58,127 bases of DNA, filler included, from Jimgerdemannia flammicorona (GCA_003990765.1; 2 parts of 2 records of this genome joined end to end with filler, not necessarily neighbours in it); one strand, 5' to 3'; shown: positions 1 to 58,127, counted from the whole stretch's first letter. Numbers and translations are program-made. Notes: generated by a model from the sequence alone, not told the origin.

Positions 1-445
1 CCCCCCCATCCCCCAACCTCACCACCAGCTATTCAAAATGTCCAACAGCAACCATTCCCACTGTGCCATTCTGTCACCAACTCCAACCCGATGCCTGTTC
101 TCAAATACATGAACCCAATACCCAGCCATTCCAACCTACATAGCTAAAGCCCAACCAAGGATCAGCCATTCGTCCCCAACCCCACCCACCAGCCACTGGT
201 GAAGCTCTCCCCATCTCCCCCCTCCCACCCCCTCCACAGCACCTGGCCCAACCCTGTCCATAATATATCCCCAAAACTCTCCCAAAACTGCACATTCACC
301 AAGCCAATGTTCAGGCATTTGTACCACTCCTCCCTCCTGACCAACATTGAAACAATCCTCACACTCAAATACTCCACCGTCCACCAAGTAACCAGACCAA
401 TAGTTCAACATCACATTCTGCCATAAGATCTGCCACCACACCAGT
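1..445 (-). mobile_element. 3' fragment of an L1/Tx1-like non-LTR retrotransposon (ORF2 C-terminal zf-RVT-like zinc knuckle)
   Basis: Minus ORF 136-441 contains CEDC...EHWLGEC...FW (CCHC motif). Nucleotides 300-440 align by eye with 28275-28415, which lies in a poly(A)-tailed LINE end. CpG-poor. Confidence 0.7.
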
Positions 446-919
446 TTTTTATACTATTGTCTGTCAGTAGTCAAGACATCTGCTCTCCATTAAAGTATAT
501 CTTACAAAAAATTCTGAGGTGAAATAATAATAAGAATCAAATTCAAAGTATTTGTAAAGAATCAAAAGCTATATTTATAGTAAACCATAGTAAGTTAGAA
601 TCATGGCTGGTGGGAACTCCCCTCTTTGATTCAAAAAGAAGAAAGAAAAAAGTTCAAATTTGGTAGTTTTATATATTAAAGGAAAATGTGTTGAAATAAT
701 ACCATTATATCAGTATCTTCATTAGTACTATAAGGACAGAAGGCAGCATAATTAACATGAAACTAAAGCCTCTGACACATATTAATAGAACAGTAAAAAC
801 TTTATATCAGATGTTTATTATTTTGAAAAACTTCATCTGATGGGCCCAAGAACACACAGACCCCTAAAAGAAACCTTGAAACATCTAACCTCCCTACAAG
901 CTGATGTCCTGCTTCTCAT

Positions 920-3900
920 TCAAATTGATTGCTGCACCATCGCGATCAATTCCTGATTTCTTTGTCTAAATTCCTGGCAAATACCAAGAAGTTCTCGAGC
1001 ATGATACAGATCTGCATACCGTTCAATGTCCAGCACGGTATTGATCCTAATCATTCTACCATTGATGATTCGCGTCTCGATCAAATTCTTGAGCCGATCA
1101 AGCGCGTACATATCCGCAGGCTGGAGTAGGTGAAGATACACTTGCAGCTGGCGACGAGGGTCGTTTTCGGCGAATCCGTTGTCCGCGTCAATGTCCTCGG
1201 GCGTGACGACGAGTTCGTCAGTGTGGAGGTAGTCGAGCATGATGCGGAACGCAGTGGACGATATATCCGGTACCTCAATCTCTATGGGGAGGTCTTCGTG
1301 GCGGGTTTCCGTCATGCCACTATGTTCGGTGGGAAGGAACATCGTTCTGAAGTGGTCACTGGCCATGGCGAGGAAGATCCGCGATGCACGGAACCGATGA
1401 CCGCCCACGAGGAAGACAACGTCCTTGTACCCAATGGCGACGGTGTCGTCGCGGCCGTGAAACTCGGCAAACCTGCGGAAGACAAATTCGGCCTGGGAAA
1501 GATCATTCAGGTCTGGGTCCGATTTGCGCAACGGCAAAGAAATGATTTTTGGCGCGCCGCCCAGAACCAAGAGCTCCTCGAAAGGATACAGGGAATCGTG
1601 GATTTTTAGCATCTCCGGGTTGATGTCAAAGTCTGCGCCGATGACGAGGTGACTGGCTGGCTTCCAGTTTTCGGATTTCGTCGGGCCGTCGCCGTTCAGG
1701 AACAAGGTAGTTGTGCACGAAAAGCTGTCGCGCATTTTGGCCACGGATTCCGGGTCGTTGCAGCGATCCAGAAGGAACTGGTACGTGTCCTTGAGCCAAC
1801 GGCCGAATTCGGTCTCATTCTCGTGGCATTTCGGAGAAACTGTGAGCGCGAGGCAGTGGAGGTGATCGATGACGACATCAACGGGCGGGTTGCCGAGATT
1901 TGGAATTTGTTGAAGAACGTAGTTGGATAGGCTGTTGAGGGAATCGTCAAAGATGGGGCGTTGGGTCCATACGACATTTCGATGTTCTACCAGACAGAGT
2001 TCGGAGAGGGAGGTGAGCGGGCCGAAGGATGGAAGAAATTCTTCGCGCGCGAAGTTGGGTAGAGTTTCAGAAATCCTGGTATTGACGGGCATGAACTTTT
2101 GCTTAACAAGGTAGGAGAGCTGGGAGCGGTTTAGTGTAAAATTTGAGCCAAAGTTTGAGGCGAAGTTATTGGCCACAATCCTAGCCCGGTCCAGATAATT
2201 TGAAGGTCGACCCGACCCGAGCTTCGAAAGGCGCACGACCTCGTCGACACACTCAATGAACGTCAATCCGTTGGTCTCGGTTTTGAGGCCAATTTTTCGA
2301 AGGGCCGAGAGACCAATCTTGATGTTACTCGCAACAAACTTCCCCGCTCCGGCAAACACAGCAGCAAACATCGGGTTTGTGTCATCGTAAAGTTCGGAAG
2401 CCCTGAAAAGCCTGCAATTGGACGACTCGTCGCTCGGGATGACCGAATGCTGTGTGAGCATCTGGCAGAGCTGTTGCGACCCCTCTCGCTCGACGTAACT
2501 GAGAACCTTGCGAAGGAATGTCTGGTATTCGTTGGCCTTGGTATCCGGGAGTGGATTATTGAGCAAAGGGAGGACGTTGCACCTTAAGTGTTCCTGAACC
2601 GACAGCTCAGGAATGTTGATCTTCGCCGCGAATTTGTACTCCGTGTCGTTTTTACAAAGGATGGCCATTCCGTACTGTACTGAGAACACGGGGAAATCTT
2701 GTGGTAAAAGGCGGCAATCCGCCGCGGGTTTGAAGGCAACGGAGGAGGATGTTTGAGCCGGGAAGATGGGTAACTGACGGAGGATCTCTATCGATTCCGA
2801 GGAACGCTCGTTTTGGAACAGGTCGTATTCGTTTCCCTGGAGGAAGTCCCTAAGGGTGTTCCGCTCATCAGAGCTCAATGGCAACAACAGCTCCTCTATG
2901 GAACGGTTTGCTTTCGTGCTCGCCAATTGTATGCATTTCAGTACATTCGTCGCAGAGAACTCCAGTACAAAGTCAGGCAGCCGCTTGGAATACCGCTTGT
3001 CGACGAGGTTCGTGCCAATCTTGGTCAAAATCGCATTGATATTGGATCTATTGCCGTCTTGGTAGAGCAGAGGTAGATTTTGGTTCAAAGAGACCAACAC
3101 TCCGTTTGGGCCGACGGTCGGCAGAATTGGCGTGTTCTCGAAGGCTGTCATGTCGATACTTTCCGTTGCATCCAGATAATGCCAGAGATCTCGAAGCCAC
3201 TTGTCGTTATGATAGTCCCATCGCTTTCGTAATTCAAGTGATCTCCAGAGCACAATATTTTGGAGACCAGTTGAATGAAAGCATCGTTGTCCAGTCGTTT
3301 GACATTCAGCTCTTTGGCCGCCGCTTCAGTCGTAAGTGCATCGATAATAGGTTTTGAGAGCCTCTCTAGGTCCACGAAGATTGATGAGAGATTGGGAAAA
3401 AGTGCAATTTCTGCTTCCTCATTCGCAATGTAAAATTGAATTCGCCCCTTGCTGAACGTGCCAAATGACTTGTCCATGAGGGGTAAAATGGTACATCTCC
3501 TAAGCTCTGAGAAGGCCTTGTCGCTCAGGAGATATTCGAAAAAGGCGATGAAGACGAGTGTGTCCATTTTCTGTACAAATGCCTTGGTGGCATTCCGGAT
3601 GTTGTCGCGGACGAGCTCGGGAGTGACTTGTTGAAGCTTTCTTTCCTGTTCGGGGAAGCTTTTCAGTATACTGCGAGGAAGTTGTACAACGTTGATGCTA
3701 CGTTCAATCAAAAAATCACTGATGATTTTTGAGGCCCCTTCCTTGATGCCATCGGAAATGAGTGTTTCGTCTTCGAATACAGCCTCTTGGTAGCTGATCC
3801 ATTGTCCGCCGTTGCTCCGGGTGTAAAAGACGTCTCCACTCTTCATTGCGAGACTGTAAAAGGTTTTGTAATAATCGCATAACATGCCTTCTTTGACCTC

Positions 3901-6900
3901 CTTCGGCCAATAGTTGAAATAGCGTTGAACCAAGGTGCTATCGTCTAAAGAATCGTTCGACTCCACAAGTCCCTCTCTGATGACATCCTGAAGGAACTGT
4001 AGGTGGATTTTTGGTAATAGGTCACTGAGAAGGTACTGATTCCATCTACTGAGATTGTAACTCTGGCTCCCTTTAGAAACGTGGATTGCGTTGTTGGGAT
4101 GTGAGAGAAGAGACCGGCGATCGCTTGTCAGGGCAAAGCACCCGTGCAGATGAACGGGAAATTCGATAGTTATTGGCAGAGGCAAGAAGGTGAAGAGGCT
4201 ACTCTTCAAGGGGGTCGACAAATATGGTGAACGTGAAGGTTCCAGCATCCCAGCTACGCCAACATGAGCGATAAGCTCATTGAGTTGAATAAACTCCTGA
4301 AACTCTGCATCCGTGTCGGGTTTCGATAAGTTTGTGCAAACAAACCACTTTTCCGTTTCGTCCGGTTTCCCATTCACGGACAGTCTAAGATTCATACAGA
4401 AGCTGGCCGTATACTCCTTGTTTTTCTCCACCTTCGTTCGGTTGTGTCTGGCATCATCGGTCAACTCATCCGCAGCTACTCTCCAAAGTTGGGTCATGTT
4501 TCCGTCGATCCCTAACTCGTACACCCCAATCTCCACGACATGCTTGAGGAATAGCAAGACTCCACGGGAGGCTTCAACTTGGAAATCTTTGAGCATACGC
4601 TTGATGGCAAAGGCGGAGTATGAATTTTGACTTAGCTTGCTAAGTAACTCCTTGGTTCGAAGTGGGAGCCGAAAAAGCGTTCCCTTGAAAGGCTTCGCCA
4701 TATCGAAGTCAAACAGGCGAGTGTACGGTCGAAACTGGTCTTCAAATCTTCCGTTGACAAACTTTGTGCGGAGACCCGCGGGTTGGACGCCATCTCGGAT
4801 TGGAAGGTACTTTCTATGAGGATCGAAGAAGACTGCCTGGGTTCCGCTTACAACTGATGGAAGATCTTGAAATAACCGGTTTTGAGAACAAATGGTGATA
4901 GAAATGTCAGTATTCGTGTTGTTCCGCATTGCTCATTTTTAGAAGATACATTATTCCTATTACCTGTGTAATGGTAGCAGTCTAGAAAACCGAGACCAAA
5001 TTTGCCGATTCGAACGCTATCAAGCTCTTTCTTACCACCGATGCCAACTTGTCTTAATCCTTTAAAATCATCTTCACTGAATTCGGAGTCATTATATATC
5101 CACAATGCAGGACCTTGCCACGACCCCATCTTCTGTGATATAAGGGTTTGGGAATCCTGAAATGGGGGAGGGTTCGGTTCGAAGACGATGCAGAATTTCT
5201 TTGCTTTTGCATCATCAGCGTTTTGTAGAAATTCGCGAAATAAAGCATCATCAAGATAATCTCTGAGAAGGTTGCTTATGCGCGTAGTTAGTTCCTCTTC
5301 CTGTTCCCAGGTTTCGGTCTCGCTGTCAGTGCCAAACATCAACCTTTGGCTCAAAAATTGTATCCCGAGTTTTCCGCCAATAAAGTGTGACACCTTTTTG
5401 TGGCACCACCGGAATTGATCAGAAGGTGAGGAAGACGATTGCCGGGTTTTGCTGATATCGTCAATTGTCAGCAGAGAAACTTCCGTCAGGATGTCGTCAT
5501 CCGACGGCGCGAACAGGTCGCCATAGTCTTTGATGTCCTCCGTGTCTCCTGTAATCACCGTTATAAGCTGTAACACCAGCTCCAAGTCCGATTCTGTCAA
5601 CTTGTTCTCTTTCACGATATATTTTATATCTTGCAATATCTCAATCAGTCGGGGCGTGTCGAGGACACTGGGAACTCCAAAGCATTCGAAAAGTGTTCCG
5701 TATTTCCCAATCGAATTTGGGATCGTCATGAAGTACGGTTTCAAATCGAGTCTCGGTGGAGTTGAAAGCGTCACCTTAGAAGGACTGTAGAGTTTACCTT
5801 CGACAGGAATCCATTCCTCATCCTGCAAGCTTGTCCTTAATTGATCAATACTCGTGTCATTACTCTTCGCAATTTTGTTAAGGTGCTTGAACACCCTCTC
5901 CAAGTTTCTCGGAATTTCATGCGTTGTGGTAGAGGTAGATACATATTGTCTCAGCAAAGCCCAGAGCTGCTTGACCACGGTATTTATCGGTGGATCTTTA
6001 TCCCATCCCAGCACGCGACGAAGATCTGATTTCACCGAATAATCCAGTGTTGGCATAACTTTCGAGATTAAATGTTTGTCGTCTTTGTCTCGAGAACCGT
6101 TGGCAGTCGACAGGATCTTGTCTGCATCACCATCTACTCTTGTCGTTGGAATCCATTGCTTGCTAGACAGCACCATTTCCATTTCTTGGACGTCGTTTTT
6201 CCCTTTCACCTTCGAATAACATCGATCGAGGGTTTGGAGAAATCCCAGTGCAGCTTTATAAATGTCTTGTTGTTCCTGCTTCGTTTTCCGAGACCAGTTG
6301 TCGGCATAGTACGTAACTCGGTCGATGACTATCTTACAATTGAGTGCCTTGTTCATGCCTAATGTGTGAAGTTGAGACATCGCAGCGTACTTTCCAATGG
6401 GAAACACCTCCTCGCTTGATAAGTAGAAATCCTTCAAGTCGGAATTCTTATCGACAATTTCAGCAGGTGGAAGGATCTTGCCGCTCGAAGCGCCAGAGAT
6501 AGTACCGACTTTAACGAAATGGAGATCACGGAGATGTTGAAGGACGCCGTTCTTGTTTTTTGCCAAAAGGCTAGGCAAATTCTCCAATACGCAGTCAATC
6601 AAAGCATCCACCACGCTACGAGGTTGGGATTTCAAAAGGGGGAGCACATGTAGGCTGAGGTACTCTGTAGTCTCAAGGTACTCCAAGCCTGCCACGTCGC
6701 GAGCGAGATACTTGACATCTTGGGTTCCAGCGTCGATTATTCCAGTATTGGGTGCGCAGAGAACGATTCTCCCAATCTTGGCACATTCGAATGTATACCA
6801 AGTGATACTTGACGAAGAGATTGCCGTGCTATAGGACTCCTCCTTTGCGCGTTTGGGAAAGATTGGCAACATTTTCAACGAGTTCAACGAAGGCGAGGAG

Positions 6901-9539
6901 GAAAGTCTACCAGAGGGCAAGAGGCGGATATATTTTGCAAAATACTCTATCAATAACTGAGCTTCGTATTTGGTCAACGTGTCAGGAATGTTTGTGGAGA
7001 TCCCTTGTAGCACAGCTTCTGCATTTGAACACTCGACAGCGACTTCACGAAGTCTTGAAGAGGAGCTTTCTCCGACAAGAAATTTGCCGAGAATAAACGT
7101 GCATCCCAGCTTCTCGAGCAAAGGGACAATGGCTGCCGGAGGATGGACATTGTTGGATGGATTGTGCCAAAGTATAGGCTTTGTGGATCGCACTTTTCGC
7201 AACGACTGTTGATTTGTCGGTATCAACCAGAGTTCGCCGAGCGAGCCTAGGCCGCTCTTTGGTTGCGAGTCAATCCATGCCCACAAGTGTTTAAGCCAGT
7301 CCAGATCGATTCCATAGCCACTGAAGTCGGACCTTGGGATTGCCTCGGCTGACTTGTTCTTGACGGTGGAAAATACTTTCTTCAGACAGTCAATCCCAGC
7401 CTGCAGCGACCAACGACGGATATTGATAATTTCTGACATGGATTCAAAATCGTGCGATTCGAAGAGCGGAGCTATCGAGCGGCTCATAAGGCGGGGTTCC
7501 CATTTCTGGAACAAAAGGTGCTCTTCCTCGGAGGCCACATAAATTGGAGGTTGTTCTGTCTCACCGAAACTGGCGCAGGTTCCATTGGCGTCGGCGAGCA
7601 GGATCAACGGCAAACCCCATAAGTTTTGATACTCCAAATCTTTCAACACGTACGTCAACAACTTGTTTTTGTCGTCACTGCTGAGAATCGTTGACCACTG
7701 GCCGACCGTACCTCTCAAGTGCTCACTGACGAGATGCGGGGAAGCACGTGTGTAAGGAATCTTGTTATTCTTCAACGCCGTTTGTATATGTAGCGGGAGT
7801 TTTGGTATCATTGGTAAGCCACAGCGTGCTAGCAATGGGGTCAAATAGCTAAAGTCTTCGTCTTCCAAAATACCATCCGCGAGGGAAATCCAGCTGTTGC
7901 AAATGTCGCTGCCAGAAGTCATTCCTTGGAACACCGATGTGTCGCTGCCGATGGTTTTGACGACGTCATCTAGAATACTCGCCCATAGCCTATCGACGTT
8001 TCTGTTGTGTGAATTGCTGTCTTCACGCGATGGCCAAAATGTGTAATCCTCAATCGGCAGAGTCGGCTTGCCGTCGAGATGGTCGCATTCCGTCAGTCCT
8101 TTCAGCAGATCTGCCCAAGCTCGTGGAATACAGTGTTGGAAGAGGTACTGGTTCCAGTCGGCTTTAATGGCCATCTGTGCGTCGTGGGCCAATCTATCCT
8201 GACTCGGGGTGGGAAGCTCACGTCGACTGCTGGACATAGCGAAGAACCCGTGAATGAAGACATTGAACGGTGTGCTGACAGGCAACCGTAGAAAACAGAA
8301 CAGACTTCCATCGCGTTGTTCGACGTCGCTCAAGCATGCGGCGACTCCAACCCATGGGATGAGTTTGTCGTCTTTGAGATGTATTTTGTGGTTTTCGAGG
8401 AAACATTTCTCTGCCTTCGACACGTCCCCTAGGTAATTCTGTACCAACCAGCGAGATGTTCCGTGACTGTTTGATTTGTGGGAGAAGCAACAAACCTCAG
8501 CGGTATATGACGATGACAGGGATAGGCGAGTTTCCTCGACCATCGATTGAAGGATTTCTTCGTCGCTGTCGTCGATGCCGGCCATAATACTTCTCACATT
8601 TCGTGCTAGCAACTGCCGTTGTTGTCGGACCTCCTCGGCGTTCAGCAATTCAATCTCATAGAGCAGCTTAGGTTCATCGGCGCCGTCGAGCAATTCGTAA
8701 AATGACACCTTCTCCAAGTATTTCAAGAATAGTAGACACTCCGCTGCCTCGACTTGGAAATCTTCGAACATGTGCAACACGTCTTCAACCGGACACGGAC
8801 TCTTTGAGATCTCCGACGATTCTGCGTGCTTCTTCGTTCGCAAAGGGTACCTGAAGATAGTACCTTCAAATTTGTGCTCGAAATCATCGACTAGAACTTT
8901 GAAGGGTTCAAACTGCGATGTTGGGAACACATTTTGGAATTCTTCCTCCAAGAAATTGTATCTTTCGCCGCCAAGGTTCCTGCCGAAATCCACGCGCTCG
9001 TGAGGGTCGAGGATGACGAACTGGTCGCCCGACAAAATCGTCGGCAAGTCGGTCATATGGTAGACGGCGTTGAATCCCACGCCGTATCGGCCCGTCTTGT
9101 CGAGATCCTCTTTCTTCATACTGTTACCGAGGTTCTCAAGAGAAGAGAAGTCCCTATCAGTGAACATACTGTTACTCTTGGCGAGAAGGGATGGGCCTTG
9201 GTAGTCAGCCAAGGTAGGATCGATGAGGTCGGTGATTGAATGAGTTTTATGATCCAGCAAGAAGACCTATGGAAAAAGAAAAAAAAAAAAAAGTAGGTTA
9301 TCTCAGCGGTAATTTTTGTTGCGAAAATGTTCTGGTTCGTTTTTTGAGTAATTAAAAGATGGCCATACCTGTTCTGTACTTCCGGCATCGTCTGCGTTTT
9401 GCAAAATCTCTCGCAAAATTTGGGAACCTTTTGGGTAGTCGGCGAGAATACCCTTGATTCGCACTGTCAAGGGTTCCTTTTGCCTGTAACCCTTGCCTCT
9501 GAGTTGAAACTTTCGAGTTGCTTGGTCAGTGTTTGCCAT
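920..9539 (-). CDS. Sacsin-like protein: two Hsp90-like GHKL (sacsin repeat) modules plus C-terminal BTB/POZ, ~2806 aa if the 1-nt frameshift at ~3207 is corrected
   Basis: Exons 9539-9369, 9266-4964 and 4865-920; GT-AG introns 9368-9267 and 4963-4866 restore the motifs STEQ|VFLLD and YHYT|DLPS. Repeat 1: REILQNADDA, TGRYGVGFNAVYHMTDLP, GTIFRYPLRT. Repeat 2: REFLQNADDA, IGKFGLGF, GTLFRLPLRT. The frame changes at ATCATAACGACAAGTGG, where one extra A gives IINDKWLRDLW. Confidence 0.88.
960..1429 (-). other. BTB/POZ domain (with BACK-like helices) at the C-terminus of the sacsin-like protein
   Basis: KDVVFLVGGHRFRASRIFLAMASDHFRTMF...IEVPDISSTAFRIMLDYLHT...ADMYALDRLKNL...NTVLDIERYADLYHARELLGIC matches the BTB consensus. 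Confidence 0.88.
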
Positions 9540-10825
9540 TTCTAATATTGAAGGAATGACGTCCAAAAGGTGAGGATGTTTTACGAATGCAATAGTGAAT
9601 ACGTGCGCCACATAAGAATGCCGACATGAGTAATCGTACCGTATTTATCACAGGGGTGGTAGTGTGGAGGAATAGCGGTGAAGAAAAAAAGCCGTAGTTA
9701 GATAACCCTTATATATATTTTTTTCTACTACGATCTGATGTTAATCACATGCACTGCGCAATTTAAAAGAAAACTGTGGGAAAATTCAACTTATTAACTA
9801 CATGCAGTCATGCAACAGAGTTCCAAAGCTTAAAGGCACATTAGACATGAATTAATCAAAACAACACAGCCTCGCACCCGACGAGGACAAAGGAGATCTG
9901 CGGGATTGAAAATGATCACTGCGGCGTAGTATACGAAGGTTCGATTGCGTCACCTATCTTTGGAGGAGGATTGGCGCTTGCATAACCCCCACAGCTCCTT
10001 TATGCTTGCTAGACCGTAAACCCTATTTGCAACAGGGACCCAAGTCATTGAACAGTCCTGATGTCATTTGAGACGCGTCGCAAAATCCTGGTACCGTACA
10101 TTGAGTACCTTTGAGTACATGCACCATACATTTAGGTACATGCGTGCGCCAAGTATGCCATGTATGTGCCGTGATTTTGTGATGCAGCTATAATGGAAAA
10201 AAATAAAATAAAATAAAATAAATTGTGGCTTATCGCCTATTCAGTGTTTGCGAAATAGGTTCCATCCATGTCGGATAATATATTCGCCTGGCGTGATCAT
10301 ACGTCGAAGGCAACAGAAAAAATTGAAAATATCACTCCAGCGAAATGATTGATTTAATGTCGGTCGCGCCCTCCTCCTACGAATACGATTTCGACGAGTT
10401 TATGGTTTAGTATGTATGTTTGTTTCAAGGATTTTGTGAGTCAAAGCGTTGGGGTTCGGTACAGTGGACTCTGGAGAAACGTAAAAACCCAAGTAAGTTG
10501 CCGTTGGGCATGGGGCTATAATAAAAAGTATCTAAAGATATACAACCAACTGACGCGATTGAGAAATAAAATAAATATTATTAATAAAGTTTCTTGTTGT
10601 TATTTATTTGTTTAATATCTAATTACTATATTTAAGTTATAGAGTGTTAACAGGATACAGTGAAGTGTTTTTCAGACAAATTATATTATAATTAGTTTAT
10701 AACTGAAAAGCTCTTGCTAAGAGACAAGAAACTTTTTACGGCACGACGGCAACGGGCCAGGACAGGCACGGCGGCAACAACAGCGGTAATAAATGGTGCA
10801 GGGCAGCACACTCTCGGAATGCAGC

Positions 10826-11110
10826 CAAATACAGTCGAATCAAATTACAAGTATTTAGATCGCAGTGAGGCAATTTCACCTAGAATGCTTCAGAGAACGC
10901 AGCAGGAGCAGAACTCATAGAAGTAAAATGCAGTCGAATCAAATTGCAATCATTTAGAACGCAAAAATATATCCAAAATGCTTCCAGAATGAAGCAGGAG
11001 AGCAGAATACAAAGAAGTAAAATGCAGCCGAATTAAATTGCAAACATTTCGAAAAGAAAATAAACCAAATTGCACCTAACCAGAATGCAAGTATTTGGAA
11101 CACAGTCAAA
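10826..11110. repeat. Degenerate tandem repeat, about 3 units of ~95 bp
   Basis: AAATRCAGYCGAATYAAATTRCAA recurs at ~10827, ~10926 and ~11020; AGCAGGAG..CAGAA..GAAGTAA precedes the second and third copies. Confidence 0.65.
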
Positions 11111-11229
11111 GCAAAATATATTTAGAATTTGCGAATTAGAATGTACTGGAAGAACATTGCGCCTAAAATGCGCGAAATCCAAATGCTCTGGAAGCATACT
11201 GCACTCAGAATTAAAAATGAACAGGTGAG

Positions 11230-13560
11230 AATGTCGAGTTGTCCTCTCTTCATCTGCACAAGGTTTTTATACCTAGGGATGGCAAAACCTGTCCATTCAT
11301 TTGTTCATGTGTTGTGGAGGCTAGCCGGCGACGGTAATGATTTGGCAGCCGGCCCGGGGGAAGAATAGTGGTACGTCGAACCTGGATGGACGTATCTCCC
11401 AAGAACGCGCTGCGCTCCAATATTGGTGGGAGAGCGCGCATGAGAAAACGACCTCCACAGCAGGCCAAGCAAAACGTAGGAGATGACCCTTCACGATGCC
11501 ACCTCACTGCGTTGATTGACAAGGCCGAACCGAAAGTCGTGACGGTATGATCATACACCCTTGCTGTAGGAACAAAGGTTTCGCCGGCTGGAGCTGGAGA
11601 GACCCCATCTTGAGCTCTACGATCATCGCTGAGGGACTGGTCAGGCCGTGATCTCATGGTGGCCATGGACCAGGCCGAGGTAAGGAGGCTAAATCTCGGA
11701 TCAGATAGAACCGAGAGTTTGGATGTCAATCCTTCGAGGGTCGAGAAAATCCTCCATCAAGAATCGACAACAACCTGTACATTAGGTGGAAGATCCATCC
11801 TCTCAAGCAAGAATCCAAACGAAAAGCGGCTGCACGCTTTGGCCGCGTGAAATCTCCATGGTTTGGTTGCGTGGGAGCACTCCCGTTGAGTCCTCGCTGA
11901 TTCTCAGCCGTGGATGCAATGTGCACCCAACAAGGATAACGGATGCGCAGAAATTTGATGGGAGCTTGGTAAAACATGGCGATAAGTTGCGTTCGCCGGA
12001 TGGCGACCTATCCATCTCGGCTTCGTCGCAGTGACCCACGTAATATATCTCGAATAGGCTTCGTCTAAATCCACATATTAATCTCAGCCACGACGCTGCA
12101 GGTGTGTCTGTCCTTGCTCATGGGATCCCAAAATCTGTTGCATTCCTTCCTCAAAGATGACCCATTTCCTCTCGTGCGTGTATCGTCGTCGCGATGATGC
12201 CACGCAAAGGTCTCCTTGGCGACGAAGGAACTGTCTTTGGGTTCCAAGATCACAGATACATCCCACCTCGGACGCGAAGTTGTGGCGTGCGGTACCGAAG
12301 GGCGATAAAGGGCAGTTTTCCTCAGGGGCCTTCAAACTCTTCAAGCATTAGCAGTCGTTCCATCGCCCGCGCCGTATTTCACTCGTCAAGATCCTTGCCC
12401 CTCCGAGTCATACCGCCCTGTTGGGAGCGAGCAATGCCGATCGCCCGTTCTAGCTATGATCTAATCGATTATGGGAGTGAGAATTTCAACCCGGACGTCT
12501 CTGTGTGATGTCGGGACGGCAGGATTATTGGTTGCAGCAAAGTCTCCACCGGAGAGTCTTTACCACCAGTGGCACGTTGCCTGAATCCTCTCTCCCTTCA
12601 TAATATGGATTTGAAAGCATGGTCTATATATCAAAGCTACCTGAATACAACATTGTTCTGACACCCGTGAGGACGATGACGTTGCAGAATTCCGCGAGCA
12701 GAGTCCTCACCGCGAGAAGTGATTTGTCGACTGCGTGGTGTATAGTCCGTAGCCAAAGTCGATTTAGGAGACGGCGGATAAATGCACGACACACGATGCA
12801 CCTGGAAGCAGCGCAATACGTGTAAAAGACGACCCAGTACTATGAATTGTAGTCGTGACCACCTCGGCCGACTTCATCGTTCACGTGAACAAGTTCCTCG
12901 ACCAAACAATGCCCGCGAACGAGGAAGTATGGCATACAAGGGCTTGCTCTAAATCTCCAGTATAGACAAAGTTTCGGCACCAGTTACGTCTTCAGGGCGG
13001 TGTGGTGAATGTGAATGTGAAAAATCAGCTTCATATGGTTCTGAGGCGGTGAAGCCGAGGATATGCCCAGAATGATACTGATACTGTCCTTCCATGCACC
13101 ACGCAGTGGATAGATCGTCATACGGCGCCCAATCGGGTCATTACGACTATCCATCCTTTAAATCCGGAAGTCGAAACAACCGCTCCATAATAAAATGTTC
13201 TTACAGCCAATGTAATGGTTGTCGAGTATATTAGCATCATCACAAAACATCAGTCCCTAGTGTTGAGGGGGAAAGGAATGGTGTTGCGGCGTCCCATCCC
13301 GTGGCTTGATCACCTCAGTTAGCATTGACGCGCAATTGGTGTCTCTGCGAACCTCGGAGCGCTCGTTTAGTCTTCGGCCAGCGCTGCGTGCTGTAGACAA
13401 CTGGCGGCGAGCCCGGCGTGGGGAATGGAGCGATTGAGTACTCTTTCGGAAGACACCATTAACTTTATCGAGAAGCCCGAGATGTAGCTAAGAGGACTGA
13501 TACCTTAATCGTGTATGAACCGGCAAAATTTTGAATGATGAAGAGCATGCATAAATCTAG
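11230..13560. pseudogene. Coding-like, CpG-rich tract with no long ORF; possible decayed BTB-family gene
   Basis: Composition resembles neighbouring CDS but all frames are broken. Plus-strand fragments PDVSV*CRDGRIIGCSK (~12490) and NIVLTP...RVLTARSD (~12650-12725) resemble BTB N-termini. Weak. Confidence 0.25.
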
Positions 13561-15429
13561 ATATCGCTAAAGTCATGCGCGTGTATAAGGGAATTTGGGA
13601 TTCGGAACTTAGTCGTCTCTCCATGAGAAGCTTGGAGATGAGTTGAATGATAAGATAGAACGTGAGCAAGAGGAAGGCTTATATAGTAACTTAGCCAACA
13701 TCCCGTATCCAAAACTTCGCCGCTTGGTTTCCTTTTCCCATCCGCTCTTTTCATTTTCCACTACTTTTCATGGATATTAGTTTCTAGTCCTTGTCCCCTG
13801 TTATGTGGCCCCCTCGTTCCTCCGTTGTCCAAATCTCCTGACCCACATTCTTGGAACGGGCGAGATCACTTGTTTTGTTGTCTATTTCGAATTATGTATC
13901 ATATTCGGATATTATTACACTTTCTACATGACGCCAAAGCATTTGAAAGACCGTAATAAGCGTGTAGCGTCAATTATTTTAAGGTGGTGGAAATATTTTC
14001 TTTTTCTTTCTTTCAATTTTTTTTTTTTCTTTTCCTTTTCATTTTTTCTTTTCGATTACCATAGAATTAGTATTATTTTCGGGTATGCTTCGTTCACCCG
14101 GTTCTATTAGCAATAAATAGAACGACTTCACAGAAGTACTATCTCCGAGAAACCGAACCGATTTAATTCACTAATCTGATTCCATGACAAAGAAACAAGG
14201 CAGCTATGTTCCGATTCGCTGGATCGTTTCACACAACGTTATAGCAACTGATCGAACCACTGTTGGGCAGCATTGGCATCGCTTTACACAAGGCACTTTT
14301 TGTAAGGCGAAACTTCAGAATAAATTGAGGTCTCAACGTCAGTGTAATGCGCTACAGATCCACTTACACAACGAAATGACAAAGTACATCCGATGAGGAA
14401 TCGAAATGGGACCACATGACGTTGACCTCGCGGTGGAAGTGATGCGCGAAAATGCCAACTTCACAATGAGGTTAACGAGAAACGCCAATTCAGACGTGTC
14501 GACGCATGTTTGGCACTTCAAGCTCATCTTACGCATTTTTCGGAAAATTTCACTCTTTTTCTCATCGACTTAGGGAGATTCATCATGCATTTGGGGTAGT
14601 GTTGCTTCAACAGCAGAATCTTATAACAGCATCACCTAATAAGCGTTGTATTTTATTAAGTCCTGAGATAAAAAATAAAATAAAAATAAAAATTCTTTAG
14701 GTACGGAGATTTTTATGGACTAGTGGAACCAGATTTGCAAAAAAAAAAAAAAAAATCCCCGACAGTAGTGGCGATTGGGAAATAACTTCAACCGACGGCA
14801 GAGAGGGTGACAGTTGCACCGGTGTCACACAGCCTTAAAAAGAACTCTTACAGAAATCACCGTTCCGGATCATCTTAATGAATTTTCAGTTCATGGGATC
14901 CTCGCATGGGCTGTTACTCCATCCTCCGAAATTAAGACCTTTTAGTATAATTCTCCAATAAATGGAAAATGGAAGTACGGTAAATTTATGCGACCATTTC
15001 GATTTTAAATAATTAGTCCAGCAATTCATATTCATATAATTATGCGAAGCCTTATTTAACTCACTTATTCTATCTTTCTCATATTTCTTTCCCTTTGTTT
15101 CTACCGTCATCTTGGCAACAGTGTTAATTGAATTACAGCCCGTGACGTGACAGTAATTATGTGAGGGATGTTCGCATCTCATACTTCATACGTAAAAGGC
15201 ATCTAATCCTAGTATCAAATATGCTGCTCTAATCTTTGCACTCGAGTCGTGGCGACCTCAGTAGTTGTCTCCCATTATCATTTCAAAATATGGGAATGTT
15301 GACTACGAGTGGTTGGTGAAATTATAACGGGGGGGGGGGGATTTCTTTTCTAAATGGCCTTGTATGCGGCGCAGCGACGCACACCAACGCTCCGACGTGG
15401 GGTGTTATATGTGAGAAGGAAATAAGGAT

Positions 15430-16280
15430 TAGGTTGATGTGCATTTTGACAAATGCTTTTGTGTAAACTGAAGTGTCTTGCTGTCTCAAAAGCGTCGGAC
15501 GGTGCCCTTCCGAGAGGTAAATGTTAAAGTATCCAAAATGGTACCGGAGCAGCGAACAATATCACATCTTCAGGTTAGCGCTCCCTTTCGGAGAGACACG
15601 ACCAAGTCGTCAAACTGACAATGGATCCCCCCATGACCTCCTTCGTTGTCGCTTGACACGGGGCTTCGCTAAACCTTTGTCGGGTGCTCAATGGTAGATG
15701 CTCATACGTTTATCTCTACTTAAGTTCGAATGACTAAGGACGTTGTCTATTATCTCGAGTTCAATATCACTCGTTTCATTGAGGAAATTTCTCCTACCTT
15801 ACTAAAGTAAAGACACCCGATCATGAGCCGCCGCCATATGTCTTCGTCAAAGTCCAAATTCATTGCGAGCCTTTACCATGAATTCAGGGGCTGAAAGCAC
15901 TGAAAATGGTTAAAAAAGTAAGAACATGAACCAGGCTACCAAAAATCGTGCTTACACATATCCGCCCGAAATTTCGTTTATTTTTCATCCGCGTGCATTG
16001 GGTTTTAATCGTAACTCCAAGCCCTCCGTTCACAATCTTGGGATGCCGAAGCGACGTGTCGCATTATTTCACCCACGAGCGTTCAACGCGGCAGCAAGCA
16101 CAAAAGGCGGTGACGAATAAAGTCGCTAGGGCTGAGAGACCATTTGCCACATTTGGAGCATTTCTTCTGGAACTGGCCCGGAAGACAAGGAGGATCACCT
16201 CCTTTCAGCTTGATCTGTTCGATCTGCGGTTTTCTCTCCTTCGGCGGGGTGTTCTCTTTGGGGGTTTTAGGTGACGACAT
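15430..16280 (-). pseudogene. Probable intron-containing gene relic starting with a zinc-finger-like motif
   Basis: ATG at 16280; MSSPKTPKE...CSKCGKWSLSPSDFIRHRLLC is C2H2/C2HC-like. A downstream GTAAGC...TTTTCAG intron-like segment (~15955-15900) is followed by MNLDFDEDIWRRLMIGCLYFSK. Stops and frameshifts intervene. Confidence 0.3.
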
Positions 16281-17769
16281 AGTTTGTGTAATTAGTGTTG
16301 TTTCGCTAGAAAACGTTGGCTATGTTTATTTTGTGCTCGTTGAGGTGACGAAGACTAATGGTATTGCAAGCGCTGATCTCACTGGCATTTATACGGGTGG
16401 TGTTCAGCTGTGCAGCTTGCTGCCCCTTCCTTGGGGTAAAGGGATGTGATCATCTTGAGGACTTCATGCCGAATCGTAAGGGTATTAGTTTTAGCTATGC
16501 AGCACTCTTAAATTGTCCAAAGATTCGTTTTTTTTTTTTTTTTTAAACAAAAAAAAAAAAAAAGTAATACTTGCTTAATGGTAATGCAACTCGTGTATGC
16601 ATTCGCTTCCTGCAAACAGGAGAATTGAGAGCCGGGGCAAATAGAAGAGTTGCGCAGACATCTACGCTGCCGCACGGGATACTATCGTTGCAGTTCCCCC
16701 CCTGTGCTACCGCGGCTTTCGAAGGCTGAACGCCAGCCGTAAAATTCCTGCTGTTTGTATACATCGCTGCACCCCTTGCACATTGTTGGCGCAAATGATG
16801 CATCAACGCTGGGCTTCTTTTTACTTTTCTATGCAACAGGGGCCTTCAAACCTGATCGCGTGCCAGATCGCCGATTTTATTTTTATTTTTACTTTTAAGC
16901 TATATCTATCGTGTCATTGGAATCTAGCTTACGGCCCAGGCAAACATATAAAATATCAAGATTGCGCTAGTCAATTAAAACTGCTCTTCTTGGAGCCATG
17001 GCTTTGTGATGGCGTGCCAATCAAAAGGGAATACATCACCAGGATACAAGTGCCATTATTAAATTCTCCAGCATCCTGAGTCGGGTAAATTCATGGTAAT
17101 AATAATGTCAAGATGCATACATGGACATTTCACTTTTCGCAATACATATGTGTTTTTGTGTGCTCTTTTCCGTATAAATAACGCTCTGCCCAAGGCATGT
17201 TCATGATAACATGTGTTACGGGGAAAAATACCAGTCGGAAAACACAGTTACATGGCATTTCAGGGTAAAGCATGATCTGCATGCATGGGATCAACGTAAG
17301 TAGGCGCACGTTCTTTGTCTTGTAACATATGCTGCCCTTGTTCTTCCTGTAATAAAGGTTTCAAACGTTATGTGGTGAAACATGGTTGTGGCGAATCTCT
17401 CTAGACTCCCACCTACGCTTGTAATTTCATACTTCATACCACATTTATTTATTGCCATTAACATGTGAATATGCACGTTTAAATTTTAGATGCGGATTTG
17501 CCCCTTCGGCGTGGAGTATAATTGAAGAGATGCAATGTTTTCGAGGAGGTCATGTATATACGTCTAACAAACTAGCATCTCAAATGCATGTAGGCACATA
17601 CCTTCTCCCAACCCAATAGCCACTTTGAAATTCATTTAAATGTTAAATGAATGGTTCCACTTCCCTCATGAACCAATTCGGATTTGCAAAACTCCAAGCG
17701 GTCCAAAACCCGCCTACCACTCTCTGAATATAAATATATTCACCAACGTCTCCATCACTGCACTACGGA

Positions 17770-18726
17770 ATGCATATCCTCTTTCCCCCCTTCGTCCCCC
17801 CGGCGGATGATCCCACCTCGGGCATTGTTGATAGCCTTGCCTTTTTTCTTGCCAATGGTTCCGATACTTGCCCTCCCTCCCTGGATTCTCAAGAATCTCG
17901 ACGTTCACCGGTCGCATTTCCTGTGCTTAATATCATCACTCGCCCCAGTTTGCTTGCCAGAATACCGGAGCCTGAAAGCTTCAATCCCATGAGTCCAAAC
18001 ACGAGGGGCCAAGCATTTCCAACCACCGGGAGAACCGCCTTCGATTCCCTTAGAGCCTTTCCCGGCATTCCCCGAAAATCCAGCCGTTCGCTCGATATCA
18101 CTTTCCTCTTAGAAACCAGTGACGGGATGAAAGATATTCTGAAAGCTTTTAAATCCTCCGTCGATGATATTTTCACCACCATCCACGCGTACTACCCCGG
18201 GGTGCCCTTCCGTACCGCGTTCGTCGGCTACCGCGGCACGACCGACATGCATAAGCTCATCGTCGGCGATTTCGTCTCCGGATCCTCGGATTTCAAAAGG
18301 TTCTTGCATTATGTCCACGCTTATGGCGGCGGCGGCGACTACCTTCCAAAGGACATCTTCTCGGGGCTCGACGCCGTCCTAAAGCTGGACTGGCAAGCAG
18401 GGACACGTATCTTGGTCCACGTAGCAAACGCTCCCTGCCACGGGATCAGATTTCATGAGGGACTCTACGAAGCCGACCCATACCCATATGGAGATCCAGA
18501 CTGCAGGCGGCCCGAGGATCTGCTGCATGAAATCTGGGACAATGAAATAGCGTACAGCTTTGTGAAATTGACAGGTGGGACGGACAGGATGATCCGAGAG
18601 TTCGATCAAATTGCGCAGAAGTGGGGGACCCGGATTGTAGTGAGGTCCCTTGACTCCTTTGTCAACGGTATTCTGGCTGCAGTGGTCTCCTGCATTGCTG
18701 CGGCCGTCAAGATGCAAAGCTTTTGA
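17770..18726 (+). CDS. Stand-alone von Willebrand factor A domain protein (vwkA/alpha-kinase-associated type), intronless, 318 aa
   Basis: LDITFLLETSDGM, AFVGYRG, AYGGGGDYLPKDIFSGL, LDW...RILVHVANAPCHG.RFH...DPYPYGDP follow the vwkA-type VWA pattern after a Pro/Ser-rich leader. The start codon is uncertain. Confidence 0.82.
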   Translation: MHILFPPFVPPADDPTSGIVDSLAFFLANGSDTCPPSLDSQESRRSPVAFPVLNIITRPSLLARIPEPESFNPMSPNTRGQAFPTTGRTAFDSLRAFPGIPRKSSRSLDITFLLETSDGMKDILKAFKSSVDDIFTTIHAYYPGVPFRTAFVGYRGTTDMHKLIVGDFVSGSSDFKRFLHYVHAYGGGGDYLPKDIFSGLDAVLKLDWQAGTRILVHVANAPCHGIRFHEGLYEADPYPYGDPDCRRPEDLLHEIWDNEIAYSFVKLTGGTDRMIREFDQIAQKWGTRIVVRSLDSFVNGILAAVVSCIAAAVKMQSF

Positions 18727-19863
18727 GATTCCAATCAATGTTTTTTATCCATTTGTTCTACTTCCTTTTGGAAGTGAAAGTAACCCCGTTTTGATCTAGA
18801 AAGGTAATAAACCGCTCAACGCGAAATGCGCGTATATACCTGATATAAACTTTCTTGCCTATTCCCTGTGGGCCAGGAGATTCGTGAACAGCATATCACA
18901 GCACCAGAAATATATCCAGTTTTACCTTCAAATTGAGCAGATCAAAAAATACAATTTATTAGGAATTTTCTGTTGGGATGTAAAGGTTACGCGATATGAT
19001 TGATGACGTAGAGGATTGTGGCGTAGGGCGCGAATATCTCCTTTTCAGTCAAATGAGTAAGAGCAAACCATAAATTTCAGAAACTCGTGTATATACATAA
19101 AACGACGGCTTTAGGGGTTTTAGAGCAAATAGCGTCACTGGTTGGAAGTACTGCCACCATGCCTTTGGTAGAGCGCCATTAATTTGATAAATATAGCTAT
19201 AAAACAACTCAAAGTGAACGTATAAATGAAAGCCTCGATTGCTGGTGTATGTTTTATTCACTTAATAGCCTAACCCGCTAACCAAACAGGTTCATATTCA
19301 CCATTTCAAATTCACAGGTTTTACTTCCTCCTTAAATGTCTATCCAATTGATTGGAGTTACATATATCTCATTGTTGCAAAGATCCAAGACCTATGCTGA
19401 TGCCGTCGTAAACTTTGTGTCACCGCTTCATGTGTTCGATAGATCAGGTTATATCTGCAGGCCGCGATACTGGAGTACCTTACGCAGGGGTTTGTATACG
19501 AGGGACTATGCGAGACCCCCAGATTCCTATCATGTGCGGAGGCGATACACCTCTTATATTTGAGCCTTTGGTGATCACAAGATCGGGATCTCACCGCTCG
19601 CGAAAGTATACCCCCTTTTTCTTCAGGACCTAGCAGCTAAGCCACTAGCACCATGATAAGGCTTCGGAGGGTTTAGAGTATCAACGGTAGGTTTTTTGCT
19701 ATATTTAAATATTCAAGGCACAGGACAATCGAGAGTGAGTCGACCTTCACGAGCTGCAATCTGTTATGTATAAATTGGGCGATATGCAAGTCTCATTGGC
19801 TTCGAGAGCATCAAAAGGGTCTTGTCAAAAGTATCCGATCAACATTTTCCAAACCCTGGGGCG

Positions 19864-19870
19864 TATAAAA
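19864..19870 (+). promoter_or_regulatory. Candidate TATA box of the zinc-ribbon gene
   Basis: TATAAAA about 95 nt upstream of ATG 19965, followed by a pyrimidine-rich stretch. Confidence 0.4.
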
Positions 19871-19964
19871 GTTCAAACTCGACAACCTTGACTTCAGGCC
19901 CCGCTCTTCTCTCACAGTGAACCAGAAAAGAATCCACCAACAGCCAATCATCCTCCCGTACATC

Positions 19965-20624
19965 ATGAACAGGTTCAACTCACCTCGCTGGTTCAACTAC
20001 TTTTCCTCTCCCTCTTCCGCATCTTCGTACTCTACTCACGACTCCAGGGGCTCCACTTCGATGGGCTCCAGGTTCAGCTTTTCCAGGCCAAACTCTTCGG
20101 TCTCCGGGCCTGAATTCTTGAACCCGAGCCTCAACTCTACTGCCGGCTCAAAACCCGATTCTACCACCAGCTTGAGACCAAATTCTTCAGGCCGCTCTAG
20201 GCACAACTCTCCGAGCAGTTCCACCTCCAAAATTTCCGGCTCCAGACCTATCTCCTCCATCCTTAGGCCCATGTCCTCCGGCGTTACATCTCTCTCCTGC
20301 TCTGGCTCTGGCCCCGGCCCTTACACCTACAACGAGATGATACACTCCAACGAGACATATCATTCCAACCTCTGGGTCCCTTACTCCGGTGAGGGTCCAA
20401 ACGGGTCTAACCCTAACCTTGTGCCGTGTCCGTGGTGCAAGATGGCCATAGACTGCAACAGCGTGCAGTGTTGGCATTGCATTCACGACGTTTGCCCGAC
20501 CTATGCCGGCGAGTTGCAAAAAGCCTCGAACTGTATCTACTGCAACGAGTTGGTATCCGTCACCGCCGTGGAGTGTCTTGAGTGTGGCAATCGCCACCCT
20601 TCCGGGTACGTCTTTCGGAGATAA
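19965..20624 (+). CDS. Ser-rich low-complexity protein with C-terminal double zinc ribbon (4 x CxxC), 219 aa
   Basis: Open frame from ATG 19965 with repeated RPxSS/KPDS motifs; CPWC-x10-CWHC and CIYC-x10-CLEC; followed by a T-rich 3' region. Confidence 0.72.
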   Translation: MNRFNSPRWFNYFSSPSSASSYSTHDSRGSTSMGSRFSFSRPNSSVSGPEFLNPSLNSTAGSKPDSTTSLRPNSSGRSRHNSPSSSTSKISGSRPISSILRPMSSGVTSLSCSGSGPGPYTYNEMIHSNETYHSNLWVPYSGEGPNGSNPNLVPCPWCKMAIDCNSVQCWHCIHDVCPTYAGELQKASNCIYCNELVSVTAVECLECGNRHPSGYVFRR

Positions 20625-21689
20625 TGCAAGCGCCGCCACGGCTTCGGGAAACACTTTCTGAATCCTCGCAGTCAATTTATTGTCATATTAGCTGGAACCC
20701 TCTCTCAGTAATCCCCTTCCCTGTATTTTCTTCTCCTTTAATACTAATCGATCAGTATGTGCGTTGGTTTGTGGATTTTTTTTTTTTTTTTTTTTTTTTC
20801 TTGTAGTAATTCCTCTTCTATTGCCCCTAAAAATTCTAAAAATTTATCGCAACTGGCACATACAAATTTCGGATATGTTTTTCTTTTTCCCAGCTCACAA
20901 GGCGATTTTCTCTATCTCAAAAGCGAAATAAATCATTGAGTGGACTTAGCCGCGACGGTATTGACGGGTTAAATATTATTTCCACTTGCCTAGGGAGACC
21001 AGTCATTGTATATACGTATATATATATATATATATATACTTGTTGGCGATTCTCTATCCCTTCGCCTATTCGCAAATGGCACAGTGCGCGTCCTTCCTCC
21101 CCTCTAGGGATCGCCCTGCACACCTCTTTATTATGGGAATAACCATTCAGAAAAAGTTCCGCTGCAGCCCCTCCCATTGGCTATGCTTCAGTAGTATTCA
21201 TTCTTAGCGTGCACCCCGAAGATCGCGCGCGTTTAGGCCCTTTTATTTGTACACCTGGACTTCTGCACTGCTCTCCCCCGTTCCATTTTGCGTTGCGAGA
21301 TGGTAGACCCCCAAAGTTGGTCAACGTACCTTAATTCTCTGGGCCGAGTGGTTTGCCATTCCCAGTGCCAATGCTGCTTGGAATCGCAGGTGCCTATTGC
21401 ACACCTATTTAGAAAGTTGGCGCCCAAAATTCCGATGCCTTCTTTAAGCTATTTCGCCTCGCCGTCAGAAGCCTCACGTTTTTTTTTTTATTTCCGCACA
21501 AGACACGAACATCCCTCGATACCAAGTAAATTGTCCTACGGTGACCGCTGGCTTCGAGGATCCCACACCTCCGGTTTTACACATACACCCCCCCCTCTCC
21601 GCCAGCTACTGTCGCTTGCCAACAGGTATTATTCTGCCCATGTCGTCTTACCAGCTAGTCCTATCTCGTCGGTGATCCATTTTGTCATT

Positions 21690-21950
21690 GTCGTCATGCC
21701 TCATCGTTCTACCATGGTGATCCTTTGGTTGGTGTGTCCTGCCTCGTCGTCCCCCCTAAATGGTTCTATTAGTCAGTGTCGACCTGCTTTGTCGTTCCCC
21801 TGGTGGTTCCTTGGCCAATATCGTCCTTCCTCGTAGTTCCTCCTGGCGGTCCCTTTGGCCCTGCCCCGTCGTTTGGTGATTCTCTTTGGCCGGTATCGTT
21901 CTGTCTCGTCGTTCCGCTAGTGGTTCCCTTTGGCCGGTGTCGTCCTGGGT
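21690..21950. repeat. Degenerate ~40-bp minisatellite, about 6 units
   Basis: The unit GTCGTTCCNCTGGTGGTTCCCTTTGGCCRRTRTCGTCCTG recurs with variation. Confidence 0.65.
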
Positions 21951-22624
21951 GCAGATCAACACTCTATATTTTGCGCTTCAGCGAAGTCTTCAACCTTTTA
22001 TCCTCAAAGTGTTCATTGTAGTATTCAGTTGTAAATTTATTTCAAAAATAGAGCTCTAAGTTGCTCAGTCGCCATGAGAACCCTATGACGACGCAGTTTA
22101 CTTAGCATCGGTTAAGATATTATTGTCCTGAGAAAAAGCGAAAAGCTGCGCACATTATCTGAGGGATTGATCAAATATTTCTTCCAACAAACGATATCGG
22201 CACACCGCGCAGGCCACCAAAAAAAGGAGCAATTGTGAATCGGTCATTTAAAAAAACACCATGTCGTGGTCGCACGCAAGTCAAATCTGGCAAACAAGGA
22301 TTTCGATAACCACCGAAGGACTCTTTTCGCGAACGATAGGGTCGAACCAACCAACCCACCAGGTCGGCCAAGGTCGCAAGGTCGCGCTCACCTCTTCACT
22401 AGTTTGCGAGAGAGCTTTTTGGGTGGCAAAGGAAGTGTGGACTGGCCGGCAGCGCCACATGTGTGCAAGTCAAGGAGGGCATGCTCCTGATCTCGGGGTT
22501 CGAAGCGATGCCGCTGTACTTTGCGGATAGCATGCGCGATGTATGGCTATGATGTCATTACATCATGCGGCGACTGTTGCGGATGTTGGGGCTGGCATCG
22601 AGCTTTCTCCAGTAACATTCGGGT

Positions 22625-25600
22625 TACACAAACTTCTGGCAACACTCAAGACATCGTTTTTGGAGAAAAGGTACTAGCATCATGGCAACTGATGAGCATT
22701 CTAAGGTATATGCTGGGCAGGATGGCCCTAGTGTATTCAACTGGCAGTATGTGGGGAGGAGTCATGGCTTGGGGGGAAGCATGCAGGGCTTGCTGACTGG
22801 GAGATATGGAAGAGGAGGAGACAGTACTGGGGGACAAGAGACTGGAAGGATGAGCTTTGCAGACAAGATGAAGGGGAGTCATCAGATGACTGGACTGGAG
22901 GGCTGGCTTAAGAAGGGTAAGGAGATGGTAAGGACTGCAGAGGTGGGTGGAGCAGCCCATGGTGGTGAGGGCAGCAGGGCTGGGGGAGTAGTAACTGAGA
23001 GGAGTAGGACTACTGATAGCAAGGGGACTGCTAATCTAGAAAAAAATCCAGATGTGATGGGGCTGATGGTAGATCTGGACAGGGGAGGGGGAGGGGCACA
23101 AGGTCTAGAGATCTGGCAGATGGTATAACAGACCTAGTGGTGGTATTATTACTTAAGAAATTAAAGTTAGAATTCACTATCACATTGTGTTTCCAAGACT
23201 TAGTGATAATAATGAGGATGATTCTGGGGCTTCTGGCTTAGAAGATGAAGAGAGTAGTTTCAGTAAAGTTCTTGAAGAGTCTGGAAGAGGTGGAGGTGGG
23301 CTTTGAGAAAAAGGATATACTATTGAAAGCAATGGAGAAAAGAGTGATGGTGGGGAGAATAGTGATCCCTATAGTCCAATGCTTATATTGAAATCCTTGA
23401 GTAGTATAGCTGATAATACTGGATATTCCTATAGTATTAAAGAAATTGACCAAGAAGTTGATTTTTAGGGCTATTAAGGAGTATGGAGAAATTATAGATA
23501 TTGAGTTTTGGATCTAGGAGAGTACTGAATTCAGAACTGGTAATATAGATGTCAGAGTATGGCTGGTGAATAAGAAGAATATAGAAAAGGTAAAGGAGAG
23601 ACTAGTGGTCCTCAAATAGGGACCTATGGAGTATAAGATCTCAAGGGTGAAAGAGATATTGAAGAAAGAAGAGGACTTGCTAGAGGTATTAGAGGATCTG
23701 GCTAGAGCCATAGAGAGGAGAAGATTGGTATGGAAGAAGTTTGAGACCAGAACAGTTGTAGAGATTATGAATGGCAAAAAGGTGTAACTAGACCAGACAG
23801 CCTGGAAGAGAGTATAGAAGAGATACATTTAGAAGAATCTGTTGGCCAAGTTGGGAGAGGGGGTGGCTGGGGAGACCACTACTGATAAAGCTAGATCAAA
23901 GATGAGTATCTGAGCAGAAGAGCAGAAAACAGCTCCAGAGAGAATTCCAGGAGGGGGAGAAGGCACAGGACTGAGCATTGTGGTAGAGGATGCAGAGATG
24001 GTAGAAGAAAAGAACCCTCAATATAGGGTACTAGATGGGGCTGAAGGAGATGATAAATTATAGAACATACTAGAGGAGGATTGAGATAAGTTAGTGAGGA
24101 GAAATGCAGAGAGTGGACAGGAGGAAGAAGAGAAGAAGGTGGTCCAAGAAGTAGCAGAGGCTGAGGTCAAGGAGAAATGATTGTAGAAAATACTTAAGAA
24201 TATAGTAGCTGAGGAGCTGGGGAGAGAGGACTTCCAGGTACTAAATAAGAGATATTGAAGTGAAATCCTACATAGCAAGAAGGTGCTAAGAAAACTCTGT
24301 GATGAGATAATAGTGGTATTACTAGAGGCCAAGATATATTAGATAAATGATGACAGAGAGGTAGCACTTCTGATAATTGTGGATAATAGGACTACATATA
24401 TGTGGGATCTGAGAAAAGGGCTAGCAAAGTAACAGGTAGTATATAAGGAGTATTAAATAGAGATGGAGACTGTAGATAGTATAGATTATCAGGAGATCTT
24501 AGAGGTGCTGGAGGCTTAGCAGGGAGAGATGGATGAACTAGAGACTGAGAGGAACTTCAATATTTCTGGGAATACAGTAAGCATAGAATTGTAGAGTGGA
24601 TTGCTGTTTTTCAAATAATATTATTCAATATGAACAATATAGCTAAAATATTATCTTTGAATATCAATAGGCTATGGGGAGCAGTGAAGTATCAAAATAT
24701 CTTTGGATAGTTAAAGGAGATGAAGGCAGATCTATTCCTACTATAGGATATTAGATATGATAGAGACTTGGATATTCTGAACTAGATGAAGGAATGGGGT
24801 AGTATGGCTATTTGATGAAGATATGTGGGCATTCTGGTTAGAAAGAGCAAGGAGATATTGGAGATATTGAATACTGGAGAAGCAGAGTAGTGTGGAGTAT
24901 TTGAAAGAGACCAGGTTAGAGGTCTTTGATAGTTGGATCTTGTTATTATCTAGCTGAAAGAGAGAGAGAGTAGAATGGATTTGAGAGCTATGAGAGTCTG
25001 GAGCATTGGTGGAGGCTGGTATTGATTGTCTAGGAGGGGACTTTAATATAGTATATAATAGAAAGATAGACAGAACTGATAGGAGAAGAGAGATGGTAGA
25101 AAAGAGTAGTGGTATGGAAACCTAGGAGGAAGTCAAATGTCTGAGCTCTTTAGTAGATACCAGGAGGCTTGGATGGAGGGATTATAGGGTTTTTACCCAC
25201 TGGGTAACAGGACTGATCTCAAGAATTGACTGAATGCTAACTACTAATTGCTGGGGAGTTGATATCTGGAGGACTTTGGAAACTGTTTAGTGTCTATAAT
25301 CAGATCACTGGAGTCTTCTAGGAGGGGGATTTTTTGGAAGAAGTGGGGAGAGATCTGAACATTGATGACTAAATATCTCTCTACTAAGAGAGGCCTCTCT
25401 ATGAGAGACATGGGTGGTGGATATTAGCTCTAGAGTTCTTAGTTGATGAGCAGAGTGGCTAGAGATTGGGAATCACTGGATAATATTAAAATCTGAGGCA
25501 CAATGGTACTGGGGAGAGGTAGGAAGAATGCAGGATACTTAGAGGAAAAAGCAAGTAAGGTGAGATGGGCCTTTCAGAGATTGGTAGAGTTGTTAGCAAC

Positions 25601-26616
25601 TTGGGTAGATCTACTAAAGGATAGCAAGAAAGGAGATTGATGAATACAGCAGATCAGGCTAGAGGTAGAGAAGCTGAAGGATATACTGAGGCAAGAAGAG
25701 GACCTACAGGTTAAAAGTATAGCAGCCTAACTGTGATAGCAGAGATTGGAGAAGGAGAAAAGACCAACTAAGTTTTTGTCATAGCTTCTGTAGATGAGGA
25801 GGGTAAGGTAGCAGTGGGAGGAGGTTTTGGATGAGGCTGGAGAGTTGGTTGTTGGGGTACTAGAGATTCTGGATCAGTTGAGCAGGTAGTGGGGACATTT
25901 ATAGAGTAAGGAGAATGGAGGAGTTAGGGTGATAAATATTGACAGGCATTTAGAGAATTGGCATCCTGATCTAGCAGTAGACTTAGGTGACCTTGATACT
26001 ACTATTTTAGGAGAAGAGATTTGGCAGGTTCTGACAATGACATGCTCTGGGACAGTACCAGAGAAGAATAGCTTATAGTAGAATTTTTGGAAGAAATAGC
26101 AGAAGTCAAGTTGATTCTAGAGGAAATAGTGATAATGTATAATAAAGTGATAGACTCAGGGGCATGAATTAGAGAACAGAGTTTGGGCCTTATGGCTCTG
26201 CTATTTAAGAATAAGAGGAGGAGAGAGAAGTAGAAGAACTGGAGGCTAATCATGCTTCTGGATATAGATCACAAACTGGTCATAAAGATCCTAGTGGCTA
26301 GGCTGCAGAGAGTGGCTCAATAGGTTCTGGGGACTGAGCAGAGAGAATTCATAGAGAGATATCTGATTAGAGATGAGATAGCCTGGGTGTATAGTGTCAT
26401 CAAGAGAGCCTACACTGCTGGAGTAGATGAATAGCTAGTTTCTTGGACCAAGAGAAGGCCTATGATAGAGTCTAGTGAGTGTAGTTGAAAGGAGTGCTAA
26501 AGCACATTAGGGTCCCTCCTGGAGTCCAACAGATCTTAATGGGTCTACTGAAAGAGAGTTAGACAGCAATTATAGTAAATGAGTACAGAAAGATTTCATT
26601 CTCTCTAGGCAGAAGA
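22625..26616 (+). mobile_element. Degenerate L1/Tx1-clade LINE: ORF1, APE endonuclease and N-terminal half of RT; 3'-truncated
   Basis: ORF2 starts at 24630 with MNNIAKILSLNINRL, then LGGDFN (~25030), SRID (~25220), SDH (~25300), NWRLIMLLDIDHK (~26237) and LDQEKAYDRV (~26443). It breaks off at the GVRQG position. Many TAG/TAA/TGA stops. The 5' boundary is approximate. Confidence 0.88.
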
Positions 26617-27740
26617 TGTACTATAATATCTTAACTAAGATAGATCTTCTCAAGTATTCTATTACTTAGAAATACTATTTTTGATTATTAATCTCTTATT
26701 GTTTTAGAAAACAGTAGCCATTCTTATTATAAATAAAGAAAAGAGTATACTTTTATATTGGTAAAGTAGTTCTTTTTTTAAATAGTATCTACTTATTCAC
26801 TAGGTCTCTTAATATTAAGAGTATAAATATATTAAACAAATTGAGAGAGATTTCATTTATAAAGATCATTAGACCAATTATATATTAATTAGTAGCACTG
26901 AATTTAATAGTATATATTCTCTTCTAAATTTTTATAAAAAATACTCATAAAGATTTTCTAAGATTTATCTTTATATTTATAATAGATTTCTGAATCTTGT
27001 AAATAGTTTCAGTTCCTGTATACTTTTTAATTAACTAGTAAAAAATGGTCTTATATTGATCTACATAGTATTTTATAATAGCTAGAGCATATCTTAGATC
27101 AAAGTTTAGATTATTTGATATTCTGATAAAGACTTTTTTGATATACTTTTTTAGCTAGACTTTAAAGATAATAATTTATCTTTTAGATAGTAAATTCTTC
27201 AGAGTTATAATTCCTTTAATAGTATTTTCCCTTAAATATCTTTTTGGATATTTTGTAAATATATATAGTAAAACTGTTATTTTATCATTATTATTTTCTG
27301 GTTTGTCTTTTAGTTTTATATTAGGTTTTATATTAGTCTCTATACTTATTTCAGTAGAACTATCTGAGATTATCAGATAGATATTAGATCTTTAGAGTAC
27401 TGGTATAATTCTTAGTATTTTTGAAAATACTGGACTTGGAAGAATTACTGATCTAGATAAGAGTAAAATAGATGAAACTTCTTGAGAAAATCAGATAATG
27501 TAATTTTTAAGTTCTTATACAAGTTTGTCAAAATTTTGAATAAGGTGATCAATGTTATCTAGCTGATCTGGTTGGATCATAATATGGCTACTACTTTATC
27601 TAATATATTAATAATATATAAACTTGATAATTAGAGAGTTTTATATAGTACTGACTTTCTTCTATAATTCTTCTGATAGTAGATAGTTGGTAAGTCTAAA
27701 GGTAATTACTTCTCTTTTTATTTAAATACTACTGAAAATT
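26617..27740. mobile_element. Heavily mutated AT-rich repeat remnant interrupting the LINE, family unassigned
   Basis: Abrupt composition switch at ~26617; TpA-rich, no CpG, no readable motif. Confidence 0.4.
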
Positions 27741-27744
27741 TATT

Positions 27745-28915
27745 CTTTTTTTTTTTATTTTATTTTATTTTATTTTTTTTTATAGTTACATAGACTTCTA
27801 CTTTATTACCAAACCATTTATAATATACTATTAATACAACTGTGCTCCTCACCTAATCTCACTTGGTAAAGCCCTCTCTCTCTCACCATTGCCCCAAAAT
27901 ACCACCAGTCCCCCTGCCACCCCAATCCTCTCCTACTCTTCCTATAGATTATCTCTACCAATTATCACCAATACTCCCCACCAGGGCCTCCACTTCTCTA
28001 CTATCTATTCAGCATATCTATCATTAGTCACTCTTATCTAATTACTCTCACTCTCAACTAACTGTCACTCCTCCTTAAATACAAAGAGCTAATATCCTGC
28101 CAGCCTGACCTAAATTGCCAACGCCTATCCTAGTATCAGCCACTCATCTCTCAACCCCCCCACCAGCCTTCTCTGGAGGTCACCTCACCTCTCTTCTACT
28201 GCTAACCCTGGTGATTGTACTCCCAGCTATGTACATCTCAATCTCTCTCCAAAAGTCCCTCATTACCTTATACTCCTCCAGCTAATGTTCAGAAGTCTGT
28301 ATCACTCCTTCCTCCTGCCTGATATTCAAACACTCTACTCCAAGATATCTCCTTCCACCAAGTGATCTATCTGATAGTTCAATAATATTATACTGTAAAA
28401 CTCTTCACTATACTACTCAGAACTTTGGGGGGATCTATCTAGCTGCCTGCTTGCCCCACTACTAGATACTATTCCACTCTTACTCCTTGCCAATTCCCAC
28501 CCCCTGCCATGCCTTGGGCCACAGATCTCTCCCATGCTCCTGAAGGTACTCCATGTTATCCTTTAAGTAGAAATCATCCACTAGTACTCTGCCTAATAGA
28601 AGGTAGTTCTACCTCCACATCTGGGATCCTCATTCCTCCTCCCTCTCATCACCCCTCTATCAGAGACCAATATAATATGCCCTATCAGCCACTCTCTACT
28701 AAAATTCCCTATACTGTATCCTCTGACTCCCCTCTAAAGCCACTAGAGAGAGAAGATCTCTAGTCACATCTCTAGGGGAATCAGGCCTCTCATACCCTCT
28801 GCATAAGTGGAATTTACTCTCTGCCCCTCAACTCACTTGCTCACTTCAACCACTATACCTGCAAGCAGTGAAGACACTTGGGAAAATCCACTAGATCTAG
28901 GCCTCCTTGATCTAC
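27745..28915 (-). mobile_element. 3' end of an L1/Tx1-like LINE with AATAAA and A-rich tail
   Basis: The T-rich tract 27745-27781 is a poly(A) tail on the minus strand, with AATAAA at 27807-27802. Zinc-knuckle region is homologous to 300-440. Confidence 0.72.
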
Positions 28916-28973
28916 TTTTTTTTTTTTTTTTTTTTTTTACCTTTGTTTTTCAATCTTTTTTCCAGGGCTTTCT

Positions 28974-29016
<43 letters not shown>

Positions 29017-29116
29017 NNNNNNNNNNNNNNNNNNNNNNNNNNNNNNNNNNNNNNNNNNNNTTAATTAATTAANNNNNNNNNNNNNNNNNNNNNNNNNNNN
29101 NNNNNNNNNNNNNNNN
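29017..29116. other. Artificial assembly linker: N44-TTAATTAATTAA-N44
   Basis: Exactly 100 nt and symmetric; the 12-mer places stops in all six frames. Confidence 0.95.
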
Positions 29117-30394
29117 TTTAAAAAAAAAAAAAAAAAAAGTAAATACTGATAAGAAAATATGGGCTCAGGCTCTAGGTGAAAGCAAGTGGGACATACTTAG
29201 GAATGTTGTCAGAGTTTTGGAAGTAAGTGGTGATTACTCTGGCTCTACACTTGTTTTGTCAGCCTCTATACTCATTTTGTCCATCTCTGCACAATACAAT
29301 ATCTCACCACATATAACTGCCAGTGTTTCAATGATTGTATAAAGGATATAGTCTAACAAACGACTGTGATAATAAGCTTGGCAATACCAGTATACAACCT
29401 TCTGATTGACTGAATAGAGGACAAGCTCAAGGATAGGCTGGAGGATTGTGGTGATTTATGGTTGAGTCCGGATCAGAGAGATACTATAGAGATTGTTCTT
29501 AGTAAGCACAGAAAGTACTACTCCCTAACAGATACCACCACCACCATATACTCAATCAGTATAGGTATGTTGATGTTGATGTCAGCATGTGGCCATTGCT
29601 CCTTCTAAAACAGAGAAACCCCTGCAAAAACTCACTTTCTCCTCTCCTTCAAATAGTGCTGGACCCATGCTTAAAGCTACAATACCATAAAGATCAGGGC
29701 TAGGAGCAGCACTTCATTGAGAGAACCAAGCAGGCCATAATTGAAGTGAACCAGAAAAACTACATGCCACCACAAGGTTCTGGCTAAAGTAGATGAATAT
29801 GCTGAAAGATCTCTCCAGTCCCACATTTACTTTAGCAGAAAGAGGAAGAGAGAGCCATCAGTGGAAGAGCTACTATCAATAGATGAACTTACAATTTACC
29901 TCACCAGTGACCATGTGATCCTGCTAGAGAGTGTAGAGATACTCAACTGGTGGAAGGTGGATTGTCAGGTGGGTATTAGACCAATTTAACCCACCAATCT
30001 AATCACTGCTCTACCTACTGTTCTACCCATCAGAGCATGCAGCTGTGTCAAACAGACTTCCCAAGTCTGTGTGGTATGGCTCAGGACTACCTGGCGATTC
30101 CTGCCTCCAGTGCTCCCATCGAGCAGGTGTTCTCAGATGGGGTAGACCTCATTGCCCCAAAGAGGTGTGCACTGAATGCTTAGACAAACTGGGTGTGTAT
30201 GTGTCTGAAGTCTTGGTGGGGCTTGGGCTGCTAAAATTCAGTGGGTTCTGAGAGTTCGCAGATAAGTTGGTAGGCCTTGTAGAATATTTAATACCTTTCA
30301 AAAATAATAAAACGGCAAAAAACCCTGAGGACTCAGCCTGGAGTTTGCAGTCCAAGTGGGCAGCAGTTGGCAGGATTAGTAGTGGCAGTGGAGG

Positions 30395-30970
30395 GAGCAT
30401 GCAATGTTTGTGGCCCTCTGCCAGTAGCAAGGGGCAGCCCCAAGCTGTCAGTGCTCAGATTGGTGGGCAGGTTGGCAGAGAGAGCATGCAAAATTTATTT
30501 CCCTCTGCTGGCAACAAGGGGCAGCTCCAAGCTGCAAGTGTCCCAGTTGGGGGGGTTGGCAATGAGAGGCAGCCTCAAGCTAACAGTGTCTGGGTCAGTG
30601 GGCAGGGTTGGTTGGCAGAGTTGGTGGGCATGGGGTCAGCAGAGGGAGTGCACAAATTTTGCAGCCCTCTGCCAGCAGCAAGGGGCAGCCCCAAGCCACA
30701 AGTGTCTGGGATGAGTGGGACAGGTGGAGGGAGTACACAAAATTTGCAGCCCTTTACTAGCAGTGAGAGGCAGCCACAAGCTGTCAGTGCCTAGGTCAGT
30801 GGGCAGGGTTGGTAGGCATGGGGTCAGTTAGAGCGGGTACAAAATTTGCAGCCCTCTGCTGGTAGTAAGGGGCAGCCCCAAGCCACAAGTATCTGGAATG
30901 GGCAGGGCAGGCAGAGGGAGTGTGCAAAATTTGTGGCCCTCTGCCAGTGGCGTAGGGGCAGCCCTAAGCT
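30395..30970 (+). repeat. Internal hAT array: 7 units with a ~45-bp core and alternating linkers
   Basis: Core CAAAATTTGYRGCCCTCTGCYRGYAGYAAGGGGCAGCCCCAAGC; period ~85-105 bp; unit 3 is partly deleted. Confidence 0.85.
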
Positions 30971-31339
30971 AGGGACAGAGAGTGCTTCTGGTAGTCGGAG
31001 AGTACTTCTGGTAGTTGGAGGACATTTCTGGTAGTTGAAGTCTACTACAGATTCAGACCCTATCACCAGTTCGGGTCTCACAGGCACCCTGGCCCTATGC
31101 CCAGTGCCACACTGGTGGCACTGCAGAGCAGGGCCAAGGGGCTGGTAGGGCCCTATACAATGGCTAAGCTAGGACTACAGAAGAGATGCCTGGCCCAACC
31201 CCCCATATAAGACTACCTAACCTATACAAAATGACTTTCCAATCCTCATAAAAAACAGCCTATCCCTCATGAAAGGTTGCCTAACCCTCACAAAAACTAC
31301 TCTACCTGCTGGTCTCAGGCCTTGTTGAGCCTATCGAGT

Positions 31340-32060
31340 GCAATGACTATTGTGTCCAAGCTCTTCTCAAAGGTGATGGTACCATAGTAGTTATGTGGTT
31401 GGAAGAGGATGACCATGTTGGCTACAAATGGGACCCCGAAACTTTAGGTGAGGTTATACCAGACTCTGCCACTATCCTCTCAGGTTAGGCCCTTCCTTTT
31501 CAGGATGTAAAACATTACTGGAGTGATATTGTTATCTGTGTGGGTAGGCAGAGAAAGGTTGCGCCCAACATATCCTGATGTGATATGAGTGTATAGTTGG
31601 GTGAACCCTTGGCTCAGGACCTTATACTGCCAGACTGTGCTAGTGAATGCCTGCCCTTGGTCCAGCCCCAGGAGCCCTGGCTTGGAAACCTACCAAAATG
31701 AACAGCAACCAGTCAGTCCTTTTTGCATCTGGGGGGGCAGAAACCCCATGGGCCACAGAAACCCCCCAGGTCACAGAAATCCCTCAGACTGCAGCACTCC
31801 AAAAAAGAGGAGCTCCTCACCTCATATGGCATGCTAAATTGCACCAAGAATTCACATATAGCTGCACTAAGATCACCACCAAGCTGGCCTGCCATATGCT
31901 CTACCAATCTGCTCAAAGAACCCCAGATTATAGCTGCTATCACTGTACAGGCCATATTGTACTCATGAGCAGTTTGCTCTTTGATGGCACTTCTAAAGTT
32001 CTGGTAGGAGTACAGAATCTTATGCATCTCTAAAAAAGAGTATGTTGATGAAGAGTGATT
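31340..32060 (+). pseudogene. hAT cargo gene Y remnant (unknown function), same strand as the transposase; second copy at ~35610-36330 (-)
   Basis: YCVQALLKGDGTIVVMWLEEDDHVGYKWDPETL, then a GTGAG donor, then a long frame (DVKHYWSDIVICVG...LLKEPQIIAAI) broken by stops of the C-to-T type. Confidence 0.45.
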
Positions 32061-34423
32061 TATCTGTGGAGGAGTAAAAAAAAAGAGAGATGAGTGTAGA
32101 GGATTTCAAAACTCTGGAATCCACCCTTTGCCAGTATTGCAGCATACCCAATTCCCATCCAAACTCCCGCTCCTTGCTTTTTTCACCCCCTCTTTCCTGC
32201 CACCTGGTATTTGACACAATCCTTATAAATCTCATTGATGTGATGGCAAAGCTCATTGCCATAGAGGTTCCTTACCACCATCACAACCACCTCTCTATAT
32301 TTATTAATAAAGATATGGTTCTCTTCATCATTGGTTACTCCTACTGGCCAATGGACTCCTTGGTCGAGAATTATTGGCTCTGATTCAAATGTAGACCCCC
32401 AAGCCTTGATGATGATGCTGGTATGCTTATGCTGAACATCTTGCCCTCAAATTTCTCTATTTGATCAGACACCGAATATGGTTGAACTTGAGTAACTTTG
32501 AACTCTTCTTTCTAATGGAACTGAGTCCTGATCTGAGGGACTGAGATAAGTGTGTAGATGGGTTGCATGCAGATGGGTTTTATGTGGATGGGTTGCATGT
32601 GGGCAAGTTGCATGTGAGTGGGTTGCATGCAGGTGTGGGTGTTTTTTAGGGGGAGACTACATAAAAAATGAAATTAAATAAAATACAGAGATGGGTATTT
32701 CAGAAAAAGAGCATGAGTGAGTAAGTGAGTGAGCTGCATATCAACAAGTTACATACCAACAAGTTGCATAAGATTCCTCATGAAGGCTTGCTTTTGTTTC
32801 TTTTGAGACCTCCACCATGTGATGCATTGACTCAACAGCTCAGCCACCAAAGGTATACCCCACAATGTCCTCCAACCTTGCTTCATCTTGACCAGATGTT
32901 GTGAATAAAGTCAGCAGATCTTGCTGTAGAGCTGTGGACCCTAAGAAGAGCATAAGGTGAATTGGGTCATACTGAGGGAATTTAAACAAGTAAAAAGTAG
33001 CAGCAGAAAAGAGCAACCTACATCTACTACTGGCTGCTCCAAAAAGGCTGCCACATATATAGCTGTGAGGTCTTGGAATTCTGAGGTCTGAAGGGCCACT
33101 GTAAATTGTTGCCAGAATTCACCCTCATCCCAACCATCACCATTGCTACTGCTGTCACCCCTTTGGCTCTCAATGAGCAGCTTGTATGCTGCCCATATGA
33201 GAAAAAATCTAATATTGTCAGCAGAGAGTGTATTTCCACCTTGAATACTCTCTCTTTTAATGATTATTGCAGGATGAAAAATGAGTAGACTGGATCAACA
33301 TATGAATTAAAGGCTGCTGTTTTGTTTACTCATGAATGCAGCAGGAAACAACAAAGAAAAAGAACAAAAAAAAAAGAGGGAACAAAGGAAAGGGTGATGT
33401 CACTAAAGTGCAGCAGAAAAAAGAAAACAAGAGTGAAATGAACAAAAGAAAGGGTAATATCACCAAAGATTTCAATCTGGATGGGTCAATCTGGATGAAT
33501 CAATCTGGATGGATCATCCAGATGGATCAATCCAGATCAGATCACAAGACCAATCCAAGTTGATTTGAATCCATCACATGACAAACCTGAATCGAATCTC
33601 ATCTGAATCAACTCCATTCATTTGGAGCACTAGGTATCTAGTACTACAAGTATCATACCAGGCTTACAGATGATCATCAGATTGAAGATTTGAAGCTTGA
33701 GACTCCACTTGGCTTATAGATATAATAGGGTAGATTGGATATTGATGAACTTAAGAGATTGATGGTCAGTAATGATATCAAATTCAATATCTTCTAGATA
33801 GTATTACCAGTAGTCTAGTACATGTATCATTATCAGTAATTTCTTCTCATAAGTGGCTAGCTACTGTTTAGCTGAGACTAACTTATAGGACTCAAAAGGA
33901 ATAAGATGATATTTTTTACTATCATCTTATGACAGGACTGCTCTATTGGCAAAATTTGATGCATCAGTAGTAACTATAAATTTTAGGCTTTCATCTGCAT
34001 TATATAGGACTGGAGCATAGATCAGATAGTTTTTGAGTTCTTGAAAGGCTTGTTGATAGAAGAGGTTCCAGGTAGTGCTCCAAATGAATAGAGTTGATCC
34101 GGATGAGATTCAATTCAGATTTGTTATATGATGGATTCGAATCAACTCAGATTGGTCTCATGATCTGATCCAGATTGATTCATCCAGATAATCCATCCAG
34201 ATTGACCCATTCAGATTGAAATCTTTGATGACATCACTCTTTCTTTTGTTCATTTCACTCTTGTTTTTTTTTTTCTTCTGCACTTTGGTGACATCACCCT
34301 TTCCTTTGTTCTCTCTCTTTTCTTTGTTCTTTTTCTTTGTTCTTTCCTACCACATTCCCAAGCAAACAGAACAGCAGCTCTTAATTCATATGTTGGTCCA
34401 GTCTACTCATTTTTCACCCTGCA

Positions 34424-35466
34424 ATGATTGTTAAAAGAGAGAGTATTTGAGGTGGAAATGCACTCTCTGCTGACAATGTTAGATTTTTTCTCATATGGGC
34501 AGCACACAAGCTGCTCATCGAGAGCCAAAGAGGTGACAGCAGTGGCGATGGCAGGGATGAGGGTGAATTTCGGCAACAACTCATAGTGGCCCTTCAGATC
34601 TCAGAATTCACAGACCTCACAGCTATGTACATAGCAGCCTTTTTGGAGCAGATGGTAGTAAATGTAGGTTGCTCTTTTCTGCTGCTACTTTTGTTTAAAT
34701 TTCCCCAGTATGACCTGATTTACCTCATACTCTTCTTAGGGTCCATAGCTCTATGGCAAGATCTGGCAACTTTATTCACAATATCCAGTCAAGATGAAGA
34801 AAGGTTGGTGGAAATTGTGGGGCATACCTTTGGTAGCTGAGCTATTGAGTCAATGTATCACATGGTGGAGGTCTCAAAAGGAACAGAAGCAAGCCTTTGT
34901 GAGCAATCTTGTGCAACTCATCAGCATGCAACTCGTCGGCATACAGCTCACTCACTCACTCACTCATGCTCTTTTTCTGAAATACCCATCTTCATGTTTT
35001 ATTTAAATTCATTTTTTATATAGTCTCCCCCTAAAAAACACCCACACCCACATGCAACATACCTGCACATAACTTGTCCACATGTAACCCATCTGCATGC
35101 AACCCATCTGCATGTACACTTATCTTGGTCCCTTAGATCAGGGCTCAGTTCTATTAGAAAGGAGAGTTCAAAGTTACCCAAGTTCAACCATGTCTAGCAT
35201 CTGATCAAATAGAGAAATTTGAGGACAAGATGTTCAGCATGAGCAGTACCAGCATTGTCATCAAGGCTTGGGGGTCTATATTCAAATCAGAGCCAATCAT
35301 TCTCGACCAAGGGATCCATTGGCCAGCAGGAGTAACCAATGATGAAGAGAACCATATCTTTATTAACAAATGTAGAGAGGTGGTTGCAATGGTGGTAAGG
35401 AACCTCTATGGCAATGAGCTTCACTGCTACATTAACGGGATTTACAATGACTGTGTCAAATACTGA
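34424..35466 (+). pseudogene. hAT cargo gene X remnant (unknown function), antisense to the transposase; second copy at ~32190-33270 (-)
   Basis: Three exon-like blocks (MIVKRESI*GGNALSADNVRFFLIWAAHKLL...; GSIALWQDLATLF...; ...IVIKAWGSIFKSEPIILDQGIHWPAGV...NDCVKY) separated by GT..CTTAG intron-like segments; present in both copies. Confidence 0.5.
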
Positions 35467-36731
35467 ATAGCAGGAAAGAGGGGGCGAAAAAAGCAAGGAG
35501 GGGGGGTTTGGACAGGAATTAGATATACTGCAATACTGGCAAAGGGTGAGTTCTGGAGTTCTGAAATTCCCTGCACTCGTCTCTCTTTTTTTTTACTCCT
35601 CTACAGATAAATCACACTCTTTGCCAATATACTCTTTTTTGATATAAATCCAGAGTACACAAGATTCTATACCCCTACCGGAACTTTAAAGTGCCATTGA
35701 AGAGCAAACTATGCGCAAGCACAATACGGCCTGTATGGCAATGGCAGCTATGATCTGGAGTTCTTTGAGCAGATTGGTAGAGCATATGGCAGGCCAGCTT
35801 GGTGGTGACCTCGGCACAGCTGTATATGCATTCTTGGTGCAATTTAGTATGCTGTATGAGGTGAGGAGCTCTGCTTTTTTGGGGTGCTGCAGCCTGAAGG
35901 GTTTCTGCAGCCTGGGGGGTTTCTGCCCCCCCACATACAAAAAGGACTAACTGGTTGCCATCTATTTTTGCAGATTTCTAAGCTGGGGCTCTCAGGGCTG
36001 AACCAAGGGCAGGTATCCACCAGTATAGCCTGGCTGTATGAGGTCCTAGGCCAAGGGTTCACCCAACCATATGCTCACATTATATCAGGATATATTGGGC
36101 ACAACCTTTCTCTGCCCACACATACAGACAACAATGTCACCCTGGTAATATTTTACATCTCAGAAAGGAAGGGCCCAACCTGAGAGGATAGTGGCAGAGT
36201 CTGGTATAATCTCACCTATAGTTTCAAGATCCCATTTGCAGCCAACAGAGCCATCCTCTTCCAACCACATGACTATAATGGTACCATTGCCTTTGAGGAG
36301 AGCTCAGATACAATAGTTGTAGCACTTACAACAGATGATAGGCTCATTAAGGCCAGGGACTGGCAGATGGAGCAGTTTTTGTGAGAGTTAGACAATCTTT
36401 CACAAGGGATAGGCAGTCTTTCGCAAGAGATAGGCAGTCTTTTGTGAGAGTTAGACAGTCATTTTGTGTGGATTGGGCGGTCTTATGTGGGGGGTTGGGT
36501 CAGGCACCTCTTCTGTAGCCCTAGCTTAGCCATTATGCAGGGCCCTACTGGCCCCTTGGCTCTACTCTGCAGTGCTGCCAGTGCAGCACTACAGCGCAGG
36601 GCCAGGGTGCCCATGGGACCTGAACCAGTGATGGGGCCTGAATCTGTGGTGGACTTCAACTGCTGGAAATGCCCTCCAACCACCAGAAGCACCCTCTGAC
36701 TGCTAGAAGCACTCTCTACCCCAGACTTCTT

Positions 36732-37352
36732 AGCAGCTTGGGGCTGCCCCTATGCTGCTGGCAGAGGGCCACAAATTTTGTGTGCTCCCTCTGTCTGCCC
36801 TGCCCATCCTGGATACTTGTGGCTTGGGGCTGCCCCTTGCTGACAGCAGAGGGCCGCAAATTTTGTGTACTCTCTCACTGACTCCATGCCCACCAACCCT
36901 GCCCACTGACCCAGACACTGACAGCTTGGAGCTGCCCCTTATTGCTGGCAGAGGGCCACAAATTTTGCCTGCTCTCTCTCCCTGCCCCACCCATCCTGGA
37001 TACTTGCAGCTTGGGGCTGTCCCTTGTTTCCAGCAGAGGGCCACAAATTTTGCATGCTCCCTCTACTGACCCTATGCCCACCAACCCCGCTGACTGATCC
37101 TGCCCACTGACCCAGGTGCTGACAGCTTGGGGCTACTCCTTGCTGCTGATGGAGGGCCATAAGTTTTGCATGCTCCCTCTGCCAACTCTCCCAACTGGGA
37201 CACTTGTGGCTTGGGGCTGCCCCTTGCTGATAGCAGAGGGCTGCAAATTTTACACACTCTCTCTGCTGACCCAACCACTGACCTGCCCACCTATCTGAGC
37301 ACTGATAGCTTGGGGCTGCCCTTGCTGCTGGCAGAGGGTCGCAAACACTTTG
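36732..37352 (-). repeat. Internal hAT array, 7 units (copy 2)
   Basis: GCTTGGGGCTGCCCCTTGCTG..GCAGAGGGCCACAAATTTT at ~36736, 36822, 36924, 37009, 37125, 37209 and 37308. Confidence 0.85.
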
Positions 37353-37517
37353 TGCTCCCTCCACTGCCACTGCCAACCCCACTGACCACTGCCTACTTAG
37401 ACTGCAAACTCTGGGCCGAGTCCTCAGGGCTTTTTGCCTTTTTATTATTTTTGAAAGGTATTAAATATTCCACAAGGCCAACCAACTTTTCTGCGAACCC
37501 CCAGGACCCACTGAATT

Positions 37518-40030
37518 TTAGTGGCCCAAGCCCAACCAAGACTTCAGATACATAAATGCCCAGATTATCTCAGTGTTCAGTGCACACCTCTTTGGGGCAA
37601 TGAGGTCCACCCTATCTGAGAACACCCACTTGATGGGAGTACTGGAGACAGGAATCGCCAGGTAGTCCCAAGCCATGCCACACAGGCTGGGGAAGCTCAT
37701 TTGATGCAGCTGTATACCCTGGTGGGTAGAGCAGTAGGTAGAGTAGTGGGTAGAGTGGTGGTTAGATTGGTGGGTTAAATTGGCCCAATGTCTACCTGAC
37801 AACTCACCTTTCACCAGTTGAATATCTCTGCACCCTCCAGCAGGATCACGTGGTCACTGGCAAGGTAAATGGTAAGTTTGTCTATTGATGGCAGCTCTTC
37901 TACTGACAGCTCCCTCTTCCTCTTTCTGCCGAAGTAAATGTAGGACAGGAGGGATCCCTCAGCATATTCATCTGGACTTCAGCCAGAACCTTGCATCAGT
38001 ATGTAGTTTTTCCAGTATACTTCAATTATGGTCTGTTTGGTTCTCTCAATGAAGTGCTGCTCCCAGACCTGATCTTTATGGTATTGTAGCTTTATGTATG
38101 GGTCCAGCACTATTCAAAGGAGAGAAGAGAGTGAGTTTTTGCAGGGGTTTCTCTGTTTTGGAAGAGGTAATGGCCACATGCTGACATCGACATCAACATA
38201 CCTATACTGATTGAGTATATGGCAGTATCTGTTTGGAAGTAGTACTTTCTGAGCTTGCTGAGAGCAACCTCCACAGCATCTCTCTGATCTGGGCTCAACT
38301 GTAAATCACCACAACCCTCCAGCCTATCCTCGAGCTTGTCCTGTAACCAGTCAATCAGAAGTTTGTATACTAGTATTACTGAGCTTATTGTTGGGGTCAT
38401 TTGTTTGACTATATCCTTTGTACAATCATTGAAACACTGGCAGTTATATGTGGTGAGGTGTTGCATTGTACAGAGGCTGACAAATCAAGTGTTGAGCCAG
38501 AGCAATCACTACTTACTTCCAAAACTCTGACAATATTCCTAAGTATGTCCCACTTGCTTTCACCTAGAGCCTCAGCCCATATTTCCTTGTTAGCAGCCAC
38601 TGTTGAATCTATTTGCTTTTTTTGTTTTTTTAAAATAAATCTTCAATCATCCGAAAGAAGTTGCCAGTGCATACTGGATCATTGCAAATGTTGAGTTCCA
38701 ATGCATACAGACATCCAATATAAGCTCTTTTGGGGCTAAACTGATTGCCCTATACTGTGCAGTAAATTTGTCTCATCATTGTGGAGATGATTGGACCAAT
38801 ACTCAGGGCCCCTCCTCTCTCAGATGTTTTGTCTATATGCATAAGATTGTTCTAAACAGCAAGGTTCAGTATGTGGGCCTGGCATTGTACATGGCAGCTT
38901 TCTTGCACCAAAGGCCATGTTTTCCTGTTTGAGGCTGGCTGCTAAAACTTTGAAAAATGTTGAGTTGTTTGTAGCATTGTCTGTCATAATGGCCAAAATC
39001 TGTACTTGAAATATTTGGTTGCTGAATTTATGTGAAAATAAATAACTAATAAAATCTGGTTTAGTTTAAGATCTCCCTCAAAACCATTTTTACCTTGGTG
39101 GTGATCCCAAGCTCCCGGATATAAATAATAAAAGCATCTGTGATGTTATCTCCAGAATGAGGGCCAGCAAGTTTGATGAAGTCAAGGATGAGAGATTTGA
39201 GCTGCCAATTAGAGTCAAGCCAATGACCAGTAATACCCAGAAATGAAATTACATTGGGAGATGTCCATGTGTCAATCATAAATGAAATTTTGCCTGCTGA
39301 ATTCTACTTATGGAATATTAGGTTAAATTGGTGAGCTCTTTTATATAATTCAGCTTGCAAAGGTCTGAAGTGTCTGGTAGAGATTGTTGTGCTCCTTCCT
39401 ATAGGCCTCCAGAACATCTTTGTGAATAGTATCGGAACTTGGCAAATATAAATCATGCTTGAGGAGGCCAAAGATGCTATGCAATTGATCACTCTTGATG
39501 ATTGTGAATGGCTGGTCTGTGCCACAATCTAGCAAATGAGCCGATTTCAAAATTCTGCTGAAGAGTATGGCTAAATATTTTTGATTAAATAGCATTGTTG
39601 GTACAGAAATAGTTGGGCAATTGGATAAACATACCCACTACAGCTTGGATGTCGATTTTATTTGTCTCTGTATTCTTTTTGATTTTGTCAGAATGCTTGT
39701 CTTTTATGTGTCAATTTATGTTCAAAGTCATACCCCCAAGCATTTTGAACTTCTGGCTGGTACAGTTCATAGGGGTGGATGAAACAATATCATGTGTGTT
39801 TCAAAACAAACAAAAAGTATCAATAGGTGCATCTTAATTTTTTATCTGCAATAATTACAAACATTATCTTCTATCTTAGCACAATATTGCCAGATTTCAG
39901 GGCAAGGATTGCATGGAAGGTGTGGAGCTATCAGGGATGTTTGACTTGAAGCATCATTGGTACTGTGAACTGTTGAAGACTGATCTGTCAACATGTGTGT
40001 TTGTGTGTTTGCATATGCATGTGTATACAT
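37518..40030 (-). pseudogene. hAT transposase, multi-intron, inactivated
   Basis: BED-like IWQY...CNYC; IDTWTSPNVISFLGITGHW; GPHSG; IMTDNATNN; CQAHILNLAV; dimerisation domain FPSLCGMAWDYLAIPVSS...VFS...LKSWL. Confidence 0.9.
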
Positions 40031-40074
40031 GTATGTGTGTATTGTATTGTAGATATATCTGGTATATAAGTCAT

Positions 40075-40415
40075 GTAGAAGATTTGGATTGCAGGATTCG
40101 GTTGAAGAATTCAGATGAGGATTTGGATTGAAAGATTTGAATTAGAGGATTTGAATTGGAGGATTTGAATTGGAGGATTCAGATTGAGTGATTCAGATTG
40201 AGTAATTCAGATTGAGTGATCAGATTGAGTGATTCAGATTGAGTGATTTGGATAGGGTAATTTGGATTGAGGTGGTTCGGATAGGTGATTCAGATGAGGC
40301 AATTCAGATGGGGCAATTCAGATTAATCTAAGTTGATTTGGATGGTTTTGGATTTGAGATTTGAATCAAACCATCATGTGATGAATTGAATCCGGATTTG
40401 ATTTGAATTGACTTG
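40075..40415. repeat. hAT subterminal short tandem repeats
   Basis: About 14-bp units such as GATTCAGATTGAGT and GGATTTGAATTGGA next to the TIR; related ATCCRG/ATTCRG motifs at 34085-34220 and 33470-33620. Confidence 0.8.
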
Positions 40416-41192
40416 TTTGGAGCACTAGTTCCAGGTACAGGATACATAGTGGTCTGAGTGCAGGGCCTTCCTTATGAGATTAGTCAGTGGCTCAGCAATA
40501 CTAGGAAAGTTTCTAACAAAGAAGCAGTAGTAGCCAGCTAGACCAAGGAAGGATTAGAGTATGGTAAGATTTGATAAAATGGGCCATTCTTCAATTATTT
40601 CTATCTTGTATGAGTCTCTTAAATTTCTTATACAAAGACAATATGGCCAAGATATTTAACTCATTTCTTAAAGAATTCACACATCTTAAGCTTAGTATAA
40701 AGCTTGTGTTTGCACAGGATCTTCCGAACTATTCAAATATTTTTGAGATATTCTTCTTTAGTTATACTAAAGATCAGAATGTTGTCAAGATATACTAATA
40801 AGAAAATAAATAGCTGGACCTTGAATATCTTATTCATCAGAGTCTAGAATATAGTAGGCACATTGGTGGGACCAAATGCTAAGACCAGGAATTCATAGAG
40901 TCTAAAAGAGGTCATGAATATAATCTTGAGAATGTCTTCTGGCTTGATTCAGATCTGGTGATATCCTGACATGAGGTATAACTTGATGAAGTACTTGACA
41001 TTCTTGAGAGCATCAAAGATTTGATCAATCAAGAGCAGCAAATAGTAGTTCTTGACAGTAAGCTTATTGAGTATATGATAGTCTATATATATTTGTAGAG
41101 TACTATTGTTCTTCTAAGCAAATAGGACTGGTGAGCCATAAGGAGATTTGCTTGACTAAATGGCTCCTCATATGTATAAGTAGTTCTTCTAG

Positions 41193-42401
41193 TTTTTTTT
41201 TTTTTTTTAATGGACTCATAATCTCATGGATTTTTATTGGAAGGGAACCTAGACTATATAGGCCAAAACCCTCCCCCACCACCCACTGAACAATATCCCC
41301 CCATTAACCTAGGCTATTAAACTATCTAGCAGTTCTACTGCTCTAGCTATACCTATCAAACACTGTCTATGTTGATCCCCACAACATAGACTAGACTTGT
41401 CTACTCACCAGGGCTGGATCATTATTTATATGTGAAAGCACACCTATACATCAGATCTAGCAGTGCCAGAACTGAATAAAGAATAGCCCTCTAAGCTCCA
41501 AATGAAAGTCTGAGGCAAAGAAAATCAACCCCCCAACTAACTAACAGAGAGCAAAGTAGATTCAGAGTAGTTGAGTAAAGGACTTATACATAGAACCTTT
41601 CTCAAAGAACTTACATATGGGCTAGGACCAGAAAAGACCCCACTCCTACTCCCCAAGCCTGTGGGCCTCGATCAAATTACTATATCAGCACCCAGTTCCG
41701 GTTGGGTATAGCTAAAAGAGGAAGGCTCCACTCTACAAGCCTGTAGGCCTTGATGATGTTGCCATGTCAGCTCCTGATTCTAGTTGGGTATAGCCAGAAT
41801 ACTGGTCCCTGTACTAGCCCACCCCCTATCAGCCAATCAAAAGGCCCAACTGAAATATTATCCACCCCAGCCCCAAAGACTGCTCCCAGCCTAGCACCCC
41901 ACTGGTTCACCATTATTGCCCTTCCTTCTATCTGTGATGGCCATCTCCCCTTCTATCTCAATATCACCCAAAAAAAAGTCACCTATATCAGAACCATGCT
42001 CGCTGAAAAGCTTGCCAAAGTCAGAGGGCCCTACTATAGGCACTGAGGACCTGCAGGTAACCTATACTGAGCACTTGATGCCCAAGGTTGGCTGACTCCC
42101 TATATAGTCCAAAACACACTGAGATAGTACCTTATTGGCGATGGCAAAAGGCAGAAGGTGCCACACTAGAACAGATGCACCCCAGACACAGCCAAAGGTA
42201 CCAGAAACCACAAAAAAGTAGAGAAGACACTGATCTGATACTGATAAAGGGGCAACTCATCACCATTGCCTCCCTTCCACTATCCTGCAATAGGTACAGC
42301 AAACCAACCCAAGGTAGAGGGGGTAATAATTGTGGAAAGTGGACTTAGAAGGTTGTCTACCAAACCATTGTGACTAGTAAGATAGTAGAGAAAGGTGGTA
42401 T
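41193..42401 (-). mobile_element. 5'-truncated non-LTR retrotransposon inserted in the RT of gypsy A
   Basis: Poly(T) 41193-41208 is the poly(A) tail. TSD GTTCTTCTAG(TTT) at 41183-41192 and 42402-42411. Removing the insert rejoins KKKLEELL. Confidence 0.8.
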
Positions 42402-44520
42402 GTTCTTCTAGTTTCTTCTTGACTGCTTTAATTTAGAGTAGTGATATATGATATATATTAATTTCATGATCAATTTCTTACATAGGTGGTAGATCAGGTA
42501 GCTTGTCTGAAAAGATATTCTTGAATTCTTCTAGCAGTAACTTAATGCTTTTATTAACTAATAGTCTCTTGTCATGTTTCTGAGGCTGAACTATTACAAT
42601 AAAGATATGCATTGTCTTCTTAAGTACTCTCTTATATAGTATAGCTGACAGTATTGCAATCTGGGTCTTGCTTATAGTCTTATCTGTCTTAATAGTGATA
42701 TTGGCTCCATCTTGAAGTAAGGTGACATCATTCTTATACCAATTGATGTCTGGGTTGTGTTTTATAAGCCAAGGTTTTCCTAAGATCAGGTTATAATCTC
42801 CTAGTAGTACAATCTCAAAGTCTACTCATTCCCAATATTTCTGGATCTTAATGGGTAGTTTGGTAGTAATTAACTTGATAAAATACAGAGTACTATCTTT
42901 AGTAACTATATTATTATTCTTGGGTACAGGCTTGGTAAGAAGCATAAGGCTTTTAATGAGGTTCAGATTAATAAAGTTCCCTATAGCTCTGCTGTCTATA
43001 AGTACTTAAACTTCTTTTACTTTGACTAGGTCTTTGAAAATGAGTATAGATTAAGCTCTATTTTCACTAAGACTTGCTGCTTGGCCAGTACTCTCAAAAC
43101 TCTTTTGGTCTCACTTAGTTTCAGAGAGTTCTTGGACTTCTGTAATCTTGAGTTGACTGGCTTTTTCTAGGATTATTTGTGTGACTTGGTCTCCTTTCTT
43201 CTTGATCCTTCTGATTGATAAGCAGAACTTGAACTTGTTTTCAAAAGTCTGGGTCAATGACACTAGTACCTATATCTAAATATTTTAATACTAAGTCTTG
43301 ATTATAGTATAATTCTGACATAATATCCTTCAGGACACTAAACTGCAATTCCAGTAGGCACCAGAGTTTAGCCCTTGACTGGAATAATGACTTGTTTGAC
43401 AGAGTATAGATTAAGACCAATGGTTTCTTCTGTTTGATATTGAGAAACCTGGGCCTTCAGATAAAGTTTCTTGATTTTGAGCTCAAGTTGACAAGTAGTA
43501 GAGTTGACAGATGTGTCTTTAGACAATATGGTGACTAGTCTAGCAGATTTGCTAGTCTTCATATAATATTTGGTTGTGATATATCCTATTTGACAATAGA
43601 AGAAATAGACTTCAGATTTCTTTAGGTAGTTCTTTTCTTCAGGGGTGAGCTTAGTGTTCTTTTTGTTTATAGTATCTAAGTCCATTGGTATTAGGCCAAC
43701 TATTCTTGATTGGTTTCTATAGTGGTTCTTGAAGTAGTTCTTCTTGCAATATTCTAGTTTAAAGCAGTGCTAAAGGTGATAATATCAAACCTATCAGTAA
43801 TTCTCATAGCTTCATCAAGGCTTTGTGACTCTTCTAGCTTGATCTTAACTTGTGTATTTTCTTTCAGACCTTAGACATAGCAGTTTATCTTTTTGTCCTC
43901 AGATATCACTAGTAGTTCAAGCAGAATTAACAGAAATTGTACATTATATCTTTGCACAGACTTGAGTTACTGATTTTTGCTAGCTTGTCTCTAGCTAGCT
44001 AGATAGCATTAGCAGGCTTAAACTACCTATGAAGAGCTCTCTTGAAGGCTTTCCAATCTTTGATTTATATATGTAAATATATAGATATAGTTATAATATA
44101 GTTTTATCACCAAATAACTGCATTTTCTCAAAGAAGTGTAGCAGCAAATTGAACTTATATATCTTCTTTTATTCTTGTAAGCTCAAAGTATTGGTTCAAT
44201 TAGAAGGTCTATGTATCTGTAGATAGTCTTTCTCAGTGATTGTTAAAGGTATCTGACTTGAGTGGCTTGAAACTAACTAGTGTAATGACAGAGTGTGATA
44301 TACTCACAGTTCTTATTTGCTGTTCTAATTTTGCTTGAAGTACTAGAATTTGTTGAGCTATAGCAGTAATCATATCCTCTATATTGGCTTGTGGTTCTCC
44401 TACTTTAGAGAGATCTGGCTGGTAGGCTGACTTTTTATAGCTCATTTTGAGTTTGTGTACTAGTTGTGACTGATTTCTATATTCATGTGAGATTTCTTAA
44501 TAAGATAAGATATAATAATA

Positions 44521-44532
44521 TCACTGCTACCA
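44521..44532 (-). other. Primer-binding site of gypsy A
   Basis: TGGTAGCAGTGA on the minus strand between the LTR-like sequence and the gag start (44445). Confidence 0.6.
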
Positions 44533-44881
44533 AGTATAATAATTTTAGTTTCTTTAAAAGAAAGCAGCTTAATCTGGAAATTCTAGTTGGCCTAAAGTAG
44601 CTTAAAGAGATACTTAAAGGTTCAAGTATTCTTAAAGAATTTTTGAGAGAAAATATTCTGAGCTTTGTTCAGATAGAGAATAAGGATATTTATACATAAT
44701 CTGAAAGAAAGATCTAGAAGGATCTTGAAAATATCAAGAAATAGATTCTCAGTAAAGATGACTAATATAGTTCTACAATGTTTCAAGAGGTTCTATGACT
44801 AGCTAAGATAGAATACTTAGTGCTAAGGAAAGATAAGAGTGTTTAGTAGTGTCTGAGTGCTGAGAGAAGGTTTCTAAGTAT

Positions 44882-45340
44882 TGTGATAGCTGATCCGAAT
44901 TAGTAACATGAAACAGGAGAATTGGACATTTGATTACAGTACCTGAATCTGATTCCCAATATAGCTTAGCCTCATAAAAATAGCAGCCACATTCTGCAAA
45001 GTATAGAAACTTTAATGTTTATAAAGATTTAAGAGATGTTAGAATCTTCATGATCAGTAAAATCTTAGCAGATGTTAAAGATTCAATACTTGCGAAATAG
45101 CCACTTATAGTTAGCGAAACTTGTATAAATAACCCAGTATCTTAGAGTGAATAAACCTCAGATCGAAATAGTTCAAAAGTAAAGAGATAGCAAAGGAACT
45201 AGTAAGTCTGTGGGCAGATATACTTCATACTCACCCACCCTCTGCTGCAACTCAAGAGACTCTGTGAGAGTCAGAACAGTCAAGTTTTTAAGATACAGAA
45301 ATCTGACATACTTTCAAGAGTAAGTGTCTGCTACATTACA
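44882..45340 (+). repeat. 5' LTR of element B
   Basis: Direct repeat of 48383-48855. Confidence 0.92.
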
Positions 45341-45396
45341 ACTTAGTGATTATTGGCTGGTGATTCAAGATGAATCCCTCACTTTCAAGCTGAACA

Positions 45397-47890
45397 ATGA
45401 ACAACCACCACTACCCAAGCAACTATCCAAACCAAGCCACATACCCAGACAAAAAGGATATGAGACTACCAGTATTCCATGAGTATACCTCAGATGAATC
45501 AATCATTACCTTCATTGATAATTTCGAGCAGTATACTGCTGTAAGGACCCTTACAGTAGTACAGCAAGTAGCCCTCATGCCCTTCAGCCTATGAGATCCT
45601 GCCAGAGCAGCATTCACAGCCACAACCCATACAGGAAATGATGCTGATACTATACTGACAGTATAGAAAACCTAGCTCCAAAATACATATTATACAGATG
45701 AGATCAAGCAAGCTCTGAAGGATCAGCTTAACATAATATACCAAGAAATGAGTGAGGATCCAAACACATTCTATACCAGAATTCAATATTAGATAATCCT
45801 TATAGATTATGCTGCTGCTATCTGAGATCAAGTAGCTAAAGTAACCTTCATCAAAGGAGTTCATCCAGAGATAGCCATGGCCATTTATTCATCACCAGTA
45901 GTCTTAGATCTGCCACAGAAGGTCACCTATGCTCAGCGATATTGGACAGCCAGACACCCACAAGACCATACAATAGAAAGAGTCACAGGAGTCAGAATCG
46001 AAACACCCAAGGCAACCAGTGTGATCCCTACTACAATGATCAATCAAAACACACCTCAGCCAAAAACTACAGAGCAGCAAAAGAATGGTGATCTTATGGA
46101 AGAACTTGCCAAAAGGTTCACTGAAATGACCACCCACCTAGGAGATGTGGTAAAAGAAATCCAAGGAAGAAACTATCACCCAGTTCAGAAGTTCATCGCC
46201 ACCTCAGACAAGAAGAAAGATACCTACTATATCTGCAGAGAAGAAGACCACTACTTCTATGAATGTATGAGTGAAACCAAGTACAAGGACAACCAAGCAA
46301 TACTATATGAAATAAGGAGCAGGCCAATATAATTATCTTCAAAGAAATTGGAGATTCTGATGAAGAAGAATAGGAGGCCTATCTTACTCAGACTACTAAG
46401 AAGGATGTTCGCAAGGAATCCTACAAGAGACCACCAGGAAGACCCAAGAAGAACCCAGTAGAAAAGTAGATGGAAATAGCCACTGAAAGCCAAGCCAAAG
46501 AGATGGACCAAGATATGGAGCTGGAGCAAGCAGTTCAAGATATTATCTGAGGAACTACCCCAGAAGCAAAGGAGAAAAAGAAAAGAAACTTCACAAGACC
46601 AACACTTTTAAGTACGATAACTTCAAAGACCTTAGCCAACAAAAGGTCAATGCAACCTTTGGTCAGCTCACAGAAATCCCAACATTCAGATAGCAAATGA
46701 GATATGGACTTGCTGAAACAACCAAGGAACAAGGATGGAAGATAACCAAGGCCAATAATGTTCAAGAAGACTCAGGGGAAGAAAGTGAAGATAATCGCAA
46801 AACCTCTGCCTATACAACATGCCAGATCAAGGATAGAATCTTTGAAGCCATCATCGATACTGGAGCAGGAGGATGTCTTCTCAATAAGAAGGCAGCAGAC
46901 TGCCTAGGCCAGGAGGTTGAAGAAGCAACCAAGTTGGTGTTTGTCACAGCAGTTAGTATAAGTACCACCCCTCTAGGAAAGATCCAAGATGTCCCCATCA
47001 AGATTGGAGGAACAACCATCCCAGTAGATGTAATTGTAACCAATGCCACCAACTATGACATCCTCATCAGCAATCAATGGCTTCACAAAGTCAGGGCAAT
47101 AATCAATCTCCATGTCCAGAAGATGCAAATCACCTACCAGGGACAGAAGAATCGAATTCCCATCAATGTCAATAAAGAAGTCTTGCCTAATATTGAGGAA
47201 GAAGAGAGCAAGCAAGAGGAAGCTTATATGGTGACTACTCTGAAGAAGAAAGTTGGACAGATGAGTGAAGAAGAATGGTGTAAGAAGATTGTAGAAGGCT
47301 ATATACCACAAGGAGTCTGTTCTCATGGGATCAAGATGTACTATATGGCACATGTCAATGATTGCTACCAGTGCACCATCAGAATCAAGAAAATTCACCA
47401 GAAAAGAAGACAGAAAGCTCTTGAAAAACAGGTCAGAGAAAAGAAGGAGGAGGAAGATGATGAACCACCAGTCCTCAGATTACAAAGTACCCACTTTACC
47501 TCTTGAGAAATACTGTTCGGAGAAGAAAGTTCTCAAGAAACCCTATCATCCAATAGGGATGCTGTATGGAAACATATGGATGGAGAAATATGGAGACTAT
47601 ACCAAATCAGAAAGAAGGCTAAGGATTACATAACAAAGACAAAGATACTATAATGGAAGAATGTGAAAAAAACCCACAAACTCCTGGAGATTATCAAGAT
47701 AGGAGACAAATTCCTGATATATTGGAATATGGTAGAAGCCTCATGATCACAAAAACTGGAGCCTAAGTGGAAAGGACCTTACCTTGTACAAGATATAAAA
47801 GGAACCACCTTTTGGCTATAAAAACTCTCAGGTACAATCATCCCTACTACTATCTACCGAAACCAACTCAAGAAGTATTATGACTAGTCA
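45397..47890 (+). pseudogene. gag - aspartic protease - integrase C-terminal remnant of element B
   Basis: LPVFHE...FIDNFEQY gag start, zinc knuckle, AIIDTGAGGCLL...YDILISNQW, then LEPKWKGPYLV...NQLKKY. Confidence 0.85.
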
Positions 47891-48341
47891 ATGAAGTAAT
47901 ACTGCTGCCCTCAGAATTACTAGTGCAGCCCAGTGAGCTATTGAAAGACAGTAGTATTCCACCGAGTCACCAATAATAGAAGAATCCTTTGACAGTATCC
48001 AGAGTATAGTGCAAACACACTTGTCATGAATCTCACATTTCAAGACCTACCAGAACTGAACTGAGTTCCAGAAATACTTCAAGTTGGAACAGCTACTGAA
48101 TTCAACACCAAAGATGGGAAAAGAAGACTGGATCAGAGAATGTCAGCTCTCCTACACTCAGATCACAATTGCAAAAAGAGTGTACAAGTTATTCAAAGTC
48201 AATGAGTCAGCCTTAGCCCATTTCTAAGGAGTAACCCCAGGAGACTTTGGATATATCAAGAGACAATATTGGAAGGACATAATGTCACAAATTGCATAGT
48301 ATAAGGAAATACACATTGTAGAAGCCTGGGAATTCGAGTGA
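47880..48341 (+). pseudogene. Extra 3' ORF (ORF3) of element B, ~153 codons, unknown function
   Basis: ATG at 47880 overlaps the integrase end. Single frame without indels; the internal stops are all TGA/TAG/TAA, restorable to CGA/CAG/CAA. Core: FQKYFKLEQLL...TIAKRVYKLFKVNESALAHF*GVTPGDFGYIKRQYW. Confidence 0.6.
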
Positions 48342-48382
48342 ATAGGATGCTTCTGAGATGAATCACCTATTCAGGAGGAAGA

Positions 48383-48855
48383 TGTGATAGCTGATCCAAA
48401 TTAGTTACATAAAACAGGAAAATTTGACATTTGATCATGATATCTGAATCCAATTCCCAATATAGCTTAGTATTATAAAAATAATAGCCATATTCTGCAA
48501 AGCACAGAAACTTTAATGTTTACAAAGATTTAGAAGATGTTAGAATCTTCACAATCAGCAAAATCTTAATAGATGTTAAAAGATTCAAAACTTGCAAAAT
48601 GAGCCATTACTTAGCTACCTTATAGTTAGCCAAACTTATATAAATAACTCAGTATCTTAGAGTGAATAAACCTCAGATTGAAATAGTTCAAAAGCAAAGA
48701 GATAGCAAAGGAACTAGTAAGCCTGCAGGCAGATATACTTCGATCTCACCCACCCTCCACTGCAACTCAAGAGACTCTGTGAGAGTCAGAACAGTCAAGT
48801 TTTCAAGATACAGAAATCTGATGTACTTTCAAGAGTAAGCATCCACTATGTTACA
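48383..48855 (+). repeat. 3' LTR of element B
   Basis: Direct repeat of 44882-45340, preceded by the PPT. Confidence 0.92.
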
Positions 48856-51538
48856 GTATGTAGAAGGTAGTGGAACATAATAGAATATTCAAGAAATTTC
48901 AAGAAAAGACTAACTAAAAAGATATGAAAATATACTAATATAAAATATAGTTGTGAAATTATTATAAATAATTTTAACAATTTAATTCTCTAGTAGTTTT
49001 AGACTTATTATAATATATAATCTATATTTAATAATATTGAATATTAGATATTATTAAAATTATAAATATAATTTAGAAAGTTATAGAAGTTAAAATTAAA
49101 ATATCTGTAATAATTAGTTCTTTTTTACAACTTTAGTTAATTAAAACAAATCTTAACTTAAGACTATAAAGTAATAAAAGAACAGTAATTCTATTGAAAA
49201 ACCTTATTTAAAAGTATACTACAATAACTATATATTTAAAAAGTATTATGAAATTTATATTAGAGATTATAGCTCAGTTTAATATTTATTACTAACTCAG
49301 ATAAGAAAAGTAATATCTGCTATACATATTTATATAGAAAATATTACTACTATTATAAATACACCAATTAAGTAATATTATTAAGAAAATTAGACACTAT
49401 GATAAAAAGTAGGAATGAGAAATCTAATTTATTAAGATTTAAGAAGAATATTTATAAAAAATCTTATAAAAGATCCCTAAAAAGAACTTAGAGATATTTA
49501 TTTAAAATCTTACAGAAGAATAATTAATGTAGTTATAAAAAGTAAATATATATCTAAAGAAATAAATTAAACTATAGAGTCCAAATAAATAAGTAGCTAA
49601 AGATATTATTTAAAAATTCTACTTTAACTAGTAAAGAAGTTAAAATAAAAAGATATTCAAATATAACATCTTTAAGTAGTATATATTTAGAATTAATTAA
49701 ATTAAATTAAATTAAATATATTATTAATTCAATTTAATTCAAAATATTTAAATTAAATAAAGAATAAATTCTATCTAAAGTTCAATTTAAATCTAAATTT
49801 TCCAAAATTCATTAATATAATAAAAAATATAATTTTATTTTATTAGATAAAACAATAATCGTTAATATAGTAAAGAAGATTAAATTTGATATAATTTAAA
49901 TTACATAATTTAATTTATTAATAAATACTATTTTAAAAATAATATCTATAAATATTTCAGATCAAAAAAAAAAAAAATCAATATAATTCTTAAACAATTG
50001 ATTGAAATCGCTAGCTTAAAATAAAAAATAAAATTAGACTAATCTAAATTATTAAATACCAAGACTGAGAGATATATAGTAGAAGTCAATAATATTCAAA
50101 AAGAATTTAATAAAGAGAAAAAAGATAAAAAAGCAATTATTGATATAAAAGCTAAGAATATCTTCTTAGTAAGAAAGAGGTGAACTGAGTAGATTGAAAA
50201 ATTGAAAAATTTTAAAAATTGATATTTTTTATAATAAATAGTACTAGTAATCTATATTGGAGAAAAATCTGAAATATATATTTCTATTAAATTTAGAGAA
50301 GAAATTATCTCTATAGATATAGTTATAAGAGTTTGAGTTGGACTTTATATTATATATAATATATTAGTATAATAAATAATATGGCTATCAGAGATTTAAA
50401 AAGCAAAAAAAGATCAATAAAATATATAACTAGCTAGAAAGAAATCAAATAAAGTGAATATAGTAACTATCCTAGAATAGAGCTAAATAAATTATAAAAG
50501 AACAGATTGATAACTTAATATCAACTACTTAATATAAAATAAATAATTTAATATATAGTCTTAACAATAAGAGAACAAACTGAGGTAAAAAAAAAATAAA
50601 ATAAAAATTAAAAAATATATAATTTTAAATTACTAAAGTATTTCCATAATTTAGTAAAAAAAAGGTCTACTATAAGATAGCTATTAAAATTATATATATA
50701 TTGATATATATATTGTAGAATAATTTATAAAAAGTATAAATAAGATAAGTATATAGCTTATTTGGCTACTTATTATTAAAAAAATAGTTTAATTATTCAA
50801 AACTAGAATTTTCTTTAAAAGTAAAATATGTACTATCATAAAGACTATATATATATATATATAACTAGAGTAGAACTGATTACTATAGAAGTCATTATAA
50901 GATTGATTAAATAGCAATAATATATATTAGATAAGTATAAATCCTATAAGCTTGAATAAAAAGAAAAGAATATAGTAAACTCTATATAATTATAAGTAGC
51001 TATAAGATATAATATATTGAATTAATATCTGAAAATAAAAGCCAATTTCAATAATAGTTAATTCTGAAGAAAGGACTAAAGAAGTAGAGTAAGTAAAAAT
51101 TATATATTTAAAAATCAAGATTTTAGTATAAATTAAGAAATTCAATTAAGAAAAACTGATCAATAATAGACTTAGAAGATATATAATAAAATACTCAATA
51201 AGAGAGGTAATAAAATTATTATTTAACTTATTACCCTAGTTTAGATAAGTTTAAAATATATAGTAGAGATTAAAAGTCTAAAAATTATACTATTAAATCA
51301 TAGATTAATAAAAAAAAAAAAAAAAAACTAATAGTCTATTCAAAGACTAACTTAGAATACTTTAATATCTAAACTAAAAATATTAGAAAATATAAAGTCT
51401 AAAAAGAAAAAGATTATATTTTAAATTAAAATCTAATAAAAGTATTTATAATAACAAGAATAATAAGTAGTGATTAGAGAAGACTATATATAAGTATAGT
51501 AGAATTTAAGAATTTTACATTAGCTATATACTACAATA

Positions 51539-51575
51539 TAGGGTTAGGGGTTAGGGTTAGGGTTAGGGTTTGGGT
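51539..51575 (+). repeat. Interstitial telomere-like (TTAGGG)n tract, 5-6 units
   Basis: TAGGGTTAGGGGTTAGGGTTAGGGTTAGGGTTTGGGT. Confidence 0.85.
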
Positions 51576-52899
51576 CATGATTAGGCCTCAATAAATTATT
51601 TGTTCATTATAAAGAATGAAAGATATATTGGTGTAAAAAATGAGAAGCTACTAATATGAGAAATGAAAATCAGTAAAAAATATTTTAGATATATACTATT
51701 AATAAAAATAATTAATAATATATACTATTTTAATAATATAAAAAGCAAAAATGACCAGCTGGTAAATTATTTTAACCTAGCTATAAGGAAAATAAATTTG
51801 TAAAGTAAAAGTAAAAGAAACTAATTAGTATATTATTTATTTACTAAAGACTAATTATATATATAATTATTAATAACTAAATACTAAGTAACTAATATAA
51901 ATAAATAATTTAATATATTATTAATAATAAGAGAACTAACCAAAGTGGACAAGAAGAGAGAAGAAAAGGAAAAAAATATCCAATTATATAATATCTAAGT
52001 AACTTTATAATTTTGATTAGACAAAACCCAACTATAAAATAACTACTAGAATTATATATAGTATTGATTGTATGATAGGCTGTCTTATAAATAAAATAAA
52101 GAGAGTATGCATAAATTTCCTCCTACTGTTCTTCATTAGTATATCAGTTAAGTTTATAACTAAAGAAAACAGAAATGAACTTTTAAAAAGACTATATCTA
52201 TAAAGACAGGAGTGATATTGGTCCAAAAATAGTTATAATGTGAGGTAAGTATAGAATATATAGACTGAGAGAGAAGAAAAGAATATGGTCTACCTCTTGT
52301 GATACAAATTACTATATAGTATTATATATTAAAAAAATATCTGAAAAGAGAAGACCTTTTTCTACAATAGTTAATTCTGAAGAGAGGTCTAGAGAAAGGA
52401 GTAGAGTAGATAAGTAAAGATAAAGATCTCTGTACTAGTTAAGGAAGTTAAGCCAGAAGATCTAATTCTGAAACTTATTAATAATAGAACCCAGAGAATA
52501 TATAATAAAGTACTTACTAAAAGAGCCAATGAGGTTATTGTCAGACTTGTAATACTAATTCAAATAGGCTTAAAATATACAACAAAGGTTCAATATATAT
52601 AGAAAATGGAAAAAAGGCTGAGAATTAAACCATAAGTAAGGGTCTACTGGAGAACTTAATTATCTAAGTAATAGTATATATCATTAAAGACCTTCTTAAG
52701 ATATTTTTATATCTAAAGCCCTATAGTAGTAGCTAAATTAAAAGTATGAAGGAGGAGAAGACTATATTCTAGCTAAGATCTAATGAATGTTCTTATAATA
52801 ACCAATTTAACTATAGCAACTAGAGGAGATCTTAGATATAGCAAAAGTAAGATATTAGCTATATTCTATAATGTAAGATTAATAAAATTAAACTCTTTA

Positions 52900-54420
52900 T
52901 TAGTATATAGTATACCTAGATATATATAAGAGCAGAGTTATAGATATAGCTATCCCCCCAATAAGTATAGTATAGTTAGCTAGATTAATATTATCATACT
53001 TCTTAGAATTGAGCTCTATACTATTTATCTTGAGATACTTTATATATATGAAAGTCAACTATTCTTTAACTCTTAGTAGTAGTTTAAGAAGTAAGATTGA
53101 TATTAACTATAAAGAATAAGCTAAGAGAAAAGTTATACTTTTTAAACCAGTCATTTAAGGAAATGGCAAGAAGATTAATAAAGATAATAAAGAGTTAAGG
53201 AGAAAGAATTGAGTTCTAGATAGAGGAGTGACAAGACTATTAATAATTATCTAATAAGAATATAATTAAATAGACTTTATATAATATTAAAGAGGGCTGT
53301 ATTTATTTAAAAATCACCATCTCTAATAATATTCAGATTACACAGCTCTCTGATAATACTCATAATATAGTTTTGGAGAAATTATATTAGTAATATAGTG
53401 AGCGACAAGTATTCTGAGATATATATTGAGCAGGAGAGCCTAAGTACATTCAACTGGCAATATGTTAGAAGGGGCCCTGGCTTGGGAGAAAGCATGAGTA
53501 GAATACTAGTGGAAGAATGCAGAAGAAGAGAAAGTAGTAATAGAGGATAGGAGATTGGAAGGATAAGCTTTGTAGATATAGTGAAGGGGAGATAGCCAAT
53601 AACTAGATTGGAGGGTTGACTGAGGAGGGACAAAGGGGTGGCAAAGATGACAATGCAGTAGCTACAGAGAGGAGTCTCTCTGGAGAGCCAAAGTAGTGGG
53701 ACCAGTAGTATAGTAGTTAAGAGAATGGCTGCTAATAGTATTATACAGATATATAATCTAAAAAAAAAAACTAGATAAGACTGCTGATGGTAGACTGAGT
53801 TATAGGAGTATATAAGGCCTAATAACCTAACTGATGGTATAATAGGCCTAGTAGTAGTCCTATTACTCAAGAAGTCAATTTCAGAGTTTGTGATTATCTT
53901 GTGCTTCTGAGACTTAGTAGTGATAGTGAAAATGATCTTAGGGCTGATTGCTAAGCAGATGAATAGTATAGTATCTATTAAGTTTCTGAGGGATCTAAAA
54001 GAGATAGAAATGAGCTTTAAGGAGACAGAACTATTAGAAAGTATGCTGAAGGCTATATTGACTATTGGAGAGATATGTGTTTTAATAAAACATTGCTTAA
54101 GGTGAGATCCCAGAGTGATATAGCTTCTGGTGAAAGGGGTTTGACTATAGTAGAGATGAGAAGGAGAGTTAAAGAAGTTATAGCCAGTATGGCAAGGTAG
54201 TTGATATAGAGTTCATGGTCTGAGACAGGACCTCATTCTAGATAGAGAATATTGATATCTGGATTTAGTTGATAAAGAGAGAGACTGTTAGTAAGTCTCA
54301 TAATTAGTCCTTAGTGATAGTATGAGGAGTCTTTATAGACAAAGTGATGAGAGTAAAGAGAAGTGAGAAGGAGGAAGAGAACCTTTTAGAGATACTAGTT
54401 GAGTGATATAGTAGTATTAT
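52900..54420 (-). mobile_element. Possible LINE ORF1/endonuclease remnant
   Basis: Strong purine strand skew; LTYCQLNVLRL...FLQN resembles the start of an APE domain. Confidence 0.35.
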
Positions 54421-56264
54421 CTACTATCTGCTAGCTGATAGGCTATAAATTCTAACCCAGACTATATTGGTACTCTATATTCTCACTAATGTTAAAGTTT
54501 AATAGTTAGGAGCTACTCAGTAATAGTCTGTTCCACTATCATATTGATGAACCCCAGTATATCTCTCTTTTATCTTCTTATCAGTATAGGCTAATATAAA
54601 GAGCTCTATCTATCAATCTCTACTAAAATCTCTTAGACTGTAGATATTTACTATCATCTGGTCCAACTATTGATAACAAATCACCTGAGGATCCTCTGGA
54701 GGAGAACCTCAATTTTCAGATCCTCTATATTAGTAGTAACTACTCACTACCCTACAGCTCAACAGCTCTCTTAAGCCACTAAGTTTAAGATAGTATAATC
54801 TCTTCTAGAAGTCCACCAGACCCAGACCTCTCCTCTCTACAGATATCACTAAGCTATCTATCTCTGCTTTCTAGTCCAGATCTAGTCTTTAGCTATCTTT
54901 AATAATCTTTTTATTACTTAAGCTAGAAAGTATAAGTAATATATCAGATACTATAACTTTGACAACTGGTAAATATTAAGAATTATCATATATCTTACTA
55001 AAGAGATATGTATAGTATTCTCTTTAGCTCCAAAGGATCTCTCTTCAGATAACTACCTTTCTCTCCCACTAGGTCTTTGGCAAAACTGACCCATATATTA
55101 ATAAGAAGATATCCAGATAGTACACTATTTCTTCTGCTGAAATAATAGTCTCAATGATGTCTTCTTATTATCTTTTATATTAATCAGTTATATATTAGTA
55201 ATCAGACTGTTTTAATAGATTTTCATTAGTATAAATATCTTTAACTATATATTTATACATATATATATATATATATATCTCAGTAAACTATAATAATAAA
55301 AGTAGTCTAGAGACTGATTATATTAATAACTACTTTAATTATTATAACTTATTAAGAAATAGAATATAAGTAATATTTATTCAATTATATATTATATATA
55401 TATTATAATAATTATATTATATAAATAATCTATATATATAATATAAATCATTTTATTTATATAACTTAACTCAAGTTCAGAATTAAGTTTAGAGTCATAT
55501 TTAGGAGTTAGGTTTAGAGTTGAATAAACAGTAAATAATAAGTTATATTAATGATAGATTATATATTTTTTTAAGTCAGAATAAAGATAGATTATAATTT
55601 TTTTCAAGTTAAATTAAAGATAGGTAATTATTTAAGATTAGTTTTTTTTCCAGATTGAGTTTTGAGTTCATCAGGTCTAGTTTTAGAGTACTAATTATAG
55701 TTTTTTGTAAACTTAAGTTGTTTAATATTTACTATTTATTTCTAACTAGTTCTAACTAGTTTAGTATTATTACTAGACTTAAACTGCTTATAAAGAATCT
55801 CTTTGAATATTGCTCAATCTTAAGAGATATTATAATATAATTATATTACTAGATAACTATATTTTTTAGAGAAGTATAGTAGTAAATTAGACTTATATAT
55901 CTGTTTTTATTCTTAGAAGCTCCAAATAATAATCTAATAAAAGATTCATATATATATCAGTAGATAGCCTTTCTTAGTAACTATTGATAGTATTTAATTT
56001 GAGTAACTTAAAACTGCAAGATATTATTATAAAATGAGCCATTTTAGTTATATAGTTTATTTTTAATTATTCTAGTGATATTTATAGATTTTAGATCAGA
56101 TATACTATTATAGTAATTATTTCTTTAGAATGATCCATATTTTTAGATTTATCTCATTTATTATAAAGAGGTCCAAATAATTGACTAGTTTTCAAAACTA
56201 GTTATAACTGATTTTTGAATTTAATAAAGTTTTCTAATAAGTTAAGATATAACTTCACTACTTT

Positions 56265-56665
56265 TACGAACTAGTTTCTTTAAGAGAAAGTAAATAAATT
56301 GAAAAGTTCTAGTAAATCTAAAGTAGCTTTAAGAGATACTTAAAGATTTGAATTTCTAGAAAAAATAAGCTAAGCTTTATTTAAGTAGAAAAAGAGAATA
56401 TTTATATAAACTATAAAAGAAAGATCTAGATTGATTTTAGAAATAAAAAAATAGTCAAGAAATCTGTTTTTGGTAAAAATAACTAATAGAATTCTATAAT
56501 ATTTTAAAAAATTCTATAACTAACTAAGATACTTAGTATAAAGAAAGAATAGAAATTTTTAATATTAAGAATGTATTTTAAAGCATTTGAAAAAATTAAA
56601 ATATTATAGATTATTTAAGAAAAGATAGAAAAAGACTAGAGAAAAGATTTAAAAATATATTATAA
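56265..56665 (-). repeat. More heavily mutated LTR related to the gypsy A LTR
   Basis: Shares CTAAAGTAGCTT.AAGAGATACTTAAAG, AAAGAAAGATCTAGA and TTCTAT.ACTA.CTAAGATA with 44590-44815. Confidence 0.7.
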
Positions 56666-57499
56666 CTAAGATATAACCAAAAAATTATTACAATTAAGAA
56701 GAAAAATAAGAAAAGATAAGAAATATAATTTTAGAAAAGAGATAAATACTTTTAATAAATTTTGCAGATATATAAAAAAGAAAATTTCAACTAGATAATT
56801 TACTTAAAACATATTTCCAAAAAAAAAAACAAAAAATAATTTAAGAAATAATTATTATAAATAAAAAAAAAATTAGAATTATGTAATTTAATCTTAATTA
56901 AATTATATAATAATAATCTATAAATTTAATTTTTTTAATGAATAATTATTTTAAAATTTATACAGTATTATAAAATTATACAGTATTTTTATTTTAAGAA
57001 CTATGACTAGTAGTCAAAATTTGATCTAATTTTATAAAAGTCTCTCTTTTAAAACTATAGAGAGACATCAAAACAAATTAATAAAAATTCTGAATTAATA
57101 ATATTATAATAAATCAATCAATAAACATATCACAAAAACCATTTTTTAATATATATATTTTTTTCATTGTATTCTATGCTTTTAAAGTTCACTGAAGGTT
57201 ATGCTTGGCTGAGTTGGGGTATGCTGCGGCTGAAGTGTTCAAGGTGTTTGGAACGTCGTTTTCTGCCGTCTAATCGTTCGGGAGGTAATAGCCGGTCACG
57301 TGATCTCGGTACGTCGAATTGTTTGGGTAATACTTAATTATATCTACCCAAGTGGCAACATCGAGTCAAGCAAAAAAACACAGAAGATACAAATTACACA
57401 CAACACTATATCATAAAACATTTACTTATTATTATAGCTGAGTGATGTACACAAAAAAGAAAGCTAAATGACAATGTGCGCCAGCCTAACACACCATCC

Positions 57500-58101
57500 T
57501 CACCCCACCAGCTCGCACTTAAGGCTGAGCGCGATGAACGAAAGCATGATAGCATTCTCCTCCACGGCTTATGTGACAAATAATAAAACGAAGGTCAGGA
57601 AGAATGAGCATGGCTAAATATCCACACGCCACAACGTCCTCCCCAACAACGACGACAACAATAATAAATAAAAACAGACCTTTGTTTAATGCCTTGCCTC
57701 CACCATGGCCAGTCCCCGTCTCGATGCGGATGAGGCCCGGGTTCATGTGGCCCAGTGTGTTTTGCAGGACGTGCTGGAGCTGAGCGGCATACTTGAAGGA
57801 GTGGAGCGGAACGCTGGGGGAGGACGGATATTAATGAGAGGGAGGGGTAGGGTAATGTATGAACGTGACCGTAGCATCCAAAAATTTCGGCGAGGCACCC
57901 AGATTGCAAAAGATCCTCTACTTACACCCGATCGTCATGATCGGACGTCATGATGAGGATAGATGGATAGGGCTTGCCCGGCTCGAGGTTGTGGTAGGGC
58001 GAGTACTTGTAAATGTAATCGAAGTCCTCCTTCGCGTCTGGGTCGCCGTAATCGCGGCGCCACTGCGATCCGATGGTGAATTTGTGGAAGCGGAGCATGT
58101 C
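57500..58101 (-). CDS. Prolyl oligopeptidase (S9A), last three exons; the gene continues beyond the window
   Basis: Exons 58101-57926, 57813-57680 and 57567-57500 give [21 protein letters not shown]...YSPYHN...[14 protein letters not shown]...[14 protein letters not shown]...LVG*. Catalytic Asp and His present; GT-AG introns. Confidence 0.93.
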
Positions 58102-58127
58102 CTAAAGAATTTCTTCTTGTCAGTAAA

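Follow-up and report, generated by a model that had tools for sequence, protein, structure and literature searches.

Jimgerdemannia flammicorona, an early-diverging mycorrhizal fungus of the Endogonales (Mucoromycota), carries a 34.6-kb transposon nest in which all elements are dead and almost every CpG is gone. What removed these sites: a RIP-like genome defense, as an initial annotation of the locus proposed, or a slower decay of methylated transposon DNA? We analyzed a window of 58,127 nucleotides, consisting of two parts of assembly GCA_003990765.1 joined with filler. The suggestion that the host is Mucoromycota-like agrees with the protein matches of a BTB-domain ORF in the window, 7/7 of which are from J. 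flammicorona; because this ORF is 100% identical to the J. flammicorona hypothetical protein BC938DRAFT_480770 (38% of the query covered), we identify the host as this species.

A CpG-void transposon nest with step borders

The observed/expected (o/e) CpG ratio is 0.07 for positions 22656 to 57226 (81 counted, 1114 expected), compared with 1.04 for positions 941 to 22600 (1222 counted, 1176 expected). The borders are steps: in 150-bp bins, a count of 10 CpGs is followed by 0 across 22655/22656, and a count of 0 is followed by 12 across 57226/57227. On the left side, the final CpG lies at 22655 and the following one only at 28122; on the right side, a solitary CpG stands at 56267, and CpGs are back from 57227. 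Repeat homology begins at 22606, less than 50 bases from the left border, and the CpGs at 22620 and 22655 remain within the first 50 bases of the LINE-like relic. At the resolution of 150-bp bins, no leakage of CpG loss beyond the nest borders was found, and the initial description of abundant CpG up to about 22655 and from about 57227, with changes ending at transposon edges, is borne out.

Genes and intergenic DNA outside the nest keep their CpG, including the flanking genes on both sides. The o/e ratio is 0.94 to 1.17 over the sacsin gene(s), and the prolyl oligopeptidase gene named earlier was recovered as a Peptidase_S9 match. The CpG-normal zone from 9.3 to 22.6 kb, in which ORFs of at least 80 codons gave one Pfam match (a sacsin N terminus at 9306 to 9644), shows no AT drift (GC, 0.39 to 0.51). 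All mutated DNA within the window is transposon derived, and each repeat pair detected is affected. A further CpG step, from 0 to 8 per 150-bp bin, occurs at 940/941; the BTB ORF has its stop 20 bases from there, and the block to the left of the step is probably the edge of a further decayed block (Table 1).

TABLE 1 Features of the analyzed window
Feature	Position	Strand	Evidence or remark
CpG-poor block, window's left edge	1..940		3 CpG; CpG o/e 0.17 in 1-1000
Host gene, BTB domain	920..3253	-	PF00651, E 2e-15
Sacsin-domain gene(s), CpG-normal	3148..9644	-	PF25794, E 7.9e-88, 5.5e-23, 4.3e-12
LINE-like relic	22606..26630	+	Repeat homology and ORF2 relic
CpG-void domain (transposon nest)	22656..57226		CpG counts, step borders on both sides
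Assembly gap, two runs of 44 N	29017..29116		Shortly before the left end of hAT copy A
hAT copy A, 3' part	29151..33632	+	Dimer_Tnp_hAT in ORF 29980-30180
Spacer separating two hAT tails, 440 bp	33633..34072		Alignment
hAT copy B	34073..40141	-	Dimer_Tnp_hAT 37533-37709
Gypsy relic	42712..43957	-	Capsid-like, dUTPase, aspartyl protease parts
LTR-like-bounded element	44882..48855	+	Direct repeats 44882-45340 and 48383-48855, 86% identical
Most decayed zone, GC 19%	48901..52700		Composition; internal pair 50506-51260 vs 51869-52579
LINE 5' part, second and more decayed copy	53320..54021	+	65% identity to 22606-23307
Second most-decayed zone, GC 19%	55001..57226		Relics of Gypsy region 44083-44833
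Prolyl oligopeptidase-family gene, 3' part, CpG-normal, adjoining nest	57913..58104	-	Peptidase_S9 PF00326, E 4.5e-9

The 5' part of the LINE-like relic (22606 to 23307) has its homologue at 53320 to 54021, and its ORF2 relic (24657 to 26630) contains 58 stops per 651 codons. The two hAT copies form an inverted duplicate of about 4.5 kb (29151 to 33632 versus 34073 to 38588). Copy A has a long noncoding tail containing a tandem array (about 30364 to 30970); the array of copy B, with a period of 187, lies at 36734 to 37345, and beyond the section alignable to copy A the transposase of copy B remains to about 40141 with shifting frames. The hAT tips aligned in the initial annotation (33541 to 33632 against the reverse complement of 34073 to 34164; 92 bp that on realignment differ by 12 transitions, without any transversion or indel) are merely the inner tip of this duplicate, and the reciprocal CA/TG pairs quoted from them are both present, at 33545 and 33556. 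A Gypsy RNase H fragment (ORF 33930 to 34109, minus strand; PF17919, E 5e-10) extends into the hAT spacer. The Gypsy relic itself retains an aspartyl protease part (42712 to 43056; PF08284, E 8.6e-7), a dUTPase part (43284 to 43454; PF00692, E 5.5e-5), and a capsid-like part (43754 to 43957; PF19259, 24.4 bits, below the Pfam cutoff of 29.1), and relics of Gypsy region 44083 to 44833 sit at 55823 to 56015 and 56197 to 56548. In the LTR-like-bounded element, a protease ORF of 270 codons (46694 to 47503) is still open.

The description of the worst-hit elements as TpA/CTAG rich holds: in 48901 to 57226, CTAG o/e is 3.12 versus 0.43 in the gene zone, and TpA o/e is 1.16 versus 0.68. In the younger zones (29 to 41 kb), TpA o/e is gene-like, at 0.74. 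The RIP indices are conventionally read with thresholds of TpA/ApT above 0.89 and (CpA+TpG)/(ApC+GpT) below 1.03. Both indices are within these limits at 27 to 28 kb and at 49 to 57 kb, with values in the latter interval of 1.13 to 1.32 and 0.58 to 0.99, respectively (1.13 to 1.23 and 0.58 to 0.74 within 48901 to 52700), whereas at 29 to 41 kb the second index is 1.29 to 1.87.

Context order of the mutations

In the alignment of the hAT pair, 3743 positions match, 584 differ by a transition, and 72 differ by a transversion (transition/transversion, 8.1), and both strands are hit, with 274 C/T and 310 G/A mismatches. Only 3 CpGs are present in both copies. Reciprocal CA/TG pairs number 98, compared with 5 AC/GT controls, as in the CpG depletion signature of 5mC. 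Divergence by context is 30/36 (0.83) at CpG, 183/697 (0.26) at CpA, 103/498 (0.21) at CpC, and 25/576 (0.04) at CpT, such that CpA and CpC diverge 5 to 6 times as much as CpT within a single 4.5-kb alignment. The LTR-like pair has the same pattern (CpG, 4/4; CpA, 14/54; CpC, 3/15; CpT, 4/69), and of the surviving C in the 19%-GC zones, 66% is in CpT, compared with 24% in the gene zone. The decay order is CpG >> CpA ~ CpC >> CpT. The proposed hierarchy of CpG first and CpA later thus stands in part, but it omitted that CpC decays at nearly the CpA rate and that CpT is spared.

The preference depends on the 3' neighbor and not on the 5' neighbor: mutated CpGs are not preferentially preceded by T (TCG, 9/13; GCG, 3/5; ACG, 6/6; CCG, 8/8). 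A CHG preference was likewise not found (CAG, 0.22; CAA, 0.18; CTG, 0.04). That former CpG sites might account for the whole CpA loss had been raised as an objection, and they do not: the 98 reciprocal pairs account for 196 transitions, separate from the 183 CpA/TpA differences, in which the neighbor is unchanged.

Direction, age, and clustering of the changes

Three polarity tests agree in favoring C-to-T changes by about 3:1, the direction initially proposed. With paralogous tandem units as the outgroup, 29 C>T/G>A changes stand against 10 T>C/A>G changes (57 more sites were ambiguous, and 10 had no outgroup). Compared with 8 homologues over 414 codons, the LINE relic has 78 GC>AT-type replacements and 24 of the reverse type. 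In unequal pairs, the T is in the AT-richer copy (79 versus 31, 37 versus 6, and 25 versus 6), the first of these being the LINE 5' pair, in which the more decayed copy at 53320 to 54021 holds the T at 79/110 context-classified transitions. Pairs at 65% identity remain asymmetric. Homologues cover 25 unique stops of the LINE ORF2 relic, and at 20 of these the homologues have W (11), R (6), or Q (3). The stop routes described earlier are real, although TGG>TAG/TGA is the biggest class.

In a comparison of six repeat pairs, transition load climbs as transversions become more frequent. Pairs with 0.016 to 0.020 transversions per site have a CpA divergence of 0.26, and those with 0.05 to 0.13 have CpA at 0.60 to 0.95 and CpT at 0.33 to 0.55. 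The scaling is loose, with a ratio of CpA decay to transversions of about 9 to 57 on small numbers, and the transition/transversion ratio of old pairs is just 1.4 to 2.7. By a rough estimate, CpG loss is about 100 times the CpT background. Among 311 non-CpG transitions, there was no clustering by strand, by copy, or by both (permutation P, 0.15 to 0.77); same-neighbor counts match the permutation means, although multiple superimposed rounds could blur tracts. Strand-by-copy counts are 150 to 168 for copy A and 124 to 142 for copy B.

Proposed chronic decay of methylated transposons and its alternatives

These data establish the mutation spectrum and its direction, and they show that the changes affect both strands without clustering, that older copies carry more of them, and that the borders are steps. 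We consider it somewhat better than an even bet that this pattern records chronic deamination of transposons methylated at CG plus CA/CC and not repeat-induced, RID-type RIP. We infer 5mC as the cause, and the putative writers would be a DNMT1-type plus a DIM-2-type enzyme. Cytosine methylation would be limited to transposons, being strong at CpG, weaker at CpA and CpC, and nearly absent at CpT, and methylated C would turn into T by spontaneous or enzyme-aided deamination, on both strands and site by site, throughout a copy's residence. CpG would be lost first and CpA and CpC about 15 to 20 times more slowly, leaving old copies with 14 to 19% GC, rich in TpA/CTAG, and with surviving C mostly in CpT. 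The mark would stay within the transposon edge, so that the CpG of flanking genes remains normal. In Phycomyces, also of the Mucoromycota, DIM2 and DNMT1 are reported to be encoded, and 5mC is confined to repeats, where it occurs at CG and CHH, although the same source describes Mucoromycota as mostly low in 5mC (PMC11258239). According to a 2026 review, Neurospora DIM-2 prefers CpT (PMC13297926), and a DIM-2-type enzyme alone therefore does not predict the sparing of CpT.

A true RIP-like defense would find duplicated DNA by sensing homology, perhaps premeiotically in the zygospore, and deaminate both copies in a non-Neurospora context (CpG, CpA, and CpC). Single rounds of RIP leave strand-polarized tracts, RIP ceases to recognize repeats below an identity limit, and in Neurospora it leaks into the flanks of repeats. 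Here, polarized tracts are absent, decay goes on at 65% pair identity, far under that limit, nothing leaks past the nest borders, and CpG is hit before CpA; the rising load, lack of clustering, and lack of leakage fit slow methylation-type decay better than RIP bursts. The restriction to transposon-derived DNA with every repeat pair affected, the index values at 49 to 57 kb, and the very high estimated CpG loss rate do speak for such a defense, as does the rarity of long genome repeats above 95% identity (274 of at least 5 kb, compared with 51642 at 80 to 95%) in the supplement of a 2025 kingdom-wide k-mer screen; that same screen rates J. flammicorona "no_rip" (PMC12543289). RID and DNMT5 are both reported as lost in Mucoromycota outside arbuscular fungi (PMC8298701, citing Bewick 2019 for RID). 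Overall, we find a RIP-like defense unlikely.

CpG-only methylation of the DNMT1 type, with the remainder being neutral AT-biased decay with natural context bias, seems to us quite improbable. It accommodates the dominance of CpG decay, the gene-like TpA of 29 to 41 kb, and the low transition/transversion ratios of old pairs, and Rhizophagus irregularis is reported to have transposons with high CG methylation (PMC8647823). However, both the hAT and LTR-like pairs have also lost CpA and CpC well beyond the CpT background, which CpG-only methylation does not predict, the overall hAT transition/transversion ratio is high, and the CpG-normal DNA at 9.3 to 22.6 kb has not drifted toward AT. We give very little credence to an AID/APOBEC-like cytidine deaminase editing retroelement cDNA or heterochromatic DNA: the massive, context-dependent C-to-T change would suit it, but the best data come from hAT, a DNA transposon mutated after insertion, both strands are hit about equally, and the 3' neighbor governs the preference, whereas APOBEC preference is set by the 5' neighbor.

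Chronic decay of methylated DNA might be assisted. Passive deamination in mammals gives a CpG excess below the roughly 100-fold estimated here, and this excess over the CpT background could reflect an active step. It is conceivable, if doubtful, that Endogonales run a RID-independent, methylation-coupled active C-to-T mutator with a DIM-2-type enzyme on heterochromatic transposons during vegetative growth, a "mitotic RIP." If so, the DIM-2 branch of RIP would predate Dikarya, and RID-dependent RIP would be a later ascomycete refinement.

Comparison with known systems

The footprint looks more like transposon-targeted DNA methylation than classical RIP. Canonical RIP in Neurospora crassa and other Pezizomycotina is RID dependent, with an additional DIM-2/heterochromatin branch. 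It shares with the nest C-to-T changes on both strands of transposon DNA, the conversion of Q, R, and W codons into stops, and an AT/TpA-rich end state, with RIP indices in the classical range in the most decayed zones. It differs in preferring CpA, whereas the J. flammicorona nest loses CpG first, with CpC close to CpA and CpT spared, and has no polarized tracts, a load that grows with age, step borders, and a host outside the Ascomycota.

Pucciniomycotina (Microbotryum and relatives) show TpCpG hypermutation of transposons, likewise CpG-centered and outside the Ascomycota; here, 5' T is not preferred, and CpA and CpC are also affected. In Basidiomycota (DNMT1-RFD plus DNMT5) and R. irregularis, the available accounts describe a similar 5mC-driven conversion of CpG to TpG/CpA, limited to methylated transposons and sparing genes (PMC8647823, PMC13297926); the J. 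flammicorona nest differs in its second layer, CpA and CpC loss at 5 to 6 times CpT, which has taken copies down to 14 to 19% GC.

The context order itself is shared with Zymoseptoria tritici, in which Dim2-dependent transposon 5mC is reported to favor CG over CA and CA over CC and to be nearly absent from CT (PMC8016269); there, the order is that of 5mC, and here, it is that of a mutation footprint and residual composition. Both are transposon confined, chronic, and nonmeiotic in character. J. flammicorona differs in belonging to the Mucoromycota. The Z. tritici enzyme is described as promoting C>T in mitosis at CA, not CG (PMC8016269), whereas CpG is by far the most decayed context in J. flammicorona.

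CpG loss in a sharply bounded transposon domain

CpG dinucleotides occur at about the expected frequency in the gene zone on the left (941-22600; 1222 seen versus 1176 expected, o/e 1.04) and are nearly absent from the transposon block at 22656-57226 (81 seen versus 1114 expected, o/e 0.07). Counts per 150-bp bin drop from 10 to 0 at the left border (22655/22656) and rise from 0 to 12 at the right border (57226/57227), and the positions given for these sharp borders in the initial annotation proved accurate to a few bases. A third step, from 0 to 8 in bins of the same size, lies at 940/941, with the end of a gene 20 bases away. A protein search with the BTB-domain open reading frame (ORF) of the left flank returned seven matches, all seven from Jimgerdemannia flammicorona. 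Because this ORF matches a protein of that species, the host is a member of the Endogonales (Mucoromycota), as expected from the earlier suggestion of a Mucoromycota-like fungus outside Dikarya.

The content of the block was read from Pfam matches and self-comparison. The Pfam search covered 137 stop-to-stop ORFs, 4 of which had matches, together with short read-through pieces. Two hAT elements provide the main pair of sister copies, and the "92-bp ends" noticed in the initial annotation are their inner tips. This pair could have originated either through two insertions or through one inverted duplication.

Features of the CpG-void transposon block and its flanks
Feature	Position	Remarks
BTB-domain ORF	920-3253	Left flank; 38% of the query aligns, at 100% identity, to a Jimgerdemannia flammicorona protein
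Sacsin-domain ORFs		Left flank of block; Pfam
LINE-like relic	22606-26630	ORF2 interrupted by 58 stops over 651 codons
Two hAT copies, tail to tail	29151-33632 (+); 34073 to ~40141 (-)	
Gypsy RNase H fragment	33930-34109	
Gypsy relic	42712-43957	Minus strand; capsid-like, dUTPase and protease parts
LTR-like direct repeats	44882-45340; 48383-48855	86% identical; protease ORF inside
Two zones of 14-19% GC	~48.9-52.7 kb; ~55.0-57.2 kb	Faint Gypsy and LINE relics
Prolyl oligopeptidase-family gene, 3' part		Right flank of block

Context-specific divergence between sister copies

Over the 4599 columns of the hAT alignment, 3743 positions match, 584 differ by a transition and 72 by a transversion, and the gaps form 20 runs. 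Reciprocal CA/TG dinucleotide pairs number 98, compared to 5 for the AC/GT controls, and only 3 CpG sites are retained in both copies. Judging from the two sequences, the common ancestor at the time of duplication probably carried ~230 CpG sites (o/e roughly 0.8), so the element would have arrived with a normal CpG content and lost it in place, independently in each copy. The same estimate rules out that these transposons are CpG-poor by nature.

Counted at sites with an unchanged neighbor, divergence of the hAT pair is 0.83 at CpG (30/36), 0.26 at CpA (183/697), 0.21 at CpC (103/498), and 0.04 at CpT (25/576), with CpC decaying almost as fast as CpA. Because CpA diverges where its neighbor is unchanged, CpA loss is not due to former CpG sites, and the claim of a CpA component beyond them stands. 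Very roughly, and with sensitivity to saturation, relative rates for CpG, CpA, CpC, and CpT may be put at 100:7:5:1. The LTR-like pair repeats this spectrum (CpG, 4/4; CpA, 14/54; CpC, 3/15; CpT, 4/69). The 5' neighbor has little effect in the hAT pair, except that TCA (0.13) diverges less than GCA (0.33) and ACA (0.37). Divergence fractions for CAG (0.22), CAA (0.18), CAT (0.37), and CTG (0.04) rule out a CHG-type preference like that of plant CMT3.

Direction and mode of decay

Three tests of polarity agree that the direction of change is C to T. Taking the rest of the hAT tandem array as an outgroup for differences between orthologous units, we counted 29 C>T/G>A changes versus 10 T>C/A>G changes, with 57 sites ambiguous and 10 without an outgroup. 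The LINE ORF2 relic, searched against 1.84 billion representatives, yielded only 8 matches, all fragments of 83 to 259 residues; across the 414 unique codons that these cover, 78 replacements run from G/C to A/T versus 24 in reverse, and 20 of the 25 covered stops align with W (11), R (6), or Q (3). Among unequally decayed pairs, the T lies mostly in the AT-richer copy (79 versus 31, 37 versus 6, and 25 versus 6). The outgroups have probably decayed too, which would weaken these ratios rather than inflate them and make the tests conservative. As a query for outgroup proteins, the hAT transposase relic, which shifts frame repeatedly, had no match at an E value of ≤0.001 among 7999 candidates.

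The process is a slow, site-by-site conversion of C to T on both strands, restricted to transposon DNA. Within the hAT pair, 311 non-CpG transitions were compared with permutations, and neighboring changes showed no excess sharing of strand, copy, or both (P = 0.15 to 0.77); for copy and strand together, 83 same-class neighbors were observed versus 79.1 ± 7.7 expected. All four strand-by-copy classes are affected, with 150 to 168 changes per strand in copy A (29151-33632) and 124 to 142 in copy B (34073 to ~40141). Across six repeat pairs, the decay load climbs with transversion divergence, although only in loose proportion, and the older of these pairs are short. Pairs at 0.016 to 0.020 transversions per site have diverged by 0.26 at CpA and 0.04 to 0.06 at CpT, and those at 0.05 to 0.13 by 0.60 to 0.95 at CpA, 0.49 to 1.0 at CpC, and 0.33 to 0.55 at CpT. 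Base composition follows the same course: CpT accounts for 24% of surviving cytosines in genes but for 66% in the zones of 19% GC, C/(C+T) before A falls with decay from 0.57 to 0.10-0.12, and CTAG becomes overrepresented (o/e 3.12, up from 0.43). At 29 to 41 kb, CpG is gone and CpA is not yet, with (CpA+TpG)/(ApC+GpT) at 1.29 to 1.87.

Methylation and RIP as candidate causes

The explanation toward which we lean, by a modest degree, is that cytosines of transposon DNA would be methylated and that the methylated cytosines would then deaminate, leaving C-to-T changes in the transposons. We favor it because the decay order here equals the order of 5mC sites reported for Dim2 in transposons of Zymoseptoria tritici (CG > CA > CC >> CT; PMC8016269) and because Phycomyces, another member of the Mucoromycota, is described as encoding DIM2 and DNMT1, with 5mC that is limited to repeats and occurs in CG and CHH contexts (PMC11258239). 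Dim2 of Z. tritici is also reported to promote C>T changes at CA during mitotic growth (PMC8016269). However, Z. tritici mutates CA and not CG, whereas CpG leads here; Neurospora DIM-2 is stated in a review to prefer CpT (PMC13297926); and CpG loss looks fast for passive deamination. A true RIP-like defense, as first proposed for this block, shares the C-to-T direction and the confinement to transposons, and both classical RIP indices hold at 49 to 57 kb. Classical RIP may have contributed, but a preference for CpA, polarized tracts, leakage into the flanks, and RIP indices in the younger zones were each lacking or present only in part, and we consider such a defense unlikely as the main cause. 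The process would be a variant of known methylation-linked transposon decay rather than a system of a new kind.

Should methylation prove to be the cause, early-diverging fungi would be making use of non-CG cytosine methylation with a Dim2-like preference. This cause would also be relevant to the way in which a fungus of this sort copes with its very large transposon load and would make the origin of RIP testable.

Comparison to published surveys

Published surveys limit RIP-like mutation to Ascomycota (Badet and Croll 2025, PMC12543289), whereas direct reading of sister copies demonstrates that transposons of one Mucoromycota genome have undergone strong C-to-T decay that depends on sequence context. 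In that survey, J. flammicorona is scored "no_rip", with 23 k-mers showing enrichment in non-coding DNA and 0 in repeats (PMC12543289, file 12). The test compared repeats to all non-coding DNA on scaffolds over 50 kb (PMC12543289), and the genome is listed at 231 Mb, of which 73% is repeat, with N50 at 10.9 kb (PMC12543289, file 1). We infer that the k-mer screen has little power in this genome; such a screen is blind to the decay where nearly all non-coding DNA is repeat. A statement in Dallaire 2021, citing Venice 2020, gives RIP signatures as undetected in Mucoromycotina (PMC8647823). Our literature search found no paper on RIP, methylation, or a C-to-T pattern in Endogonales and, for early-diverging fungi, none among the papers listed with "RIP-like" or "CpG depletion"; Jimgerdemannia and Endogone are absent from the text and the 10 supplements searched of an eLife DNMT survey (PMC10538959). 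To this record the window contributes the 584-transition sister-copy set, the clustering test, the age series, and the published "no_rip" score.

Additional features of the block and flanks

The hAT copies are separated by 440 bases, and the pair sits inside the Gypsy RNase H fragment. Each has a non-coding tail of ~3.4 kb past the transposase, which contains a GC-rich tandem array with a period of ~94/187. Immediately to the left of copy A (29017-29116) are two runs of 44 N with 12 bases between them, and the 5' part of this copy is not assessable. In the Gypsy relic, the dUTPase domain (PF00692, E = 5.5e-5) separates the capsid-like part from the protease. The LTR-like repeats lie in a CpG-void region, have only ~3 kb between them, and may bound an internally deleted element (44882-48855), in which a 270-codon protease ORF (46694-47503) is still open.

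Within the CpG-normal interval 9300-22600, the sole Pfam match among ORFs of at least 80 codons is a sacsin N terminus at 9306-9644, and neither of the long ORFs (17734-18723 and 19869-20621) matched a Pfam family. In a protein atlas, the sacsin ORF matches sacsin clusters only. The BTB- and sacsin-domain ORFs of 920-9644 look like an expanded family in J. flammicorona, judging by sequence similarity: beside the self match, there are 6 further same-species matches at 63 to 87% identity, and 3 of these paralogues bear a sacsin domain.
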